A stretch of 64,000 bases of DNA, taken from an uncultured Nitrospiraceae bacterium (lineage in GTDB: Bacteria > Nitrospirota > Thermodesulfovibrionia > Thermodesulfovibrionales > Dissulfurispiraceae). The number at the start of each line of letters is the position of its first letter. Positions within the stretch are counted from its first letter, which is position 1. The notes under the pieces are model-generated. The model searched no databases. It saw nothing but the letters and a program-made list of their open reading frames with translations, and had not been told where the DNA came from. Below, one piece after another: positions 1-64,000 of the stretch. Location of the stretch: contig CAVPIW010000012.1 in the NCBI GenBank assembly GCA_963705105.1, positions 160,001-224,000 on the forward strand, in the 5' to 3' direction. A program made the translations under genes and the position numbers.

Positions 1-36
1 CAAAAATAAAAAAAAAAAAAATTTTTTTTTTTTTCT

Positions 37-183
37 TTAACAATTTAAAAAAAGGAAAAAACCCCAGGGAAGATAAAGGATAAAACCCCCATTGATGGAA
101 TTCAAAATCCGTGGGCCAACTAGCCCAACAAACAAGCCAACCAAGGCAATCCAATCCATCCTTTTATCGGGTAAGATACTCAT
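37..183 (-). CDS. Integron cassette gene, small membrane protein (MSILPDKRMDW...), running into low-quality contig end
   Basis: ATG at 183 just after the attC core GTTATGC with AGGA upstream; hydrophobic; 3' end in poly-A/T noise. Confidence 0.4.
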   Translation of the reverse strand: MSILPDKRMDWIALVGLFVGLVGPRILNSINGGFILYLPWGFFLFLNC

Positions 184-193
184 TTTAATTCCT

Positions 194-274
194 GCATAAC
201 GCTTGGCATAACCGGCTGGCTTACAGCGGGCGAAGCCCGCTGTAAGCCAGTCCGTGTTGATGGATGGGTTAGCC
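194..274 (-). mobile_element. attC site
   Basis: Minus strand GGCTAAC...GTTATGC with long internal palindrome CTGGCTTACAGCGGGC-TTC-GCCCGCTGTAAGCCAG. Confidence 0.9.
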
Positions 275-672
275 GTGGGCATGCAGGTCGCCTCTTTTCG
301 GCTCTTTGCGCGAGCCCAATCGATCAGCCACCCAAGGCCGCCATAAACAGTTGCCCAAAAAACTGCATCAATTGCAGCCAAGTAGAGATGTCCAACGCCT
401 CCAACGACTTGATGCGAAGGAATGATGCCGAGAGCGATGGCCAAGTTATAACCAGGTGCACTGTGAAACATGGTGGACATTAGCCCAAGAATGCCAGGCA
501 CAAGACCTACATAAGGGATAAAGAACGTGGCGTACAGCCCCAGACTGAATGGCGAAATTACCGAACCAAGTGCGAGGCCAGAAATAAGAAATACACGGTT
601 CGGGTAGCGACGACGCGCGTAGCGAAACGCAATTATGGGAACAACTACTAGAAGAAGTAGGAGAAGGAGCAT
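275..672 (-). CDS. Integron cassette gene, multi-TM membrane protein
   Basis: ORF starting at 672 between two attC sites; several hydrophobic segments; as assembled it has no stop before the attC. Confidence 0.7.
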
Positions 673-685
673 TGGCTACTTAAGC

Positions 686-774
686 GGCTAACGACGTCTT
701 TCAGCCGCCAGCGTAAGCAGTTTCACCAAAAACAAACTACGTTTATTGTGGTCGGCTGGAAAATTTTGTTGGGC
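686..774 (-). mobile_element. attC site
   Basis: Minus strand GCCCAAC...GTTAGCC, inner CAGCCG/CGGCTG arms; its GTTAGCC complements GGCTAAC of the attC at 194-274. Confidence 0.85.
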
Positions 775-1030
775 ATTTTATTTGGTGTCTTTTCCATTAT
801 TCTTCTTAGCCCGAAGTGTATTGACTATAACACCACTACCATACGCAATTGAAAGACTCATTGGGAGGGATAAGGCTGCGACAGATGCGCTCATAATGGG
901 TAGCCACATTAAATTCTTAGCTGCATGCACCGAATCAGTGAGCGCAAAATACGCAAAAGTAGATATGCATATGATCTCTGAAATTATACCGCTCCATATT
1001 AAACCTTTGATGAATGACAAAAGTAAATGC

Positions 1031-2306
1031 TGAGGTAGGATGGAAAAAGTGGACACCAAAGTCGGTAAATTAAGAAAGACGGAGGTGTCAGAATGAAAGG
1101 GATTCCGCAAGGACGGTACACGAAGGAATTTCGAGAGGAAGCAGTGAAGATGATTGTGGAGACAGGCATGTCATTACCTGAAGTGGCCCATCGGTTGTCG
1201 TTGCCGCCATCTACGTTGGGCAACTGGGTCAAGGCGTATAAGGCCGGCAAACTCAAGGACATCGGCAAGAACTATCGGCCCCTCACCGAGATAGAGATGG
1301 AACTGGCAAGAGTCAAGAAAGAGCTTATAGAGACGAGGATGGAGCGGGACCTGTTAAAAAAGCGGCCGCGTACTTTGCGAGGGAGTCGCAGCCAGGTACG
1401 CGATGATGAATGAATTGCGACTCGAGTATCCGATCCCGTTTATGAGCCGTGTTTTTGATGTATCGGCGAGCGGTTATTTTGCCTGGGTCAGTCGGCCCGC
1501 GTCCGCCCATGCCAAAGAGGAGGCGCGGTTGGAGGTCGAGATACAGGCGGCACACGAGCGCACACGAGGGACGTATGGTGCGGAGCGTCTGCAGAAGGAT
1601 TTGGCAGCCCACGGGGTGAAAGCAGGAGTGAGCCGAATGAAGGGATACGCAGGAAATTGGGGATACGGTGCAAACAAAAGCGGCGGTTCAAGGTCACAAC
1701 GGACTCGCGGCATACGTTACCTGTGGCGGACAATCTGCTACAGCAAGACTTTGAGGCGACGGCACCGGGCCGCGTGTGGGTCAGCGACATCACGTATATC
1801 CCGACGGAGGAAGGGTGGCTATATCTTGCAGCGCATAAGGACCTTTTTGCGGGAGAGATTGTCGGGTATGCGATGGGGGAGAGGATAACACAGAACCTTG
1901 TCAGGGAATCGTTGTTACGAGCAATCTGGGCGAAACATCCTCCTGCAGAGCTCATACACCACTCTTACCGGGGCAGTCAGATTGTGCGCATGACTACAGG
2001 AAGCTGCTGAAACACTGAAGATGAATGCCTCGATGAGCGGGACGGGCAACTGCTATGACAACGCGCCGATGGAGAGCTTCTGGGGAGTGTTCAAAAGTGA
2101 ACTTGTGCATCACAGGCGGTCTGAGGCAGAGGACGAGAGGCGATTCGGGAGATCACCGAGTATATCAAGAGGTGTTCTACAAATCGGCAGCGGCGGCGGG
2201 CAAGACTTGGGTATACTTGGCCTCCCTACTCTTTTTGAAAAAGCATACCATATGAATGCACAGGCAGCATGAGAGGTTTGGTGTCCACTATTGACAACCG
2301 ACCCCA
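1031..2306 (+). mobile_element. IS3-family insertion sequence (orfA 1093-~1380, frameshifted orfB to ~2272)
   Basis: TG...CA ends with IRs TGAGGTAGGATGGAAAAAGTGGACACC / TGGGGTCGGTTGTCAATAGTGGACACC; HTH orfA; A6G slippery site at 1356-1362; orfB motifs WVSDITYI and GNCYDNAPMESF. Confidence 0.9.
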
Positions 2307-3093
2307 GGGTCAGTCGGCCCGCGTCCGCCCATGCCAAAGAGGAGGCGCGGTTGGAGGTGAGAGAATACAGGCAGCACACGGCAAGGTCCCCGAGGGACGT
2401 ATGGTCCGGAGCGTCTGCAGAAGGATTTGGCAGCCCAGCAGGGGTGAAAGCAGGAGTGAGCCGGATCAAGAAGAGGATACGCAGGAAATTGGGGATACGG
2501 TGCAAACAAAGAACGGGGAGTTTGAGGTTCACAACGGACTCGCGGCATACGTTACCTGTGGCGGACAATCTGCTACAGCAAGACTTTGAGGCAACAGCAC
2601 CGGGCCGCGTGTGGGTCAGCGACATCACGTATATCCAAACAAGGAGGAAGGGTGGCCATATCTTGCAGCGCATAAGGACCTTTTTGCGGGAGAGATCTGG
2701 GGTATGCGATGGGGGAAAGGATGACACAGAACCTTGTAGGGAATCGTTGTTACGAGCGATCTGGGCGAAACGTCCTCCTGCAGGGAGACTGATACACCAC
2801 TCTGACCGGGGCCATCAGTATTGTGCGCATGACTGCGGGAGCTGCTGAAACACTTGAAGATGAATGCCTCAATGGGCAAAGGCGGACTTGTTATGACAAC
2901 GCGGGGGTGAAGCTTGTCGGGAGTGTTGAGAAAAATAAACTATAATCACAGCAACGAGCAGTAGGAAATAACGGTGAAAACGATCCAGTGAGGCAGAAAA
3001 GCTTCATTATAATTCACCACTGCTTTTGTAAAAGCCTACTACTCCATCTGATCCCACCAGGTGAGAGGTTAGATAAACATTTTAGAACGACCC
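2307..3093 (+). mobile_element. Degraded tandem duplicate of the 3' part of the same IS3 element
   Basis: Sequence from 2307 repeats 1485 onward (GGGTCAGTCGGCCCGCGTCC...), with more indels toward the end. Confidence 0.75.
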
Positions 3094-3230
3094 AGACTGA
3101 ATGATCTTAGGGTCTAGGTTGACCAGGCTTACAATGACTGAGCAAGCTGAGAGGAAATAATTCCTTTAATTGGGATATGCCATTGTTTTCCAGTAAATTA
3201 TTATTTGAAAATCTTCTCATTTCCTCATTA

Positions 3231-5832
3231 GAGGCCAGATAAAAAGTGTGTAAATGGGTGAAAAGGCGGTGTATCCTTAATCTGTTGACTTGGAACAAGA
3301 ACAGAGAAAGGAGACACCACCATGGAAAAGAGTATCAGCGAGGCGGTCGAGCCGTCAAAGGCGACATACGAGGCATTGAAAAGATAGTTCGGCAGAGAGT
3401 TCAGGAGGATATTCAGACATATGGAGGAAGAAGTCGAGATATTTTTAGGGAGGAGCAAATCCGAGAGGATCAAGAAGGTGGACGGCACCGGGGGCAGTGG
3501 AACGGACACGGGAAGCGGAAGAAGTTCAGGCTGATGAACGGGACGAGATGCCGGCGGCCCCGTGTGCGCGGAGCAGAGAGAGATTTGAGAGCGCGGTGTT
3601 GCCTTTTTACATGGTCGGTCAAAGAAGTGGGGCAGTTCCTGCCGGAACTGTATCTCCACGGACTTGCGCAGGGGGATTTTGAACTTAGTGCTTCGGGGGT
3701 TATTGGGAGAATGGGCGGCGTTGTCGTCCTCGTCGATCCAGCGGCTGAAGGGCAAGTGGTGGTGCGAATACGACGAGTGGAAGGGTCAAGATCTTTCCGG
3801 GCTTGAGGTGTCTATCAGTCGGCGAACCGGATATAGGTGAAGGCCGGATAGGAGAAGGACAAAGCAGCATTGCTGGTGATCTTCGGTGCACTGGTGACAG
3901 CGGAAAAGGCGCTATTGGCCTGCAAGAGCGGGTATCGGAGAGCAGGAATCCTCGGCGGCGGACCTGAGGGATTGACCGCTGGGGACTGAAGCTGGCACAT
4001 TGACGGTTGCCGATGGCCATTTGGGAATATGGTCAGCTTGGTGAGCTTCATCCCAAGGGCAAAGAGCAGCGGTGCTGGAACCATAAGATAACCAACGTGC
4101 TGGATGCGATGCCCAAGAGGATACGTGCCGAGGCGGGAGAGTATCTCACCAGGATACCCTATGGGAGACGCAGGAAGTGTGGAGGCTCCGGGACAGCTTT
4201 ATCAGCCGGTATGGGAGGGATTTCCCGAAGGCGACGAAGACCCTGAGGAGAGATTGGGAGCGAATGGTGACGTTCTATTCATTGCGAAAGAGCACTGGGT
4301 GCATATCAGGACGACCAATGTGGTGGAGTCACCGTTCAGCGCGGTGCGTTTGAGAACGGATGCGGCGAAGCGGTATAGGAAAGTCCAAAACGCGACGGCA
4401 ATGATCTGGAAGTTGCTGGGAGTCGCTGAGAAGAGATCCGCAGTTCAAGGGATATTGGTTACTCAGGGATGTCTACGAGGGGAAGCTCTTGGCGGTGACC
4501 CCAAAAACTGGACAGTGTGCTAAGCTCTGATTCAGACCACTCATGGAGGAGCTGAGATGAGCAAGAAACGAAAGCAACACAGTTCCCAATTCAAGGCGAA
4601 GGTCGCGCTGGCCGCATTACAGAACGAAGAGACCGCTCAACTGGCCAGTCGCTTCGACATCCACCCGACAATGATCTCCACCTGGAAGCGGCGGCTGCTC
4701 GACAGCGCCGCTGAGCTTTTCGACAAGAACCACAAGTCCCGCAAGCAGGTCGAGGGCCAGTTCGATGGCTCTACCCGCAGTTGGCCGGTCAAGGTAGAAA
4801 ACGATTTTTTAGCACGAAAGCTCGCTCTTGAGCAGCCAGCAGCGAAAGCAGATGATCGAACCTGAACTTCGCGAGCCGAGCATCTCCCGCCAATGCCAGT
4901 TGCTGGGATTGAGCCGGTCCTCGTTCTACTATGAGCCGTGCCCGGTTAATCCCGAGGACCTGGACCTCATGCGCCTGATCGACGAGCAGTACCTGAAGAC
5001 CCCGACCTACGGCAGCCGGTCGATGGCGCGGTATTTCCGCCGACAGGGCCGTAAGGTAAACCGCGAACGCATCCAGCGGCTGATGCGACTGATGGGCATC
5101 GAGGCGATCTACCCCTAGCCGGCACCAACCAGCCCGTCGGGGCACAAAATTTATCCTATGTGCTCAGGGACCTGAGGATCGACCATGCCAACAAGGTGTG
5201 GGCACTCAATCACGTACGTTCCTATGGCACGTGGCTTTATGTACTGGTGGCGGTCATGGACTGGCACAGCCGAAAATTGTCCTGGCGTCTTCCAATACCT
5301 GGACACGGATTCTGCGATCAGGGCCTCTGGAAGCCCTGAGCAGCTATGGGCGGCGGAAAATTTTCAACACGGATCAAGGAGCCAGTTAACGAGCAAAGTT
5401 TCACTCAAATCCTCAAGGACCAGGAGTCGCGATCAGTATGGACGGCCGTGGTAGGTCCCAGGACAACATCTTTGTTGAACGGCTATGGTGGACCATCAAA
5501 CATCACTACCTTTACCTGCATTCGTTCGGCGGCGGTTCTGAGTTGCGTCAGGGGTTAACCAACTGGATACGCTTTACAACGAACAGCGCGGGCACTGTTC
5601 TCTTGACGACCGTACCCCGGATGAGGTTTACTATGGACTGCCTCACCCATTCGCCGAGGCTGCCTGATGCTTCATAAAGAATTTAACAATGAACTCAGAG
5701 CTTATCCCACCCATCAGGCTGTCCAAACAATAGGGTCCACCGCCTTCACTGACGGCGTTGCCATCGAGCAGGAAGGGTCTGTCGAAAGGATCGCCGCCTG
5801 ATGGCTTTTTACACACCTATTGACATGACCTC
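3231..5832 (+). mobile_element. IS256-family insertion sequence, frameshifted, interrupted by a nested IS3-family element
   Basis: IRs GAGGCCAGATAAAAAGTGTGTAAA / GAGGTCATGTCAATAGGTGTGTAAA; transposase fragments LPELYLHGLAQGDFE, QRCWNHK, HIRTTNVVESPF. Confidence 0.85.
4491..5744 (+). mobile_element. IS3-family insertion sequence nested in the IS256 transposase 3' end
   Basis: IRs GGCGGTGACCCCAAAAACTGGACAG / GGCGGTGGACCCTATTGTTTGGACAG; orfA MSKKRKQHSSQFKAKVAL; orfB DNIFVERLWWTIK; flanked by a (C)TT duplication. Confidence 0.85.
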
Positions 5833-5857
5833 TATTCATATCCTTTGGTCAATATGT

Positions 5858-5951
5858 GCATAACGCTGATGCTAAGGGGCGCGGAGCAACCACGCCAGAA
5901 CTGAAAATGAAAAACGGCAATCCTGCATCCCTCTTTAGCACCTTGTTATGT
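5858..5951 (-). mobile_element. attC site
   Basis: Minus strand ACATAAC...GTTATGC with inner GCTAAAGAGGGATGC / GCGCCCCTTAGC arms. Confidence 0.85.
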
Positions 5952-6914
5952 TTAGCCTTTCATTCTTATTGTCAGCAGTGCCAGCAGAACGCCAATTGCG
6001 CTCAGTCCCAAAATAATAATTCATGTTGGCGACCTGTAATAATGCCTTTTGATAGGATGCACTTTTCCATACCCATTTTGCATATGGAATCATAGCTGCA
6101 AGAAACATGACGTTAAGACCGACAAGCACGATTCCATTCCGTAAATCAGTCTCCTCAGATTTCAGCATGAAAACCGTCGAAATCTGAAAAACCACTAAGA
6201 TAAACAATAGGATGTCAAATATAAATTGTTCTTGTTTATTCCAATACATAACAACCGAAATGAGGCGCAGGGGCAAAGACCTGAAACTGAAAAAGAACAG
6301 GCGTTATTCCCTGTCGCCGCGATTTTTTTGTTAAGGCTCTCCCTCTTTTTGTTGTTTTCTATTCTTCATTTATTGCAGAGATATGAGCCAGCGAAGGCAA
6401 AAAAATAAGTCGCGAGAAACTGGCCAACCAATACCATTATAATTTTCTGATTGAGCGATATGTGAAGAATAGATTGAAACCGGATGACTGGATCGTTTAC
6501 GGCAAAGGAAATACCGGGAGAATACCTGCGAATATCCATGTTTTTGTCAATGCACCGCTGATTAGTCCGATTAAGCCAAATACGATTAGACAGACGAAAA
6601 AGGCTGAGCCAAAGGTTACGATTTCCTCCATTTTTACAGATTGCATAATTATATTTTCAAACTCCTTTTTGTCCTCGGGAGAGAGATTTCAAGCCAGGCT
6701 TTGCTTTCGCTTCTTGAGGCTGATTCGGAAATGCCGTGCTTTTTCATGAATGCGGTTACTTCATTTAATTTTGATGGATTTGAAATGGCTTGCCAATCTT
6801 TATGCCGCCAAGTGCGCCATGCAAACCACCCCATACACCCTCCGTAAGAAGCCACATGACCGGAATTAGCAACAGATAGACAATGAGCAGCCTTTTATAA
6901 GTATCCTTATTCAT
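5952..6914 (-). pseudogene. Cassette gene, multi-TM membrane protein, frameshifted (probably sequencing indels)
   Basis: AT-rich hydrophobic coding fragments in different frames filling the space between two attC sites. Confidence 0.5.
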
Positions 6915-6925
6915 ATTTATTTGCA

Positions 6926-7016
6926 CCTTAACGAAATGGCTGAGCCGCAGGGGAAATATAATTAATAAAAAAATACCTACAGTTAATCCCCTGGCGGATC
7001 GAGCCAGGTGTTATCT
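6926..7016 (-). mobile_element. attC site
   Basis: Minus strand AGATAAC...GTTAAGG with CCGCCAGGGGA / TCCCCTGCGG arms. Confidence 0.8.
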
Positions 7017-7032
7017 TTTGAGTTTTATTTTT

Positions 7033-7257
7033 TCATTGTTTGTTTTTATTCTTGTAGCCAAAAAGGACAAGGCCGGCAAGACCGCCTAATATTGCAGAAG
7101 CAAATGTGGCCATGAACCACCAGCCGTATGGATTCCAGCCTTCAGTTTTGTCCAAGATATAGAAACATACACCAGTAATAATGGTAGCGAGGACCATTCC
7201 CGAAATGACGAAGAGGATAGGATTTCCTTTTTTAGTATTTTGCCCTATATATTCCAT
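7033..7257 (-). CDS. Cassette gene, 74-aa two-TM membrane protein
   Basis: Intact ORF between attC sites whose cores (AGATAAC/GTTATCT) are complementary. Confidence 0.8.
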   Translation of the reverse strand: MEYIGQNTKKGNPILFVISGMVLATIITGVCFYILDKTEGWNPYGWWFMATFASAILGGLAGLVLFGYKNKNKQ

Positions 7258-7276
7258 TTGTCTTATTTAATTTTGA

Positions 7277-7366
7277 AGATAACGCCGCGATTCATCGAGT
7301 CGCGGCAAGTAAAGTCTCCATTTCGACGGCCGTCGACCGCGACTTCGATGCAATCGATTGTTCGTC
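7277..7366 (-). mobile_element. attC site
   Basis: Minus strand GACGAAC...GTTATCT with CATCGAAGTCGCGG / CCGCGACTCGATG arms (one extra-helical base). Confidence 0.9.
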
Positions 7367-7368
7367 GA

Positions 7369-7776
7369 TCATTCGGAGTTGCGCGTTCGGTTAGGCCATC
7401 CTCGCGTAGCACCTGGTCCATCTGGAGGATCGGTCAAGTATACCGCACGAATGGGTTCTGCAATTGGCGTAAACGATGGATCATTTACATCAATCGGCGT
7501 CCGCGTGCCACGGAAGTACACGGTTCCGCCATGAGCAAGGAATGCTCGTAGTGCCTTGCGAACCAATTCGATCGCAAGGCACAACGATTGAAACGAGTCT
7601 TCGCCACCATGTCGAGTTTCGGGAAACAAGGGTTCCAACGCAACGGGACATTCAACGTAACTTCTTCCGCTTGTATTCGTTCGTTCCAGAGGACGACCGA
7701 TTTCTAGCGTCGCGACAAAATCTACGCCGTGTTTGTCACGGCAGTCAAAAGTTGTTGTCGCAATGATCTCTTCCAT
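7369..7776 (-). CDS. Cassette gene, hypothetical protein (135 aa)
   Basis: Intact ORF bounded by attC sites. Confidence 0.8.
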   Translation of the reverse strand: MEEIIATTTFDCRDKHGVDFVATLEIGRPLERTNTSGRSYVECPVALEPLFPETRHGGEDSFQSLCLAIELVRKALRAFLAHGGTVYFRGTRTPIDVNDPSFTPIAEPIRAVYLTDPPDGPGATRGWPNRTRNSE

Positions 7777-7787
7777 TGGTTTAATTC

Positions 7788-7845
7788 GACGAACGATTGA
7801 AATCAGCGGGGGCGATAAGCCATCCGCTGGAGTGATTTGTTATGC
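7788..7845 (-). mobile_element. attC site (short, 58 bp)
   Basis: Minus strand GCATAAC...GTTCGTC with CAGCGG/CCGCTG stem. Confidence 0.85.
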
Positions 7846-7856
7846 ACGGAATTGCA

Positions 7857-8078
7857 TTACTTTGGTCGTGAAGTTGCTTCCGCTTTTGATTTTGCACAAG
7901 TTGTGCATACTATTTTCATTGGGTTCTTGGTTCTTGATAGTTGGTATAGTGCTCCAACTCCAAAACAGATCCTGCAGGTTAGTCTATTGCATTCCGTGCA
8001 AATACCGCCCCCGAGCGTATCGAAGTTTGCTCCGCAAACGTGGCATATCCAGGGTATAATCTCTTTTTTATTTTGCAT
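7857..8078 (-). CDS. Cassette gene, 73-aa Cys-rich putative zinc-finger protein
   Basis: Four CxxC motifs (CHVC, CTEC, CRIC, CTTC); bounded by attC sites. Confidence 0.75.
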   Translation of the reverse strand: MQNKKEIIPWICHVCGANFDTLGGGICTECNRLTCRICFGVGALYQLSRTKNPMKIVCTTCAKSKAEATSRPK

Positions 8079-8137
8079 AACATACGGCTCACCTGGAGCC
8101 GGCTTTTTCGGCGATCAGGTGCAGCCGGTCGTTGGGC
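8075..8137 (-). mobile_element. attC site
   Basis: Minus strand GCCCAAC GACCGGCTGCACCTGA...CCAGGTGAGCCG TAT GTTATGC. Confidence 0.9.
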
Positions 8138-8264
8138 AATTGTATCATTTCTTCTCCTTGTCTTCTGTCAAGGGCTGACCCCACTGCTCTCCTTGTTATT
8201 ATTCAGTATTCAGTTTCAGCTTGACAGGAGGAATACAGGATGTCCCCTATTTTCCCGCTCTTGC

Positions 8265-8942
8265 TCAATAGCCCGTTATTGACACCGGTATATCCGATCC
8301 GGGACTCACCCCTTTCTTTCCTTTCGTCTCACAGTCCCGCTTCTTATAGGTGCAAAAGGCCCCTGCCTTGTATCGGTTGGTCACATTCTTCCCATCCCAG
8401 CACACCGCCACCATCCCCAGGGTACTGGCATTGCATCGAGCCGGCTCGGGATTGGAGGAGCCTTCCAAAAGGACATCGTCATAGCCTTCACAGGGATCTC
8501 CGAGTGACTCGTAAACCCACCTCCTCAGGCTGGGAGGCTGGCTGGCTGAGCGCTCACCGCTATCAAACATCTCACTCTTGCCGAAGTCTCTAGGGAATAA
8601 CTCGATGTGTTTTGGTTTTACTCCAGAATGTTCAGCAATAAAGATCCTGACAATCGGTTGAGGACGAGGGCTGGTACGGCGGGCATCAAAAAAGACCTCA
8701 TTCCTCCCATAAAACAAGAAATTATACAAAGATTTCTTTGTATTTGGAGGAACCTCCTCCACTCTCTCTACATTGGAATGACGATCGGTTGAAATGACTG
8801 TTATTGTGGCATTGGTGTTGTTGTGGACAACCAGGACTTGAGATGATGCGGCAGCTAAACTGGGCAGGAGGTATAGTGATAATGTCACAATCATGAAGAC
8901 CATTGTCATGAGATTTAAAGCATTCCTGTAGATTCTATGCAT
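8265..8942 (-). CDS. Cassette gene, secreted hypothetical protein with Cys-containing C-terminal domain
   Basis: AGGAGG RBS before ATG 8942; signal-peptide-like N-terminus. Confidence 0.7.
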   Translation of the reverse strand: MHRIYRNALNLMTMVFMIVTLSLYLLPSLAAASSQVLVVHNNTNATITVISTDRHSNVERVEEVPPNTKKSLYNFLFYGRNEVFFDARRTSPRPQPIVRIFIAEHSGVKPKHIELFPRDFGKSEMFDSGERSASQPPSLRRWVYESLGDPCEGYDDVLLEGSSNPEPARCNASTLGMVAVCWDGKNVTNRYKAGAFCTYKKRDCETKGKKGVSPGSDIPVSITGY

Positions 8943-8995
8943 TCTGTTCCTCCTTTTTTGAGTTGCTCTCATTAATTTGGGCAGCAATGATTTCT

Positions 8996-9076
8996 TCCCA
9001 GCGCCCTGCTGGTTGTTGCAGCCACTCATTCTGATTCAGCCTTTCTGTAGCGAAGGCGGAGCATAACCTGTTGGCA
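8996..9076 (-). mobile_element. Possible degenerate attC site
   Basis: TGCCAAC after the TPR gene stop; the expected GTT core reads GCTGGGA; weak pairing. Confidence 0.3.
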
Positions 9077-9098
9077 ATGGAATCTTCGACGGACAACA

Positions 9099-9977
9099 CT
9101 ATTGTCTCTCCTCCGCTGCGAGCATGAGATATATGAAAGCCGTTGCCTCTATATGCATTTCCCCGTTCCCGAAGCTGTCTAGACATTCGTGAATCTTCGT
9201 ACCGAAGGTATTGGCAGCCTTTCTGAGCGCACCTCGATCTTGAGCTGACATTCGGCAAATGAAATACTCCCGGCAACAATCATCACCGATGCCATATCGC
9301 AAGGCCAACGGTATCAGTGTGGCGAACTGACTCGGAATGTTATTCGTTCTGAATGACTTGTTGAGAGTGTCACGAAATTGCCGGCAGACTGTCGACTCGT
9401 CTTGGCGCAACTGGCTCCTTCGTGTAGCACTGTGAGAATTGAGAATTCTTTCTTTCTCGTCCCATACCCACGAATCAAGTAAGTGGCGAGTACGGATGAA
9501 GGCGTTCCGAACCACAGTCTCCGGATCAGCGTCGAGACCAGCACTTAAGAGGCCTCTTCTAACTGAGGCAACGTCAACCCCTCGGCGCTGTGCAGCCGAT
9601 GCAATAAGTCGTATGGTGTCTTCCGTGCGCCCAGTCAAGCACATCAGCGTAATGAAGTACACTTCATAGATTCGATTGCGGGGATTGAGGCTAATATGTG
9701 CCTTGCCCCATTCAGCAGTTGCCTCTGCCATGGACTTGTCATTGTCAACAAGAAGTCTCCCCAGTGCTGCATGAGCTCTTACATGTCTTGGTGATAGTGC
9801 TATTGTCTTGCGGAGAGACTGAATGGCTTTGACACGTGATGCTTTGTTGTTGGTTCGCAGGTGCCTGTTCAGCAGTAAGATGCCCAGCTCGTATTGAGCC
9901 ACTGCCCTATCAGGAGCAGAATCCGCCGCCTCCTGAAACTGCGATAGTTCCTTCATGGTGAGATCAGGATTATTCAC
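9099..9977 (-). CDS. First cassette gene, TPR-containing protein
   Basis: TPR-like helices (AVAQYELGILLL, RAHAALGRLL) in the N-terminal half. Confidence 0.75.
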   Translation of the reverse strand: MNNPDLTMKELSQFQEAADSAPDRAVAQYELGILLLNRHLRTNNKASRVKAIQSLRKTIALSPRHVRAHAALGRLLVDNDKSMAEATAEWGKAHISLNPRNRIYEVYFITLMCLTGRTEDTIRLIASAAQRRGVDVASVRRGLLSAGLDADPETVVRNAFIRTRHLLDSWVWDEKERILNSHSATRRSQLRQDESTVCRQFRDTLNKSFRTNNIPSQFATLIPLALRYGIGDDCCREYFICRMSAQDRGALRKAANTFGTKIHECLDSFGNGEMHIEATAFIYLMLAAEERQ

Positions 9978-10007
9978 GGGTCATCTCGAAGTCATGTCCT
10001 TTGTTCT

Positions 10008-10125
10008 GCCCAACAGCGGCCCCTGATGGGGCGAGGCCTCCTTATTGTCGTTCATAGTCCCTGCCCATTGTATTTGTCGTTATTTATCGTGGGCAGGGAT
10101 ATTTTAAATATCCTCGCCCCATCAA
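10008..10125 (-). mobile_element. Putative attI region (crossover core GTTGGGC at 10008-10014)
   Basis: GTTRRRY core lying between the intI start and the first cassette. Confidence 0.5.
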
Positions 10126-10279
10126 TTAATATGGCAAATCGGTATTTCTTTCATCCCATAACTTTACCACAAAAAGCGCCGATAACCAAAGAAAAAAGAA
10201 AATACATTAAAACAACGGAAACGAATTTGAGTTTATGGTAAATTGTGGTAATATATAGAAAAGATAAAGTTGGTATATT

Positions 10280-11593
10280 GTGAGAAATGCGTCACATGAC
10301 AGCCGGGAACAGCTTCCTGATTTTCAGTCCTTTCTTCGGGAACGTAAGCTCGTGCCCGAAAAGAACATCCCCTATTTCGCCTATTGGGTGAGCCGCTTCC
10401 TCTCCTTTGCGCGAAAGCGTGACATTGACGCTTCGGAATATCGCGAATCGGCCGTCATCGAGTTTGTTGAATCGCTCAGGGCCGACACGCGCGTGCTCGA
10501 CTGGCAGCCGCGTCAGGCCGAAGATGCACTGAAGCTCTACTACGTCAATTTTCTCGGCAAGTCGCCGGCGCCTGCTGCCGGGGCAGCGCAGTCCGATTCC
10601 GTACCGGCGGTGCTCAAGGAGGTCAGGCGCCACCTCAGGCTGAAGCATTATTCCTACAGCACGGAGCGGACGTATCTGCAATGGGCGGAGCGGTTTTTCT
10701 CGTATGCTCTGCAATCCGGACAGAAGGGCATCGCCGATTTGTCTTCAAAGGATGTCAGGGACTTTCTCAGCCATCTCGCCCTGAAGCAGAGGGTTTCGGC
10801 CTCGACGCAGAATCAGGCCTTCAATGCGCTCCTGTTTCTCTTCCGCCATGTCCTGGGCAGGGAAACGGGGGATCTCGGTAACACGGTGAGGGCGAAGCGG
10901 GGCCCGAAGCTGCCCGTCGTGCTGACGGTCGAGGAGGTGAAACAGCTCCTTTCCGCCATGAAGGGGACGACGCGGCTCATGGCGGAGCTGCTGTACGGGA
11001 CGGGCCTCCGTCTTATGGAGCTTGCCCGTCTGCGCGTCAATGACATCGACTTCGATGCATATACCGTTTTCGTGAGGAGCGGGAAGGGCGACAAGGACCG
11101 GTCGACGATGCTGCCGGAGGCGGTCAGGGAGCGTATGCGGGAGCATCTTCAAGGGGTGAAGGCGGTGCACGAGCGGGATCTCGGCATGGGATACGGGGAG
11201 GTCCACCTGCCCGATGCCCTCGGCCGCAAGTATCCGAATGCGGGGAAGGAATGGGCCTGGCAGTTTGTGTTCCCGTCGGTGAAGCTGTCCGTCGATCCCC
11301 GGACGGGAAGGGTGGGGCGTCATCACATCAGCGATACGGCGATCCAGGAGGCGGTGAAGCGTGCGCTGGGGAAGGCCGGCATCGCTAAGCACGCGTCGGT
11401 CCACACGCTCCGCCACAGCTTTGCGACCCATCTGCTGATGGCCGGGGTGAACATCAGAGAGGTGCAGTCCCTTCTCGGTCACAAGAACGTGGAGACGACG
11501 ATGATCTATACGCATGTGCTGAGGGACCTGTCGAATGCGCCCACAAGCCCGCTCGATGCATTGTATACGACCCAGCCTTCCGAAGGTCGATGA
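10280..11593 (+). CDS. intI: Integron integrase (tyrosine recombinase), long form
   Basis: LLYGTGLR, GKGDKDR, HTLRHSFATHLL, LGH..TTMIYTH plus the integron-specific insert VHLPDALGRKYPNAGKEWAWQFVFPS; divergent from the attC array. Confidence 0.97.
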   Translation: MRNASHDSREQLPDFQSFLRERKLVPEKNIPYFAYWVSRFLSFARKRDIDASEYRESAVIEFVESLRADTRVLDWQPRQAEDALKLYYVNFLGKSPAPAAGAAQSDSVPAVLKEVRRHLRLKHYSYSTERTYLQWAERFFSYALQSGQKGIADLSSKDVRDFLSHLALKQRVSASTQNQAFNALLFLFRHVLGRETGDLGNTVRAKRGPKLPVVLTVEEVKQLLSAMKGTTRLMAELLYGTGLRLMELARLRVNDIDFDAYTVFVRSGKGDKDRSTMLPEAVRERMREHLQGVKAVHERDLGMGYGEVHLPDALGRKYPNAGKEWAWQFVFPSVKLSVDPRTGRVGRHHISDTAIQEAVKRALGKAGIAKHASVHTLRHSFATHLLMAGVNIREVQSLLGHKNVETTMIYTHVLRDLSNAPTSPLDALYTTQPSEGR

Positions 11594-11640
11594 GGGCGCA
11601 TTTCTCCGTCTTGCTCATCACTTCTCCTCACCCGGCTTTG

Positions 11641-11807
11641 CCGCAGGAAAGGCGTGCCGAAGCGCACTGAAAAACAGTGTCAGTGACAGTGTGAGTGTCA
11701 GTAAAGGTTCATTTTTTCAACAGTCGGTAAGGTGTCGCCGCAGCAAGGTTTTCGGCGCATTCACCCCAGCCCCGCCTTTCCGGAGACCCTATTGCAACGA
11801 TAAGGTT
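11641..11807 (-). repeat. Family A inverted-repeat element, full copy
   Basis: Reverse complement of ACCTTATCGTTGCAATA..GGAAAGGCGGGG..GCGCCGAAAACC..GACACT repeats. Confidence 0.85.
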
Positions 11808-11911
11808 CACTCTTCCAGGGAATGGCGTCAACTCCCGGGACAATGACGGCTGCAGTGGCGGCGCCGGGAGGAGGATAAGGTATAATTAAATCAGCGTTGT
11901 TCGGCTTCAGC

Positions 11912-11966
11912 GACTCCATGATCTCAATGACTTAATCGACTCAATCAACTTAATTACTTATTACTT
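11912..11966. repeat. Degenerate 8-9-nt tandem repeat (GACTYAATC)
   Basis: gactccat gatctcaat gacttaatc gactcaatc aacttaatt acttatt. Confidence 0.5.
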
Positions 11967-11972
11967 CGTATT

Positions 11973-12761
11973 ATGCAGATCGACGATCTCCGCACAATCG
12001 GCAAACGTCTCTTTTCGGCGATAGGGCAAACGCGCCTGTCGCCCTGCGATTCCGCGTCGATCGGCAAGGGCGCGGGGGGCGATAAGACGTTCCCTATCGA
12101 CAAGACGGCTGAAGACATCATCATCTCGTCCCTGCAAGACCTCGGTGAACCGCTCAATGTCATCTCCGAGGAGGCCGGCCTTCTCGACATGCGGGGAGGA
12201 GGGTACAGAGTCATCATCGACCCCATCGACGGCAGCAAGAATGCCATCAACGGGATACCCTTCTACTGCACGTCCATCGCCGTTGCCGGGGGCGCCGAAA
12301 TGGGGAGCGTTTTCCTCTCCTATGTCATCAACCTTCTCACGGGCGACGAGTTCTGGGCCGAGAGGGGAAAGGGGGCCTTCTTCGGCGGCAGGAGGATCAC
12401 GACGCAGCAGGATGACATCCTCCGTCTCGTCGCCTATGAAGCCCAGACACCGGGACGTGACATCCCCGTCATCATGCCGCTCCTTGGGGCGTCCCAAAGG
12501 ACGCGGTGCCTCGGCGCCACCGCCCTCGATCTGGCCTATGTGGCATACGGGGCCGTGAGCATCTTCATCGCCCCGGCCATGTCGAGGAGCTACGATTTTG
12601 CGGGCGGCTGGCTCCTCGTCAGAGAAGCCGGCGGCGTCTTCACGGACCTTGACGGCAACTCCCTGGAGCATCTCGAAATCAGCCTCGGCAGGAGCGCCCC
12701 TCTCCTTGCCTCGGGCAACGAGGCCCTTCACGACAGGGCCCTCCGCCTGCTCCATGCCTGA
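11973..12761 (+). CDS. Inositol monophosphatase / FBPase family protein
   Basis: SEEAG, IIDPIDGSKN and YDFAGG motifs. Confidence 0.9.
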   Translation: MQIDDLRTIGKRLFSAIGQTRLSPCDSASIGKGAGGDKTFPIDKTAEDIIISSLQDLGEPLNVISEEAGLLDMRGGGYRVIIDPIDGSKNAINGIPFYCTSIAVAGGAEMGSVFLSYVINLLTGDEFWAERGKGAFFGGRRITTQQDDILRLVAYEAQTPGRDIPVIMPLLGASQRTRCLGATALDLAYVAYGAVSIFIAPAMSRSYDFAGGWLLVREAGGVFTDLDGNSLEHLEISLGRSAPLLASGNEALHDRALRLLHA

Positions 12762-15378
12762 CACCATCCCCTCCATGGTGCTGAAGGCTGCGGCGTCCTT
12801 CGGAGACCGAACAGCCTTTCACTTCTTTGATGAAACCTGGAAGACCATGTCGTACGGTGAGCTCCTGGAACTCGTCCGTGCGGGCGCCGGATACCTGAAA
12901 TCCCGCGGAATCGTTAAGGGCGACCGGGTGGCGATCGTCGCTGAAAACAGGCCTGAATGGCCCGCGGCTTATCTCTCGATCGTTTTTTGCGGCGCCGTCG
13001 CCGTGCCGATCGACATTCAGCTCGGGCCGGACGACATCGGGAATCTCGTCAGGAATGCCGGGGTTGCATGCGTGATTCACAGCATAAAGACGGAAAAAAC
13101 AGTGCTCCGCTGCATCGAAGGGACGGAGATCATGGCGGTCGCCGTCGAAGCGATGAAGACAGGTGAGCCGCTTTCCCGGGGATATGAAGGGGCGGGAGAG
13201 ATTGAACCGAGTGACCTCGCCTCGATCATCTACACGTCGGGGACCACGGGCGTCCCCAAGGGCGTCATGCTCAGCCATGAGAACTTCTGTTCCGACGCGG
13301 CGGCCGTGCACGGGGCACACATCGTGTCCGAACATGACAATGTCCTGTCCGTGCTTCCTCTCCACCACACCTACCCATTCATGTGCACCTTTCTCGTCCC
13401 CCTGTCCATCGGCGCCTCCGTCACCTTCTCGCCCGGACTGAAGGCGGCCGATATCATCGCGGCAGTGCGGGAGACGGGAGTAACTGTCATCGTCGCCGTC
13501 CCGAGGCTGCTTGAGCTGATCAGGAACGGCGTCGTCGCGAAGATGAAGGAACTGGGCGTTATTTCCCGGCCTCTGATGGGCCTGATGCGTCTCTGCGGAG
13601 CGCTCAGGAGACAATACCACGTCAATGCGGGCAAGGCGATCTTCCGGTCAGTCCACAGCAACTTCAGGACCCTCCGGTTCTTCACGAGCGGCGGCGCCCG
13701 TCTCGATCCGGGGCTCATGACGGACCTCGAAGCCCTGGGTTTTACTATCCTTGAGGGATACGGTCTCACCGAGACGGCGCCGATCGTCACCTTCAACCCT
13801 CCCGAAAAAAGGGTGCCCGGATCGGCGGGGCAGCCCCTGCCGGGCGTGCAGATCGGCGTTGCCGATGACGGCGAGATCATGATCAAAGGCCCCATGGTGA
13901 CGAGCGGGTACTACCGGAACGAGAAGGCCACGGCGGGTACGTTCCGCGACGGCTGGTTCCTGACGGGCGATACGGGATACCTGGACGACAGGGGATATCT
14001 CTTCATTACGGGCCGGAAAAAGGAGGTCATCGTCCTCAGCACCGGGAAGAACGTCTATCCCGAAGACGTGGAGCGCGCCTATCTCGTCATCCCCCTCATC
14101 AAAGAGATCTGCGTGACCGTCCCTCCCCGGGGCGCGCCGGCCGATGCGCTCCATGCCGTCATCGTTCCGGACCTCGACTATGCGAGGAAATCCCACATCG
14201 GGAACATGGCCGAGACCCTCCGGTGGCAGATCAACGAGGTGAGCCAGGGGCTCCCGGAATACCAGCGGGTCCGGGGCTTCACGCTTCACGGCGAGCCTCT
14301 GCCGCGAACACCTCTGGGGAAGCTCAGGAGGTTTCTCGTGACGGCGATCCTCGAGGGCAAAGAGCAGGGGGCTCCCGAAAAGGGGGAGGACGGCTCGCTC
14401 CGTGAGGACGAGATCGGCAGGGGAGTCGTCTCGTGCATCATTTCCATCGTCGGTGACGAGAGGCCGGTTCATGGTTCGGACAACCTCGAGCTCGATCTCG
14501 GTTTCGACTCGCTTAGGCGGATAGAGTTCGTCTCAGCCGTCGAGAAGCGCTTCGGCATTTCCCTGCCCGACACATTCATGACCGAGGTCCAGACCGTCGG
14601 GGACGTGGTGACGAAGATCAGGGAATCGGGAGTCGAGGGTGGATCGGCACGCGACAGGGAGGCACGCGACTGGTCGGAGATCCTGCAGATCGAGCTGACC
14701 GAAGAGGATGCCCGGAAGGCCGGGTTTTCCCACGGCCCTCTCGAACTTGCCTGGCTGTCTGTCGTCTTTCCGCTCGTGCGGCTTTGCTTCCGGGCCTTCT
14801 TCAGACTCCGCGTGGAGGGCAAAGAGAACGTGCCGTCCTCGGGGCCCTTCATTTTTGCACCGAACCACCGGAGCTACCTCGACGGGTTCGTTGTCGGGTT
14901 CTCCTTTCCCTTCAGCACGTACAGGAACCTCTCCTTCCTCGGACTGCAGCAGTTTTTCCGCGGACGGACCGGCGCATGGATCGCGAGGATGAGCCATGTC
15001 ATCACCATCGATCCCGAGACCTACTTCATGCGCTCCCTCCAGTTGTCGGCCCATGTGCTCAGAAAGGGACGCTCCCTCTGCATCTTTCCCGAGGGGGGGC
15101 GGTCCTTCAGCGACGAAGTGCTGCCGTTCAAGAAGGGGATCGGCGTGCTCGCCGTCGAGCTGGACGTCGCGGTCATTCCCGTGTATCTCGAAGGGACCGG
15201 CGAGGCCCTGCCGCGGGGCGCCCGCTTCATCAGGTTGAAGCCCCTTCGTGTCATCATCGGAAAACCCCTTCGGATGCGCGACATCGACATGTCGGCAAGA
15301 CCCGGGGGTGTCGATGCCTATCAGTATTTCGCAGACACGCTGAGAGAGCGGGTCATCGCGCTGTCACAGCAACGGTGA
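12754..15378 (+). CDS. Long-chain acyl-CoA synthetase (AMP-binding) fused to an acyl carrier domain and a lysophospholipid acyltransferase domain
   Basis: YTSGTTGVPKG, GYGLTET, TGD; ACP LGFDSL; acyltransferase NHRSYLD and FPEGGRS; ATG 12754 overlaps the upstream gene. Confidence 0.92.
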   Translation: MPDTIPSMVLKAAASFGDRTAFHFFDETWKTMSYGELLELVRAGAGYLKSRGIVKGDRVAIVAENRPEWPAAYLSIVFCGAVAVPIDIQLGPDDIGNLVRNAGVACVIHSIKTEKTVLRCIEGTEIMAVAVEAMKTGEPLSRGYEGAGEIEPSDLASIIYTSGTTGVPKGVMLSHENFCSDAAAVHGAHIVSEHDNVLSVLPLHHTYPFMCTFLVPLSIGASVTFSPGLKAADIIAAVRETGVTVIVAVPRLLELIRNGVVAKMKELGVISRPLMGLMRLCGALRRQYHVNAGKAIFRSVHSNFRTLRFFTSGGARLDPGLMTDLEALGFTILEGYGLTETAPIVTFNPPEKRVPGSAGQPLPGVQIGVADDGEIMIKGPMVTSGYYRNEKATAGTFRDGWFLTGDTGYLDDRGYLFITGRKKEVIVLSTGKNVYPEDVERAYLVIPLIKEICVTVPPRGAPADALHAVIVPDLDYARKSHIGNMAETLRWQINEVSQGLPEYQRVRGFTLHGEPLPRTPLGKLRRFLVTAILEGKEQGAPEKGEDGSLREDEIGRGVVSCIISIVGDERPVHGSDNLELDLGFDSLRRIEFVSAVEKRFGISLPDTFMTEVQTVGDVVTKIRESGVEGGSARDREARDWSEILQIELTEEDARKAGFSHGPLELAWLSVVFPLVRLCFRAFFRLRVEGKENVPSSGPFIFAPNHRSYLDGFVVGFSFPFSTYRNLSFLGLQQFFRGRTGAWIARMSHVITIDPETYFMRSLQLSAHVLRKGRSLCIFPEGGRSFSDEVLPFKKGIGVLAVELDVAVIPVYLEGTGEALPRGARFIRLKPLRVIIGKPLRMRDIDMSARPGGVDAYQYFADTLRERVIALSQQR

Positions 15379-15404
15379 CGGTGATGAAGCGAATCGCGTC
15401 GGGA

Positions 15405-15447
15405 ATCCATTTGAAAAGAGAAAGATTCCGGACAAGCCGGAATGACA
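15405..15447. repeat. REP-like hairpin (GATTCCGGACAAGCCGGAATGAC)
   Basis: ATTCCGG-ACAAG-CCGGAAT stem-loop between convergent genes. Confidence 0.55.
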
Positions 15448-15598
15448 GAATCTTATACTGACCGTGGCTCTAACAATGAACCCATTAGTATCTCCCGGCA
15501 GCCGCACAGGGATATGGCGAGCCCGGTGAGCATGAACACACCCAGGATGACCCTGATCACCGTGACCATCACGAGGGCCGCCCCGGTCCGATGGATGC

Positions 15599-15931
15599 CT
15601 ATTTCACGTCCCGGAATTTCGCCTCGATCGCGCTGATGTCCTCGATGCGCACAAGGGCGTCATAGAAATCCCTGCCGGCGAGCTTTTCGATGTGGACGAG
15701 ACCGTTGCCGACGGACTTGACGTAGCCCTGGAACGTCTTCCCGGATCTCAGATGGACATGAACGTTCTTGCCCGTGTAGAACGTGAGATTATCCGCCAGT
15801 GATTCAGCGGTATTGAATTTTACTCCCTCCAAAGCAGTTGCATCTTTGGCCTGCGCCCCGGCAGGAAGCATTCCCCAGCTCATGACGACGGCCAATACCG
15901 CAGGCAGAAAAAGCCTGACACTCTTCTTCAT
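15599..15931 (-). CDS. Secreted hypothetical protein, possibly Sm/LSm-like beta-barrel
   Basis: Signal peptide (AQA cleavage); GKNVHVHLRSGKTFQGYVKSV; GAGGA RBS. Confidence 0.8.
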   Translation of the reverse strand: MKKSVRLFLPAVLAVVMSWGMLPAGAQAKDATALEGVKFNTAESLADNLTFYTGKNVHVHLRSGKTFQGYVKSVGNGLVHIEKLAGRDFYDALVRIEDISAIEAKFRDVK

Positions 15932-16094
15932 GGTTCATCTCCTCTTTGCCCGTGTTTCGTTTTTATTGTCAGTGTCTATCACTGCGAGACAGCGCCGTTA
16001 CCTGTCAACCTCAGCCGATCATGTTGCAGTCTGACTCGAATTGCAGCGGGTTGCCACGCTTCAGATCTTCTGTAGCTGCGGAAAACAGGCACAC

Positions 16095-16153
16095 CAGGGC
16101 TTTTCGGCGTATACGCCCCGCCTTTCCGGAGTGCTTATGCAATGATAAGGTTA
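16095..16153 (-). repeat. Family A half copy (left arm)
   Basis: TAACCTTATCATTGCATAAGCACTCCGGAAAGGCGGGGCGTATACGCCGAAAAGCC; overlaps the TAA stop of the adjacent gene. Confidence 0.8.
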
Positions 16154-16696
16154 CGGGGGCGGGGGTGACCCGGGGTAAGGCGAATACGAGGACGGCGGCG
16201 GTGCCCCGTAGTCAGGCGGCGGAGGGGGGGTCCTCTGGTAACGACGGGTCCGCTGTGTCATGCCGGGAATCTGGTTCCCCTTCGCATACATGCACTGCAG
16301 ATAGGCGATGTCATACCGCCGCTGCGCCTCCCACCCGTAGACCTGGCCTGCGCCGGCCCCGCTGGTCGCTCCGAAGAGGAGTCCCGTGCCGGCTCCGATG
16401 GCCGCACCGGTCCCGGTGTCGCCCGAAGCGGAACCGATGGCCGCCCCGAGGCCCGCTCCAATGATCGTGCCGATGACGGCCCCTGCGGCGGTGTTCTGAT
16501 TGATCGTATCCTGGGGGGATATCCCGATTTGCTGCGCCGCCCACTGCCTGCAGACGGCATCCTCTGCCCGGAATTGATCGAAGGGTTTATCAGGGGCCGG
16601 CAGCACCATAACGCTGGGTCCAGCGGGTACGGTGGCGCACCCCCCCATCGTCAGCAGCGCGACCAGAAGCAACAAGACTTTCCCTTGCTTCAACAT
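16151..16696 (-). CDS. Glycine-zipper lipoprotein
   Basis: Lipobox-like MGGC; GAVIGTIIGAGLGAAIG zipper; Pro-rich tail. Confidence 0.85.
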   Translation of the reverse strand: MLKQGKVLLLLVALLTMGGCATVPAGPSVMVLPAPDKPFDQFRAEDAVCRQWAAQQIGISPQDTINQNTAAGAVIGTIIGAGLGAAIGSASGDTGTGAAIGAGTGLLFGATSGAGAGQVYGWEAQRRYDIAYLQCMYAKGNQIPGMTQRTRRYQRTPPPPPDYGAPPPSSYSPYPGSPPPP

Positions 16697-16700
16697 TTTT

Positions 16701-17126
16701 TCACTCCTCCCAGTCCGGCGGCGGAGGAGGCGGAACGACTTTCATCCAGCCGCCGGGACAGCGGTTGACATAGGGATAATAAGCCCGGGCATCGGGGCAG
16801 TAATACCAGAACGTCTCTTCCTCGGCCTCGGGCTCCGGAGCCTGCTCCTCATAGCGCGGCAGGGGCTGCTCGACGACAGGTGGCCCCGGATAGTAGTAAG
16901 GATAGCCCTGCGCACCCCACCACCACGGTCCCCAGACACCCCAGCCCCATCCCGGCCCGAGCACGACACCACCGCTGAAGGTGAAATGTGACCCGTACGC
17001 GTCCACAAAACCGGCGCCTGTCAGAAGCAACGCCGCGATGAGAAGAAGAAGGAGAAGGCTCAGCCGGCCCGCGGCTTCTTTGCATCGTAATGAGGATGTA
17101 AGGAGAGGATGAATATGCATACACAT
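16701..17126 (-). CDS. Pro/Trp/Tyr-rich secreted or membrane hypothetical protein
   Basis: Hydrophobic N-terminus; WYYCPD..AYYPYVNRCPGGW motif; start uncertain. Confidence 0.75.
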   Translation of the reverse strand: MCMHIHPLLTSSLRCKEAAGRLSLLLLLLIAALLLTGAGFVDAYGSHFTFSGGVVLGPGWGWGVWGPWWWGAQGYPYYYPGPPVVEQPLPRYEEQAPEPEAEEETFWYYCPDARAYYPYVNRCPGGWMKVVPPPPPPDWEE

Positions 17127-17374
17127 ATTTTATCACGATTTCATTTCAGATCCCACACTGTCGCACAAGCCTGGTCAATTTGACAGGACACCCGGAGAGA
17201 AGTAAAGGATCGTGCTCGTATTGAGATTCTCCCTCTCCCGTGATATTATCGAATTATACTGAAAGAGCGGTTTCTGCCGGCTGCAGCCATCGGTGCTGAC
17301 GCCGGAGCATCTCATTTTCTCTCCATTCACCCCGTGCGGGCCGGTGCATACCGGCCGAAAGCAGGAGGCTTACC

Positions 17375-18184
17375 ATGGATACGACAACTCTTCTTGCAAG
17401 CCTTAACGCCATGTTGATCAGCATCGGCTGGAAGCTTCTCGGCGCCCTGGTGCTGTGGGTCGCCGGCCGCATGCTGATCCGGTTCACGATGCGCCTGCTG
17501 GGCGGAGGAATGCGTGCCAGGGGCATCGAGGCCACAATCATCCGTTACGTGCAGAACACGGTCAACGTGCTGCTGACGATCATCCTGGTGATCGCCATAC
17601 TCGAGGTGTTCGGAGTCCAGACCACCACGTTCGCCGCCCTGCTTGCCGGTGCGGGCCTGGCCGTGGGGGCAGCCTGGAGCGGCCTGCTCTCCAACTTCGC
17701 CGCAGGCGCTTTCCTGGTCATCCTGCGCCCCTTCAAAGTGGGAGACTTCGTCACCGCAGGAGGAATCACCGGGACGGTGGAGGAAATCGGGTTGTTCGTC
17801 AGCACCATCAACACGCCCGACAACATCCGTACCTATATCGGGAACAGCAAGATTCTCGGCGACAACATCCAGAACTTCACAGCCAATCCTTACCGGCGCG
17901 TGGACATCACGGCCCAGGTGGCCCATTCCATGGATCCCGTTCAGGCTATGGAAAAGATCGCCGAAAGAGTGAAAAAGATCCCCAACGTTCTGACCGAGCC
18001 GGCGCCGGACCTGAAGATTTTGGCTCACACGCCGGCGGGATGCGTTCTCGCGGTGCGGCCCTATTGCAACAACAGCAACTACTGGCAGGTCTACTTCGAC
18101 ACGCAGCGCGCAATCCGGGAAGCCCTCGGTGCAGCCGGATACCCTGCGCCCGAGTTCGTCGTCGAGCTGAACGCCATGGGGTAA
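17375..18184 (+). CDS. mscS: Small-conductance mechanosensitive channel (MscS family)
   Basis: LLAGAGLAVG..LSNFAAG..RPFKVGD..GTVEEIG. Confidence 0.93.
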   Translation: MDTTTLLASLNAMLISIGWKLLGALVLWVAGRMLIRFTMRLLGGGMRARGIEATIIRYVQNTVNVLLTIILVIAILEVFGVQTTTFAALLAGAGLAVGAAWSGLLSNFAAGAFLVILRPFKVGDFVTAGGITGTVEEIGLFVSTINTPDNIRTYIGNSKILGDNIQNFTANPYRRVDITAQVAHSMDPVQAMEKIAERVKKIPNVLTEPAPDLKILAHTPAGCVLAVRPYCNNSNYWQVYFDTQRAIREALGAAGYPAPEFVVELNAMG

Positions 18185-18431
18185 CCTTATTGTTGCAGTA
18201 GGATTTCCGGAAAGGCGGGGTGTGGGCGCCGAAAACCCTGCTGCGGCGACACCTTTGCCTTCCCATGAAGACGTTTTCAGGCAAAGGGCTGAAAAAAGTG
18301 ACCCTTTTACGGACACTCACACTGACACTGTTTTTCAGAGCGTTTCGCCCCGCCTTTTCATGCAACAGAAAGATTAACCTTGCCGTTGCATAAGCCCCGC
18401 CTTTCCCGGGAGTGTGTTGCAACGATAAGGT
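18183..18431 (+). repeat. Family A full copy (18183-18375) followed directly by a mini copy (18376-18431)
   Basis: AACCTTATTGTTGCA...TGCAACAGAAAGATT then AACCTTGCCGTTGCA...TTGCAACGATAAGGT. Confidence 0.9.
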
Positions 18432-18475
18432 AAACAATCATGCTCGCTGCAAAATATTTGGACAGGGGTGAAACT

Positions 18476-21049
18476 CTATTTATGTAGCTCGATGACCGAT
18501 ATGTCTTTACCGAGCTCGTTGACAGGGTCGACGATGATCTTGTCCTCTGCGACTGAGTACACGTAGTCGTCCATGAATATGCTCCGCTTTACGACCGTCT
18601 GAGGCTGGGTCCACCAACTGCCGCACATCTGCGGGGCCTGGGGCGATAAAGGGCTGACGTGGGACACTCCTCCCTTGAAGGAAAACCCCGATCGCACCGA
18701 GACGTCATAGACGAGCAGGCCGCTGAAGGTCATCGTGGTGTTATACATGTCGCCTCCTGCGACGCCCTCGCAGATCGTCGCAGGTATCGCGAGAAGGCCC
18801 TTCGATGCGAAGTAGTTGAAGGCAAGATGGTTCGTCGCGGCTTCGGAGGCCGTTCCCCTCGTGCCGATCACTTCCCTGTGCATGAGGCTGGGGTTCGCCA
18901 TGTCGCCCACATCGAAGATCTGGAGCATGATGCCCTGAAACCATGCGAAGTCTCCCTGGTCCGCGGCATCATAGCCGATGGTCAAAAGATGCGACTCATC
19001 CATAAGATGCATATACGTGGAGTACCCCGGAATCTTGAGCGTCCCGACGACCTTCGGTGATGCGGGAGAACTCAGGTCGAGAGAAAACAAGGGATCGGTC
19101 TTCTTAAACGTCACCAAAAAACCTCTTTCGCCGTAGAACCTGGCAGAGCGTACATCTTCCCCGGGTGCGATGTTGTCCACCTGACCGGCAAGAACAAGCT
19201 CACCATTCGTCTCCTGCAGTATGCTTACAGTGCTGTGCGTTCGCGGATCAGGCAGGTGGCCGCTCGTTGAGGCGATCCGGAAATGCCCGTCCCATTCATC
19301 CATGGAGAACTGGTTCAGGACATTGCCCTTCACGGAACCGCTTGCAGTGTATACGTTCGCGGCAGGGTTCGATCCGATGCTGAATTTGTGCACCACCGTC
19401 GACTCCTTTGGAACCTCCGGCATTCCGAAGACCGGGGCAAACGGGATTGACGCGTGCTGCCTTGCCGCGACATAGAGGGATGCCGGAGTGGCGTAGACCG
19501 CTCCCGGCCGCCCCAGAATCGTCGTCGCCTTTACATCGTCATTCCTGTCCATGTCCAGGGAGAGGACCGACAGGAACGACTGGCCGTCGGGCAGGACTGT
19601 TGAGCTGAAATCCCGGCAGTCGGCGAGTATGTTGTCCGTGCTGACCGTGGTCCCGTCGATGTGGCGGATGTCTTCGATACTCGGCAGCACGTCCGATATG
19701 TCGGCATTCTCTATGGCAAGACGATTCGTTGTTTTGAGATCCTCCAGGGCCGTCACCACTTCCTCAACCGACGGTCGTGTCGGCGCCCCGGGACCATATG
19801 TCCAGCAGTGGTTCATGATGTCGGGCCAGTAGGAGACACCAGGGAAGGACGGGGGAGGGAAGGTCGCAACGGTGTGGACGGCCGTGCCGATCCTTCGCGC
19901 ATTTATATAGGACCCTGAAAGTCTCAGCTCGCGCTGGAGCACAGGGTTTGCGGGATCGGTGATGTCGAAGACCGATATCTTCGTCTTTCTGCCGTCACCG
20001 GTGAAGTCGCAGTCATACCCGTAGGAGCACTCCGGCACTCCCGGATAGAAGGCGCCGAGGGACCCCCAGGGGCTGTTGTACGGGCCGGAAAGGTCGATCG
20101 ATCCGAGGCTGGAATACACGAGGGCCTTGCCCGAAGAAACGAAGAGCTTCCTCGGTTCCCCTTCAATCGCCTGGGAGCCGATCACCCTGCTCTCCTGCGG
20201 AGGCCAGGCGTCGATGATCTGGAAGCGCCCGTCGGCGACGATATAGATGAGCGAACCGTCGTTCTTGACGAAGTCCGCCTCATCCACGCCTGCCACCTGG
20301 ACGTTCGTTCCGGAATACTGTGTCGCGCCGCCGTCGGCAACGGGCGCAGCAGGCGGGGGCACAGGGCCGGCGGAGAAATAGACTGGTATGGGACAGACGC
20401 CGTAGTTGAGCACGTCCTGAGTCAGACTGAAGATGGTCTCCTCCATCTCTCTCACTGCCCGATCCTTCAAAGACTGCAGGACGGCATCGCATCCGTTCAG
20501 GGGAGTGAGCGCTGAGAGGTGTTGCGCTACCGCCCGGGGCGAGGAATCGAAGGACGTCTCCCACAGGAAGTGCCTTTCCTGACTGCCCGCAGGAGTCACG
20601 GCGACATAGAATTTATATTCCCCGGGAGGAAGGCTCGACACCTGAATGCTGTCGAAGACAATCTCCCTGCTGATTTCCCGTATCCCGGCTTTCCATGGTT
20701 CAAGACCCTGGGAGGCGGGCTGCAGGCGGCCGTCCCCGTTCAATATGTAAATGTTCTTATCATCGACTGCCGCAGAGAAAACTCCGACATACAGATCGAC
20801 GGGACCGTCAAACCTGCTGAAGGCTGTCTCCACAGACAGCAGGTCTCCCCTGAAGGAAAGACCGAGCGGCCTCGCCTGGAGAGGATCGGCACTCGTGACC
20901 GGCATGGACAATGGGACGAACTGAAAAGCGTCTCCGCCCCCGGGGACTGACATAGCCGGAGCCGGCGATGAAATCGACAGGCAGAGAAGAACAAACGAAA
21001 CCATGACAAACCCTGCCATGATCCTCCCGAAAAGAGTGCCTCTGGTCAT
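18476..21049 (-). CDS. Secreted protein with C-terminal beta-propeller (Beta_propel / COG4880-like)
   Basis: YSGTNVQVAGVDEADFVKNDG, LNQFSMDE, LVTFKKTDPLF, LKIPGYSTYMH; GGGAGG RBS at ATG 21049. Confidence 0.9.
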   Translation of the reverse strand: MTRGTLFGRIMAGFVMVSFVLLCLSISSPAPAMSVPGGGDAFQFVPLSMPVTSADPLQARPLGLSFRGDLLSVETAFSRFDGPVDLYVGVFSAAVDDKNIYILNGDGRLQPASQGLEPWKAGIREISREIVFDSIQVSSLPPGEYKFYVAVTPAGSQERHFLWETSFDSSPRAVAQHLSALTPLNGCDAVLQSLKDRAVREMEETIFSLTQDVLNYGVCPIPVYFSAGPVPPPAAPVADGGATQYSGTNVQVAGVDEADFVKNDGSLIYIVADGRFQIIDAWPPQESRVIGSQAIEGEPRKLFVSSGKALVYSSLGSIDLSGPYNSPWGSLGAFYPGVPECSYGYDCDFTGDGRKTKISVFDITDPANPVLQRELRLSGSYINARRIGTAVHTVATFPPPSFPGVSYWPDIMNHCWTYGPGAPTRPSVEEVVTALEDLKTTNRLAIENADISDVLPSIEDIRHIDGTTVSTDNILADCRDFSSTVLPDGQSFLSVLSLDMDRNDDVKATTILGRPGAVYATPASLYVAARQHASIPFAPVFGMPEVPKESTVVHKFSIGSNPAANVYTASGSVKGNVLNQFSMDEWDGHFRIASTSGHLPDPRTHSTVSILQETNGELVLAGQVDNIAPGEDVRSARFYGERGFLVTFKKTDPLFSLDLSSPASPKVVGTLKIPGYSTYMHLMDESHLLTIGYDAADQGDFAWFQGIMLQIFDVGDMANPSLMHREVIGTRGTASEAATNHLAFNYFASKGLLAIPATICEGVAGGDMYNTTMTFSGLLVYDVSVRSGFSFKGGVSHVSPLSPQAPQMCGSWWTQPQTVVKRSIFMDDYVYSVAEDKIIVDPVNELGKDISVIELHK

Positions 21050-21190
21050 GTTGTCCTCCCTATTAAAGAATTCGCAAGCCTCGCCCCTTTCACGCCGATG
21101 CATCCGGGTTTCGGTCTTCCTGGCGCTGTGCATCGGCGCAGGCGGGAACTTCCGGTCTCTCTCCAGAGCATCCCTCAGAATATCACATTC

Positions 21191-21388
21191 ACATTATCGC
21201 TGCAATACACTCCCGGGAAAGGCGGGGCTGGGGTGAATGCGCCGAAAACCCTGCTGCGGCGACACCTTTGCCTTCCCATGAAGACGTTTTCAGGCAAAAG
21301 GCTGAAAAAGGTGACCCTTTTACGGACACTCACAATGACACTGTTTTTCAGAGCGCTTCGCCCCGCCTTTCCATGCAACAGGAAGGTT
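21191..21388 (+). repeat. Family A full copy
   Basis: Closely similar to the 18183 and 30666 copies. Confidence 0.9.
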
Positions 21389-21554
21389 CAGTAACGCGGA
21401 GGTGGTTGAGTTCTCGCAAAGAAACAAGGAGTTCGTCCCAGTCTTGACCGTCATGTCGATGCCGGGCTTCCTGCGGTTTTCAGGGTACAGGGTTGGAGAA
21501 GAATGACTCTTATATGGTACATTTAAAGAAAGTGACAATTGGGAAGGGAGCATT

Positions 21555-21908
21555 ATGGGAAATTTTGTCTACAAGGAATACACGCCGGAGGAGAGCGAGA
21601 TATACGAGGCGGCGCTCATGCAGATAAAGAAGTCGGTGAAGGACGGGTTGCCGTTCCACGATGCCTGCACCGCCGTCTGTATCGAAGATACGGAACTGAA
21701 AAGCTTCATCGTTTCCGACGCCCTGAAGATCCTCATCGCGGAGCTCCACTTCGTGGGGAATCTTCCCCTTGATAAAGTGGGCGAACTCCTCTGTTTGACA
21801 AGAACGGAGATCGGCACTGCCGTGAAAGAGATGCTCGAAGATGTGGGGATATCCTCGGCTGAGATGTTCAAGAAGCTCAACCCGGACAGCCCGATCGGCA
21901 ACGCATAG
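21555..21908 (+). CDS. Hypothetical protein
   Basis: GGGAG RBS; first gene of a tightly packed operon. Confidence 0.8.
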   Translation: MGNFVYKEYTPEESEIYEAALMQIKKSVKDGLPFHDACTAVCIEDTELKSFIVSDALKILIAELHFVGNLPLDKVGELLCLTRTEIGTAVKEMLEDVGISSAEMFKKLNPDSPIGNA

Positions 21909-21913
21909 GAGGT

Positions 21914-22177
21914 GTGATGGGAGATCAGAACAAGAGAGTCAGGGTTTACGGTCTTACAACGTGCCCGTCCTGCAAGAGGGTGAAAAAATACCTCGAAGAG
22001 CAGGGCGTCCAGTTCGAATACATCGAAGTCGATGCCCTTGACAGCGGCGAGCAGTGGCTCAAGACAAAGGAGCTGAAGCAATACAATCCGCAGGGCACCT
22101 ACCCGACCGTCATTGTCGAGGATGTCATCCTCGGCCTTGATGAGGCAGGACTGAAAAAGGCCCTGAACCTGTCATGA
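21914..22177 (+). CDS. Glutaredoxin-like protein
   Basis: CPSC motif and cis-Pro motif YPTV. Confidence 0.9.
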   Translation: MMGDQNKRVRVYGLTTCPSCKRVKKYLEEQGVQFEYIEVDALDSGEQWLKTKELKQYNPQGTYPTVIVEDVILGLDEAGLKKALNLS

Positions 22178-22503
22178 CACCGGAAAGGCTTTTTGAAGTC
22201 CTGACGAAATACGCCCAATCCAAGGGCACGGAGCTGAACGCCGACAAGGAGTTTGTGATGGAGATCCTCATGGGTCTTCTGAAGAATGAAGAGCGGTACG
22301 GCTACCGGTCCTGTCCCTGCCGTCTCGCAACGGGGTTGAAAGAAAAGGATGCCGACATCATCTGTCCCTGTGCATACAAGGATGCCGATGTGGCGGAGTA
22401 TGGCAGCTGCTACTGCGCGCTCTATGTATCAAAGGAATGGAATGCCGGCTCGGTCGAGCACGTTTTCGTGCCCGAGAGAAGACCGCTGGATAAAATGAAG
22501 TGA
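22174..22503 (+). CDS. Ferredoxin:thioredoxin reductase catalytic subunit
   Basis: CPC...CPC...CYC motifs. Confidence 0.92.
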   Translation: MTPERLFEVLTKYAQSKGTELNADKEFVMEILMGLLKNEERYGYRSCPCRLATGLKEKDADIICPCAYKDADVAEYGSCYCALYVSKEWNAGSVEHVFVPERRPLDKMK

Positions 22504-22527
22504 ACCCACAGGGGAGGAAGTGACGTT

Positions 22528-22899
22528 ATGATGTTTCAAGATCTGTTGACGTTCAAAGATGTCAAGGACGAGCCTTTTATCATTGAGCATGTTCTCTGGG
22601 ATATGGAGCCGAAGTGCCTCATGGCGCCGCGTATTAAAACGACGGACAAAGGCTCGGAATTGCGTGAGCCGATCAAGGGTTACATCTTTTATATCGACAC
22701 GATGGGCGATAAGCTGCAGCTTCTCCTCATCCGCCATACCGCCGCTGAATACGGCGAGACCCTCGCCCAGGTGGACGAGGCGCCTGAAGAACTCCTTGCA
22801 GAGGCCGTCGAGGAGGGCAAGGAAAAGATGTGCTTCGGCATGTGTCCGCTGAACGATAAGGTCAAGTCCTGGCTCAAGAAAGAACTGGGCGTGCAATAA
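22528..22899 (+). CDS. Hypothetical protein
   Basis: GGAGG RBS; in operon. Confidence 0.8.
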   Translation: MMFQDLLTFKDVKDEPFIIEHVLWDMEPKCLMAPRIKTTDKGSELREPIKGYIFYIDTMGDKLQLLLIRHTAAEYGETLAQVDEAPEELLAEAVEEGKEKMCFGMCPLNDKVKSWLKKELGVQ

Positions 22900-22975
22900 C
22901 CGCTCCGTCCCGGACAGGGAAAGCCGGCCGGAGGTCCCGCTGTTTCTTTGCGGCGGCATCTCCGGCCGCAACATT

Positions 22976-24109
22976 ATGATGGTTCACAGCCTCTACATCC
23001 ATATCCCCTTCTGCCTCAGGAAATGCCCCTACTGTGACTTCTGCTCCGTCCCCTATGACGAAGAACCGGCCCGCCGCACCATCGCAGCCGTCATGCGTGA
23101 ACTGGAAATGCGGAGCCGCGACGCCTGCGAGCTTTCGACGGTCTACATCGGCGGCGGCACGCCGACGATCGTCCCGGCCTCTGAACTGATCAGACTCATA
23201 GGCTCGGTCAGGGACTATTACCGCGTCGCGCCTGATGCCGAAATTACTGTCGAAGCGAACCCGGGCACCGTAACGAATGATTCCGTCAGGGCCCTTGCCG
23301 GTGCCGGCATCAACCGGTTCAGCCTCGGTGTCCAGTCCTTCGACGACGGTGAACTGAAAGCACTCGGGAGAATATACGGCTCCGGTGATGTCCTGAGCGC
23401 TGTCGACGCCGTGCGAGGCGCGGGAATCCGGAACCTGAGCCTCGACCTCATGTACGGCATCCCGGGGCAGACCCGGGATGCCTGGTCCGCCCATATCTGC
23501 AAAGCGATCGGTCTTGGCCCGGAACACATCTCGACCTATGAGCTGACCGTCGAACCGGGTACCCCACTTGAAGTCGCCGTGTCAAAGGGCCGGACGGAGA
23601 AACCCGGCGACGACACGATCGTTGCCATGTACGAAGACGTCATCGACAGGCTGACCGCCGCCGGCTACCGTCATTATGAGATCTCCAACTTCGCCAAACC
23701 CGGTTTCGGGTGCCGTCACAACATCAACTACTGGAACAGGGGGGAATACATCGGCGCCGGCGCCGGCGCCCACAGTTTCATCAACGGCAGGAGGATCAGG
23801 AACTTCTCGCGCATCGATCGATACAACGAAGCCCTGGAGCATGGGCGTTTACCTGTCGAAGAGGAGACGGAGACGGGGCGAGTCGATGCGATCAAGGAGT
23901 TTATCATGCTCGGTTTGAGGAAGACGGGGGGTGTGGATCTGAGACTGTGCAGAGCGGAATTCGGCTTTGATCTGGCCGGGTCCTGCGCCACGATGATCGG
24001 CCAGGGGCTGATGACGACAGGGGACGGCTTCATCAGGCTCACCAGGAAAGGGATCATTCTTTCAAACAGCGTCATCGCCGAGCTTTTCCGGGCAGCAGAG
24101 AAAACGTAG
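22976..24109 (+). CDS. hemW: Radical SAM heme chaperone HemW (HemN-like)
   Basis: LYIHIPFC..KCPYCDF, GGGTP, YEISNF, HN..YW. Confidence 0.9.
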   Translation: MMVHSLYIHIPFCLRKCPYCDFCSVPYDEEPARRTIAAVMRELEMRSRDACELSTVYIGGGTPTIVPASELIRLIGSVRDYYRVAPDAEITVEANPGTVTNDSVRALAGAGINRFSLGVQSFDDGELKALGRIYGSGDVLSAVDAVRGAGIRNLSLDLMYGIPGQTRDAWSAHICKAIGLGPEHISTYELTVEPGTPLEVAVSKGRTEKPGDDTIVAMYEDVIDRLTAAGYRHYEISNFAKPGFGCRHNINYWNRGEYIGAGAGAHSFINGRRIRNFSRIDRYNEALEHGRLPVEEETETGRVDAIKEFIMLGLRKTGGVDLRLCRAEFGFDLAGSCATMIGQGLMTTGDGFIRLTRKGIILSNSVIAELFRAAEKT

Positions 24110-24137
24110 CCCGTCCCGCAAAACGAAAAACGATACT

Positions 24138-24350
24138 CAAGACAGTCTCACGCAAAGCCGCAAAGAGCGCAAAGAAAGACAAGACAGTGTGAGTGTCAGT
24201 GTCTGTGAGCGGATCGTCGAATGCCGACAAACGATCACCCTTTGCCGTGTGGACAGACGACAAATGACCGTCAGGCAACAGGCGCTTAACACCTTGAGAA
24301 GTCTCATCATCGCATTGGAAAGGCTTTGAACCATGTTGCCTTCCCGCCGG
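24138..24350 (+). repeat. Composite repeat: C module (24138-24180), GTGTCA hexamers, and partial family B element (~24236-24350)
   Basis: 43-bp match (1 mismatch) to 51764-51806; CCGTCAGGCAACAG..TCATCATCGCATTGGAAAGGCTTTGAACC matches 41948-42012. Confidence 0.85.
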
Positions 24351-24395
24351 CAGCTTCGCTGTGAGATGGCAAGAGGGTCTCCGACTGACGGCTGT

Positions 24396-25994
24396 TTATT
24401 TCTTGGCAGTTTTTATGTCCATCCAGCAGAAGGGGTCACGCTCCGCGAAGATATCCAACCCATAACTGTACGAGACGGCGAGGCATCCTCCGCAGGCGGC
24501 CCTGACGGGGCAGCCGCTGCAGGCGGCGCATCCGTCCCGGTAGCGCCGGGCCTCCGGAGAATCGAATATTTCAAGCAGGCTTTGTTCATAGATGTTGCCG
24601 ATCAAGGAGGGCAGCTTCCTGCAGGCGTGGACCTCTCCGTCGGCGAGGACGGCAACGAAATTGAAAGCCGCGCCGCACCCGTAGCCGGTGCAGCCGCCGA
24701 ACAGCTCCAGGTCGTCGTTATATCGCAGAATATTGATGAGATTGTCCTTGAACTCGATCACGGGATTTTCCTGGGCGGCCATAACGAACTCGTCGAGGAA
24801 CGCCCTGTACTCTTCCGGATCAGGGAGCTGCAGGTTCGCCCCCTCGCCCACCATGGACAGGCGGTTGAAGAGGAACGAGTCCGCCTTCCCTCTCAGCATC
24901 TCTGCAAGGGGTATGATCTCATGCATGTTGTCCCGCGTCAGGGTGAGCATGACCCGTGAGCGGACGCCCAGGTCACGCAGGAGGGCGAGGAATACCTCCA
25001 TCCGCGCAAAATGGCCTTTGCCGCGCATGTAATCGTTGTGTTCGGGCAGACCTTCCAGACTGACCTGGTAGAAGGAAGGGTGCTGAATGGCGATCAGTTT
25101 CTCCATCTGACGCCGTGTGGCAGGATTGCCGAGAATGGCCGTCAGAAAGCCGCGGTCGGCGGCTGCACGGTAGATGTCGTAGAACCGGGGGTGGAGAAAT
25201 GGATTGCCGCCCGTAAAAGACACGGCGCCGGTGACGCTCTTTTTTCCCGCAAAGAGCCTGAGGTCATCGAGCACGCCTATGGCCTGCTCCAGCGTCGGCT
25301 TTTGGCGGTCGCTGCGGTCGTAGCAATGCCTGCACCTCAGGTCACAGGCCTGCGTGATGTGCCACTGCAGGGTGAAGACATCCGTGCAGAGGAGGGCGTC
25401 GTCAACGGGATGACCAGGGGCGAGGATCCGCGGGTCACGCCTGATCAGTGGGGGAGGCGTGAGGAGGATGCCGGCGGAGACGGCATCGTCGATGACCCTG
25501 TCGATGATCCTCGGGGGAAGGCCTTCGGCCCGGGCGACGTCGGCCGGGTCGAGACCTTCGGCGACGATCTTGAGGGCAAGGAGGTCCCTGTCAGAAGCGG
25601 GTCTCATGCGGGCCTCACCGGTCCCTGCGTTTTTCCACAGGAGGACCAGTTCCTCTCCACGCACGGGGACCTCCCCTTTACCTTTCATCATGACAAAATC
25701 GGCGAGGCCGCGCCACGACAAGGGGAGCAGACGGAGACTCGGATTGACCGTCATCCCGTCGACGGCGACGTGTATCTCGGCATGTTGGAGAGCTTTAAGA
25801 TGAAATTCGAGGCGTGAAAGGTCCGCCAGGAATCCGGGCAATGCGACGTCGACCCGCCGGGCCAGTATCTCCCGGAACTCGTCGGGATCTAACGCCTGAG
25901 AATGTCCGCCGAAAAGCTGCTCCCAGAGATCAGGGCCTATGACGGTGCGGCAGACAGGGAATGAATCGTCGGGCTGCAGGTTATCCATTGTCAT
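24396..25994 (-). CDS. sbtM: Radical SAM/SPASM peptide maturase, SbtM (selenobiotic / thio(seleno)oxazole RiPP) type
   Basis: FTLQWHITQACDLRCRHCY; SPASM region GGCTGYGCGAAFNF..CRK..CAACSGC...CGGC..DPFC; long N-terminal extension; directly downstream of a UGA-containing precursor. Confidence 0.88.
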   Translation of the reverse strand: MTMDNLQPDDSFPVCRTVIGPDLWEQLFGGHSQALDPDEFREILARRVDVALPGFLADLSRLEFHLKALQHAEIHVAVDGMTVNPSLRLLPLSWRGLADFVMMKGKGEVPVRGEELVLLWKNAGTGEARMRPASDRDLLALKIVAEGLDPADVARAEGLPPRIIDRVIDDAVSAGILLTPPPLIRRDPRILAPGHPVDDALLCTDVFTLQWHITQACDLRCRHCYDRSDRQKPTLEQAIGVLDDLRLFAGKKSVTGAVSFTGGNPFLHPRFYDIYRAAADRGFLTAILGNPATRRQMEKLIAIQHPSFYQVSLEGLPEHNDYMRGKGHFARMEVFLALLRDLGVRSRVMLTLTRDNMHEIIPLAEMLRGKADSFLFNRLSMVGEGANLQLPDPEEYRAFLDEFVMAAQENPVIEFKDNLINILRYNDDLELFGGCTGYGCGAAFNFVAVLADGEVHACRKLPSLIGNIYEQSLLEIFDSPEARRYRDGCAACSGCPVRAACGGCLAVSYSYGLDIFAERDPFCWMDIKTAKK

Positions 25995-26077
25995 ATAGAA
26001 CGGGAAGAGGCCCGTTCAGGGAACGGGCCCCGGGTGTGTATCAGTCTGGCGAGTGCGAACCGCACTCGGCTGTCATC

Positions 26078-26380
26078 CTATCAACTGCTCTTCGGTGTCT
26101 TTTCCTCCGCAGAACCGGTCGACTTCTTCTCTTCATCGGACTTACCGGGCTGCGCAGGCTTCTTGTCCTTCTCTTTTTCTTCGGTGCTCCCGGCACCCTG
26201 CTGGGAGCCGCCTCAACCGGATTGAGCGGGCTTTTTCTCAGTGCCGCCGGCACTGGGCTGTCCGCTGCCTCAGCCGCTCTGGCTGGCAGCGTAGCTGTCC
26301 GTCGGGCCGAGGTTCGCACCGGCAATCAGGCTCGCGATTCCGACACCTGCAAGGATCTTCATCAGATCGCTCTTGTCCAT
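26078..26380 (-). CDS. sbtA: Selenocysteine-containing RiPP precursor, SbtA type (in-frame UGA at codons 37, 56 and 100)
   Basis: GGAGGTG RBS; my translation MDKSDLMKILAGVGIASLIAGANLGPTDSYAASQSG-U-GSGQPSAGGTEKKPAQSG-U-GGSQQGAGSTEEKEKDKKPAQPGKSDEEKKSTGSAEEKTPKSS-UGA-UAG; absent from the ORF track. Confidence 0.85.
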
Positions 26381-26586
26381 TGTTCACCTCCCTTGCTCAG
26401 AATTGAAATGCTCCGCCTGTGCCGAAGGCACGGCGCTCCGTCTTCCCTGATGATCGGCCGGTATGGGAGAAAAAGGTCGACTTTCCAGATGATGGAATGT
26501 GATACCCCATATTAATGCCGGCCCGATCCCGGCGACTTGTCTCTATAGTACAGGAACCGTGATGAAAATTTCCCATTCACAATCCC

Positions 26587-27072
26587 TCATCCCTCGACGA
26601 TGCCGCGCTCTTCCCACATAAACCAGTTTCCACTATCGTAGAGATAGGAGTACGTGTTCTGAAAGATGGCGAAATGCTCCTCTTCGTCCTTGACGAGGCA
26701 TTCGAAAAAGGCCCTTTCAGTCGGAGAGGAGGCCGCGGCAAGGGCCGTCCTGTAAAAGTCGATCGCTTCTTTCTCCATCGTCATGGCGGTCTCGAGTGCG
26801 GAGATTTCGTCGGCCGTCGAAGCGACCTGTTGCAGCATCGTTTCTTTGTGCTGCTCAAATATCTCCTTCATGTCCTCCAGTGGTGTCGCATCGGAGGGTT
26901 TGAATTCGCCTCCCCGCGAGACCTGGATCGCGCACTCCTTGTGGTATTGCTCATCTTCAGCGATACTGAGAAACATCTTTTTCCCGACGGGGTTGCTCGT
27001 CTTCTCCGCGCATTTCCTGTAAAAATCGATTGCCTCCTGCTCCATCTTCATTGCCATTTCAACAGTGTCCAT
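26587..27072 (-). CDS. Rubrerythrin/ferritin-like di-iron protein
   Basis: Duplicated AM.ME.EAIDFY...E..H motifs; GGGAGG RBS. Confidence 0.9.
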   Translation of the reverse strand: MDTVEMAMKMEQEAIDFYRKCAEKTSNPVGKKMFLSIAEDEQYHKECAIQVSRGGEFKPSDATPLEDMKEIFEQHKETMLQQVASTADEISALETAMTMEKEAIDFYRTALAAASSPTERAFFECLVKDEEEHFAIFQNTYSYLYDSGNWFMWEERGIVEG

Positions 27073-27449
27073 CGCTTTTCCTCCCAGATAAAGCGTTTTC
27101 ACGCACCAAACTCGGTTGCCGTCCTGACCGAATCGCCGGCGTCCAAAATAATCTGACACGACGATAGGGCATGATTTCTTTGCAAAATGTACCACCTTTG
27201 CGCTTGTGCATGCCTTGTTATGAAGATACAGGGTATCGCACGTTCACCTGTGCGGCTCCCCGACCGCTTCCGCCTCCGACTCCCGCCGCCGTGAAGATTA
27301 CCAGTGAAATCTTCTTCAGAAACCAAACTCCATCCTCGCTTTCAAGGTTTTGCCGTCAGCAATTCCGGACGCCGGCATGACCGGATATAGGTCTTCTTTC
27401 CAGCGCCACCATGTATAATTATACAGAATGCGAGGCGACAGGAGGTATC

Positions 27450-27995
27450 ATGAAAACACTGGTCAGTGCGGCTCTGTCAGTTGCGGTGATTCTCTGCATG
27501 AATCTTTCCCCTCTCTGGGCTCAGACTCAGGTCGTCGACGGGTACACCTTCGTAAGGGGATTGTCGGGAGCGAATGTGTGTCTCGGCCAATGGGTCGATC
27601 AAAGAGACGGGACAGGCTCCTGTGAGGGACAGCTCGTTGACGTCTTTCAACTCTCCGCCGTGTCATCGAGGCTCACCGCCGACAGGATGGACCAGATGCT
27701 CACGGTGCTGTCGGCGATAGACGAGAAATTGTCCGCCGGAAATGCGCAGATGGAAAAGCTCACTGATGTGACGGTGAAAGCACAGGAGTCCCTGGAGAAG
27801 CAGGTTCAGCAAACAGGAACGCTCCTGCAGGAGGCGATCGCCGGAAGGTTCGACAAGAGGCTCAGTGAACTGCCTGTGGAAATGCTGGCAAGTGAGGAGT
27901 TTCGGCTTGCCATGGAGGCGCTGAAGCAGGACATCCTCGATGAAGTGGAGAAGGTTTATCTCCGACGTCCCGCCGTCACGACCAAACCGAAGTGA
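27450..27995 (+). CDS. Secreted hypothetical protein with coiled-coil C-terminus
   Basis: GGAGG RBS; signal peptide; two Cys. Confidence 0.8.
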   Translation: MKTLVSAALSVAVILCMNLSPLWAQTQVVDGYTFVRGLSGANVCLGQWVDQRDGTGSCEGQLVDVFQLSAVSSRLTADRMDQMLTVLSAIDEKLSAGNAQMEKLTDVTVKAQESLEKQVQQTGTLLQEAIAGRFDKRLSELPVEMLASEEFRLAMEALKQDILDEVEKVYLRRPAVTTKPK

Positions 27996-28063
27996 ACCCT
28001 TCAATTGCCTGAAAAGGCCGGGCGAAGCGCATGAAAGCATTGCTGACGGCGACGATGTGAATG
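27993..28063 (-). repeat. Family A half copy (right arm, subtype 2)
   Basis: TGAACCCTTCAATTGCCTGAAAAGGCCGGGCGAAGCGC..TGCTGACGGCGACGATG resembles 47681-47750; begins on the upstream stop codon. Confidence 0.7.
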
Positions 28064-28270
28064 AACGTCACGACCCGTCAGGAAATAGAAGACTGCCGTG
28101 CCGGCGGGGTATCCGATGGGTCCTTGACGAAACAAAAGGTGTTCAGGTATTCTATACAAAGAATCTTAGAGGTTTTTGCGTCAGCTCAAGAGGCCACAAA
28201 GACTTTTAACTCTGTGGTCTCTTTTTTGTTCCACCCCTCTGAGATTTGAGTAAAAGAGAAGGAGGAAAAA

Positions 28271-28471
28271 ATGGCACAGGGAACAGTGAAATGGTTCAAT
28301 GACAGCAAGGGTTACGGCTTCATTACGTCTGAAGACAACACCGATGTTTTTGTCCACCACACATCCATCCAGGGTACGGGCTTCAAGAGCCTCGCCGAGG
28401 GTGACAAGGTCAGCTTCGATACTGAGAAAGGCCCCAAAGGCCCCAAAGCGATCAACGTCGTCAAATTATAA
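28271..28471 (+). CDS. csp: Cold-shock protein (CspA family)
   Basis: [21 protein letters not shown]. Confidence 0.97.
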
Positions 28472-28484
28472 TTGACCACACAAT

Positions 28485-28515
28485 GGGCCCCTCTTCGGGA
28501 GGGGCCCGTCTTTTT
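28485..28515 (+). terminator. Rho-independent terminator
   Basis: GGGCCCCTC-TTCGG-GAGGGGCCC followed by GTCTTTTT. Confidence 0.85.
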
Positions 28516-28527
28516 CCCGGAGGAAAA

Positions 28528-28887
28528 ATGAACAGGAGCACGAATGCTGCACGGCTGGAAAGGGCTCAGGAGAGACGTGATGCGGGATCGATGGAAGAGC
28601 GGTTTCCCGAAGTTGCGAGCATTGTGCTGACCATGGACTACCGTCACAGGGGCCTCACGTCGATTCTGCGCAGTTTCAGTTACGACCCCGCCAGCTTTGC
28701 CTATTTCAGGGTCAGTTGTTTATGGAAGGAATGCGATGACGGAGGCTTTGACCTGACCCGTGTCATCACGTCGATGATCAGGAACCGCAAGCAGTTCGAA
28801 AAAGGTGAGCTCGACTGCGAACGGAATGAACCGGGAGCGGGCCACTCGCATATTCTCTATGAGGTCGGCATAAACTACAAGGCGTAA
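28528..28887 (+). CDS. Hypothetical protein with Cys/His residues
   Basis: GGAGG RBS at ATG 28528. Confidence 0.75.
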   Translation: MNRSTNAARLERAQERRDAGSMEERFPEVASIVLTMDYRHRGLTSILRSFSYDPASFAYFRVSCLWKECDDGGFDLTRVITSMIRNRKQFEKGELDCERNEPGAGHSHILYEVGINYKA

Positions 28888-29339
28888 GATCGACGGCAGC
28901 TGACGTCCGGACTGCGCTGCATTGCAGATCACACCGTTTTTCCGTGCCGCCGGGATCGTTCCTCAGTTCTCTGCTACTTCCGCGCGATCGTCTCCCCCGC
29001 CCTTTCAAGAAACTGCAACGTTTATTTAATTCTCATCGCGCCGATCTCCGGCAAAATCTGTCACGGGGTTATGGGAATTATTGACACATAATCTGTCCAG
29101 GAATGCCTTCACATGCGCCCGATTTCTGAAGGCGACTCCGGGGCCCCCATCTCAGATGCTTCTCAACATCAGTGGATTAAAAGGGCCGGCGTTGAACCAT
29201 ACCTTAATGGAACGAAACTTGCCATATCTGTGCTATTATTTTATAAAAATCTCGCCAGGGTCATTGGGGGTTGCTCCCGCGTTTCCCCCGTGAACGTCAA
29301 CTGTATGCTCCTGAGAGGTTCCTCAGGAAAGGAGGCATC

Positions 29340-30182
29340 ATGTTCAGGAAGGGTTGTTTTTCAATTCTCGTCGTTGCACTCGGCTTGGTGGTCCTTGCGG
29401 GTACGCAGGCGTATGCCGTTTCCGGCAATACGGCTGATGCCCTGGCCTATGATTATTACGCGCTGAGAGGGACGGCGAACATCATTTCGGTAGGCGGGGT
29501 GACAACCGCGCCCAGATGTGTGATGCCTGTCCCGTCGGATAAACAGGCGTTCACCTATACCCCTGTTGCTGAGCCTGTCATCGACTGCAATCCTGCCCTG
29601 GCAAAGCCGATCGGCGTGGGCGGCGTTGCCGTGGGCAGAGGTACGGTCAATATCAAGGTGGGCGTCGGGCCGTTTGAGGCCCCTGTCGATGTCTCGATCG
29701 GCATATTCATGGCATCTTTTGATGCGACTGACATTTACTTTATCAATGTCCTAAACCAGCTCACGTCGCTCCAGGAGGAACTTGCTGAGGAATTTGAGGC
29801 GGAAGCGTTGTCGGATGCGAATGCGTCCTCGAAGGACAAGGACAAAGACAAGGACAAGGACAAGGGCAACGGCAATGACAACAACAACGGCAACAACGGC
29901 AAGGATAATGGTAACGTCAACAATGGCTCTGATAACAGTGACAAACAGCCTCCCGCATCAGATGACCCGAAACCCAAGAAGAAATTCAAGAGACTGACCG
30001 TTTGGAAGGGTGATGTGATGGCGGTGTACGAGGTAATCCTCGATGACGTCAAAGTCGATGTCCTCCCGTCAGGCCTCTACGTGATCATTTTGAACGTCAC
30101 ACGGGTGAGCCCGGCGGACAACAATTTCGACCGGTTCTATCGCTGGGTGACCTATTTCATTGTCCCCGACAAGACGCAGTAG
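29340..30182 (+). CDS. Secreted hypothetical protein with DK/N-rich low-complexity insert
   Basis: AGGAGG RBS; signal peptide; KDKDKDKDKDKGNGNDNNNGNN. Confidence 0.85.
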   Translation: MFRKGCFSILVVALGLVVLAGTQAYAVSGNTADALAYDYYALRGTANIISVGGVTTAPRCVMPVPSDKQAFTYTPVAEPVIDCNPALAKPIGVGGVAVGRGTVNIKVGVGPFEAPVDVSIGIFMASFDATDIYFINVLNQLTSLQEELAEEFEAEALSDANASSKDKDKDKDKDKGNGNDNNNGNNGKDNGNVNNGSDNSDKQPPASDDPKPKKKFKRLTVWKGDVMAVYEVILDDVKVDVLPSGLYVIILNVTRVSPADNNFDRFYRWVTYFIVPDKTQ

Positions 30183-30279
30183 AGAAACCGCATGGAGACC
30201 GGCTGTCTCATGGCGTGACTGGGACGGCCGGTCCCCGCTCCCTCAGTTGACCCGGCAGGTCTGACACTCATGTGCCTGA

Positions 30280-30612
30280 TCACCGCTTCTTCAGGTAATC
30301 GCCAAGCAATCCCCTGCTGTGCTCGTCGTCGTGGCAATAGACGCAGAGGTTCTCCCAGTTGGAGCCGTCGGGGGGGTTGTTGTGATGGTTCCCGTCCCTG
30401 TGATGGACCGTCAGCAGGCGCCGGTCCTTCTCCTCGAACTCCCTGCCGCACTTGGCGCAGATGAGGCCGTGTATGCGGAGTGACTGCTCCCTGTAGTCAC
30501 CCGACCGCTGGCCCGCCTCCTTCAGTTCCTTCACGATTTCTTCCACGGACTTGCCGCTGTCCTTCTTCGGGGACGTCTTCATCCTGAAATCTTTCCGACC
30601 GTATTTTCTCAT
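30280..30612 (-). CDS. YajD-family HNH nuclease
   Basis: CAKC..LTVHHRDGNHHNNPPDGSNWENLCVYCHDDEH. Confidence 0.9.
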   Translation of the reverse strand: MRKYGRKDFRMKTSPKKDSGKSVEEIVKELKEAGQRSGDYREQSLRIHGLICAKCGREFEEKDRRLLTVHHRDGNHHNNPPDGSNWENLCVYCHDDEHSRGLLGDYLKKR

Positions 30613-30665
30613 TATGGATTCTCCCCTTTCCTCTCAGAATGCAGAACAGACAAACATATAATATT

Positions 30666-30864
30666 AAACCTTATCGTTGCAATACACTTCCGGGAAAGGC
30701 GGGGCGTATGCGCCGAAAACCTTGATGCGGCCACACCTTTGCCTTCCCATGAAGACGTTTTCAGGCAAACGGCTGAAAAAGGTGACCCTTTTACGGACAC
30801 TCACACTGACACTGACACTGTTTTCAGCGCGTTTCGCCACGCCTTTCCATGCAACTACAATGTA
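30666..30864 (+). repeat. Family A full copy (reference copy)
   Basis: AAACCTTATCGTTGCAATACACTTCCGGGAAAGGCGGGGCG...CGCCACGCCTTTCCATGCAAC. Confidence 0.9.
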
Positions 30865-31030
30865 AAGTGTACCCGATAATCGCCGGAGATTCAAAAGCAC
30901 ATCCCTGCTGAGCGATGCCGGGGCCTCACATCAATGGGGGAGGCTCCGTGTGGCGGACATCACGAGGCATCACGTTGAGGGTACCAGTGAATTGTTGCTT
31001 CAGAAAAGAGCTATGAGCTAAGGGCGGTGC

Positions 31031-31270
31031 ATGCCTAAGAATATTCCCTCCCTGAAGCCAAGGGAATTGATCAGGTTATTGGAACGATTTGGATGTGCTT
31101 ATTATCGCGAGGGCAAGGGTGATCATGCATTGTAAACCCGCATCCTCGGAGGCAAGAAGAGAGTGGTTCCTATAGACATGGGTGCCGCTGAACTCTCCCC
31201 GCCCTATGTTCTCAGAATACACAGGCAATTCGGCTTCACCGATGATGAGATCGACCGTATCCTGGTGTAG
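31031..31270 (+). pseudogene. HicA-family toxin pseudogene (internal TAA at 31133), preceded by a possible antitoxin 3' remnant
   Basis: MPKNIPSLKPRELIRLLERFGCAYYREGKGDHAL*TRILGGKKRVVPIDMG...; G.H motif typical of HicA. Confidence 0.75.
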
Positions 31271-31406
31271 GACACGACAGCCCAGTTTCCTTCCCGCCCC
31301 GTCCAACAGTATCGCAGGAAGTTCTTCTGTCTTGCTCCACTCAATTGGGCTGCCTAATGCCCCTGCGGCAGATTAGCGGCCGCCCACGGGCTTTGTGTGT
31401 ACACGG

Positions 31407-31470
31407 CAGACACGGCAAAGGGCGGTCCGGAGATGCTCTCGGGGTATCTCGTGAGGCAAGGCGCTGCGCC
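31407..31470 (-). repeat. Degenerate family B fragment
   Basis: AGACACGGCAAAGGGCGGTCCGGAGATGCTCTCGGGGTATCTC resembles 59917-59957. Confidence 0.55.
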
Positions 31471-31644
31471 TTGCAGTTTCAATGAGGTTTCAGTTATTTT
31501 GATCCATCTGCCTTGCGGGAAAGCCTTGTAAAAGATGTGCATGGTGCGCGTGCAGAAGCAACGGCTGCGCGTCTCTGTGCCGGAAGATCTCATGGTCGCA
31601 GTATGGTGCGTCACCACAAAGGCGGGGTGATAGGAAAGGAGGGC

Positions 31645-34233
31645 ATGATGGAATGCAGTCGCAGGGTTTTTCTCAGGGGAATCGCTGCTTTGGGCGGTAT
31701 GGCCGCTCTTTCCGACATGGGCGCCCTGGCCCGGGCTGTCGAGAGGGCATCGGGAAAAGTCGGCGATCTGCCGGCTGAAGTCAGACACGTAAAGACGACC
31801 TGCGTGCATTGTGTCGTCTATTGCGGTATCGACGTCACCGTCAGGAACGGGGTGATCCAGGCCATATATCCTGATGCGGAGCGCGCCCCGTACTTTAATC
31901 GCGGTATATGTCCCAAAGGTGTCGCCGGTCTCTTCAACACGTATAATCCCTACCGCCTGAAGAGACCGCTCAAAAGAACCAACCCGAAGAAGGGACGCGA
32001 TGAAGATCCGGGGTGGGTGGAGATATCATGGGATGAGGCTTTCGACACGATCGCGGAAAGACTGAAAAAGATCCGGGCGGAAAACCCGGCGAAGCTCGTC
32101 TGGCAGGACGGGCAGGGGAGATACCTGTCCAATGCGCAGCCCCTTGCCGCTTTTTGCGCGGCTTTCGGGACACCCAATTTCATTCATCGCACCACGCTCT
32201 GTATTGCATCGAGGAATATCGCCGATCAGCTTACATGGGGTTCCTTCACGATTCTGCCCGATCTCCAGCACGCCAACCTGCTCCTGAACTTCGGATCAAC
32301 GTACTACGAAGGTGAGCAATGGGCACGGTGGCTGGATTACAACACCGCGTTGGCGAGGGATCGCGGCATGAAGACGATCGTCTTTGATCCCCGGATGTCT
32401 GTGAATGCGGCGAAGGCTGATGAATGGGTCCCTGTCAGGCCCGGGTCCGATGCGGCTCTCATCCTTGCGATGGCGAAGCTCCTGATCGACTCCGGCAACA
32501 TAGATGAGGACTTTCTCATCACCTATACGAACGCGCCCGAGCTGGTCGGGACAGACGGCGCCGTCCTGAAGGACCCTCAGGGGAAGTCGCTGGTCTTTGA
32601 CGCTGCCACGAAGAGCATCAAACCCCTCGCTGATGACGTCAAGCCTGCGTTAAAGGGATCTTTCGCCTACAATGGCGCTGCGGTGAGAACGGCGTTCCAG
32701 GTATTTATCGATAGCCTCAACGGGGTATCGCCCGAGTATGCGGAGAACGTGACGGGAGTGCCGGCATCGACAATACGGCGCATCACAGATGAGGTCGCCA
32801 GGCAGGCAAGGATCGGCTCGACGATCGATCTCGACGGGCAGCGATTGAGGCACAGGCCCGTCGCCGTCCATACCTTCCGCGGTTTGACGGCACGGCAGCA
32901 CGGCGTGCAGAACTGGCGGGCGGGGATAGTGCTGGAAATGCTCCTCGGAGGTCTTGATGCCGTCGGGGGCATGATCGTTTTTAATCCGAACAGCACACCA
33001 AAGACCCTTGAGCCGTCGAATGCCGAATACCCGCCACGCCGCGTCGATCTGGCCGGCAGCATTTACTTTCCGCATGCGACGCAGGACGTCGGTCAACAGG
33101 TGAACCTCTCACTCCTCGATCCGAAGGGTTTCGGGCTGCCCTATGAACCGGAGATGCAGCTCATCTACGGCAGCAACAGGCCTTTTTCCGCTTCCGAATC
33201 GGCCAGGCAATTTGAGGGGATGAAAAGAACATACAATGTCGTCATCGACATCGTCATGACGGAAACGGCGTGGTTCGCCGACATCGTGCTGCCCGACGAC
33301 ACCTATCTGGAGGGCTGGCACTATTCCATGACCCGCTGGGCTGTCGATGCGCGCACCATGGCGATTCGCCAGCCCGTTGTGGACAATGTGTTCAAGATTC
33401 CCTACGAGGGTCTGACGATCCTCTGGGCGCTCGCAAAACGCGCCGGCTTCAGGGACGCCTACGCGGAAGAGCTCAACAGGAAGTGGGGCCTCAAGGAAAC
33501 AAAGTTCATACAGGGGAGAGATTACAACGCCCGTGAGGCCCTTGAGATCGTGTGGACGGAACTGACGAAGAAGGATTTCAGTGTGGCCCTGGAAAAAGGG
33601 TTCGTCGGAAGGAAGCTGAACGCCGCCGACCGTTATCTCAAGGGAGTGGAAGACAAGTTCAAGGGGCCGGGCAAGCCGAAGATGAAGTTTTACGCGGACC
33701 AGCTTGTCGGCTCCTATGAGAAGATCGCCGGCAACGTAAAGAAACACGGCGTCTCAAACCTCGATCTCGACGCATACAAAGTGGCGATGTCGCCGTTGCC
33801 CCTTAAGGAACACGCGTTTCCGGCGGCACATCGCAACAGGGATGACTACCCCTTTTATTTGATCACCCACAAGGTGATGCACCGGAACCAGTCGGGAAAT
33901 ACCTGCCTGAATCCGATACTCAATGCCCTCGGCGGCACAGACACCAACAGTGTGGCCATGAATCGCTCGACTGCGCAGAAGATGCAGATCAAGACCGGCG
34001 ACACCGTCGTCATCGAAACGAAGATCGGAAAGGTGAAGGGTGTGGCGAACGTCATCGAGGGTATACGTCCCGACACCGTTGCCGTATCGTATCACTACGG
34101 GCAATGGAGTCCCGGGCTTCCTGACTACGCGAAAACGGGTATCGACATCAACAGCGTTCTTGAATTGCGGCCCGATGTCATCTCGGGTATGAACTCGTTT
34201 AACGATACGAAGTGCAGGATTTACAAGGCATAG
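31645..34233 (+). CDS. Tat-exported molybdopterin oxidoreductase catalytic subunit (DMSO-reductase superfamily, Arr/Psr-like clade)
   Basis: SRRVFL Tat motif; CVHCVVYC...C Fe-S motif; KRTNPKKGRDEDPGWVEISWDEA; ADIVLPD.TYLE. Confidence 0.92.
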   Translation: MMECSRRVFLRGIAALGGMAALSDMGALARAVERASGKVGDLPAEVRHVKTTCVHCVVYCGIDVTVRNGVIQAIYPDAERAPYFNRGICPKGVAGLFNTYNPYRLKRPLKRTNPKKGRDEDPGWVEISWDEAFDTIAERLKKIRAENPAKLVWQDGQGRYLSNAQPLAAFCAAFGTPNFIHRTTLCIASRNIADQLTWGSFTILPDLQHANLLLNFGSTYYEGEQWARWLDYNTALARDRGMKTIVFDPRMSVNAAKADEWVPVRPGSDAALILAMAKLLIDSGNIDEDFLITYTNAPELVGTDGAVLKDPQGKSLVFDAATKSIKPLADDVKPALKGSFAYNGAAVRTAFQVFIDSLNGVSPEYAENVTGVPASTIRRITDEVARQARIGSTIDLDGQRLRHRPVAVHTFRGLTARQHGVQNWRAGIVLEMLLGGLDAVGGMIVFNPNSTPKTLEPSNAEYPPRRVDLAGSIYFPHATQDVGQQVNLSLLDPKGFGLPYEPEMQLIYGSNRPFSASESARQFEGMKRTYNVVIDIVMTETAWFADIVLPDDTYLEGWHYSMTRWAVDARTMAIRQPVVDNVFKIPYEGLTILWALAKRAGFRDAYAEELNRKWGLKETKFIQGRDYNAREALEIVWTELTKKDFSVALEKGFVGRKLNAADRYLKGVEDKFKGPGKPKMKFYADQLVGSYEKIAGNVKKHGVSNLDLDAYKVAMSPLPLKEHAFPAAHRNRDDYPFYLITHKVMHRNQSGNTCLNPILNALGGTDTNSVAMNRSTAQKMQIKTGDTVVIETKIGKVKGVANVIEGIRPDTVAVSYHYGQWSPGLPDYAKTGIDINSVLELRPDVISGMNSFNDTKCRIYKA

Positions 34234-34243
34234 GGAGGAAGAC

Positions 34244-34933
34244 ATGCCCACATTCGTGCGATTGATAGACACCAAGAGGTGCATCGGATGCCGTACCTGC
34301 GTGGCCGCATGCATGGTCGAGAACCATTACACCCCGGGCTCTCCGTGGAATGTGCTTGTCGAGAAGGAGATGGGGTTTTACCCGAAGGTCAGGAAATTCT
34401 TCGCGACCATGGCGTGTATGCACTGCGAAGCGCCGGCGTGCAAGATGGCCTGTGACAAGGTGGGAGCATATGCCATAAACAGGAACGAGCATGGAGTGGT
34501 CCTCGTCGACTACGAAAAGTGCATCGGCTGCGGATACTGTGCAGCCGCCTGTCCCTATGGCGTCCCGCAGCTGAACGGTGAAATGCACCCGCTTTATCCG
34601 GGGCACTCGACGCCCTATGAGGCGATTGTCCCTTCCGACCGTCACCCGACTCACCGTAAGCGGCCCCGGGTGGTCGAAAAGTGCACGTCCTGCTGGCACA
34701 AACTCGAAAAGGCGGTTTCCCGCGGCAGGACGCATCTCGTGGGACAGGAGCAGGACTATACGCCTGCCTGTGATGTCGTCTGTCCCGTCCAGGCGCGTTT
34801 TTTCGGCGACCTTGATGATCCGGACAGCGAAGTTGCCAGGAGGATCAGGACGAGCGGGGCGACGCAACTGAAGAAGGAGTTCGGCACAGGGCCGCTGGTC
34901 TATTATGTGCTGGAAGGAGGTGACTCCCGATGA
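34244..34933 (+). CDS. Four-cluster 4Fe-4S electron-transfer subunit (DmsB/ArrB-like)
   Basis: CIGCRTC..AC, CMHC..PAC...C, CIGCGYC..AC, CTSC..AC...C. Confidence 0.93.
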   Translation: MPTFVRLIDTKRCIGCRTCVAACMVENHYTPGSPWNVLVEKEMGFYPKVRKFFATMACMHCEAPACKMACDKVGAYAINRNEHGVVLVDYEKCIGCGYCAAACPYGVPQLNGEMHPLYPGHSTPYEAIVPSDRHPTHRKRPRVVEKCTSCWHKLEKAVSRGRTHLVGQEQDYTPACDVVCPVQARFFGDLDDPDSEVARRIRTSGATQLKKEFGTGPLVYYVLEGGDSR

Positions 34934-35274
34934 AGAGCATCCTGTCCGGCCTGATGATCACGATGTGCATCGCTTCATTGGCTGTCGCGGCTGATCTGCA
35001 GACGACCGCCCAGGAGTCGCAGAAGGGGAAAACAGAGACGGGCGCGAAATACTCCATGGCCCCTGACGGGCGTTTCCATACGATTCATGGAAAGGTTGTC
35101 GGCATGGATTGCAGGAACTGCCATGTGGATTTCGACGGGAAAGACCTTTTCATTGTGAGGGGTGACAGGAAACTGCCCGCATCTCAGCCCGGTCACGTGC
35201 ACAAGAGCAGGTGTCTCGGATGCCACAGGGAAGGGGGAACGGCAACGTCCCTCTATGGCGCAACGTCAAAATGA
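34930..35274 (+). CDS. Periplasmic dihaem cytochrome c
   Basis: Signal peptide; CRNCH and CLGCH. Confidence 0.88.
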   Translation: MKSILSGLMITMCIASLAVAADLQTTAQESQKGKTETGAKYSMAPDGRFHTIHGKVVGMDCRNCHVDFDGKDLFIVRGDRKLPASQPGHVHKSRCLGCHREGGTATSLYGATSK

Positions 35275-35936
35275 CGGATCATTATTCTGACCAGTTATGC
35301 CGGCTCGCCCGGGCCAGGGCCGAGAGTTACTGGTGGTTGTCAAATCTCTACTTCGAGCTGCCGACGCCGGAAAAGGTCAGGGCCCTGAGGGAAAAAATCG
35401 AGGCCCTGGCTGACAGCACTCCCGATGCACTGACCGGTCACCTCCTGACGTTGAGATCGCTGTTTCAGGGAAGGGGTGATGATGAAATCGCAGACCGGCT
35501 GCTTCCCGAGCAAACGAGGCTTTTCGGCGGATTGCATCCTGCCTACGGTCCGCCGCCACCGTACGAATCGGTCTATCGAGGCGCTCAGTTCATGGGAGAG
35601 GTGACGCTGTCGGTGATAAGGGCTTTTCATGAGGCAGGGTTCGAACAGATCGAGACATCCGTGGGACCGGCGGACCATATTGTCTCAGAGCTGAAATTCA
35701 TGGCAGCCCTGTGTTTCAGGGAGCAGGAAGCCTGGGAAAGGGGAGAATCGGATAGGGCGCTTCAATGGGTGCTGCAGGAGAAGCGGTTCCTGGAAGATCA
35801 TATCATGAAATGGATACCGGCTTTTTGCGACGCCCTCAAGAAAAGCGCAAAAGAGCGGTATTTTGTCTGCCTCGCCGATTTGACGCGTGAGGCATGCGAA
35901 AGTGATACGGAGGCGGTGAATCATTTGTTGCAATGA
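35271..35936 (+). CDS. TorD/DmsD-family chaperone
   Basis: PPYESVY, DHIVSELKFM, FLEDHIMKW. Confidence 0.92.
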   Translation: MTDHYSDQLCRLARARAESYWWLSNLYFELPTPEKVRALREKIEALADSTPDALTGHLLTLRSLFQGRGDDEIADRLLPEQTRLFGGLHPAYGPPPPYESVYRGAQFMGEVTLSVIRAFHEAGFEQIETSVGPADHIVSELKFMAALCFREQEAWERGESDRALQWVLQEKRFLEDHIMKWIPAFCDALKKSAKERYFVCLADLTREACESDTEAVNHLLQ

Positions 35937-35951
35937 TGAAGGAGACGAACT

Positions 35952-36173
35952 TCATCGAGCGGACAGACACCCCCTCCCGCAGCCTTCCTCGTCGTCGATG
36001 TCGAAAAAATCCCGCATGGCGGCATAATGGCCGTGCCGTGCATTCCGGCAGACCGGGCAATGTTTCGTGTGCTCTCTGAGACTGTACAGACACCAGGAGC
36101 CGTCGGGTTTCAGTATGCCCAGCCGTCTGGCATCCTCGCCGCATTCATGCATATGTTCGTCCTGTTTTTTCAT
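35952..36173 (-). CDS. Small Cys/His-rich hypothetical protein
   Basis: HTKHCPVC; follows the thiF-like gene on the same strand. Confidence 0.6.
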   Translation of the reverse strand: MKKQDEHMHECGEDARRLGILKPDGSWCLYSLREHTKHCPVCRNARHGHYAAMRDFFDIDDEEGCGRGCLSAR

Positions 36174-36189
36174 TGGAAGATCATGATGC

Positions 36190-37011
36190 TCAGGCCAGTC
36201 TGACCTCTTCGATCTCCATGTCCAGCAGGTTTATGGAGAGCATCCTGCCTCTGAGAGGCGTCCCGAGGCCCGTCAGGATCTTGCAGACCTCCGCCGCCTG
36301 GAGGCTCGCGACGACGGCGGGCGTGAAAGAGGGATTGCCCAGCCTCTCTTCGACACCCCTGTCCTGGCGGCTGAGGCGATAGATGGCCTGCAGCGTCTGA
36401 TCGCCGGGAAACTGCGTCGCCACCTGCCCGTACCACCCGGCGATCGTGCCGTGGACAAGGGGGATGCCGAGGGTCTCGCAGGCCGCGGCAAGATCGAGCC
36501 GCGCCGGGATGCTGTCGAGGGCGTCAGCGACAACGGTGCAGCCGCTGAGGATCTCTCCTGCGTTGGAGCGGTCAAGAGGCCGGGCAACGGCCCTGAGGCT
36601 GACGGCAGGATTGACGGCTGCGACGCGTGCTGCCGCCGCGTCCACCTTGGACTGCCCGAGAGTCGCCACCGTTGACAGGACCTGGCGGTTCAGGTTGTGC
36701 TCCTCGAAGGCATCGCCGTCGACGGCGATCAGCCCGCCCACACCCAGACGGGCGAGTTCCTCGATGAGGTACCCCCCGAGGCCGCCGCAGCCAACGACGG
36801 CAACGGTGCTCCAAAAGAGGCGACGCTGCATCTCCGTCGTGATCGTCTGCCTGTTGCGCTGGTACCGAGCCGGAAAAAGCCCTGCCCCGAAGATCGCCTC
36901 TTCGACCTGACGGAAAGACAGGGCGAACTTTCGGGCTGCGGCGCTCTGCGTTTCATAGGACACGAGGTCGCCGGCGGCGGATGACCGCAGGTATTCGACG
37001 AGCTTCGTCAT
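36190..37011 (-). CDS. HesA/MoeB/ThiF family adenylyltransferase
   Basis: RYQRN, VVGCGGLGG, NLNRQ. Confidence 0.92.
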   Translation of the reverse strand: MTKLVEYLRSSAAGDLVSYETQSAAARKFALSFRQVEEAIFGAGLFPARYQRNRQTITTEMQRRLFWSTVAVVGCGGLGGYLIEELARLGVGGLIAVDGDAFEEHNLNRQVLSTVATLGQSKVDAAAARVAAVNPAVSLRAVARPLDRSNAGEILSGCTVVADALDSIPARLDLAAACETLGIPLVHGTIAGWYGQVATQFPGDQTLQAIYRLSRQDRGVEERLGNPSFTPAVVASLQAAEVCKILTGLGTPLRGRMLSINLLDMEIEEVRLA

Positions 37012-37012
37012 T

Positions 37013-37237
37013 TCATCCTCCGCCGACGGGGGGAAAGAGCGACAGAGTGTCGCCGCCGGCAAGGACCGTGTCGAAATCCTTGTGTCTCCCGCTGATCAGG
37101 ATGAGCGCCACCTCGGCCTCGGGAATCGCGAGGTCCGTGAGAACGTCCCTGACAGTCGCGCCGGCAGTGAACTCCCTCTCGGCAACAGGGAATCGCCCTT
37201 CCCGTAACGTTGCAAAGAGCTTGACCTTAATGATCAC
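37013..37237 (-). CDS. MoaD/ThiS family sulfur carrier
   Basis: IKVKLFATLR...FPPVGGG C-terminus. Confidence 0.92.
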   Translation of the reverse strand: MIIKVKLFATLREGRFPVAEREFTAGATVRDVLTDLAIPEAEVALILISGRHKDFDTVLAGGDTLSLFPPVGGG

Positions 37238-37880
37238 GGCATCGGTCCTCAGCAGCCGCAGGCTCCGCAAGGACTGCGACCCTGAGCAGGATGGCCCCGT
37301 CGCCGGTCCCTGCCAGAAGGGAAGCAAGCTCTTCAAAACCGGCGAGGCGTCCGTCAATGCTGAGGCAGAAGGGGCCGGGCAGAAAACCATCCGGCCCATT
37401 CGTCACGATCTCCTCAAGATCCCTTTTCATGATGAGTATTCCCCGTGCAAGCAGCAGGGGGCCGATCTCCTCCATCACCATGTTGAAGAGCTTGAGCCTG
37501 ATCGTTCCAGTGCCGCCTTTGCGGCAAATCCCTGTTCCCCGGTAACTGATGGAGTCGCGGAAGGACGCATAGGCCCCGCCCTTTCTCATGGTGGCGCCGA
37601 CCAGTCCTGGCAGCGCTCCCGACAGTGACAGCCGGGATCCGTGATCAAGCAATGCCGCGTCGAGATCGTCGACGGGCATCCCGTTGAGAAAGACCGTGCT
37701 GATCCTGCTGTCCACGTACTCCGCGCCGATTCCCAGCTCATCGCACAGAAACGAGCGCACGCTGCAGCCCGGCAGGCAGCCCATGGCGAAGCCCGCCTGC
37801 AGGATCCTGTAAAAGACCGGGTAAGATCCGGATTGTATCGTGAACGTCACCGATGTCCCGGCCTGCTCCAATGTTGTCAC
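37227..37880 (-). CDS. Hypothetical protein in the AOR operon
   Basis: Overlaps the moaD-like gene; TVFLNGMPVDD..GSRLSLS resembles a beta-grasp segment. Confidence 0.75.
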   Translation of the reverse strand: MTTLEQAGTSVTFTIQSGSYPVFYRILQAGFAMGCLPGCSVRSFLCDELGIGAEYVDSRISTVFLNGMPVDDLDAALLDHGSRLSLSGALPGLVGATMRKGGAYASFRDSISYRGTGICRKGGTGTIRLKLFNMVMEEIGPLLLARGILIMKRDLEEIVTNGPDGFLPGPFCLSIDGRLAGFEELASLLAGTGDGAILLRVAVLAEPAAAEDRCRDH

Positions 37881-37966
37881 TGCCCCCCGGCTATTGCCGA
37901 TCTTTCCCTGTCTTTCCGAAACGATACGAAGGAGGAGAGAACGGGGCCCCTCCCCTGTGATGCAAT

Positions 37967-39703
37967 TCAGAAATTGAACACCTTGTCAAGGTCTTCGTCC
38001 CTCACCTGAAAGGTGACGTTGTGCGGCGCCACCGGCTCCGTCGAGAAGAAACGGGGAAGACGGTCATGTGAAGAGTTGAAACCCGCTTTGGTATTGAATT
38101 CGCGTTCGGCGCGCAGGATCTTCTTGCCGAGCTCTACCACATCGTCGGCCGTGAGATTCCAGCCGTAAAAGCTGTTGAGAAGATCGATGAGCGCCTGGAA
38201 TGTTTCGGGCTGGTCGAGCACGGCAAAGGCGATGAAGAGGCACATGCCCGTCGCGTCCACCGCTGCCGTGGCGATCTGGAGATTCCGGGAAAGCTCGATC
38301 TGTCCCTCGGGCTTCAGCGGATCGACATATCCGCCCACCTTCAGGATGTTCGTTGCCACGGCATACCCGGCAGTATGGTCGGCCCCCATGGTGCTCGTTG
38401 CATAGGTGACGCCGATCCCCTGGACGGCCCGGGGGTCATATGCGGGCATCGCCTGCCCCTTGACGACAGGCACCCGCTCGACGCCGAACACCCTGCCCGT
38501 CACCGCAGCGCCGCTTCCCAGGATCCTGCCGAGATGCGTTCCCTTGCCGACTTCGTTGATGAGCCTGATCGCACCCTCGGCGTCTCCGAAGGGGAGGAGG
38601 CCCGCTTCCATTGCGACGCCGATGGTGACTCCCATTTCTATGGTGTCGAGCCCATAGTTGTCATCGAGGAAGTCGAGCTTCGCAATGGCGTCCATGTCGG
38701 CGATGCCGCAATTGCCGCCGTGGGCCCAGACCGTCTCATACTCAGGCTGCTTGGTCATGTAGTGCCCGTCCTTGTCCACATAAGTGCCGGAACACTGGAT
38801 GGCGCAGCCGCTGTGGCAGCCCTTCGTCGCGACGCCGCCGCGCCTGGTCTCGATCTCGGCCAGCGTTTCACCGCTTATCCTGTCGGCATGGGGGAAACTC
38901 CCTTCTTTGAAGCTGTAAGTCGGATACCCGCCGGCTTCACTCAGGATGTTCGTCAGGACGTTCGTTCCGTATTTCGGCAGCGCCTGGCCCGTGACGGCAT
39001 GGCTTTTCAGTCCCGCCGTGAAGCGCTTGTTGGCATCCCTGAACTTCTCGGGGTCCTTCGGCTGGCGGAACTTCAGATCTCCCCTGTCCAGGACGATGGC
39101 CTTGACGCCCTTCGACCCCATGACGGCGCCGACACCGCCCCTGCCGGCGTGGCGCGCCGGCCGCAGCTCCGTGTCCGTGATCGCAATGGAAGCGGCGCAG
39201 AGCTTCATCTCTCCGGCAGGGCCGATGGAGATGCAGGCGATCTTGTCGCCGTACCGCTCTTTCATCTTCTCCACGAGATCATAATTGGGCATCATTTTCA
39301 GGCTGTTGTCGACCCCGATCGCAACGCCCTTGGGACTGATGTGGATCGTGCAGATGTCGTCCGTGGCCGGCTTGCCCTCGAGCACGATGGCGGCATATCC
39401 CAGCCTTGCCAGGAAGGCCGCGGCCTGGCCGCCCGAATTGGATTCCTTGATGGTGCCGGTGAGGGGGCTCTTGCAGCCCACCGAGAGCCGGCCCGACGAC
39501 ACGGCGGCGCTGCCGCTGAGCAGGCCGGGAGCGATGACAAGCTTGTTCTCCGCGCCCAGAGGATGGCAGAGGGGCGGCACCTCTCTGGCCACAAGAAGGG
39601 AGGTCAGAGCCCTGCCTCCGAGCCCGGCATACTCTCCCATCGGTGTCTCCGTCACTTTTGGACCGCCCTCGGCCCCCACATCGATTCTCAGAATTCTGTC
39701 CAT
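37967..39703 (-). CDS. aor: Aldehyde:ferredoxin oxidoreductase (tungsten AOR family)
   Basis: GLGGR, KSPLTG.IKESNSGG, GRGGVGAVMGSKG, PEYET, GLDTI, YDPR. Confidence 0.95.
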   Translation of the reverse strand: MDRILRIDVGAEGGPKVTETPMGEYAGLGGRALTSLLVAREVPPLCHPLGAENKLVIAPGLLSGSAAVSSGRLSVGCKSPLTGTIKESNSGGQAAAFLARLGYAAIVLEGKPATDDICTIHISPKGVAIGVDNSLKMMPNYDLVEKMKERYGDKIACISIGPAGEMKLCAASIAITDTELRPARHAGRGGVGAVMGSKGVKAIVLDRGDLKFRQPKDPEKFRDANKRFTAGLKSHAVTGQALPKYGTNVLTNILSEAGGYPTYSFKEGSFPHADRISGETLAEIETRRGGVATKGCHSGCAIQCSGTYVDKDGHYMTKQPEYETVWAHGGNCGIADMDAIAKLDFLDDNYGLDTIEMGVTIGVAMEAGLLPFGDAEGAIRLINEVGKGTHLGRILGSGAAVTGRVFGVERVPVVKGQAMPAYDPRAVQGIGVTYATSTMGADHTAGYAVATNILKVGGYVDPLKPEGQIELSRNLQIATAAVDATGMCLFIAFAVLDQPETFQALIDLLNSFYGWNLTADDVVELGKKILRAEREFNTKAGFNSSHDRLPRFFSTEPVAPHNVTFQVRDEDLDKVFNF

Positions 39704-39737
39704 GGTACCCTCCTTTGTTCACCCTGAAAGACCGTTC

Positions 39738-39806
39738 GAGTGTCGGTGAAAGGAATGCATCTCAAATCTTTCTCGCGCAAAGCCGCAAAGAGCGCAGAGA
39801 AAGAAC
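39738..39806 (+). repeat. C-module repeat
   Basis: GAGTGTCGGTGAAAGGAA...TCTCGCGCAAAGCCGCAAAGAGCGCAGAGAAAG. Confidence 0.75.
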
Positions 39807-39897
39807 TGTCTGCTTTATTATAATTGATGATACCATAGAGAAAAGCTTTCAGTTGACATGCCACTTTGAGATGAAAGCGGCCGGACGGAGGCATGTG

Positions 39898-40797
39898 ATG
39901 GCGGAATACGGAATAGTGGTTCACGGCGGTGTCTGCACCCCGAAAGAGCATGCCGACGGCTGCGAAGAGGCTTGCCGGATCGGTCTCGCCATGCTCGCCT
40001 CGGGAGCGTCGGCGCTGGACGCGGCCGTTGAGGCGGTCAGCATGATGGAAGATGACGGGAGATTCAACGCGGGAAGCGGGTCGGTGCTCCGCATCGACGG
40101 CAGGACACGACAGATGGACGCGGCGGTGATGGACTCCACGGGCAGGATCGGGGCGGTGATCGCCATAGAAGACATCAGGAATCCCGTGCTCGCAGCCAGG
40201 GCAGTCCTCGAAACGCCTCACGTGGCGCTGGCCGGGAAAGGGGCGACCACATTCGCCGTCCAGAGGGGCTTTGCACCTATTGGCGAGGCACCCGAGCGGG
40301 TTTTGAAAAGATTCGAAAGGCTGCGAGATGCCGTCAACGCCGGGAAAATCGGCGCCGAGTACCTGTCCTGGGGCGGCCGGGACCTGAGGTCTCTCTGGAA
40401 CGTCGATGGGATCGCCTATGACGAGGTCTTTTCGACGGACACCGTCGGGGCTGTCGCATTGGACAGGGAGGGTGTCTTTGCGGTGGCGACTTCGACGGGC
40501 GGCGCTTTCCCCATGATGCTCGGCAGGGTCGGTGATACACCGATGATCGGCTGCGGCTTTTACGCGGGGAAGATCGCCGCTGCGGCCTGCACGGGGATCG
40601 GCGAAGAGATCATCCGGACGATGCTTGCAAGGGACGTCTGCGACAGGATCGTCTCAGGTGCGGACCCGCGGGAAGCCTGCAATGACGCGATGCGGTCGGT
40701 GTCGCCCGATATCCCCATCGGCATTATCTGTCTGTCAGCCCGAGGCATCGGGATTGCAGCAAACCGCGAGATGGCTCACGCCTCTGCGATCATATGA
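39898..40797 (+). CDS. Isoaspartyl peptidase / L-asparaginase (Ntn hydrolase)
   Basis: IVVHGG, FNAGSGS, DTVGAVA, ATSTGG, GRVGDTP. Confidence 0.93.
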   Translation: MAEYGIVVHGGVCTPKEHADGCEEACRIGLAMLASGASALDAAVEAVSMMEDDGRFNAGSGSVLRIDGRTRQMDAAVMDSTGRIGAVIAIEDIRNPVLAARAVLETPHVALAGKGATTFAVQRGFAPIGEAPERVLKRFERLRDAVNAGKIGAEYLSWGGRDLRSLWNVDGIAYDEVFSTDTVGAVALDREGVFAVATSTGGAFPMMLGRVGDTPMIGCGFYAGKIAAAACTGIGEEIIRTMLARDVCDRIVSGADPREACNDAMRSVSPDIPIGIICLSARGIGIAANREMAHASAII

Positions 40798-40828
40798 AAG
40801 CATCGCAGGGTGCATGTCCCGGGCGCTC

Positions 40829-41179
40829 TCAACTTCTGAACTGGTCCTCCAACCTCCTGAACCTCGGTTCGTAGATAAGATCGTAGAGACTGATTTTGTC
40901 GGGCAAAAGCTCTGCTATCCTCTCCCTGAGTTTCCGCTTCTCCATCTCTATATCGATCATCGGCCAGTCGCTCCCGACGATCAGGGAAGCGATCCGGTCG
41001 GCCATGGACCGTATCTCGCTCACATTCCTGTCTTCACGGATCCGCGCAAAAAGAGCATCATCCATCAGTCGCTCATGTTTGAGCGTCACAGGCTCCCCGC
41101 ACGCGCACCTGACGGACCTGCCGAATGCAAACAGGGTGACGTCATAGCCCCTGCCACAATATGTGCACCGGACAGCCAT
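40829..41179 (-). CDS. Hypothetical protein with N-terminal Cys motifs
   Basis: CTYC...CAC; coupled to the upstream NTPase. Confidence 0.8.
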   Translation of the reverse strand: MAVRCTYCGRGYDVTLFAFGRSVRCACGEPVTLKHERLMDDALFARIREDRNVSEIRSMADRIASLIVGSDWPMIDIEMEKRKLRERIAELLPDKISLYDLIYEPRFRRLEDQFRS

Positions 41180-41730
41180 CAGTCCTTTTCCCTTTCCTGC
41201 ATCCCCTCAAGGAGCCGGACCACACGCCTCAGAATCATGTCAGGCAGAGAGTCCCTGTTCTTAAGTGTCACATTGAGGAGTTCAACATCCTCTCTGCCTT
41301 TGATCCGCCTGAAGAACTCATCACCGCCCAGCGAGATCGTGCCCACAACGATATTCGGTGAATCGAGGGCCGTGAGCACCGCTTTCTTGAATGCACGAGA
41401 GAAACATTCCATTTTGCCGATTTCATCGATGACGATGATGTGATCGTTGCGCGGCACCAGTGAGGGAACGGCGATCGTCTCGATATTTTCCATGCTGACC
41501 CCGTAAATGCGGACGCGAAAATCAGAGGGGATGTCGCGGTGTGCGAGGTAGCCCTCTCTGCCGTCAAGGGTCTTCATGACAAATCCGGCCCTCTCGCCTG
41601 CCACCCGTTCTTCCCCGGTGTAAAAACCGGCGGCGGGATGGCGCAGCAGCGCGATCACTTTCTTGATGACTGTTGTTTTGCCGGACGAAGGAGTTCCGGT
41701 GAGAAGGATGTTTTTCCTGAGATCAGACAT
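41179..41730 (-). CDS. Nucleoside-triphosphatase (NTPase_1/THEP1 family)
   Basis: GTPSSGKTT, GFYT, IVIDEIGKME. Confidence 0.92.
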   Translation of the reverse strand: MSDLRKNILLTGTPSSGKTTVIKKVIALLRHPAAGFYTGEERVAGERAGFVMKTLDGREGYLAHRDIPSDFRVRIYGVSMENIETIAVPSLVPRNDHIIVIDEIGKMECFSRAFKKAVLTALDSPNIVVGTISLGGDEFFRRIKGREDVELLNVTLKNRDSLPDMILRRVVRLLEGMQEREKD

Positions 41731-41853
41731 TTGCTGTGCTTAATCTTGCATGAAGAAGGCGGGGTGAACGCGCCACTTATAAACAGTAGACAGAATACAG
41801 AAGGCATTAGACAATAGACAGCAGGCAAAGACAGAAACCGGACGACAAACACA

Positions 41854-42031
41854 CCGACGGGGAGGCTGATGTGGCGAAAAGCCTTTCCTCTAAGATACCT
41901 TGTTGATCCCCAGACCACACTTTGCCGTGTCGATTGTAGACAAAAGCCCGTCAGGCAACAGACTCTTAACACCTGGAGATGTCTCATCATCGCATTGGAA
42001 AGGCTTTGAACCATATCTGCCTCCCCGTCGG
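41854..42031 (+). repeat. Family B inverted-repeat element, full copy
   Basis: 35-bp imperfect TIR CCGACGGGGAGGCTGATGTGGCGAAAAGCCTTTCC / GGAAAGGCTTTGAACCATATCTGCCTCCCCGTCGG; preceded by AGACAG(Y)-type heptamer repeats 41781-41836. Confidence 0.88.
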
Positions 42032-42041
42032 AAACATTCCT

Positions 42042-42084
42042 TCAGCAAGGCTTTTCGGCGCCTTCGCCCCGCCTTTCCGGAAGG
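42042..42084 (-). repeat. Family A arm fragment
   Basis: CAGCAAGGCTTTTCGGCGCCTTCGCCCCGCCTTTCCGGA. Confidence 0.75.
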
Positions 42085-42085
42085 A

Positions 42086-42442
42086 TCATGGGGACTGACG
42101 GGATGATGCCTGCTCCGCCCGGCGGAGTATATGGACGGCTTCACCGCAGGACCTGCAGGGGAAGAGTTTCACGACCATCGCATCGAGGGGATGGCGAGTC
42201 TTTTTCTCTTCTTCCCCCAGGAGCATAGCGATGAACTCCCTGTGCGCTTCTTTTTCGCTATCAGCAGTCGCTTTATATTCCCATACCGTCTTCAGAGGGA
42301 AGAGGCCCGCAATCATCTTGATGACCCTGATGCTGTGCTCGGGGGTATTCGCAACAGAGACAAGCACCTTTTCCCTGTTATCGAACCGTATCTGGAAGAA
42401 GCAGTGCCGCTCCGTGTTTTTATAGGCTATGACCTTGCTCAT
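42086..42442 (-). CDS. Hypothetical protein
   Basis: Intact 118-aa ORF between two family A arms. Confidence 0.7.
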   Translation of the reverse strand: MSKVIAYKNTERHCFFQIRFDNREKVLVSVANTPEHSIRVIKMIAGLFPLKTVWEYKATADSEKEAHREFIAMLLGEEEKKTRHPLDAMVVKLFPCRSCGEAVHILRRAEQASSRQSP

Positions 42443-42448
42443 ATGGAT

Positions 42449-42508
42449 TTACCTTATCGTTGCAATACACTTCCGGGAAAGGCGGGGCGTATGCGCCGAA
42501 AACCTTGC
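42449..42508 (+). repeat. Family A half copy (left arm)
   Basis: Identical to the 30668-30724 arm. Confidence 0.88.
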
Positions 42509-42560
42509 CGATATTTTAGTAAAAGCAGCGAAGCACGTGCAACCCTGGTGCGGCGAACCC

Positions 42561-43064
42561 TCACTTCTTCACGCCATAGCCGACCGATGTCACCATGAAG
42601 GTGTCCGTGCCGTTGGGCCTGCTCACCACGACTTCATCCCCCTCGGTCTTGTGCAGTAGCGCCCTTGCCATGGGGGAATCGATGCTGATATATCCCTTCT
42701 TCGCATCGAATTCGTCGGGCCCGACAATGCGGTAGCGGAACAGGTTGCCGTCTGCGTCCTCGAGCTCGACCCAGGCGCCGAAGAATATTTTCGACCTGTC
42801 GGCAGGCGGCCTGTCGACGACGATCAGTTCGTCCAGCCTTTTGGCGAGATACCGGACCCGTGCATCGATCTGCCGCAACTGCTTCTTGCCGTAAATATAC
42901 TCCGCGTTCTCCGAACGGTCCCCCATGGCCGCGGCTTCTGCAACGGCCTGCGTGACCTGGGGACGCTTCACCTTCCAGAGAAAGGAGAGTTCATCGCATA
43001 GAAGCGTTCGCCCCTCGGGGGTGATATACCGGGAGGTATGCGCTTTATGACGGGACCGTTGCAT
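42561..43064 (-). CDS. greB: Transcription elongation factor GreB
   Basis: [36 protein letters not shown]. Confidence 0.95.
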
Positions 43065-43172
43065 GCCCTGCTAACCTCTTCATGACATCTCGCAGCAATA
43101 TATTTTTCCGACTTTTTCTCTTTCCCCGGGGTCGTCTCTTGCAACCCTGACAGCATAACCCCCGAAACCTGC

Positions 43173-44468
43173 TCAATGTGTCGATTCCTCTTTCAGGAAA
43201 GCAGGAACAAACATGTTAATGAAGTAGAACAGCACGAACGGCGTTGCAATAACCGCAAGGGCGCCAAAGAGTCCTTCCTTGAATGTCTCAAGATTATGCG
43301 GAATCACCGGCAGATGATAATCCATGAACCCTGAAAAACTTAACGAAAATGCCTGCCCACCGATAACGACATTGTAACGCATCATGAACACGCCGAACAG
43401 AACCAGCACGGTGGCAATGGTTGTGCGCCGTACCGTGCGCCCCGGCAGTATCATCATGATAAAAGGAATGAGGTTGCCGATCGTATACTGCAGGATGAAT
43501 ATCTTGAAGAAGTCGCGCTCCATGATGACTTCGCGCAGAATATCCCAGGACTTGACCTGAGTGTAACCGCGGAAGATAAGGTCCAGTATTTCAAGGGTTA
43601 TGGCGGCGATCATGAAATAGAGCAGGTAATTGGAGGAGATCATGACTTCCGTGTGTTTTGCAGCTTCAAGCTCCTCTGCGTTGGGCGCATCCGCATCTTT
43701 GGCCCAGCGGGCCATTTTGCTTCTTGCCATGTACTTGCGAATTTCCTGTACGATCACGTACGAGAGAATACAGAGGGCAACTCCCGAAACAACGGCTGAA
43801 CAGATAAAAATAACCGGCATCAGCGGGGTCATCCAGAGGGCATTCGCCTTGACCGAGCCGAAGATGAAACCGGCGTAACCGTGCAGGAAGCAGGCAACGG
43901 GGATCCCGATTGCGGCCATGATCTTGCAGGCTTTATGATCCTTTTCCACGGCCTCGCGGCTGATATCCCAAGCGCCCAGCGTCAGCGCCTTGAAAACCAT
44001 CATGCGGAAGTTGTCTGTGACGGTGCGGTTCTGCTTTGCCATCAGACCCTTTGCCGTTTCAACGAAATATTTGCGGTATGACAGCCAGATTTCGCTCGCA
44101 ACAATTGAAGCGTAGGTCAGAAACACAATGCCGAACGCCGAAATGGCCGACGTAAAATGCGGCGTCATCAGAACATTGATGCCCCGGAATGGCTGTTGCA
44201 GATGGAGCAACAAGGGCATCATGGCCGCCGGCAGCAGGGCAAACGAGAATACCAGGGAAAACCGGGCGATCTCCTTCAGTTTTTCAACGCCAAAGACGTG
44301 ATACAGGGAAGAGAGAACAAAGGCCCCGGCCACGAGGCCTGTCATGAACGGGTACATGACGATCTGGATCGACCAGTAGATGTACTCATTCGGCAGGGTG
44401 AACAATTCCTTGACCGTCCATGATTCTCCGTGAACTTCCATTGCGAGTTGAGCGATTTGTCCAACCAT
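43173..44468 (-). CDS. NrfD/PsrC-family membrane quinol oxidoreductase subunit
   Basis: WSIQIVMYPFMTGLVAGAF, LHGYAGFIF; about 10 TM segments. Confidence 0.9.
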   Translation of the reverse strand: MVGQIAQLAMEVHGESWTVKELFTLPNEYIYWSIQIVMYPFMTGLVAGAFVLSSLYHVFGVEKLKEIARFSLVFSFALLPAAMMPLLLHLQQPFRGINVLMTPHFTSAISAFGIVFLTYASIVASEIWLSYRKYFVETAKGLMAKQNRTVTDNFRMMVFKALTLGAWDISREAVEKDHKACKIMAAIGIPVACFLHGYAGFIFGSVKANALWMTPLMPVIFICSAVVSGVALCILSYVIVQEIRKYMARSKMARWAKDADAPNAEELEAAKHTEVMISSNYLLYFMIAAITLEILDLIFRGYTQVKSWDILREVIMERDFFKIFILQYTIGNLIPFIMMILPGRTVRRTTIATVLVLFGVFMMRYNVVIGGQAFSLSFSGFMDYHLPVIPHNLETFKEGLFGALAVIATPFVLFYFINMFVPAFLKEESTH

Positions 44469-44470
44469 GA

Positions 44471-45244
44471 CTATCGCACCTCCTGGGCAAGACCAATATA
44501 GAAGGCCTGAGGCTTGGTCCCGAATTCATCCTTCAGCACCCCGACCCGCTCGTTCATTATGATCTGAGTGATCGGGTCATTGATATCGTGAATATTTCCC
44601 ATCCTGCGGGCGCCGAAAGGGCAGGCATTGACACAGGCCGAGTCCAGCCCTTTACTCAGACGGTGATAGCAGAAGGTGCACTTATCGGCAACGTGCAGAA
44701 CGGGATGGAAAAAACGTGCCGCATAAGGGCAGGCCATGATGCAATAGCCGCAACCGATACACCATTCCCGGTCCACCAGAACGACTCCGTCATCAGTCTT
44801 ATAGGTAGCGCCGACGGGACAGACCTGTGTACAAGCGGGGGCGGAACAGTGATTGCAGAGTTTGGGGACAAAAAAAGCTTTCCCTACGTTATGGGGGTCG
44901 ATCTCCTTGAATTTACCCCGGCCCAGATCAATGCGGGATTCGGTGAATCCGTACAGAGCGGCTTTAGGACTGTCCACATAGCGCTTGTCGTCCTTCGTGT
45001 ACACATAGCGTTCCACCCAGGTCCGTGAAACGTTTGCATTCAAGGGAATGTCGTTCTCGGTCTTGCAGGCCATGACGCAGAAACCGCAGCCGACGCACTT
45101 GTTGGTATCGACCAGGAATGCCCATTGAATATCGGGATCGGCGGCCAACAACTTTTGGGGATCAATCAGTTTCAAGGCCGAGAGGGGAACTGAGGCGCCG
45201 GCAATGACCATAATGCATTTCTTGATAAAATCACGCCTCTTCAT
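44471..45244 (-). CDS. Tat-exported 4Fe-4S subunit (NrfC-like)
   Basis: MKRRDFIK; four Cys clusters. Confidence 0.92.
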   Translation of the reverse strand: MKRRDFIKKCIMVIAGASVPLSALKLIDPQKLLAADPDIQWAFLVDTNKCVGCGFCVMACKTENDIPLNANVSRTWVERYVYTKDDKRYVDSPKAALYGFTESRIDLGRGKFKEIDPHNVGKAFFVPKLCNHCSAPACTQVCPVGATYKTDDGVVLVDREWCIGCGYCIMACPYAARFFHPVLHVADKCTFCYHRLSKGLDSACVNACPFGARRMGNIHDINDPITQIIMNERVGVLKDEFGTKPQAFYIGLAQEVR

Positions 45245-45735
45245 GATTGCAGATCCTCCAGTTTCGGGTTGTGCGGGTTGTGACACATGACGCATTCTAT
45301 GCCGGTGTTGTGACTCTTCGGGTCTATGCCGGGGATACGCTTGCGTTCGCTAGTCGTATAGGGGAGGCTGGTGTGGCAGCGAAGGCAAAGCTCGCGGCTG
45401 CGGTCGATAGCAAGTTTTTCCGGCGCTTCCGGGTGGTTGAGCACCGGCCCGTGACAATCCTCGCAGGGAATGATGCCATGCAGTCTTTCGGTGCGGACCT
45501 TGACCACATCGCCGTGACAGTCATTGCAGTATTCGTGCATTTTCTGCTGGCCGGTGACGCCATATTTCGCCGGTTGATTCTTCCACTCCATTACATTGGA
45601 CTTGCGGTGGTAGGAATACATGAAGCCTCGCTTTCCGGAAATGAAGTCGTTCGGGACATAGAAGAAACGAAACACCAGCAGAGCAGCGACAAAAGCAATG
45701 ACCACATACAATGGTCGCCAGACGTGACTTTTCAC
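45241..45735 (-). CDS. Membrane-anchored tetrahaem cytochrome c
   Basis: CNDCH, CEDCH, CLRCH, CVMCH; N-terminal TM helix. Confidence 0.92.
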   Translation of the reverse strand: MKSHVWRPLYVVIAFVAALLVFRFFYVPNDFISGKRGFMYSYHRKSNVMEWKNQPAKYGVTGQQKMHEYCNDCHGDVVKVRTERLHGIIPCEDCHGPVLNHPEAPEKLAIDRSRELCLRCHTSLPYTTSERKRIPGIDPKSHNTGIECVMCHNPHNPKLEDLQS

Positions 45736-45766
45736 TCTTTTACTCCCCCATTGACGTCGTGGTTAG

Positions 45767-45822
45767 CGTTTGGCGCATACACCCCGCCTTTCCCCCGAAA
45801 GCGTATGCAACGATAAGGTAAA
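45767..45822 (-). repeat. Family A half copy (left arm)
   Basis: GGCGCATACACCCCGCCTTTCC...TGCAACGATAAGGTAAA. Confidence 0.8.
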
Positions 45823-46814
45823 TCTATACTATTAAAATAGTGCAAGAGGCAGCTTATGTCAATTATGCACGATAGAGTCATTTTCTTACGGCATGATGAG
45901 GGCAGACAAGAAGCATTCCCTATACCGACTATTCGATCGTTGACTTGTCTCTGTCGATGAGGATTCTTGAGGATTGGCGGCATTGAAAAGAGAGGTGGGC
46001 GCGCGCATTGCCTAATTGAGGGAAAAGGCGGTAACAATGAGGTAGCAACAAAGACAAAGCTTGAACAACCTGCGTCTGATACGTGGAAGCTGCTTTATTT
46101 CCAGTTTGTTCAGCCCTTTCTGGCCTTTCCCATCCAAGAATATTAAGAAATCGACGATTCGTCTTAGTTGCCCTCCATATGAACTCCCACTGAACCGCGA
46201 CGAATGGTTCGGATGCGATATGTCAGGTTGCGGCAACTTCTGCAGAGGTACCTCGCGTTTAAGGACGGCAAATAGAGGGGATTCCCGGTTTGGACAAGAG
46301 GAGATTCATAATTTCTTCACACCTGTCTGATTAAATGAAACATAAAAACACTTGACCTTGTGAGGACTCAAAAGATGGGACGAGTCAATAACCTTACAAT
46401 CCTCTTTATCTTCACAGCCTTTTTTTGAATACCTCTCAAATCAGGTTCTGCCCTTTTATGGGAGATCTTTCTTGTCTACTGCATAATTCAGTACATAGTA
46501 ATGAACAGCGATTAACCGACCCTCCCTACACCCCCTGTCTTTTTATTATTGATCCGTACCAGACGATCGATTGCCCTTCTACCTCGGCCGGATCATGATT
46601 CGCCCATCTTGCTGACACTCAATGCGGCCGGATTGACAACGCATAAAAGTCTGATATACTTCGATTAGGAGATACGGGTTACGAGATGCCTCAACATGAT
46701 GGGACACGCCGATGCGTCCATGCCCGCCATAGACCTGCTGACGGCGGCGATGGCCGACATGGCCAAACAGACAAAACACTTCAGTATCCTCCATAAAAGA
46801 AAGGAGAGTATCCC

Positions 46815-47636
46815 TTGCCGACGATCACAACACAAGACGGCACGCAGATCTATTACAAGGACTGGGGATCGGGACAGCCCGTCGTCTTCAGCCACGGCTG
46901 GCCTTTGAGCGGGGACGCCTGGGAAGACCAGATGTTCTTTCTGGCCTCCCGCGGATACCGGTGCATTGCTCATGACCGCAGGGGCCATGGCCGATCGAGC
47001 CAGCCCTGGACCGGCAATGACATGGACACCTATGCTGACGACCTGGCGGCGCTCGTCGAAGCGCTCGACCTGAAAAATGCGATCCATGTCGGTCACTCCA
47101 CGGGCGGCGGCGAAGTCGCACGGTATATTGGTCGCTACGGAACGAAGCGTGTGGCCAAGGCCGTCCTGATCGGCGCCGTCCCGCCTTTGATGCTGAAGAC
47201 TGCGGCGAACCCTGGCGGACTGCCTATGGAGGTCTTCGACGGTATCCGTGCCAATGTCCTTGCCGACCGCTCAAAGTTTTTCAAGGAGCTGACTATACCT
47301 TTCTATGGATACAACAGGCCTGGCGCAAGAATATCGGAAGGTGTTCGCGAGTCGTTCTGGCTTCAGGGTATGATGGCGGGCTTCCCTGCTGCCTATTTCT
47401 GCATTAGGGCCTTTTCTGAGACGGATATGACCGAGGATCTGAAGAAGATGGACGTACCGACCCTGTTCCTTCATGGCGACGACGATCAGATCGTGCCGAT
47501 CGCCGACTCGGCCATGCTTGCCGTCGACCTCGTCAAGAATGGGACGCTCAAAGTTTACAGGGGTGGATCTCACGGCATCTGCACGACCCAGAAGGACGAG
47601 GTCAACGCCGACCTGCTCGCATTCATCAAGGGGTAG
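46815..47636 (+). CDS. Non-haem haloperoxidase-type alpha/beta hydrolase
   Basis: [35 protein letters not shown] start with AGGAG RBS. Confidence 0.93.
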
Positions 47637-47679
47637 AAGCTGACCACAGGCAGCGCATATTGAACAGGGGGAAGGGTCT

Positions 47680-47896
47680 TTACCTTTCAGTCGCGTGAAA
47701 AGGCTGGGCGAAACGCCTCAAAGCCTTGCTGAAGGCGACGATGAGCATTGTTCGGTTCGTGTTTCAGGATTCAACTGTCCCTGTGATCGACCTCGGCTCG
47801 AAACGGTATCTTCTGTGAGGTTAATGGTGTCGCCGCATCAAGGTTTTCGGCGCATACGCCCCGCCTTCCCGGATGGCGTATGCAACGATACGGTTT
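47680..47896 (-). repeat. Family A full copy (subtype 2 interior)
   Basis: Both arms present; AAAGCCTTGCTGAAGGCGACGATGAGCATTG interior. Confidence 0.85.
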
Positions 47897-47926
47897 ATTG
47901 TAAGCAGAAAAAGAGAGGAGACAGTC

Positions 47927-48694
47927 ATGAAATCGCTTCGGGTATCAAGAATTGCAGGTATGAGGTTATTTGTTCTTATCTTGTTCTCAGTCGCAGTGTT
48001 TGTGATCCATGCCGGCCCTGCGGACGCTCAGCAGGCGGGCTCCATGACCACAAAGGAGACCGGGAAGCCCCTTCTGGATCCCGCGGACACGGTGATGCTC
48101 TTTCTCGACCATCAATCAGGTCTGTTCCAGACGGTAAAGGACATCAGCGTGGCCGAGTTGCGGACCAACACTATTGTCCTGGCGAAGCTGGCGACTTTGC
48201 TGAAGATTCCCGTCATCACGACCGCCTCGGAGCCGAACGGTCCGAACGGCCCTCTCATGCCCGAGATTCACCAGTTCGCCCCGCACGCGGTCTACGTGGC
48301 CCGCAAGGGTGAAGTGAACGCGTGGGAAAACGAGGATTTTGTCAGGGCGGTCCGCGCAACCGGCAAGAAGACCCTGATCATGTCCGGCGTCTGGACGAGC
48401 GTCTGCGTCATGTTTCCGGCGCTGGACGCGAAGGCGGAGGGTTTCAGGGTCTACGCAGTGATCGATGCTTCCGGCGACCCGAGCGAGATGGTTTCGAGAA
48501 CGACCCTTGCCCGCTTCACCCAGGCCGGTGTGATCCCGACCAGCACCAACGCGGTGCTCAGTGAAATTCACCGGACCTGGAACCGGCCCGAAGCGGCAGA
48601 GCTCGCAAAGCTGTATGCAACGGTGGCGCCAAACTACGAAGCCCTTATAGAGAGCTATCAGAAGGCGCAGGACGTCATCAGGCAGAAAAAGTAA
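47927..48694 (+). CDS. Isochorismatase-family (YcaC-like) cysteine hydrolase with signal peptide
   Basis: LFLDHQSGL, GPNGPL, VNAWEN, TSVCV. Confidence 0.9.
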   Translation: MKSLRVSRIAGMRLFVLILFSVAVFVIHAGPADAQQAGSMTTKETGKPLLDPADTVMLFLDHQSGLFQTVKDISVAELRTNTIVLAKLATLLKIPVITTASEPNGPNGPLMPEIHQFAPHAVYVARKGEVNAWENEDFVRAVRATGKKTLIMSGVWTSVCVMFPALDAKAEGFRVYAVIDASGDPSEMVSRTTLARFTQAGVIPTSTNAVLSEIHRTWNRPEAAELAKLYATVAPNYEALIESYQKAQDVIRQKK

Positions 48695-48876
48695 GGGTGC
48701 GCTGCATTGGATGGCAGGAGGCCTTGGGGTCAGACTTGCGAATTGCATGAGGCATTTAATCGTGCTAATATAATCGCTTTGCGTGGATGGACTATGCCCT
48801 GACACCCAGCGCGAGGAAAGCGAGCCGGAGGCCTCTGATCCGGAGAGTCTCCGGTACGATTAATAAACAATCTTCA

Positions 48877-50199
48877 TCATCTCAGATACGCCACCGCATC
48901 TTCGAGACCTAATCCAAGCCATTCCACGCGGTAACCGGAATATCCGCTCAGGAGGCCCCGTGCCTTTCTTTGTAATGAACTGATATCGGTCTTTGACTTG
49001 CTGAGCTTGACGTCGGCAAGCACCATCTCCTTCTTCAGGTCGTTCAGTGCCACGACGTCGATCTCATTATGGTTGCCTCTTTCCCAGTACGAGCCGATCA
49101 CGTTATAACGTCCGGTTTCGGCAAAGAGTTGCTGAAAGAATCTCTCGAGTATCCTGTCGGAATAGGTGTCGTAATCCCGATCGACGATTTTCCGTACATA
49201 TGCAAAATTGCCCGTTTCAGCAGCAGAACGGTTCCTCAGGATAAAGCGAAACCAGAAGTTCAGGAAATTGTCAGCGAGCCTGTACTTTTGAAGCCTCGAG
49301 TTGGGCTTCGCGCCGACGGGTTTGTGTTTTGTGATGAGCGCATAATCGTGCTCGAGCCGCGCGAGATAGGCCCCAGAATGGATTTCGAGGATCGACTCAA
49401 TCTCCGTGCGGGCTGTCTTCCCGGAGGATATTAATTCGAGGATGGAGAAATACATCCCGTATTCCTTTCCGAGTTCTTCGACAAGGAGGTTCCTGCCCTC
49501 ATCGATGAATGGAGAATTGGGGGAAAGGACAAGGTCCATCATCTTTCCGTACGAAAGCGCCGCATGTGAAGTCAGCACATCAAGGTACTTCGGCATGCCG
49601 CCGGTGAGGAGGTAGCAGTCGAAGAGATCTCTCGCCTCTTCAGTCCCGTGGTCGGCAAGGACCACCCGCATGTCGTGGATGGTGAACCCCTTCAGAAAGA
49701 TGATCCTGTCGGCCCTCCCGAAAAGGGGTTCCTTGGCCTCCTCGAAGATTCTGTGCATCAGCGAGTAGACGGAGCCGATGCAGATGAGAAGCATCGTGCA
49801 GCCGAATTTGTTAAGATCCCAAAGGCGCTGCATTTCGGAATAGATGGCCGGATTAATGGTATGAAACTCCTGGAATTCGTCGACAATGAGGACGAAACGC
49901 TCCTTCCTGGCAAGTTCAAGGAGCAGGGCGAAGACATCCCTGAAATACTTGATCTCACCGATGACAGGCAGGGTGAAGTGTTTCCTGATTTCTTCGATGT
50001 ATTCCATGCAGAGCAAATGCTCAGCCTTCTTTGAGACGAAGAAATAGAGGAACTTGCGCTGCTGTGCAAACTCGAGGGCAAGCATGGTCTTGCCCACACG
50101 CCTCCTCCCGGTGATCACGGCCATGCGCGAGGCATCCTTGGCCTGGTCATACAGCGTTGAGAGTTGCTGAAGTTCCTGCGTTCGGTTGTAGAATCTCAC
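48877..50199 (-). CDS. ATP-binding protein (archaeal-type AAA ATPase with DUF234 / PD-(D/E)xK-like C-terminus)
   Basis: FYNR..EL, GRRRVGKT, VDEFQ, GSYW...EIDVVA. Confidence 0.9.
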   Translation of the reverse strand: MRFYNRTQELQQLSTLYDQAKDASRMAVITGRRRVGKTMLALEFAQQRKFLYFFVSKKAEHLLCMEYIEEIRKHFTLPVIGEIKYFRDVFALLLELARKERFVLIVDEFQEFHTINPAIYSEMQRLWDLNKFGCTMLLICIGSVYSLMHRIFEEAKEPLFGRADRIIFLKGFTIHDMRVVLADHGTEEARDLFDCYLLTGGMPKYLDVLTSHAALSYGKMMDLVLSPNSPFIDEGRNLLVEELGKEYGMYFSILELISSGKTARTEIESILEIHSGAYLARLEHDYALITKHKPVGAKPNSRLQKYRLADNFLNFWFRFILRNRSAAETGNFAYVRKIVDRDYDTYSDRILERFFQQLFAETGRYNVIGSYWERGNHNEIDVVALNDLKKEMVLADVKLSKSKTDISSLQRKARGLLSGYSGYRVEWLGLGLEDAVAYLR

Positions 50200-50366
50200 G
50201 GCACTGACCTCTGATAGCGATTTATCGTAACAACGGTTACGGTAATTAATATTACGATAAATGCGGGGACATTGCAACGGCTCTCGTAACACTCTCTCCT
50301 TGTGCAGCGCCGCAGGTCCCGATACGATGAATATCTTCGGACTGGCGGCGGAAAGGAACGAGACAG

Positions 50367-50621
50367 ATGCGAGGCGCTTTAAGGAAGGGCGGGATTCAGG
50401 GTTTCCACTTTCATGATCTGCGGCACACGTTTGCGTCGCATTGTGTCATGGCGGGGATAGACATCACGACGGTATCAAAGCTGCTCGGACACAAGAGTCT
50501 TACCATGACCCTTCGGTACAGTCATTTGGCCCCTGATCACCTTCAGAACGCGGTCAGCATGCTGAATCTGACGGGCGAGGCAAAACGAACTGCATATTTA
50601 GTGCATAGTTCGGGGGGATAA
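50367..50621 (+). pseudogene. Phage-type tyrosine integrase C-terminal remnant
   Basis: FHDLRHTFAS...LLGHKSLTMTLRYSHL only; abuts the tRNA 3' end. Confidence 0.85.
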
Positions 50622-50656
50622 ACGGATGAAAGAGGATTGTAAGATATTGAAAAAAA

Positions 50657-50731
50657 TGGTAGGCACGAGGGGTATCGAACCCCTGACCTCTACCGTGTCA
50701 AGGTAGCGCTCTCCCACTGAGCTACGCGCCT
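50657..50731 (-). tRNA. tRNA-Val (GAC)
   Basis: AGGCGCGTAGCTCAGTGGGAGAGCGCTACCTT-GAC-ACGGTAGAGGTCAGGGGTTCGATACCCCTCGTGCCTACCA cloverleaf with CCA. Confidence 0.97.
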
Positions 50732-50791
50732 AACCAAATTGAATTTTAAACCGAGTGACGCCGGTTTTGTCAAGGCAGATGCCCAAGGCCT

Positions 50792-51670
50792 TCAATGAAA
50801 CAGGATGATAAGGGCGAATCCGGCGATCATGAGGGCCGTTCCCGCCAGTCTTTCCCTGATGCCGCTCTCCCTGAATAGGACGTATCCGTAGATCACGCCG
50901 AAGATCAGGCTCAGCCGCTTGACAGAGATCATATAGGCGACCTGGGTGAGGCTCATGGCGATCATGTGCGAGATGATCATGGCGGCGTAGAAGAGGCCCG
51001 GCAGGACCGATGCGGTGATCGCGCCGCTGCCGATGATGCCTCTCAATTCACTCCTTCCCTTATAGAGGGCGACGGGCGTGAAGGCGATGACGAGGGCCGT
51101 GAAATAGGTCACCGCAAAGAAGAGGGCCGAGGAGTGGACGATGGCCATCTTCCCGAGGGTCGATGTGAAGCTGTAGATGACGGCGACGATGATCATGCAG
51201 ACGACGCCGCGTTCCCTGGCGATGGCGTAGACCGGTTCGAGGATCCCTTTTCTTACGTCCCTGATGTTGAGGAGATAACCGCCCGCGGCGATGCAGAGGA
51301 TGCCGAAAGCGCCGAGTGCGGAGACCTCTTCACCGAGGACGATCCGGGGCAGGACGATGAGGAAGACCGGCGTGAGGGAAAGGAAGGGCAGGGTGAGGCT
51401 GAGCGGTGAGAGCTTCAGGGCCTTGACGTAGAGGATGACCGATGCGATCTCGAGGGGCAGGGCGGCGAAAAAGGCCCTGAAGAAGGAGGCGTCAAGGGGC
51501 GGGACAGGGATGAAGAGGAGGGTGACGAAAAGGACGGGCAGTGTCAAAACAAGCCGGAGCCAGGCGATGAGGTATTCGTTATGCAAAGCGAGGGCCTTCT
51601 TGGTGAGGGCGTCGCTTGTGGCGAGTGCGAATGCCGACACGAGAGCGAGGGCGATCCAGAGATGCTCCAT
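50792..51670 (-). CDS. DMT/EamA family transporter
   Basis: About 10 TM segments in two EamA-like halves. Confidence 0.9.
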   Translation of the reverse strand: MEHLWIALALVSAFALATSDALTKKALALHNEYLIAWLRLVLTLPVLFVTLLFIPVPPLDASFFRAFFAALPLEIASVILYVKALKLSPLSLTLPFLSLTPVFLIVLPRIVLGEEVSALGAFGILCIAAGGYLLNIRDVRKGILEPVYAIARERGVVCMIIVAVIYSFTSTLGKMAIVHSSALFFAVTYFTALVIAFTPVALYKGRSELRGIIGSGAITASVLPGLFYAAMIISHMIAMSLTQVAYMISVKRLSLIFGVIYGYVLFRESGIRERLAGTALMIAGFALIILFH

Positions 51671-51715
51671 CTCTTCATTGTATAGGCGGATGTCTGCGGA
51701 TGACAACACCATAAT

Positions 51716-52016
51716 AGTGTCAGTGTCAGTGTGAGTGTCAGTGTCAGTGAAAGGAAAGCGCCGCAAGACGGTCTCACGCAAAGCCGCAAAGAGCGCAAAG
51801 AAAGACGAAAGCACATTATTTCAGAAGAAACAGACCGTTTCGTTATTGCATTTGCCGTTCTTGGCGGACTTGGCGTGAGATAGGGTCGTTTCTTGTTCGT
51901 AAAAGAGAAAAATGTATTCCCGCGCAAAGCCGCAAAAAATGTAAAGAAGAGACAAGAGAGTGCGAGTGTGAGTGCCGGTGAAAGGAAATTGTCTGAGTCC
52001 TCAGTCCTGAGTCCTT
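51716..52016. repeat. Repeat cluster: GTGTCA hexamer array, C modules (51764-51806, inverted 51851-51880, 51920-51987), TCCTGAG heptamers
   Basis: Directly visible tandem and inverted units. Confidence 0.8.
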
Positions 52017-52110
52017 GTTCCTGCCTTTTGGCGGAAATATTTCACAAAAAGGTGTAATATAAAAGACTTTAATAGATGCATATGATTTTCCAAATAAGCG
52101 AGGAGGATGA

Positions 52111-53130
<1,020 letters not shown>

Positions 53131-53175
53131 GGGCTGAGCGGCCACTGACAACGACATTGTCTCCCCTGTCCTGAC

Positions 53176-53820
53176 ATGGCGGGATTCGCACCAGAGGGAA
53201 AGCCTTTTATGACGGCCTTTGCCGTGCTGACGGGACTCGCATTTGTATTCGGGTCAAAGGCCCTGACGACGCTCTTTCTTATCGGGCTGCTCTTCATGGC
53301 CTATTTCTTCCGTGATCCCGAGCGAACCGTGCCGGACCGCGAGGACGTCTACCTTTCGCCCGCCGACGGCAAGGTGATCGTTGTCGGGCCGGCCAGGGAT
53401 GAGCGCTTCATCGGGGGCAACGCGTTGGAAGTCGGCATATTCATGTCGCCCCTTGACGTGCACGTCAACAGGGCGCCCTGTGACGGCGTCGTCACCTCGG
53501 TGGTGCACAGCCCGGGCAAGTTTGTCTCCGCCTTCAAGCCCGAGGCATCCCTCCTGAACGAGCAGATATCCCTCCTGCTCGACACGGCCCGGGGAAAGGT
53601 CCTCGTCCGCCAGGTTGCAGGCTTCGTGGCCCGCCGGGCCGTCTGCCGGGTGAAAGCAGGCGACCGGCTCCGCAGGGGAGAGCGTTTCGGGATCATCAAG
53701 TTCAGCTCCCGTGTCGACGTCTATCTGCCCGCCGGTACGGTCCCTGCCGTAAAAATCGGCGACAGGGTGAAGGCGGGGGAGACGGTCATCGGGCACGTGC
53801 AGGGGTACCATGCCGTTTAA
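53176..53820 (+). CDS. psd: Phosphatidylserine decarboxylase
   Basis: FFRDPER, SPADG, IFMSPLDVHVNRAP, FSSRVD. Confidence 0.93.
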   Translation: MAGFAPEGKPFMTAFAVLTGLAFVFGSKALTTLFLIGLLFMAYFFRDPERTVPDREDVYLSPADGKVIVVGPARDERFIGGNALEVGIFMSPLDVHVNRAPCDGVVTSVVHSPGKFVSAFKPEASLLNEQISLLLDTARGKVLVRQVAGFVARRAVCRVKAGDRLRRGERFGIIKFSSRVDVYLPAGTVPAVKIGDRVKAGETVIGHVQGYHAV

Positions 53821-54592
53821 ACGGAAGCCGCCATACGACAGGATCCCGAAGAAGGGCGTCTACCTCCTGCCGAACACGCTCACGCTCTGCGGCATGCTGT
53901 CGGGGTTCTTCGCCATCCTCTCGGCGATCAACGGGAATTTTCTCTACGCGGCGTGGGCGATCATCATCGCCAACATCTTCGACGGCCTCGACGGGTGGAT
54001 CGCCCGGCTCACGAATACGACGACGCGCTTCGGCATCGAGCTCGATTCCCTGTCGGACCTTGTCGCCTTCGGTGTGGCGCCGTCGGTCATGATGTACAAG
54101 TGGGCGCTCCAGCCCTTCGGCAGGGTCGGATGGGCGGCGGCATTCCTCTTCGTCGCCTGCGGAGCCCTGCGCCTGGCCCGATTCAACGTCCAGACCGGCG
54201 CGCCCGGTTCGAAGGCGTTCAAGGGAATGCCGATCCCCGCGGCTGCGACGGTCCTCTCGTCGGTCGTCATCTTCTACTACGAATTTCACACGGGCATCCC
54301 CGATAGGAACGTATTTTATCCTGTCCTGACGATCCTCCTGTCCCTGCTCATGGTGAGCACGCTGCGCTACCACGGGCTCAAGGAGATCGACTTCAAGGAG
54401 AAGAAGCCCTTCTGGGTCCTCATCGTCTTCGTCCTGATCCTTTTCGTCATCTTCATCCATCCCTCGACGGCGATCTTCATTTTTGCCATGGCCTATCTCA
54501 CATGGGGTATAATTGAGAATATCTATCTGTTCTTCAAGAAAAGAAAGACCAAGACCGAAGAGGTGAGGAGCGAGCCAGATGAGAATCATTAA
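53810..54592 (+). CDS. pssA: CDP-diacylglycerol--serine O-phosphatidyltransferase
   Basis: DGLDG.IAR...FG.ELDSLSD. Confidence 0.95.
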   Translation: MPFKRKPPYDRIPKKGVYLLPNTLTLCGMLSGFFAILSAINGNFLYAAWAIIIANIFDGLDGWIARLTNTTTRFGIELDSLSDLVAFGVAPSVMMYKWALQPFGRVGWAAAFLFVACGALRLARFNVQTGAPGSKAFKGMPIPAAATVLSSVVIFYYEFHTGIPDRNVFYPVLTILLSLLMVSTLRYHGLKEIDFKEKKPFWVLIVFVLILFVIFIHPSTAIFIFAMAYLTWGIIENIYLFFKKRKTKTEEVRSEPDENH

Positions 54593-56081
54593 GATCTTCG
54601 ATACGACCCTCCGCGACGGGGAGCAGTCTCCAGGCGCATCGATGAACGTTGAGGAAAAGATCCGCGTGGCAAGGCAGCTCGTGAAACTCGGCGTCGATAT
54701 CATCGAGGCGGGATTTCCCATCGCCTCGCCCGGTGATTTCGAAGCGGTGAAGCGGATCGGCGGGGAAGTGGGCGGGGCTGTCATCGCAGGCCTTGCGCGG
54801 GCACGGGAGGAGGACATCAAGCGGGCCTGGGAGGCGCTCAGGGACACGCCGCAGAGGAGGATCCACACCTTCCACTCGACGTCGGACATCCACCTGAAAT
54901 ACCAGTTCCGGGTGAACCGCGAGGAGGCGCTCAAAAGGTCCGTCGAGATGGTCGCCCTGGCGAGGAGTTATGTCGACGATGTGGAGTTCTCGCCCATGGA
55001 CGCAACGCGGACGGAGCTCGGGTATCTTCTCGACGTCGTCGACGCCGTCGTCGGCGCCGGGGCCTCGACGGTGAACATCCCCGATACGGTGGGCTTCATC
55101 ACTCCCTCTGAATTCGGGGAGATCATCAGGGCGATCAGGGAGCGGATCGGGGAGCGGGCCGTCATTTCCGTCCACTGTCACAACGATCTGGGCCTTGCCG
55201 TTGCCAATTCCCTTTCGGCGATCCTGAGCGGGGCGGGGCAGGTGGAGTGCACGGTGAACGGCATCGGCGAGAGGGCGGGCAACTGTTCCATGGAAGAGGT
55301 CGTCATGGCCCTCAAGACGAGACCCCAATTCTTCGATGCCGACACGAACATCAGGACCACGGAGATCTATAAAACGAGCCGTCTCGTTTCGAAAATTACG
55401 GGCATCGTGGTGCAGCCGAACAAGGCCGTTGTGGGATCGAACGCCTTCGCCCACGAGTCGGGCATCCATCAGGACGGCCTCCTGAAGGAGAGGCTGACCT
55501 ACGAGATCATGAAGCCCGAAGACGTGGGCATCCCCAGCTCAAAGCTCGTGCTGGGAAAACATTCGGGGAGGCACGCCTTCAAGACGAGGCTGAAGGAGCT
55601 CGGTTACGAGATGTCGGAGGAGGAGAGCAACCGGACCTTCGAGAAGTTTAAGAATCTCGCAGACCAAAAGAAATACATCTTCGACGAGGACATCGAGACG
55701 CTTGTCTCGGAGGAGTTCTCGAAGATCCCCGAGATTTACAGCCTCGTCGACCTTTCCATTTCGAGCGGCATAAACCAGAGGCCCATGGCGGCCATCAAGA
55801 TGAAGGTCAACGACAGGGCGGTCGAAAGGGTCGGTCACGGCGACGGACCCGTTGACGCCGTCTACAAGGCCATCGCGGCGATCACGAAGACGAAGAGCAA
55901 CCTGCAGACCTTCGAGGTCAAGGCGATCACCGGCGGCACCGACGCGCTCGGCGAAGTGACGGTCACTCTCGAGGAGGACGGCAGGACGGTGCGGGGCCAC
56001 GGCGCCGACACGGACATCATCGTCGCCTCTGCAAAGGCCTACATCAAGGCGCTGAACAAGCTCGCCGTCCGGAAGAAATAG
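54579..56081 (+). CDS. leuA: 2-isopropylmalate synthase
   Basis: FDTTLRDGEQSPG, HCHNDLG, GIGERAGN, HESGIHQDG. Confidence 0.97.
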   Translation: MRIIKIFDTTLRDGEQSPGASMNVEEKIRVARQLVKLGVDIIEAGFPIASPGDFEAVKRIGGEVGGAVIAGLARAREEDIKRAWEALRDTPQRRIHTFHSTSDIHLKYQFRVNREEALKRSVEMVALARSYVDDVEFSPMDATRTELGYLLDVVDAVVGAGASTVNIPDTVGFITPSEFGEIIRAIRERIGERAVISVHCHNDLGLAVANSLSAILSGAGQVECTVNGIGERAGNCSMEEVVMALKTRPQFFDADTNIRTTEIYKTSRLVSKITGIVVQPNKAVVGSNAFAHESGIHQDGLLKERLTYEIMKPEDVGIPSSKLVLGKHSGRHAFKTRLKELGYEMSEEESNRTFEKFKNLADQKKYIFDEDIETLVSEEFSKIPEIYSLVDLSISSGINQRPMAAIKMKVNDRAVERVGHGDGPVDAVYKAIAAITKTKSNLQTFEVKAITGGTDALGEVTVTLEEDGRTVRGHGADTDIIVASAKAYIKALNKLAVRKK

Positions 56082-56133
56082 GCCTCCCGGGCGCTTTGCG
56101 CCGCCCGTCTCGCGCGTAAAATATGAACATGCC

Positions 56134-57132
56134 ATGAGCTACATATCCGTCATAGGCGGAGGCAGCTGGGGGACCACCCTTGCTGCGCTCCTTGCGGACA
56201 AGGGATACGATGTCACCCTGTGGACCCTTGAGCCGGAAGTTGTGGGGCAGATCAACGACGAGGGTGTCAACGCCGCCTATCTTCCCGGCGTCGTCCTCCC
56301 CGCTTCCTTGCGGGCGACGAACGATTTCAGGGAAGCGGCGGAAAAGGCGCGCTACGTCCTGAACGCCGTGCCCACCCAGTACATCCGGACAGTTTTCAGC
56401 GGCCTCAGCCCGCACCTCACGAATGAGGCGATCATCGTCAGCGCCTCCAAGGGGATCGAGATCGGCACGCTCCTCACGCCGTCGCGCATCCTCGGGGAAA
56501 CGACGGGCAGGCCTGTTTCCGTCCTCTCGGGACCGAGCTTCGCCCGGGAAGTGATCGAAAAGCTGCCGACAGGCGTCACCCTTGCGACGCACGACAAGAT
56601 GACGGGCCTCATCCTGCAGGAGGTCTTCAACACAGACTACTTCAGGGTCTATACCCACGACGATGTCATCGGCGTCGAGATCGGCGGCGCCCTGAAAAAT
56701 GTCATCGCCATCGCCTCGGGCATCTCCGACGGCATGGGGCTGGGGTACAACGCGAGGGCGACCCTCATCACCCGGGGCCTGGCCGAGATCAGGCGACTGG
56801 GCGCGGCGCTGCAGGCGCGGGAGGTGACGTTTTCGGGATTGAGCGGCATCGGCGACCTCGTTCTCACCTGCACGGCGGGGCTTTCGAGGAACTACACGGT
56901 AGGTCACCGGCTCGGCCAGGGACAGACTCTGCAGGAAATCACGGGGAGCATGAAGCAGGTCGCCGAGGGGGTCACGACGACTCATTCGGCCTTCGAGCTC
57001 TCGCGAAAGCACGGTATCGAGATGCCGATCACCGAGCAAGTCTATTTCGCCCTCTATGAGGGGAAGTCTCCCCGTGAGGCCGTGACGGACCTCATGAACC
57101 GCTCCCTGAAATCGGAGTTTCATGGATACTGA
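56134..57132 (+). CDS. gpsA: NAD(P)H-dependent glycerol-3-phosphate dehydrogenase
   Basis: GGGSWGT, LSGPSFA, GALKNVIA, GDLVLTC...SRN. Confidence 0.97.
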   Translation: MSYISVIGGGSWGTTLAALLADKGYDVTLWTLEPEVVGQINDEGVNAAYLPGVVLPASLRATNDFREAAEKARYVLNAVPTQYIRTVFSGLSPHLTNEAIIVSASKGIEIGTLLTPSRILGETTGRPVSVLSGPSFAREVIEKLPTGVTLATHDKMTGLILQEVFNTDYFRVYTHDDVIGVEIGGALKNVIAIASGISDGMGLGYNARATLITRGLAEIRRLGAALQAREVTFSGLSGIGDLVLTCTAGLSRNYTVGHRLGQGQTLQEITGSMKQVAEGVTTTHSAFELSRKHGIEMPITEQVYFALYEGKSPREAVTDLMNRSLKSEFHGY

Positions 57133-57880
57133 GGTGCTGAAGGAACTGCTCGCCGACGTCCGGGCGGGCAAGGTCGCCGTAGAGGAGGCACTGGAGGCCC
57201 TGAAAGGGTTTCCCTTCGAAGACCTCGCCTTTGCAAAGGTCGACCACCACAGGACCCTCCGCACGGGGATCCCCGAGGTCATCTATGCACGGGGGAAGAC
57301 GACGGAGGAGGTCGTGTCGATCGCCCGGTCGATGCTCGACCGGAGCGGCAGATTTCTTATAACCCGCGCATCGGAGGATGTGTTCCGCGCCCTCGGCATC
57401 GAAGAAGCCCGGTTTCATCAGGCATCAGGCGTCATCTCCTGCGGGAGCGGCAGGGCGAAGAGGGGGTTCGTGCTTGTCATCTCTGCCGGGACGTCGGACA
57501 TCCCCGTCGCGGAAGAGGCCGAGGTGACGGCATCGTTCCTCGGGAGCAAAACGGAGCGCCTCTATGATGTCGGTGTGGCCGGCATCCACCGGCTCTTCAG
57601 CCATCAGCGCCTCTTCGGAAAGGCACGGGTCATCGTCGTCGTCGCCGGAATGGAGGGAGCCCTGCCCTCCGTCGTGGCGAGCGTCACGGACAGGCCCGTC
57701 ATCGCCGTACCCACGTCGGTGGGCTACGGCACGAGCTTCGGCGGCCTCACCGCCCTTTTTGCGATGCTCAACTCCTGCGTTCCGGGCATCGCCGTCGTCA
57801 ACATCGACAACGGGTTCGGGGCGGGATGCCTCGCCCACAGGATCAACCTGATGGGCGGAGGGCAAAAAAAAGAGGGATGA
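57122..57880 (+). CDS. larB: Nickel-pincer cofactor biosynthesis protein LarB
   Basis: AGTSDIPVAEEA, DVGVAGIHRL, AGMEGALPSV, VNIDNGFGA. Confidence 0.95.
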   Translation: MDTEVLKELLADVRAGKVAVEEALEALKGFPFEDLAFAKVDHHRTLRTGIPEVIYARGKTTEEVVSIARSMLDRSGRFLITRASEDVFRALGIEEARFHQASGVISCGSGRAKRGFVLVISAGTSDIPVAEEAEVTASFLGSKTERLYDVGVAGIHRLFSHQRLFGKARVIVVVAGMEGALPSVVASVTDRPVIAVPTSVGYGTSFGGLTALFAMLNSCVPGIAVVNIDNGFGAGCLAHRINLMGGGQKKEG

Positions 57881-57923
57881 AACGTCTTCATCCCTTTCAA
57901 CCTCTATCCGTTGAACGTACAGT

Positions 57924-58130
57924 TCAGCAGGCAGGCCCTCAGGCCGCCTGCCCTCCTCCGGAAAAGGGCGTCGACTGGTTCTGGAAGGACAAGCAGCTGA
58001 ATGTCGAGAACCTCTTCCTCACCTTCGGCGCCCCGCATTCCGGGCATGTGACCTGCTTTTCCCCTTGGAGACTCTGGTAGACCGTAAAGACCTCGTCACA
58101 CCGCGTGCAGTCGTACTCGTAAATCGGCAT
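57924..58130 (-). CDS. FmdB-family zinc-ribbon protein; stop at 57939 or Sec read-through to 57924
   Basis: MPIYEYDCTRC...CPECGA; UGA at 57939-57941 followed by in-frame GPAC-UGA. Confidence 0.85.
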
Positions 58131-58197
58131 CCCTCTACCCCCCGGTTGATCTGCAGCCATCGTCCGCGATGACCGCGTGCTTTGTAATTGAAGATTT

Positions 58198-58396
58198 TAA
58201 CCTTTCCATTGTATGAAAAGGCGGGACAAAGTGCTTCAAAACAGTGTCAGTGATAGTATGAGTGTCAGTAAAAGGTTCACTTTTTTCAGCCCTGAGCCTG
58301 AATTGATCCGTATGGGAAGGCATAGGTTTCGCAGGACCAAGGCTTTTCGGCATCTTCGCCCCGCCTTTTCGGATGTCCTATTGCAACGATAACGTT
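58198..58396 (-). repeat. Family A full copy
   Basis: Both arms plus GTGTCA interior. Confidence 0.85.
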
Positions 58397-58423
58397 GATT
58401 CTGGCACGGCAAAAGGCCTTTCG

Positions 58424-58885
58424 TCAATCGGCGGGAGTCCGCCGCAGGTCGAGCATCATGATCAGGCCATCCTCGGGAGGCGCTGCATAGTAGTTCTTCC
58501 TGATGCCGACGGTCCTGAACCCGAACCGCTCATAGAGCACCCGGGCTGCCCGGTTCGAGGCCCTGACCTCGAGATAGAGGGAACTGTCTTCCGCAGACGT
58601 CAGTTCTGCGATCATCTCTTCGAGGAGTGTCGCTGCGACACCGCGGGTTCTGCAGAGCGGGTGGACGGCAAGGTTCATGAGATGACATTCATCGACGATC
58701 CGCCGGATGCAGATATACCCCTTCACCGAGCCTTCCGCTTCGGCGACCCATGTCAGGGCATGGCGGTGGTAGATCTCCTTGAAGAAGGACGTCTCGGACC
58801 AGGGGGTGCTGAAGGAGGCCCGCTCGATCCTGACTATCTCGGGTATGTCATCGGGGAGCATTTCCCGTACGATCAGCCGGTCCAT
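58424..58885 (-). CDS. rimI: Ribosomal-protein-alanine N-acetyltransferase
   Basis: NLAVHP..R.RG, LEVRASN..A..LYERFGF..VGIRKNYY. Confidence 0.95.
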   Translation of the reverse strand: MDRLIVREMLPDDIPEIVRIERASFSTPWSETSFFKEIYHRHALTWVAEAEGSVKGYICIRRIVDECHLMNLAVHPLCRTRGVAATLLEEMIAELTSAEDSSLYLEVRASNRAARVLYERFGFRTVGIRKNYYAAPPEDGLIMMLDLRRTPAD

Positions 58886-58896
58886 CCCGTCGCCTT

Positions 58897-59105
58897 CACC
58901 TTATCGTTGCAATACGTTCTGAGGAAAGGCGGGGTGTATGCGCCGAAAACCTTGGTGCGGCGACACCGTAATCGTCACGAAAGACAACGGTTCAAGACAA
59001 AAGTCGATCACACAAAAAGCGGACTTCTGAAAGAAGAACCTGACAATGCTCATCGTAGCCTTCAGCAAGGCTTTGAGGCGCTTCGCCCCGCAACTGAAAG
59101 GTTCA
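58897..59105 (+). repeat. Family A full copy (subtype 2 interior)
   Basis: ACCTTATCGTTGCAATAC...GCAACTGAAAGGTTCA between tsaB and rimI. Confidence 0.85.
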
Positions 59106-59106
59106 T

Positions 59107-59793
59107 TCACTGTTTGACGCCCGCCTTGATCTCCGCCTCGGACCTTCTGATGTAGAAGGGCGAGAGGGTGACGGGGTTTTCATAGTCGTTCTGCAACGCC
59201 TTTTTGCGGCAGAGGAGCGCCACGGCGGCAGGGGAGGGGACCATATGATGGAAGTGGCCGAAAATCGCGCGGTCTCCCAGGCGTTCCAGGGTCTGACGAT
59301 ACCGGAGCGCCCCTTCACCGAGAAAGACGGTCCTTTCGCTCACCTGCGGGATGAGCGCTTCCGCCGGAAGGGCGCATTCAGTCATGCGTCGCCTGAACCC
59401 GTCTCCGTTCCATTCGAAGACGGCCGCGTAGACCTCTCCTCTGCGGGCGTCCAGGAGCGGGCAGACGTGGTGGATACAGAAGGGCAGGTGCCAGGCAAAG
59501 GCCTCCAGTGTCGGGACGGCGACGACCGGTTTTCCCGTTGCGAAGGCGAGCCCTTTGACGGTGCTCAGACCGACCCTGAGGCCCGTGAAGGAACCGGGGC
59601 CGATGGAGATGCCGAAGATGTCGATGTCGCCGATGACGAGTGACGAGCGTTTCATGATGTGGTCGATCTCGCCCAGGAGTCGCTCGGAATGGGTGACACG
59701 GACATTGAGTCTCGACTCGGCGATGAGGCTGTCGTCGACCGTGACGGCGAGGCCGCCCAGCACGGTCGATGTCTCGACGGCAAGGATCTTCAC
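59107..59793 (-). CDS. tsaB: tRNA t6A biosynthesis protein TsaB
   Basis: ILAVETS, HSERLL, GPGSFTGLRVG, DARRGEVY. Confidence 0.96.
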   Translation of the reverse strand: MKILAVETSTVLGGLAVTVDDSLIAESRLNVRVTHSERLLGEIDHIMKRSSLVIGDIDIFGISIGPGSFTGLRVGLSTVKGLAFATGKPVVAVPTLEAFAWHLPFCIHHVCPLLDARRGEVYAAVFEWNGDGFRRRMTECALPAEALIPQVSERTVFLGEGALRYRQTLERLGDRAIFGHFHHMVPSPAAVALLCRKKALQNDYENPVTLSPFYIRRSEAEIKAGVKQ

Positions 59794-59821
59794 AGCCCCT
59801 CCCTCTGCACTATCGCTGCTG

Positions 59822-59991
59822 CGGGAAGGCAGATATGGCTCACAGTCTTTCCAATGCGATGATGAGGCATCTCAAGGTGTTCAGGGCCTGTTGCCTGACG
59901 GGCTTCTCGTATCTGTAGACACGCCAAAGGGTGGTCCGGGGATACACAGGGTATCTTAGCGGAAAGGCTTTTCGCCACATCAGACTTCCCG
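59822..59991 (-). repeat. Family B full copy
   Basis: Reverse-complement match to 41854-42031 including both TIRs. Confidence 0.88.
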
Positions 59992-60079
59992 GTTGAGCGT
60001 TCATGCCCTGGGTCCGATTTTTGACTGCCGACTCTCCCTGTATGACTGCCGTCTGTTGGCATCTTTCTCCTGCCGTTTC

Positions 60080-61306
60080 CTATGGTTTCCGCAATGTCAC
60101 GGTTGAAGCCGACCGGTGAAAGGTGCGGCCGAAGATCAGCGTCCCCATGATGCAGATGACCGAGAAGACCTGGAGAGACGCGATCGTGCCGAACCGGTCC
60201 GCCGCCAGTCCGATGATCGAATTTCCGAGGGGGGCGAACCCCAGGAACACGAGCGTGAAGACGCTCATCACCCGTCCCCTCAGGGCGTCGGGGGCGGAGT
60301 GCTGGATGAAGCTGTTGCTCATGGCAAGGAAACTGACGATGCCCCAACCGGCAAAGAAGGCGATAGCGAGGGAGAGGGAAAAGTTCCGGGAATAGGCGAT
60401 CCCGAGTATCGCCAGGGAGAAAACGGTCCCCGAGAAGGGGATGAAGAGCTCCCGGCGCGGGATCTCGCCCTTGTATGCGATGTGGAAGGCCGCCAGGAAT
60501 GACCCCAGCCCCGAGGCGGCGATGAGGAAGCTCAGTCCCCGGGCGCCGACGTCGAGCACCTCTCCTGCAATGATGGGCAGAAGGGTAATGTAGGGGATGC
60601 CGAAGAGACTGTACAGGGAGATGATCACCATCAGCCAGAAGACGGGCCTGTCGTTGATCATGTAACGCAGACCGTCGGCGATGTCCGTCCCGATGCCCTG
60701 TCCGTCCGCGGATTTCTCGCCTCTTGCGCTGATCCTCGTGAGAGCGAAGAGCACGGCGGCGAAACTCAGGGCATTGAGATAAAAACAGAGGGGCAGGCCG
60801 ACGCCGGCGATGACGAGACCGGCGATCATGGGCCCGATGATCCTCGCCCCGTTGAAGGCCATGGAATTGAGGGCGATGGCGTTCGTCAGGGAATCCCTTC
60901 CGGCGACTTCACCGATGAAGGCCTGTCGCGTCGGAATATCGAAGGCGTTCACCGTGCCGAGGAAGGCGGCCGTGATGCCCACGTGCCAGATCCTGATCAT
61001 GCCGGAATCGGTGAGTATGCCGAGAAAAAGGGCGGGAATTATCGAGAGGAACTGGGTGATGATGAGGATGTTCCGTTTCGGGTAGCGGTCGGCGACGATG
61101 CCGCCGATGAGGGTGAAAAGGAGGATGGGCAGGGACGAGAGGGACGCGATGATGCCGAGCCAGAGGGGCGATTTCGTCAGGGAATAAACGAGCCAACTCT
61201 GCGCAACGGAATGCATCCATGTCCCGGAGAGGGAGATGATCTGACCGAGCCAGAAGAGCCTGAAATCCTTGACATAGAGAGCTGAAAACCGGTTCCCTTT
61301 TTCCAT
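60080..61306 (-). CDS. MFS transporter
   Basis: FRLFWLGQIISLSGTWM, GGIVADRYPKR, LRGRVMSV; 12 TM segments. Confidence 0.93.
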   Translation of the reverse strand: MEKGNRFSALYVKDFRLFWLGQIISLSGTWMHSVAQSWLVYSLTKSPLWLGIIASLSSLPILLFTLIGGIVADRYPKRNILIITQFLSIIPALFLGILTDSGMIRIWHVGITAAFLGTVNAFDIPTRQAFIGEVAGRDSLTNAIALNSMAFNGARIIGPMIAGLVIAGVGLPLCFYLNALSFAAVLFALTRISARGEKSADGQGIGTDIADGLRYMINDRPVFWLMVIISLYSLFGIPYITLLPIIAGEVLDVGARGLSFLIAASGLGSFLAAFHIAYKGEIPRRELFIPFSGTVFSLAILGIAYSRNFSLSLAIAFFAGWGIVSFLAMSNSFIQHSAPDALRGRVMSVFTLVFLGFAPLGNSIIGLAADRFGTIASLQVFSVICIMGTLIFGRTFHRSASTVTLRKP

Positions 61307-61364
61307 GTGGTATGATATACAGTCAGGCTTCGAAGGGTTGCGGATCCGTAAAATACCTGATTAG

Positions 61365-61575
61365 TACCTTGCAATTGCATGCAAAGGCGGAACAAAGTGC
61401 CTCAAAGCCTTGCTGATAGCGAGGAGGATCATTTTAAACTGGATATTCGGGATCCCATCTTGTGTGTCATTAACCGCCGGCCTGACATAATCCTCACGGG
61501 AAGGCAGAGGTTTCGCAGCACCAAGGATTTTCGGCATCTTCGCCCCGCCTTTCCGGAGGTACTATTGCGGTAGTA
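61365..61575 (-). repeat. Family A full copy, diverged
   Basis: TACCTTGCAATTGCATGCAAAGGCGG...TTTTCGGCATCTTCGCCCCGCCTTTCCGG. Confidence 0.75.
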
Positions 61576-61593
61576 TACCTCATTTGTGACATT

Positions 61594-62520
61594 ATGCTGA
61601 AATCAAAGCTTTCCATCATGGTGATGACCCTGGCGGTCCTTGCCGCAGCGATGTTCCTGCCGGCGCCGGTTTCATCAGGTCAGGGACCGATCTCCGTCGT
61701 CGTGTCGATCCATCCCGTGGCGGACCTTGTGAAGCAGGTGGGACGGGAGCGCGTGACGGTCAGGACTTTTCTGCCTCCCGGCGCGTCTCCGCACGTGTTC
61801 GATCCCACGGCGAAACAGATGGTCGAGCTTTCGTCGGCACGGGCCTTTATAAAGGTCGGCGCCGGCCTCGAATTCTGGGCCGACCGTTTCGTCCGTGCCG
61901 TCGACAACAGGAACCTCCTCGTCGTCGATCTCTCGAAGGACATGCAGCTCATCGAATCCGGCCACGATCACGGGAGGGAGGGCAAGGGGGACCACGGCCG
62001 CCACGGCAGGACCGATCCCCATTTCTGGCTCGATCCGGTCATGGCGCAGCGGATCATTGACAGGATCGTCACCGTTCTGTCCGACCTCGATCCGGCCGGC
62101 AGGGAATTCTATCGGAAGAACGGCGACGCCGCGAAGGCGGGCATCGCGCAGCTCCATCAGGAGATGACCGAAAGGACGGGGAAATTCAGGATCAGGGAGT
62201 ATGTGACTTTTCACCCTGCCTGGAACTATTTTTCACAGCGCTACGGCCTCAGGATTATCGGCGTTATAGAGGAGTCGCCCGGAAAGGAGCCGACGGCGCG
62301 CCACATCGCCCGGATCGTCAAAGACCTGAAGCGCCTGGGTGCGCGCGTCGTTTTCGCCGAGCCCCAGTTCAATCCTGCCGTTGCCGAGGCGATCGCCCGC
62401 GAGGCGGGAGCCCGGGTGCTCTTCCTCGATCCCATCGGCGGGCCGAACCTGCCCGACAGGGACACGTACGTCAAACTTATACGGTATAACCTCTCCCAGA
62501 TGGAGAGGGCGATGAAGTGA
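61594..62520 (+). CDS. znuA: Zn/Mn ABC transporter substrate-binding protein
   Basis: SPHVFDP, His-rich loop, DPHFWLDP, FHPAW. Confidence 0.9.
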   Translation: MLKSKLSIMVMTLAVLAAAMFLPAPVSSGQGPISVVVSIHPVADLVKQVGRERVTVRTFLPPGASPHVFDPTAKQMVELSSARAFIKVGAGLEFWADRFVRAVDNRNLLVVDLSKDMQLIESGHDHGREGKGDHGRHGRTDPHFWLDPVMAQRIIDRIVTVLSDLDPAGREFYRKNGDAAKAGIAQLHQEMTERTGKFRIREYVTFHPAWNYFSQRYGLRIIGVIEESPGKEPTARHIARIVKDLKRLGARVVFAEPQFNPAVAEAIAREAGARVLFLDPIGGPNLPDRDTYVKLIRYNLSQMERAMK

Positions 62521-63302
62521 AAGCCGTCGAGATCGATCACCTTTCCGTCTCCATCGGGGGCAGGGAGGTCCTGCGGGACATCGACCTGTCCCTCGATGAA
62601 GGGACCTTTCTCGGGATTGTGGGGCCCAATGCCGGCGGGAAAACGACCCTCCTCAGGGCGATTGTCGGGATCGTCAGGCCAACGGCCGGCTCTGTGAAGG
62701 TCTTCGGGCTCCAACCTGCTGAGGCTGTGAAACGTCACCTCTTCGGGTATCTGCCGCAGGTGCACAAGATCGAGCCCCATTTCCCCGCCAGGGCCGTCGA
62801 CGTGGTGCTCATGGGGCTCTACGGCAGGCTCGGGCTTTTCCGCTGGCCGTCGAAGACGGACAGGAAAGCCGCCTACGAGGCCCTCGATGTCATGGGCATG
62901 ACGGGTTTCGAGGAGGAGGCCTTCGGCAGCCTCTCGGGAGGCCAGCAGCAGCGGGTCTCGATCGCCCGGGCCCTCATGAACAACCCGAAAATCCTCATTC
63001 TCGACGAGCCGAGCACGGGGATCGATGTGGTCGGACAGGAGGATTTCTACCATCTGCTCAAGGGACTGCAGCGGAAACTCGGACTCACCATCATCATGGT
63101 CTCCCACGATATCGGCGCCGTTTCCTCGTATGTCGACGAGATCGCCTGCCTGAACAAGGCGATGAACTATCACGGCAATCCTGTCGGTGCGCTCAGTGAC
63201 GATGTGCTGAAAAAGCTCTACGGCAAAAGCGTCGACATCATGATGCACGCCGAGTTCTGCGAAAAATGCGAGCGCCTTCACAGCGAGAGGCGGAATGCCT
63301 GA
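62517..63302 (+). CDS. znuC: Zn/Mn ABC transporter ATP-binding protein
   Basis: GPNAGGKTT, LSGGQQQR, ILDEP. Confidence 0.9.
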   Translation: MKAVEIDHLSVSIGGREVLRDIDLSLDEGTFLGIVGPNAGGKTTLLRAIVGIVRPTAGSVKVFGLQPAEAVKRHLFGYLPQVHKIEPHFPARAVDVVLMGLYGRLGLFRWPSKTDRKAAYEALDVMGMTGFEEEAFGSLSGGQQQRVSIARALMNNPKILILDEPSTGIDVVGQEDFYHLLKGLQRKLGLTIIMVSHDIGAVSSYVDEIACLNKAMNYHGNPVGALSDDVLKKLYGKSVDIMMHAEFCEKCERLHSERRNA

Positions 63303-64000
63303 GATCCTGTCTTACGGATTCATGCAGCGCGCCCTTTTGACGGGAACGGTGCTGGCCCTTTTTTCGGGAATCATCTCCGTCTTCATCGTCCTCCGTCGGA
63401 TTTCCTTTCTCGGGTCGGGCCTTTCCCACGCCGCATTCGGCGGTGTGGCCATCGGCTTTTACTTCGGCGTGAATCCCCTCATGACGGCCTTCCTCTATTC
63501 CGTTGTCGTCGCCTTCGGCATCGAAGGGATCAGCTCGCGGGGAAGGCTCGCCGAAGATACGGCGATCGGGATACTCTTCGCCTTTTCCATGGCCCTCGGC
63601 GTCGTCCTCATCGGCCTTGCCGAGAGCTACACCATCGATCTGTACGGCTACCTCTTCGGCAGCATCTTGGCCATCACCGACGAAGACGCCTTCATCGCCG
63701 CCGGGCTCTCACTATCCCTGACGGCTGCTGTGCTCCTCATCATGAAGGAACTCCACTTCATTACCTTCAGCGAAGAACTTGCCGCTGTGAGCGGCATCAG
63801 GGTGAGGCTCGTCAAGTCCGTCTTTCTCGTCTCCATGGCCGTTGCGATCGTCGTCGGCATCAAGCTCGTCGGGATTATCCTCATTTCCGCCCTTCTCGTG
63901 ATACCCGGCGCCATGGCCCATCAGTTGACGAGGGATTTCCGCACCATGATCGCCCTTTCCTGTCTCGTGGCTTTGTTTTCAACGATTTTCGGGATCATGA
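63295..64000 (+). CDS. znuB: Zn/Mn ABC transporter permease (truncated by window end)
   Basis: FMQRALL, GLSHAAFGG, YLFGSILAI, GIILISALLVIP. Confidence 0.9.
   Translation, partial: MPEILSYGFMQRALLTGTVLALFSGIISVFIVLRRISFLGSGLSHAAFGGVAIGFYFGVNPLMTAFLYSVVVAFGIEGISSRGRLAEDTAIGILFAFSMALGVVLIGLAESYTIDLYGYLFGSILAITDEDAFIAAGLSLSLTAAVLLIMKELHFITFSEELAAVSGIRVRLVKSVFLVSMAVAIVVGIKLVGIILISALLVIPGAMAHQLTRDFRTMIALSCLVALFSTIFGIM

Follow-up and report, generated by a model that had tools for sequence, protein, structure and literature searches.

A repeat of about 200 bp recurs between the genes of the window (the whole 64-kb stretch of DNA analysed here, from an uncultured member of the Nitrospirota), and an integron integrase is encoded close by. 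This raises the question of what kind of element the repeat is and how it spreads. The first-pass annotation had proposed an undescribed non-autonomous mobile element or a structured RNA, with ends closer to attC or REP hairpins than to a classical MITE. The repeat proves to be genuine: Family A, as we term it here, comprises ~500 copies of a short, non-coding mobile DNA element (a MITE). It is no new kind of recombination system, and it has nothing to do with the integron.

Abundance and boundaries of the repeat

We counted 514 two-ended copies of Family A genome-wide, together with ~218 single ends. Profile HMMs of the ends gave 593 (L model) and 614 (R model) matches across the genome at E<=1e-3, and 0 and 0 on the reversed genome at the same threshold. 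The 525 end pairs shorter than 450 bp cover 116,761 bp, or 2.8% of the genome, over which the family is evenly spread. Both ends carry the terminal inverted repeat CCTT-N3-GTTGCA, and the sequence logos show a sharp boundary. The element runs from CC to GG and is flanked by a 4-bp TNNA duplication, so that the ends first drawn were misplaced. Only 5 of 502 copies overlap a predicted gene (from our own gene caller) by more than 40 bp, placing the family between genes. Orientation relative to the flanking genes is unbiased (159 versus 179), and in intervals between convergent genes 33 of 64 copies lie no more than 10 bp from a gene end, often just behind the stop codon. The copies appear to be decaying, with a median nearest-neighbour identity of 92%. 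A family that makes up ~2.8% of the DNA and is almost wholly intergenic shapes the regulatory space of this uncultured lineage.

Copies in the window

The profile HMMs find 22 end matches in the window (E 0.005 to 1e-18), and one or both ends are present at all 14 places listed at first. Strands are given with + for copies that have the long (IRR-like) end first. The canonical full copy (47683..47893, -, 211 bp) has an exact duplication, TTTA/TTTA. Three full copies on the + strand have a hexamer (GACACT) interior, at 18185..18373 (189 bp, flanks GTAA/TTAA), 21192..21386 (195 bp, exact duplication TTCA/TTCA) and 30669..30862 (194 bp, exact duplication TAAA/TAAA). The full copy at 58201..58394 (-, 194 bp, flanks TTAA/TTGA) is a mosaic of a cluster-2 left arm and a hexamer right arm. 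Two others have suffered deletions, of ~11 bp in the short arm at 58899..59101 (+, 203 bp, exact duplication TTCA/TTCA) and of ~8 bp in the long terminus at 61367..61570 (-, 204 bp, cluster-2 interior, exact 5-bp duplication TAGTA/TAGTA). The decayed full copy at 11631..11805 (-, 175 bp) retains an intact IRR-like long end at 11805 and a degenerate IRL-like end, with flanks CTCA/TTCA that match at 3/4 positions, and the mini copy at 18378..18430 (-, 53 bp, flanks TTAA/TAAA) is an internal-deletion derivative. The mini copy shares a TTAA flank with the adjacent copy at 18185..18373, where the left duplication and the stop codon of the MscS gene upstream overlap.

Single long (IRR-like) ends lie at 16098..16150 (-, right flank TTAC), 42452..42508 (+, left flank TTTA) and 45769..45818 (-, right flank TAAA), and a single short (IRL-like) end with a CAAAGC-type inner arm at 27997..28057 (-, left flank TGAA). 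The supposed half copy at 42042 belongs to a decayed long-type copy of ~340 bp (41738..42084, ends approximate, strand unassigned), of which it forms the right end; the long-type copy has degenerate termini and matches the cluster-4 consensus over 271 bp at 86%.

Target duplications and empty sites

The first-pass annotation saw no consistent target duplication, and this proved wrong. Of 253 well-anchored copies, 128 have an exact 4-bp duplication, against a shuffled mean of 15.8 and maximum of 24, and stricter anchoring gives 108/179 and 64/99. Among duplication lengths only k=4 and, weakly, k=5 (6 versus 0.3) are enriched, and non-palindromic 4-mer flanks are direct in 98 cases and inverted in 2 (n=206). 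The target consensus is TNNA, mostly TWWA, and the duplication is 4 bp, rarely 5 bp. Within the window, five of nine short two-ended copies have an exact duplication (four of 4 bp, one of 5 bp) and the other four match at 3/4 positions.

Filled sites could also be compared with empty ones, as the earlier annotation had suggested, by removing the element and one 4-bp copy before alignment. Distant homologues spanning the junction were available for 23 of the 146 copies with exact duplications, and 19 of these 23 align without an indel. A joint that skips exactly one copy was not seen among the 15 of 115 joints listed for the contigs of four sequencing runs.

Integron and REP sites

One idea is that the repeats are attC-like sites scattered through the genome and recombined by the integron integrase nearby. 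The integrase is genuine (an IntI at 10280-11593; TIGR02249, 432 bits), and a pair of inverted boxes around an unpaired centre can be drawn from the ends. The attC core-site consensus is RYYYAAC...GTTRRRY; RYYYAAC occurs in 5/253 copies, however, and GTTRRRY in 1/253. The AAC...GTT ends noted at first take in bases of the duplication, and both are present in only 32/253 copies. The 4-bp duplication is direct and differs from copy to copy, the elements have no orientation relative to upstream genes, and the attC-like sites of the cassette array itself look different. Nor is there enrichment near the integrase: the window holds 13 elements against a mean of 11.5 per 64 kb, an average density, and the cassette array at 1-10.2 kb contains no end match, making the integrase an incidental neighbour. 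We give this reading practically no chance.

A palindrome of the REP/BIME type, spread on single-stranded DNA by an HUH (RAYT) enzyme, would account for repeats that are abundant, intergenic, palindromic and often placed just after stop codons, as among the 33 of 64 convergent-gene copies above, and GTAG-type palindromes do occur within longer subfamilies. REP/RAYT systems are characterised by insertion without target duplication and by a short palindrome anchored at GTAG/CGTC, and HUH enzymes are not known to make target duplications. Family A, in contrast, has target duplications and DDE-type termini common to IS1380, and its GTAG modules are inserts confined to clusters 5 and 7; this origin is as good as excluded. 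The attC and REP readings were both rejected on the duplications, the core-site counts and gene orientation, and with IS1380 ends and a target duplication the likeness to such sites over a classical MITE fails.

Origin of the termini

The 13-14-bp termini of Family A match the left and right ends of one subgroup of the IS1380 family (NF033539, above cut-off), the long end corresponding to the right-end signature of the subgroup and the short end to its left-end signature. At related transposase loci, CC-N3-YAGTTGCA lies upstream in 65/71 cases (1 in the reversed control) and CC-N2-A-N-YGTTGCA downstream in 74/75. This asymmetry is that of the short and long MITE ends, which we count in favour of an autonomous partner. 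In genome G545, ten autonomous copies of 1,518 bp have the same termini, 8/10 with an exact duplication, and their transposase scores 227 bits on NF033539 (cut-off 180) and also matches PF13701. Genome G360 combines such a transposase (234 bits, 64% identity to that of G545) with 97 MITE-end matches. Among single metagenomic IS copies the duplication is exact in 15/49, and 10 more match at 3/4 positions; collapsed multi-copy assemblies may lie behind this low rate.

The absence of a cognate transposase, first noted for the window, extends to the whole genome. It contains no PF13701, only weak cross-hits of NF033539 to other families and of PF13843 (none above cut-off), and no transposase or remnant by tblastn (best E 1.3). 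No copy of Family A carries an IS1380 transposase ORF. None of the 15 PF01609 loci in the genome is bounded by Family A ends, except for an IS1634 nested in one copy; no multi-copy repeat of at least 450 bp in the genome is an IS with such ends; and from none of six terminal motifs lacking the inner box was a transposase reached. Longer, gene-carrying copies, which the first-pass annotation had suggested looking for, were not found among ten long end pairs (726-2,612 bp) inspected for passenger or transposase genes; these contain host genes or a nested IS.

Family A is very probably a non-autonomous MITE that the DDE transposase of this IS1380 subgroup moves in trans. We infer mobilisation from the shared ends because the genome itself holds neither a cognate transposase nor a remnant of one. 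The initial proposal of an undescribed non-autonomous mobile element is supported. As the first-pass annotation had itself set out for an ordinary MITE, the ends match a known IS family, IS1380, with a standard target duplication. The subgroup transposase would have bound the 13-14-bp termini and cut both ends, and in several bursts the element would have entered TNNA sites between genes. The autonomous partner may since have been lost, or may not have been assembled, leaving the present copies to decay and to exchange interiors through recombination or gene conversion. Only about half of the copies have exact duplications, which weighs against this account. A large orphan repeat family can now be linked to one defined subgroup of transposases, whose elements occur in related genomes as multi-copy, near-identical partners.

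Inner architecture

Family A is an IS-derived MITE of an ordinary kind; its odd features are the internal hairpin and the fixed length. The one-sided bulge first described in the arms is real. The spacer from the terminal 13-mer to an inner box is 11-12 nt at one end (237/241 measured) and 2 nt at the other (182/196); the bulge lies outside the transposase site and corresponds to an offset in a MITE-specific inner inverted repeat, which sits one helical turn (10-11 bp) deeper at one end. Autonomous elements lack this inner repeat (10.5 of 20 positions versus 9.8 shuffled) and have no inner-box match, and no direct parent of the Family A interior was found among them. Because the autonomous elements do not have it, we abandoned an initial reading of the inner box as a subterminal transposase site like those of piggyBac.

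The two interior types do interchange, as first suggested: three inner left arms and two inner right arms occur in all six combinations among 306 canonical copies, and one nested subfamily with identical flanks includes both types. No clean inversion of interior against termini was found among classified pairs in the genome, against the 306 canonical copies, and unusual end pairings comprise 6 long-long and 4 short-short copies. Length is conserved, the mode being 211-213 bp in 9/9 young groups (at least 3 copies, at least 96% identical; two groups of nested subfamilies set aside). Exceptions to this rule are pairs of 203, 218, 265, 281 and 366 bp with duplications, and other genomes depart from it as well (mostly 57-92 bp in G360; 47, 235 and 275 bp in G045).

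An AAA(G/A)CCTT motif (AAAGCCTT motifs), 38 and 47-49 bp from the two ends, resembles an IHF site. Scored at 7/9 bases of the IHF consensus, the resemblance holds for ~44% of short arms (138-139/316) and only 41/348 long arms, and the short-arm motif is missing from the largest cluster (127 copies of 188-200 bp). The genome contains only an IHF-alpha-like gene and an HU gene. A length of ~212 bp together with IHF-like motifs would keep the two ends phased, allowing a short element to bend and pair them. Inner arms that became single-stranded would base-pair, and a change in one arm would then be copied to the other (by template switching or by repair of the hairpin) or be preserved by selection. 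We give about even chances to this account of the inner architecture, in which the ends are phased by length and IHF-like motif and the arms pair when single-stranded.

Relatives in other genomes

The genome-specific long-end pattern occurs in 1 of 390 genomes of the class, our own, and nowhere in viral or metagenome contigs; BLAST with one copy likewise matched 1 of 41 genomes, again our own. Only a relaxed terminal pattern revealed relatives, and it matched 55 of 401 genomes, many by single matches that may be due to chance. In five other genomes, seven representative MITEs measure 206-216 bp, with an inner offset of 10-12 nt in six and 6 in one. Their own arms match at 13-18/20 positions, versus 6-13 for arms of other families; each family has its own inner sequence, and complementarity and offset are kept. 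The long arm lies on the left-type terminus in G070, G313, G281 and G360 and on the right-type terminus in G000 and G004.

It is conceivable, though improbable, that a class-wide lineage of IS1380-type MITEs in Nitrospirota evolved a module that its autonomous partners lack, namely a one-turn-offset inner hairpin and phased IHF-like sites at a fixed ~212 bp, and that one strand must fold during movement. If true, transposition in the IS1380 family would include a single-stranded step, by copy-out or with the help of a hairpin, or short elements would have an end-pairing route.

Covariation of the inner arms

The earlier annotation had the arms pairing with each other, which is supported in part, for here the inner box and the termini part ways. 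In the inner 10-bp box, 29 copy-private changes are matched in both arms of the same copy, against a shuffled mean of 1.7 (maximum 8-9); with a stricter filter for privacy the figures are 21 and 1.0. The termini, with 5 matched changes versus 4.1 expected, show no covariation, and a second stem with few changes has 0 versus 0.13.

One reading is that the elements are MITEs by origin but that the host now retains many of them, either as structured RNA or as single-strand hairpins (for mRNA stability or RNase III-type processing), selection for pairing producing the matched changes. In the 25 copies concerned, fixed arm differences nearby have not been homogenised, which argues against long conversion tracts, and canonical consensuses are predicted to fold at z -3 to -8. 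Divergence is lower inside the element than at its ends: private changes per site amount to 0.010 for the inner motif and 0.023-0.034 for the box, against 0.047-0.065 for the termini, rates that are biased by the anchoring thresholds. Unmatched changes favour G-U pairs in the long-arm-first strand (70 versus 39, p=0.006); we relied on such private changes, since the raw asymmetry of 175 versus 53 is inflated by subfamily-fixed variants. This lean, however, is independent of the direction of host transcription (Fisher p=0.86) and falls to p=0.03-0.08 after filtering. Element orientation is unbiased, the 82 copies located between divergent genes include 8 matched changes as well, and the second stem contributes none. 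The Rfam search suggested at the outset returned no RNA family for the element, the window yielding tRNA only and the 47683 copy nothing at E<=1. Template switching alone can create compensatory changes, according to the available part of PMC8794818. We regard host retention as possible but doubtful, and the cause of the inner-box covariation may be mutational.

Alternatively, the inner stem might be required for transposition, with the long-arm-first strand becoming single-stranded (as in copy-out mechanisms) and the hairpin drawing both termini together. The strand lean is intrinsic to the element, each related family keeps complementarity and offset around an inner sequence of its own, and the switching of the long arm between terminus types suggests a module conserved apart from the termini. 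Yet autonomous elements move without the inner repeat, the termini, which would also need to pair, do not covary, and no circle junction appears among the joints listed. Such a requirement seems quite unlikely. The data are compatible with both copying between arms and selection, and the ~500 diverged copies form a natural data set for weighing selection against template switching as sources of compensatory change in bacterial hairpins.

Comparison with known elements

Members of the IS1380 family such as ISPa33a, ISPsp9, IS1247 and ISEcp1 have the same short imperfect terminal repeats and 4-5-bp duplication as Family A. In the portions of the sources available, ISPa33a is given IR 16/16 and DR 4 and ISPsp9 DR 5 (PMC4133298), and IS1247 IR 16/13 and DR 5 (PMC3281130); the accessible parts of PMC4549789 and PMC3542288 add nothing on IS1380 ends. 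Family A differs in having no transposase gene, a length of ~212 bp and an inner inverted repeat absent from the autonomous subgroup, and its ten long end pairs reveal no capture of adjacent genes. The subgroup is also distant from plasmid-borne members of the family, with no tblastn match at E<=1e-30 among 72,556 plasmids. In the literature searched, which did not extend to ISfinder, we found no IS1380-derived MITE, and IS1380 has 0 matches in the bacterial MITE reviews PMC10969869 and PMC2229807.

In the eukaryotic piggyBac elements, subterminal repeats are unequally spaced at the two ends and are part of the autonomous element. The piggyBac elements resemble Family A in their C-rich 5' ends and TTAA-type 4-bp duplication, and IS1380 transposases have served as their outgroup (PMC10813416, in the part available). 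They differ in being eukaryotic and autonomous, whereas the inner repeats of Family A are MITE-specific.

Correia/NEMIS, ERIC, QMITE and Chunjie elements resemble Family A in being shorter than 500 bp, intergenic and present in hundreds of copies, with IS-derived termini, decaying duplications and stem-loops. They derive from other transposase families and mostly have TA duplications. According to the available text of PMC10969869 and PMC2229807, ERIC reaches 711 copies in Photorhabdus, and Correia elements have IHF sites and undergo RNase III processing; we met no one-turn offset of the inner arms for bacterial MITEs in that text. A Tn3-ended system, as far as PMC4133298 is available, likewise combines a conserved size (262 bp) with divergent cores, similar predicted folds and mosaic derivatives. 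It provides a precedent for fixed length and makes that of Family A less novel; it differs in its 38-bp Tn3 ends, its 5-6-bp duplication and its usual occurrence as a single copy.

Copy number and distribution of Family A

The Family A copies listed in the first-pass annotation were all found in the window, and the family is dispersed through the 4.23-Mb source genome (G000). Profile HMMs of the element ends gave 593 matches with one end model and 614 with the other (E ≤ 1e-3, whole genome), and no match at that threshold in the reversed genome used as a control. After removal of overlaps, we counted 544 inward-facing pairs, 514 of which join a long end (IRR-like, wide spacer) to a short end (IRL-like, narrow spacer), as well as 218 unpaired single ends genome-wide. 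Pairs shorter than 450 bp (n = 525) account for 116,761 bp of sequence (2.8% of the genome); excerpts of one review likewise put ERIC at several hundred copies per genome (PMC10969869). Copies are intergenic, with only 5 of 502 overlapping a gene in our own, approximate gene calls, and their orientation relative to flanking genes is unbiased (159 vs 179). Median identity to the nearest neighbour is 92%, and 30 of 476 copies reach at least 99%.

Ends and target duplication

End logos show a sharp onset of conservation, with a weak T-W-W-A just outside each end, and the boundaries were taken as CC...GG for all duplication counts. The ends previously described as AAC...GTT are partly made of target-duplication bases. 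Among 253 well-anchored copies, 128 are bordered by identical 4-bp flanks, compared with a shuffle mean of 15.8 and a maximum of 24; the figures are 108 of 179 and then 64 of 99 under stricter anchoring, and 157 of 502 over all copies, against 15.9 expected. Of 137 copies with TNNA on both sides, 108 have the same two middle bases in each flank (17.8 expected); non-palindromic flanks form a direct repeat in 98 of 206 and an inverted one in 2. Within the window, exact duplications occur at 5 of 9 short two-ended copies. Some copies lie inside other repeats. A distant homologue spanning the junction was available for 23 of 146 exact-duplication copies, and in 19 of these 23 the empty-site alignment was free of indels once the element and one 4-bp copy were taken out. 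On the testable criteria, Family A behaves as a MITE.

A probable IS1380-type partner

No IS1380 or piggyBac-type gene or remnant was found in the source genome, and Family A ends do not flank any other transposase locus examined there (for piggyBac and gene-capture context, see excerpts of PMC10813416 and PMC9330008). A relaxed terminal pattern has matches in 55 of 401 genomes of the phylum, the source genome included; high counts came from several of them, with 97 in G360, 45 in G045, 44 in G070, 12 in G281, 10 in G313 and 9 in G545; reversed controls had 0-2 matches per genome. The G545 matches delimit a 1,518-bp element present in ten copies, eight with exact duplication, whose protein is an IS1380 transposase (NF033539, 227 bits against a cut-off of 180; PF13701). 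Family A shares its termini with this IS1380 subgroup: among 99 related transposase loci scanned for the terminal motifs, the left-end motif is present at 65 of 71 with sufficient upstream DNA and the right-end motif at 74 of 75 with sufficient downstream DNA. At the three variable positions of the terminus, the left and right ends of the IS also differ in the way that the short and long ends of the MITE do. Counting against the link, only 15 of 49 two-ended single IS copies have an exact duplication; 10 more match at 3 of 4 positions, and the flanks are mostly TNNA-like. Published IS1380 members, in the available extracts of PMC4133298 and PMC3281130, have repeats of 16-21 bp and duplications of 4-5 bp.

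Related MITEs occur in G070, G313, G281, G360 and G004. Seven representatives, picked as full-length, measure 206-216 bp, and six of them have a 10-12-nt offset. The AAAGCCTT...GCGA motif is preserved, while the inner arm sequence is private to each family and complementary inside it. Exceptions are the G360 copies, mostly 57-92 bp, and those of G045, at 47, 235 or 275 bp. The autonomous elements lack an inner repeat, having just a weak AAA at positions 38-40 of the left end.

Transposase and MITEs coexist in G360. There, the IS1380 element L226 (G360:C48:1-3149) carries one and the same single-base change at both termini relative to the G360 MITEs, and its left/right variable bases agree with theirs; L226 and these MITEs are the best candidate pair for trans-mobilisation. 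Another copy of the subgroup, L308, on a metagenome contig, has an exact duplication and, at 2,414 bp, exceeds its relatives in length by about 800 bp and therefore contains an internal insert.

We consider it very probable, on the joint evidence, that a DDE transposase of the IS1380 subgroup moved the MITE in trans into TNNA sites in past bursts, and that, after the partner was lost, the copies would have decayed and recombined among themselves. An IS1380-derived MITE was not found in the largely open-access literature searched, and two MITE reviews (PMC10969869, PMC2229807) make no mention of IS1380.

Anatomy and mosaic interiors

Each end begins with a 13-14-bp terminus, followed by a spacer of 11-12 nt at the long end and 2 nt at the short end, and then by a G-rich box common to both arms; further in comes an AAA(G/A)CCTT motif, 47-49 and 38 bp from the two ends. 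Interiors are mosaic, falling into nine clusters of at least five copies, and all six left-arm/right-arm combinations are present. A nested subfamily (23 copies inside another repeat) has both interior types within identical flanks, and interior exchange therefore happens after insertion. Three unrelated interior clusters each measure 211-213 bp, which is also the modal length in 9 of 9 young groups (at least three copies; two groups of the nested subfamily excluded). TIMEs similarly keep a fixed length despite divergent cores, according to extracts of PMC4133298. Length exceptions are pairs of 203, 218, 265, 281 and 366 bp; clusters 5 and 7 (e.g. C12:344263), at about 265-281 bp, have GTAG-type REP-like palindromes as inserts. 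The 63 bp by which 275 exceeds 212 equal six turns of the helix, perhaps by coincidence. We see an even chance that the length and the offset help the ends to pair via helical phasing. Compared with the IHF consensus, the IHF-like motif match is partial, and the genome has one IHF-alpha-like gene and one HU gene.

Covariation of the inner arms

The inner arms covary: 70 cases of one non-consensus base occurring in both arms of the inner box were counted, spread over 64 of 496 copies, against 7.1 in shuffles. Private matched changes, those absent from the five nearest neighbours, number 29 in the inner box against 1.7 expected, compared with 5 against 4.1 in the termini (7 against 4.2 in another count) and 0 against 0.13 in the second stem. 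The inner-box changes imply a single-stranded state of some kind in which the two inner arms pair. Template switching or repair is about evenly balanced against the other sources taken together; template switching can yield compensatory changes without selection (extracts of PMC8794818). Nearby differences between the arms show no homogenisation. Host selection on an RNA stem is an ordinary reading with precedent in Correia and ERIC, for which it has been proposed (excerpts of PMC10969869 and PMC2229807), and we regard it as possible, if less probable. The strand with the long arm first has a modest G-U lean (p = 0.006; 0.03-0.08 after filters), which does not correspond to host transcription. 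That the changes arise from a single-strand transposition step appears improbable.

The neighbouring integron and other repeats

The integrase adjoining a Family A copy is a true IntI (TIGR02249, 432 bits; window 10280-11593). The first-pass annotation considered this neighbourhood notable, but it is a matter of chance: at 13 elements, the window has an average density (genome mean 11.5 per 64 kb), and no copy falls within the cassette array (window 1-10.2 kb). By the criteria of those classes, Family A is neither an attC site nor a REP sequence. Window 1-11593 is an integron comprising IntI and a divergent AT-rich cassette array with attC-like sites (e.g. 194-274, 5858-5951 and 8075-8137). 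Decayed IS copies interrupt the array at about 1030-5750, and G000:C5:226229-227774 holds an almost identical integrase region.

A second repeat, which has inverted ends of its own, occurs at window 27140-27345, there without a Family A insert, and at 23 loci elsewhere (e.g. G000:C5:15547). One Family A copy entered this repeat and then travelled as a passenger, giving 23 copies whose flanks are identical. At window 24233-24360 and 59814-60028, the interior sequence known from the long (340-370 bp) subfamily appears without Family A ends, and may be a captured separate repeat or copies that lost their ends. Other dispersed repeats lie at window 24114-24215, 39739-39804 and 51711-51988; these are GACACT/AGTGTC hexamer runs and a CGCAAAGCCGCAAAGAGCGCAAAG motif, each of which is found outside Family A too. 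A short palindromic repeat of GTCATTCCGG type, at window 15395-15450, belongs to a family that hosts Family A insertions elsewhere in the genome.

Nested in Family A copies (G000:C10:240798-243139 and G000:C6:829965-831626) are a 1.95-kb element, encoding a 565-aa transposase with a PF01609 match that is IS1634-like by eye, and an IS3-like element. At G000:C5:155795-157462, a protein resembling, by eye, a nitrogenase alpha subunit is encoded between two Family A ends, which are probably two independent insertions.

Follow-up and report, generated by a model that had tools for sequence, protein, structure and literature searches.

The stretch of DNA analysed here (the window, 64,000 nucleotides) carries on its minus strand an uncalled gene, sbtA, which is a real gene and an ordinary member of the known SbtA/SbtM family (TIGR04081/TIGR04082), a system reportedly described by Haft and Basu 2011 and by Lewis et al. 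2021. The new point is that the adjacent radical SAM/SPASM maturase, SbtM, has a front third akin to the helper protein found in bufferin-type systems, which bind copper. The locus is ordinary for its family, and the weight of the analysis lies in this family-level link to the captophorins (bufferins, oxazolin and fontiphorin).

The precursor gene and its in-frame UGA codons

From the ATG at 26380, the minus-strand frame runs without TAA or TAG for 100 codons until a TAG ends it at 26078; it contains no Cys codon and has in-frame TGA at codons 37, 56 and 100, the last at the end of a Lys/Glu-rich tail that leads to a terminal S-S-TGA-TAG. The ATG of sbtM, at 25994 on the same strand, is separated from this TAG by 84 nt. 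The features of the locus are as follows.

26385..26391, minus strand: RBS GGAGGTG of sbtA, read from the sequence, ending 5 nt upstream of the ATG
26078..26380, minus strand: sbtA, precursor gene of 100 codons and a TAG stop, with TGA in frame three times (sequence; TIGR04081)
26288..26380, minus strand: leader, residues 1–31, hydrophobic at 9–25, predicted cut after S-Y-A (sequence reading)
26270..26272, minus strand: codon 37 (TGA), first S-G-U-G core, likely Sec (Q-S-G-[TGA]-G)
26239..26255, minus strand: SECIS-like hairpin 1, 7 bp, loop starting 22 nt past codon 37, −11.3 kcal/mol
26213..26215, minus strand: codon 56 (TGA), second S-G-U-G core, likely Sec (Q-S-G-[TGA]-G)
26183..26197, minus strand: SECIS-like hairpin 2, 5 bp, loop starting 21 nt past codon 56, −7.9 kcal/mol
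26081..26083, minus strand: TGA codon 100, likely C-terminal Sec (S-S-U), abutting the TAG stop
26050..26068, minus strand: SECIS-like hairpin 3, 8 bp, loop starting 21 nt past codon 100, −12.3 kcal/mol
26007..26031, minus strand: 11-bp hairpin between sbtA and sbtM, −20.8 kcal/mol, z −3.59
24396..25994, minus strand: sbtM, 532-residue radical SAM/SPASM maturase (TIGR04082)
25449..25985, minus strand: SbtM residues 4–182, shortened DUF2063 helical domain plus RRE (fold and profile homology)

A first-pass annotation had proposed an uncalled gene with this ATG, the GGAGGTG, two Q-S-G-[TGA]-G motifs and the S-S-TGA-TAG end, all of which are found in the sequence; its description of a Cys-free peptide of about 100 residues with several cores agrees with the 100 codons and three TGA of the frame, and its assignment to the SbtA/SbtM pair holds, since the peptide passes TIGR04081 and the enzyme TIGR04082. 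The full-length peptide clears its profile narrowly (30.7 bits, and 33.2 bits for the first 36 residues, against a cut-off of 30.5), and SbtM scores 698.6 bits against a cut-off of 350 over profile positions 2–515 of 516. A gene is favoured over a chance reading frame because the peptide passes TIGR04081, a hairpin follows each TGA and homologues built alike accompany sbtM at 80 of the 91 loci examined. The 11-bp intergenic hairpin is a possible terminator or RNA-stabilising stem with a weak U tail; the terminator scan made no call at 26007..26031, and the promoter scan gave no minus-strand sites.

We surveyed 91 sbtM loci (2 in this genome, 9 in relatives and 80 in a species-level collection). 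Screened with a leader profile, 80 of these loci yielded a precursor next to sbtM, which gave 79 distinct sequences; two were dropped (an apparent frameshift and a run of N), which left 77 precursors, many of them close kin and eight of them shortened manually to end at a TGA that we took as the stop. At least two Sec occur in 62 of the 77, 52 of these without a core Cys; Sec occupies 176 of the 221 core sites and Cys the other 45, with Cys-only cores in 6 precursors. Lengths range from 54 to 131 residues, with a median of 100 for the non-lipobox type. The earlier suggestion that the window holds an unusual all-Sec, multi-core variant is therefore rejected: the same build is shared by 52 of the 77 precursors, the length is typical, and SbtA with 'at least two SeCys' is already in print (in the part of PMC9204691 available), as is an SbtA entry 'SGUG, 2 Sec' (in the part of PMC13188914 available). 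Compared with the described system, the window shares the S-G-U-G cores with SECIS-like hairpins, the presence of at least two Sec and the adjacent radical SAM/SPASM gene, and differs in nothing of kind; that its last Sec is also its final residue is a minority state (7 of 77 precursors). The idea that all-Cys precursors mark hosts without Sec was likewise rejected, selA being present in 4 of the 5 such genomes tested. Among 61 relatives, selA is found in 59 and sbtM in 10.

The host genome (99% complete) contains tRNA-Sec, selA, selB and selD, all above their cut-offs, and its selD carries a TGA of its own. Homologues show 45 core Cys beside the 176 core Sec in matching motifs, and the reading frame continues, conserved, past the first UGA. 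On these three points the first-pass annotation had staked its own refutation, and each of them came out on its side. Hairpins were scored by a rule (a stem of at least 5 bp and a loop of 3–6 nt with a G, starting 15–28 nt past the codon). Under this rule, which was chosen after the window's hairpins had been seen and applied to homologues many of which are close kin, a hairpin follows 152 of 176 core UGA codons in the 77 precursors, as against 4 of 45 core Cys codons, and 1 of 44 lipobox Cys codons; among the long ORFs of this genome that end in an ordinary TGA stop, the count is 88 of 1581. Taken each alone, the three 48-nt segments of the window are not exceptional folders (z −1.05, −2.86 and −1.53); the codon 37 hairpin also appears in the MFE fold, and the lowest-energy structure at codon 56 pairs differently from the SECIS-like hairpin. 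Support comes from position and conservation. Of 114 Sec, 88 are followed by a recurring linker motif (G-A-G-S/G-like), as against 0 of 33 Cys; because the motif tracks Sec and not Cys, we read it as the footprint of the SECIS hairpin in the code, not as a protein motif.

At the 3' end of the gene, hairpin 3 lies entirely within the 3' untranslated region. UGA codons at most five residues from a precursor end are followed by a hairpin in 55 of 56 cases, and there the hairpin is largely non-coding. Where a precursor ends in UGA followed directly by TAA or TAG, a hairpin is present in 7 of 7 cases (the window's and six others, from three lineages), compared with 2 of 22 ordinary ORFs that close with TGA and a second stop, and for this reason codon 100 is likely a C-terminal Sec. 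The first-pass annotation had left this UGA undecided.

Contigs from RNA libraries (four studies) span all or most of sbtA with 0–10 differing letters per contig, a coverage that is no proof of transcription; near-identical cover of sbtM was not found among them, by a method that cannot rank genes. By hand reading, six strain variants within the sbtA ORF spare the three TGA, introduce no new stop and leave the hairpin stems untouched. Many family entries in the databases stop at the first TGA, as they would if that codon were a plain stop and the product a 36-residue peptide; with the Sec machinery, the hairpins, the exchange of Cys for UGA and the conserved reading past the UGA all against it, and the variants as well, we regard that reading as very improbable. 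The earlier view that the UGAs are likely Sec is backed by the same evidence, and we consider Sec insertion highly probable at codons 37 and 56 and, a little less firmly, quite probable at codon 100.

The N-terminal third of SbtM

SbtM has Pfam Radical_SAM (residues 213–367) and SPASM (440–496) domains, with C217, C221 and C224 invariant and eight more Cys. Ahead of these domains, its N-terminus is homologous to the HvfC/BufC-type (PME1) partners of MNIO enzymes. In predicted models (pLDDT 90 for full SbtM and 94 for residues 1–185 alone), residues 4–182 match NGO1945 (3DEE) with Z 12.1, rmsd 3.7 and 165 aligned residues, and the N-terminus matches TglI with Z 10.6, rmsd 4.2 and 174 aligned residues, whereas all other top fold matches cover the RRE only (residues 79–183, Z at most 8.7); a Foldseek match of the N-terminus has E 1.9e-6. 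A profile of the N-terminus retrieves free-standing proteins of 234–260 residues with E values from 1e-31 to 1e-19. From these, 24 were chosen for their length and for where the match lies; 23 of the 24 score above the Pfam DUF2063 cut-off, and 23 match the HvfC model below its cut-off; one free-standing relative, in Corallococcus, is annotated as an HvfC/BufC-domain protein. Profile–profile comparison with this free-standing group gives E 4e-44 over 179 columns, SbtM being without roughly the first 55–60 residues of the partner protein. The window's SbtM scores below the Pfam DUF2063 model, which 6 of 55 homologues match weakly, and a single-protein metagenome scan gave no match. Because a search of PDB sequences with the N-terminal profile also gave nothing significant, the link to DUF2063 is visible only by fold and by large-library profile search. 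The DUF2063-RRE nature of this region had been missed in the first-pass annotation.

A quick tree without a root places the 19 SbtM modules in a single group, which joins the rest amid the free-standing partners. At all 13 metagenome loci of the nearest free-standing group, an MNIO-like ORF lies directly upstream; five of these ORFs were tested, and the four full-length ones all pass the BufB cut-off. Eight precursors at these loci that are not cut by contig ends have a lipobox, repeated x-S/G-C-G/S cores and low-complexity Ala/Gly/Glu/Lys/Thr linkers, with cores ending near a terminal Lys-Lys. The SbtA leader profile gives nothing above background against these MNIO-linked precursors, so what they have in common with SbtA is a shared build, not demonstrable ancestry. 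Weaker matches of the N-terminal profile are textbook Buf2 bufferin clusters.

Captophorins combine an MNIO with a DUF2063-RRE/PME1 partner and a signal-peptide precursor, and their 5-thiooxazole products bind copper. They have in common with SbtA/SbtM the same ring on Cys, a homologous DUF2063-RRE module and, if the SbtA leaders are read rightly by inspection and family pattern, signal-peptide precursors, some of the lipoprotein type, as are about 16% of Buf2 precursors according to the available part of the MNIO landscape survey. Those of the EGKCG type also share with SbtA the arrangement of repeated cores in low-complexity linkers. The differences are that captophorins use an MNIO, whereas SbtM is a radical SAM/SPASM enzyme with the partner fused and shortened, and that SbtA has Sec for Cys, no DoxX or ECF sigma factor, and leaders that are not detectably homologous. 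No MNIO (PF05114/DUF692) was found in the host genome (99% complete), none scored above the cut-off in 61 relatives, and none of 50 SbtA sequences matched the DUF2282, Buf2 or EGKCG/HvfA NCBIfam models at E 0.05.

A predicted complex of the leader with SbtM scores 0.64, compared with 0.02 for the best of three controls, all of them unrelated proteins rather than signal peptides; the docking mark is reached by 116 of 157 solved complexes and by 2 of 215 mismatched pairs. At least 91% of the contacts are common to the runs, with a partner pLDDT of 71 or more, and the predicted contacts place L10, I15, L18, I19 and G21 of the leader on SbtM residues 135–146, conserved on both sides. Because RRE–leader complexes have already been solved, the pass may reflect likeness to them; on this modelling the leader probably binds the RRE of SbtM.

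Leader types and probable export

All SbtA leaders examined are hydrophobic, with L10, A11, L18 and G21 near-invariant, and the 77 precursors fall into two types. In 44, a lipobox-like Cys stands at position 26–30, preceded by Gly in 41 and mostly by V, L, I or A at −3; its codon is TGC or TGT in all 44 and never TGA, and 36 of the 44 are otherwise all-Sec. The other 33, the window's included, mostly show a polar stretch that ends in an A-x-A-like site. Both types occur together at two loci, and a division of the maturases into two clades, one per leader type, was rejected, since the starred branches force at least 7–8 switches. The host genome has lgt and a second sbtM, on contig C17, whose product is 55% identical to the window's over 477 residues; upstream of it lies a 79-residue precursor of the lipobox type with three UGA, each followed by a hairpin, so that the two paralogues of this host pair with one signal-peptidase-I-type and one lipobox-type precursor. 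This lipoprotein-type paralogue had been missed earlier. It is comparable to DybA-type lipidated RiPPs, in which a lipobox precursor takes the ordinary lipoprotein pathway after cytoplasmic modification; the window's copy is not. DybA itself, a lipidated RiPP of a ChrH-subfamily MNIO (PMC13056109, from the part available), differs in its enzyme and in its product, a macrocycle.

One could instead take the Cys at 26–30 as another modified core, the N-terminus as an RRE leader only, and the products as cytoplasmic. The lipobox-like S-G-C does resemble the S-G-U core, and the leader, better conserved than signal peptides usually are, docks on the RRE in the predicted complex. Against this stand the codon usage (never TGA at this Cys in 44 precursors, 80% TGA at the cores), the following residue (Ala in 19 of 44, compared with 3 of 176 after core Sec) and the mostly V/L/I/A residue at −3, which make the cytoplasmic reading improbable. 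The first-pass annotation had called the peptide probably exported, and the hydrophobic leader ending in S-Y-A and the family pattern agree with this. The leader's n-region is without net positive charge, which is atypical for a Sec signal, and recurring neighbour genes each occur at no more than 6 sbtM loci; there is accordingly no dedicated exporter or protease, and general secretion is the simplest route. Judged by its leader, the window's peptide is probably exported via its signal peptide, and we hold this with reasonable confidence.

Proposed synthesis and function of modified SbtA

In the mechanism that we propose, translation would insert Sec three times into the 100-residue precursor, the DUF2063-RRE module of SbtM would grip the leader, and SbtM would close the carbonyl preceding each Sec (Gly/Ser-Sec sites) into a 5-selenooxazole; the peptide would then leave through its signal peptide, which would be cut, and the exported product would most likely act in the periplasm as a trap for copper or comparable soft metal ions. 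Sulfidic habitats hold little free copper, which speaks against such a role. SbtM is reported to make a thio(seleno)oxazole at Gly-Cys/Sec (available text of PMC9204691 and PMC11002830), and the chemistry at each site would follow that described for another SbtM, two rounds of H-abstraction at the Cys/Sec beta-carbon with the loss of 4 Da (in the same part of PMC9204691); by this analogy, SbtM very likely modifies the precursor in this organism. According to the accessible portions of the respective papers, DUF2063-RRE partners accompany signal-peptide precursors in MNIO systems (PMC12452194) and almost universally adjoin MNIOs (PMC13097082), the characterised cases all make 5-thiooxazoles, which generally bind copper (PMC13097082; PMC11626156), and in bufferins, a point against the proposed mechanism, the signal peptide was dispensable for modification (PMC11626156). 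Because such partners go with signal-peptide precursors and copper-binding 5-thiooxazoles, periplasmic sequestration of copper or another soft metal is, by analogy, the likeliest role, put forward tentatively. The whole reading, from Sec peptide through selenooxazole rings and export to metal sequestration, we would place somewhat short of an even chance.

Gene neighbourhoods give little support for a metal role. Conserved accessory genes are absent from the sbtM loci surveyed, and in a neighbour scan covering 266 proteins of 276 representatives no copper sensor, ECF sigma/anti-sigma pair or DoxX recurred; a Cus-like efflux system lies beside one lineage only (L023/L028/L029, with all-Cys precursors). 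The window's neighbours (a ferritin/rubrerythrin-like gene, hemW, glutaredoxin and a ferredoxin-thioredoxin reductase subunit) would be equally compatible with a redox role. Upstream of 12 of the 77 precursor genes (shuffles: mean 0.5, maximum 2) lies a palindrome, ATAG-N7-CTAT, often in tandem at 31 bp, which we take to resemble OxyR/LysR operators. It is absent upstream of the window's sbtA and did not single out peroxide-defence genes (this genome and 151 class members), in a genome scan dominated by AT-rich noise in which pattern matches had mixed downstream genes.

Such observations bear on a second account of the same synthesis and export, by which the aromatic selenols would act as periplasmic peroxide or radical scavengers in an anaerobe, not as metal traps. 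The preference for Sec over Cys at 176 of 221 core sites, the redox-type genes that adjoin the window's locus, the palindrome at 12 precursor genes and the induction of 5-thiooxazole clusters by oxidative stress as well (PMC13097082, in the part available) speak for it; the window's copy, however, is without the palindrome, which did not single out peroxide-defence genes, and the ferritin-like gene is not a recurring neighbour of sbtM elsewhere. We consider this account unlikely, yet the most credible of the alternatives.

The abundance of Sec in such short, disordered peptides could also mean a selenium (or sulfur) sink or store, in which a small transcript would lock excess selenide into stable rings for removal from the cytoplasm. 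A linker motif that is a SECIS footprint and not a protein motif would agree with this, as would TauE/SafE exporters near three loci and a LysR gene near one, but a store would need neither ring nor lipid anchor, and 6 of 77 precursors are Cys-only, with selA still present in 4 of 5 such genomes tested; a sink thus appears rather improbable. The names 'selenobiotic' and 'selenobacteriocin' point to a further role, that of an antimicrobial or a signal released by the cell. In its favour, the family appears under 'Selenobacteriocin' (available part of PMC13188914) and has a two-gene RiPP layout, but immunity, protease, transporter and receptor genes do not recur at sbtM loci, a lipid anchor is predicted for 44 of the 77 precursors, and linker length and sequence vary freely. 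We rate it as improbable too.

The shared ring and 305-nm band of modified SbtA and bufferins have already been noted (PMC12538549; PMC13097082, in the parts available). In the literature as far as its text was accessible, including the MNIO landscape and RRE papers, we found no statement of a DUF2063-RRE module in SbtM, nor of signal or lipoprotein leaders or metal binding of SbtA; PMC10177961 contains nothing on SbtM, and the primary papers (Haft and Basu 2011; Lewis 2021) may already contain such statements.

Most systems of this kind are described as lacking a known function or finished product (in the portion of PMC9204691 available), and the locus matters because the function of SbtA/SbtM has been open since its prediction. 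For annotation, the likely C-terminal Sec with a 3'-untranslated SECIS matters because UGA-stop ends get read as double stops. Module homology, signal and lipoprotein leaders and a shared ring together raise a testable question, whether modified SbtA binds Cu(I). It is conceivable, at rather less than even odds, that SbtA/SbtM is an anaerobic selenium branch of the captophorins, with the MNIO partner fused to a radical SAM enzyme and with periplasmic or membrane-anchored selenooxazole metallophores as products; the radical SAM domain would then replace an O2-dependent iron enzyme and yield an oxygen-independent, selenium-using counterpart of bufferins and oxazolins. If true, this would provide a first function for a natural selenium-bearing RiPP, and one substrate-gripping module would serve two unrelated chemistries that give the same ring.

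Surroundings of the window's sbtA/sbtM pair

The precursor gene sbtA and the radical SAM/SPASM maturase gene sbtM are flanked in the window by:

26587-27156 (-), ferritin/rubrerythrin-like gene, directly upstream of sbtA on the same strand
21555-24109 (+), hypothetical gene, glutaredoxin, ferredoxin-thioredoxin reductase catalytic subunit, hypothetical gene and hemW, a run converging on sbtM

The ferritin/rubrerythrin-like neighbour does not recur at the other sbtM loci examined. Two further features lie in the window:

31513-35936 (+), molybdopterin oxidoreductase cluster
about 18300-18440, 21130-21400 and 30620-30900, three alike intergenic stretches

The cluster encodes a catalytic subunit, an Fe-S subunit, a small CxxCH protein and a TorD-like chaperone; it passes no NCBIfam family cut-off, its best matches below cut-off being PhsA and ArrA/ArrB. 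The intergenic stretches, judged alike from near-identical translations of spurious ORFs, are likely copies of a MITE-like repeated element.

A second locus and Cys-containing precursors

The same genome (G000) carries a second pair on another contig, C17:

G000:C17:57794-58033 (-), equal to L005:3455-3694, sbtA precursor gene
about C17:55840-57381, sbtM

This precursor has 79 residues, a lipobox-like L-Y-G-C and three UGA codons, each followed by a SECIS-like hairpin, and is predicted from its sequence to be a lipid-anchored selenopeptide. A stretch similar to the window's three intergenic stretches also lies behind it.

At another sbtM locus (L009:1134-1412), the terminal core is now Cys; because a SECIS-like hairpin is kept behind it, this suggests a recent Sec-to-Cys change. 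Precursors of the lipobox type at L023, L028 and L029 are all-Cys, with sbtM directly upstream of genes for an efflux protein of the outer membrane and for a CusB-like protein that has a heavy-metal-binding domain; at L029, CbiM and DUF4198 lie upstream.

A palindrome upstream of sbtA

The palindrome ATAG-N7-CTAT, which resembles a LysR-type operator, is perfect in 12 of 77 sbtA upstream regions (examples below), where it overlaps a TTGACA promoter at its -10 region, often with a second copy 31 bp downstream. The window's sbtA lacks it, and motif scans of G000 and 151 class members found neither its regulator nor a regulon.

L013, L021, L027, L035 and L061, upstream of sbtA
G000:C17:58112

Related precursors and database entries

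Among metagenome loci with free-standing DUF2063 proteins, one operon build recurs:

L140:195-2092, precursor, BufB-type MNIO and DUF2063
L141, L143, L144, L146, L147, L149 and L150, same build

Their lipobox precursors pass none of the NCBIfam precursor models and possibly form an uncatalogued family of lipoprotein captophorins (copper-binding RiPPs of the bufferin/oxazolin type). In P0003, an SbtA found by database search, the UGA codons have been read as Trp, an annotation error to look out for among SbtA entries.

Follow-up and report, generated by a model that had tools for sequence, protein, structure and literature searches.

The locus described here, read on the minus strand of a 64,000-nt stretch of DNA (hereafter the window, meaning that whole stretch), is, as judged from its sequence, an sbtA gene, which encodes the precursor in the known SbtA/SbtM system, and its reading frame contains three UGA codons, the last directly followed by UAG. 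A SECIS-type hairpin lies behind every one of the three, and all three UGAs are therefore likely to be read as Sec. We hold it highly probable that the third UGA encodes a C-terminal residue, Sec100, with UAG as the true stop, and there is a strong likelihood that three Sec residues are presented in a substrate of the maturase SbtM.

The sbtA gene and its decoding

26386..26394, minus strand: Shine-Dalgarno-like purine run 5′ of the sbtA ATG, read off the sequence
26078..26380, minus strand: sbtA, RiPP precursor of 100 aa matching TIGR04081, with three in-frame UGA codons (U37, U56, and U100) and then TAG
26288..26380, minus strand: sbtA leader (TIGR04081 leader), residues 1–31, hydrophobic in its core, its end predicted to be of the signal-peptidase-I type; exact cleavage site putative
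26270..26272, minus strand: UGA1, Sec37 in motif SGUG, from the frame translation
26213..26215, minus strand: UGA2, Sec56 in motif SGUG, from the frame translation
26078..26083, minus strand: UGA3-UAG, likely C-terminal Sec100 (motif SSU) and true stop (UGA3 26081–26083, TAG 26078–26080)
24396..25994, minus strand: sbtM, radical SAM/SPASM maturase of 532 aa (TIGR04082, 698.6 bits versus a cut-off of 350)

The precursor open reading frame (ORF) runs from the ATG at 26380 to the TAG at 26078 and gives 100 residues when TGA is translated as U. Its TIGR04081 score is marginally above the cut-off (30.7 versus 30.5 bits), and a protein database search with the precursor returned five candidates, none of them at E ≤ 0.01. 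U37 and U56 are each found in the G-rich Cys/Sec motif SGUG, which is among the motifs given for TIGR04081 in the available text of PMC13188914, and U100 is found in SSU, a common family variant. The initial annotation, which did not identify the locus as the known SbtA/SbtM system, gave correct product lengths of 36, 55, and 99/100 aa; the three UGAs share one frame. The sbtM gene is on the same strand, 83 nt downstream.

The genome encodes selA, selB, and selD, all scoring above their family cut-offs, and tRNA-Sec, and the G-loop hairpins at its own selD, fdhA, second molybdo-enzyme, and mvhD are positioned at +18, +19, +19, and +24 by hand count. Following established bacterial decoding, SelB with Sec-tRNA(Sec) would bind the G-loop hairpin when the ribosome is at a UGA and deliver Sec; at UGA3, the hairpin would act from the 3′ untranslated region (UTR), Sec100 would be added, and UAG as the next codon would terminate translation. 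Where Sec was not delivered, UGA would act as a stop and give shortened by-products. Going by in vitro work on a homolog, SbtM would form seleno-oxazoles by oxidizing Gly-Sec37, Gly-Sec56, and perhaps also Ser-Sec100, and it probably grips the precursor via a DUF2063/RRE-like N-terminal domain. SbtM has been assayed on Gly-Cys/Sec substrates (PMC9204691), and the available part of that account includes no Ser-Sec-COOH substrate.

Metatranscriptome contigs cover sbtA and hardly cover sbtM; the runs were chosen by their match to sbtA, and the coverage therefore gives no ranking of sbtA and sbtM expression. Several other features surround the gene. A GC-rich hairpin (26411–26432, minus strand) lies about 30 to 50 nt before the sbtA start, and a stem overlapping it was called terminator-like. 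A rubrerythrin/ferritin-like gene (26587–27072, minus strand) is found directly upstream of sbtA and is not a recurring neighbor. Copies of a dispersed non-coding repeat, seen in ORF translations, occur at 18200–18440, 21140–21400, 24110–24330, and 30600–30900, and similar sequence is found behind the paralogous sbtA and before selD.

Hairpins downstream of the three UGA codons

26239..26255, minus strand: SECIS-type hairpin 1, 7 bp, loop GGC, 21-nt spacer, −11.3 kcal/mol
26183..26197, minus strand: SECIS-type hairpin 2, 5 bp, loop CGGGA, 20-nt spacer, −7.9 kcal/mol
26186..26208, minus strand: competing fold after UGA2, the stem named in the initial annotation, 14-nt spacer, mutually exclusive with hairpin 2
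26050..26068, minus strand: SECIS-type hairpin 3, in the 3′ UTR, 8 bp, loop GUU, 20-nt spacer, −12.6 kcal/mol, no U-tail
26009..26029, minus strand: fourth hairpin, 9 bp, between sbtA and sbtM, not called a terminator

The three stems quoted in the initial annotation (26239–26255, 26186–26208, and 26050–26068) are each present on the minus strand, once in the window, and its claim of a hairpin after each UGA holds in that sense. Their UGA-to-loop spacers are 21, 14, and 20 nt. The published bacterial SECIS consensus (PMC13188914, Fig. 2A, in its available form) specifies a loop of 3 to 9 nt, a stem of 4 to 16 bp, a spacer of 16 to 37 nt, a G at loop position 1 or 2, and an energy of ≤ −7.5. 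When each UGA site is tested against our own implementation of this model, akin to the folding check that the initial annotation had proposed, all three sites pass with hairpin 2 placed at 26183–26197. A SECIS-type hairpin thus follows all three UGAs, but the fold originally given for UGA2, stem 26186–26208, fails because its 14-nt spacer is below the 16-nt minimum.

The model is permissive, being passed by 108 of 400 ordinary TGA stops, and the stability of each hairpin taken singly is modest relative to shuffled sequences (z of −1.05 to −2.86). The significance of the hairpins derives from position and a common core rather than from single-fold stability. The loop G lies at +22, +22, and +21 from UGA1, UGA2, and UGA3, and a profile trained on 59 internal hairpins taken from other genomes places the three sites within the top 3, 1, and 46 of the 157,854 TGA triplets of the genome, the sites themselves being counted in these ranks. 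Hairpin 2 (26183–26197) is the best profile match in the genome, yet it is the weakest fold of the three.

Two overlapping stems compete after UGA2. In naked RNA, the stem at 26186–26208 is the fold of lowest energy, with a pair probability of 0.95 to 0.97; the pair probability of hairpin 2 is ∼0 in the full naked RNA and 0.02 to 0.03 when folded from +12 to +67. The first 8 to 12 nt after a UGA would be covered by the ribosome, and with these nucleotides excluded, 26183–26197 is the best fold in 40-nt windows. The 26183–26197 stem also has the core common to hairpins 1 and 3 and to the three hairpins of the paralog. As modeled, the SECIS after UGA2 is this overlapping stem and not 26186–26208.

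A terminator scan of 25800–26700 called two terminator-like sites, and hairpin 3 was not among them; the initial annotation was right that it has no U-tail. Rfam searches over the same interval gave nothing meaningful, only one 16-nt match with an E value of 0.9. Among homologs, the hairpin translated in frame appears as a recurring peptide, GAG(S/G)T.

Homologous loci were collected by SbtM searches of genomes and metagenomes. These gave 101 precursor ORFs from 97 of 122 loci and 52 more from 80 metagenome loci, the latter forming a held-out set; first-set counts refer to 96 distinct precursors, with two run-on ORFs (L041 and L061) dropped. A stricter hairpin test was fixed after the first set had been viewed; it demands a stem of ≥5 bp, an energy of ≤ −5 kcal/mol, and a loop G between +18 and +24. 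Hairpins passing this test follow 113/144 internal UGAs, 55/58 last UGAs located one to five codons before the stop, and eight of nine UGA-plus-stop ends (the window counted in); for UGAs soon followed by a second UGA, the figure is 6/13. They follow none of the 22 Cys codons of all-Cys precursors and 6 of the 21 in mixed precursors. Stops of long ORFs pass at 81/1,581 (TGA), 37/581 (TAA), and 36/554 (TAG), and TGA-TAR tandems in the genome at 2/22 and 7/145. The held-out precursors gave 56/67 for internal UGAs, 41/44 for last UGAs, 3/3 for UGAs with another close behind, and 0/12 and 1/12 for Cys codons of all-Cys and mixed precursors, respectively. Neither of two held-out UGA-plus-stop ends passed; both are U-S-UGA-UGA ends in which the hairpin fits the earlier UGA, and the held-out set contains no clean case.

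These counts bear on the idea that near-cognate or special tRNAs insert Cys or Trp at the UGAs, or that sbtA is a decayed pseudogene. All-Cys homologs of sbtA do occur in the survey, and the TIGR04081 score of the window's precursor barely exceeds the cut-off, as either idea would allow. However, hairpins follow UGA and not Cys codons, the Sec machinery is complete, SbtM is intact, and close relatives in RNA libraries have no listed difference at the UGAs or hairpins, so that we regard both ideas as extremely improbable and decoding as Sec as the preferred reading.

The initial annotation had also proposed that selenium supply sets the ratio of the 36-, 55-, and 99/100-aa products. In its full form, this would make the three UGAs a selenium-sensing device whose products are functional isoforms in a regulated ratio. 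Sec decoding and termination do compete at a UGA, and pausing at UGA2 is plausible because hairpin 2 is weak and faces competing folds; a premature stop is also the expected failure mode of any Sec codon. Against such a device, the number and spacing of UGAs vary freely among the listed precursors (one to five UGAs each), the competing fold at UGA2 was not seen as a conserved feature, and the 36-aa product would keep about five residues, and no Sec, after removal of a leader of ∼31 residues. We found no evidence for a function of the short forms. The proposed selenium control is thus unsupported, an isoform device appears very improbable, and the 36-, 55-, and 99-aa termination products are probably by-products of Sec decoding.

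The terminal UGA-UAG

That the third UGA may encode a C-terminal Sec, with UAG as the true stop, was raised in the initial annotation and now appears likely from the hairpins at eight of nine UGA-plus-stop ends, from their spacing, from their occurrence in three clades, and from covariation. U or C is found within five codons of the stop in 126 of 146 precursors, 12 of these being Cys. UGA-plus-stop ends with a correctly spaced hairpin of differing sequence are found in three separate clades of a FastTree phylogeny of 148 SbtM proteins, loci without a full SbtM having been left out: that of the window, that of L014, L089, and L122, and that of L060, L065, L074, and L082.

Spacing was informative at precursor ends with the form U-x-UGA. 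In all 10 such genes, the loop G lies at +18 to +21 from the first UGA and at +12 to +15 from the second; distance therefore separates Sec from apparent stop, with the second UGA as the stop. The single UGA-plus-stop miss in the first set and the two held-out misses arise because the hairpin is spaced to the earlier UGA of a pair. At UGA3 of the window, the spacer is 20 nt, within the Sec range and outside +12 to +15.

The initial annotation had named covariation across homologs as a check, and the terminal stem does covary. Among 69 terminal hairpins, left after the mis-registered L015 was removed from 70, all six pairs change on both sides, and none of 500 shuffles reaches the score; the inner four pairs were preselected for pairing, the outer two were not (67/69 and 60/69 paired), and the outer pairs in part share positions with the stop codon. 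In many homologs (for example, L018:3816–3834), the TAG stop codon itself contributes to the 5′ arm of this terminal SECIS stem.

There are precedents for this arrangement elsewhere. According to the available text of bioRxiv 2022.07.06.499078, three SaoC proteins end in UGA-UAG with a 7-bp GGU-loop stem, and in E. coli a C-terminal Sec was supported by a 3′-UTR SECIS (PMC10778597, in its available part). A literature search, mainly of open-access papers, found no paper on C-terminal Sec in SbtA.

The genome has a second sbtA (contig C17, L001:7795–8034, minus strand), which encodes a 79-aa precursor with three UGAs and a lipobox-like Cys and has its own sbtM. Its last UGA is likewise followed by a 3′-UTR hairpin, the SECIS lying beyond the TAA stop. 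At L012, L111, L113, and L121, two sbtA genes are found per sbtM locus, only one of them with a lipobox-like leader, which is the same pairing as that of the two separate sbtA loci of this genome. A palindrome, ATAG-N7-CTAT, is found in 22 of 144 sbtA upstream regions and at the paralog (L001, about 8110–8150) and was not found upstream of the window's sbtA. At L199:1899–2346 (plus strand), an SbtA-type leader and Sec motifs flank an insert with a CxxCH heme-binding motif.

The main alternative is that UGA1 and UGA2 encode Sec and UGA3 is a plain stop, giving 99 aa, with hairpin 3 a relic, a stem protecting the 3′ end, or a distal server of the upstream UGAs. A relic is conceivable, since the 3′ hairpin can outlive its UGA, being kept with no UGA at SECIS distance in four homologs (L042, L048, L147, and L214), or stand behind a Cys codon, as in some Cys-codon ends (6/21 and 1/12 in mixed precursors). 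All-Cys precursors lack the hairpin (0/22 and 0/12), and it is therefore not a general end-protecting stem. Two RNA contigs, X2 and X3 (two of four runs), terminate at 26071, 3 nt short of hairpin 3, and count in favor of this alternative; these ends could be explained by a strain variant at 26070. Contigs X1 (26038–26307) and X4 (25969–26409), from the other two runs, extend through hairpin 3, and their listed differences avoid every UGA and hairpin.

The distal option has a parallel in a group of 12 loci (L018, L025, L027, L033, L042, L048, L147, L168, L181, L182, L192, and L214), which were chosen by this trait and form exactly one SbtM clade with support of 1.0. There, no hairpin passing the SECIS model follows 21 of the 24 internal UGAs, and one follows each of the eight last UGAs; a conserved 3′ hairpin, kept even where the last UGA is missing, lies 56 to 179 nt downstream of the UGAs that it appears to serve. 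In five genomes of the clade, all seven selD/fdhA-type sites, from 13 loci, carry a local SECIS, and selB was found in four of the five. These data suggest that in this clade one SECIS serves distant UGAs. Pairing by fold-back receives partial support from a duplex-energy test, in which 5 of 17 sites beat 95% of shuffles versus 21 of 147 elsewhere. The literature search, again mainly open access, found no paper describing bacterial SECIS elements that act at a distance.

The window does not use the distal-SECIS route: UGA1 and UGA2 have hairpins of their own, and no sign of fold-back pairing was seen at them, with 88 and 78 of 100 shuffles being as stable. The 20-nt spacer at UGA3, unlike the +12 to +15 of all 10 apparent stop UGAs, is in the Sec range, SSU fits the C-terminal Sec/Cys site of the family, and hairpin 3 lacks a U-tail. 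On this evidence, a plain stop at UGA3 is highly unlikely, and Sec100 is the reading that we carry forward.

SbtM, a possible metal-binding role, and comparison with known systems

The N-terminal ∼190 aa of SbtM fold like NGO1945, a DUF2063-RRE partner protein. A model of residues 1–200 (25395–25994, minus strand; pLDDT 92.5) matches NGO1945 (3DEE) with an E value of 5.4e-6 and a TM score of 0.61, and TglHI chain A also matches. A profile of this region detects a 251-aa DUF2063 protein that has no radical SAM domain (E value of 6e-21, 38% over 135 aa). A direct Pfam DUF2063 match is found in only 1 of 52 SbtM members, and the profile gave just two weak, unrelated matches against PDB sequences. 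Atlas matches of 0.76 to 0.78, two of three naming NGO1945_C/HvfC, are below the reliable range and serve as a lead only.

DUF2063-RRE proteins are partners of MNIO enzymes that make 5-thiooxazoles, and MNIO targets include copper-binding bufferins with signal peptides (bioRxiv 2024.03.18.585515 and PMC12452194, available portions); papers from the MNIO field cite the SbtM product for its spectra, as far as their available text goes. Among SbtA homologs, a lipobox-like Cys at positions 24–31 was found in 99 of 149 by regular expression alone, and by the same means the remaining leaders, including that of the window, mostly end in small residues. The N-terminal fold of SbtM together with signal-peptide-like leaders therefore suggests an anaerobic selenium metallophore. 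The sbtA leader would double as a signal peptide, and the exported product would bind soft metal ions such as copper; by analogy this is possible, with the balance tilting somewhat against it.

More tentative, and on the doubtful side, is the joint reading, again by analogy, in which SbtA/SbtM would be the counterpart of the bufferin/oxazolin metallophores that uses selenium and works without oxygen: a radical SAM enzyme carrying a fused DUF2063-RRE domain would make a seleno-oxazole peptide that chelates Cu, Hg, or As in the periplasm of anaerobes, and the window's copy would end in a seleno-oxazole formed from the UGA-UAG-encoded C-terminal Sec, with its SECIS in the 3′ UTR. We infer that SbtA/SbtM may work like the MNIO systems while not being a member of them, since its modifier is a radical SAM/SPASM enzyme.

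Gene neighborhoods at 160 loci provide a weak hint of a metal role. The recurring neighbors were DUF547 (18 loci), an FAD oxidoreductase of the MerA/lipoamide-dehydrogenase type (12), and a VTT protein (9), and arsenosugar-type glycosyltransferases (TIGR04282/TIGR04283) were near sbtM at nine loci. No conserved copper-gene neighborhood was detected among the recurring neighbors scanned, nor was any universal partner gene detected in the survey. At L200, L175, L165, L153, and their relatives, sbtM is found beside DUF547, the FAD oxidoreductase, TIGR04282/TIGR04283, and VTT genes.

The SbtA/SbtM system, its SECIS elements, and C-terminal Sec encoded by UGA-UAG have each been described already, and the core finding is therefore unsurprising. 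Its use is practical: gene callers take the first UGA of an sbtA precursor as its end, and at peptide ends the spacing rule distinguishes Sec from stop. As a short natural message with multiple UGAs, the gene lends itself to studies of how bacteria decode these together and of whether SbtM can act on a C-terminal Sec. The biological role of such clusters is generally unknown (PMC9204691, in the part available), and the partner-domain fold and signal-peptide-like leaders provide a testable function, metal binding outside the cytoplasm.

The closest known system is the "selenobacteriocin" SbtA/SbtM (TIGR04081/TIGR04082) of Haft and Basu 2011 and Lewis et al. 2021, as presented in the available parts of PMC9204691, PMC11002830, and PMC13188914. 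There, Geobacter SbtM converts Gly-Cys/Sec to thio(seleno)oxazole; the precursor contains two or more Sec residues, and a SECIS follows its UGA. The window shares with it the precursor leader, the G/S-G-U-G motifs, the SECIS after UGA, and an adjacent radical SAM/SPASM maturase that scores above the cut-off. Unlike the described precursor, for which the available text of PMC13188914 gives two Sec, the window's has three, the last being C-terminal and in an S-S-U context, and its relatives are found in Nitrospirota records whereas those described are from Geobacter. The signal-peptide-like leader and the DUF2063/RRE-like domain of SbtM seen here are absent from the available portions of the published descriptions compared.

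SaoC and the KCU-star selenoproteins (bioRxiv 10.1101/2022.07.06.499078, as available) resemble the window in their UGA-UAG end, C-terminal Sec, and 7-bp G-loop hairpin in the 3′ UTR, and signal peptides are present in SaoC. They belong to unrelated families, end in Cys-Sec where the window has Ser-Sec, and undergo no radical SAM modification in that account.

The bufferin, oxazolin, and gonophorin systems (available portions of bioRxiv 2024.03.18.585515, PMC12452194, and bioRxiv 2025.11.18.689057) share the type of heterocycle, repeated Cys motifs, and the DUF2063-RRE partner fold; their precursors bear signal peptides and include some lipoprotein forms, which the SbtA leaders may parallel. 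No MNIO (DUF692) or DoxX family gene was detected among the recurring sbtM neighbors scanned. Modification in the bufferin-type systems is by an iron oxidase (MNIO) acting on Cys, whereas here it would be by a radical SAM/SPASM enzyme acting on Sec, and the partner domain, a separate protein there, is fused to the enzyme in SbtM.
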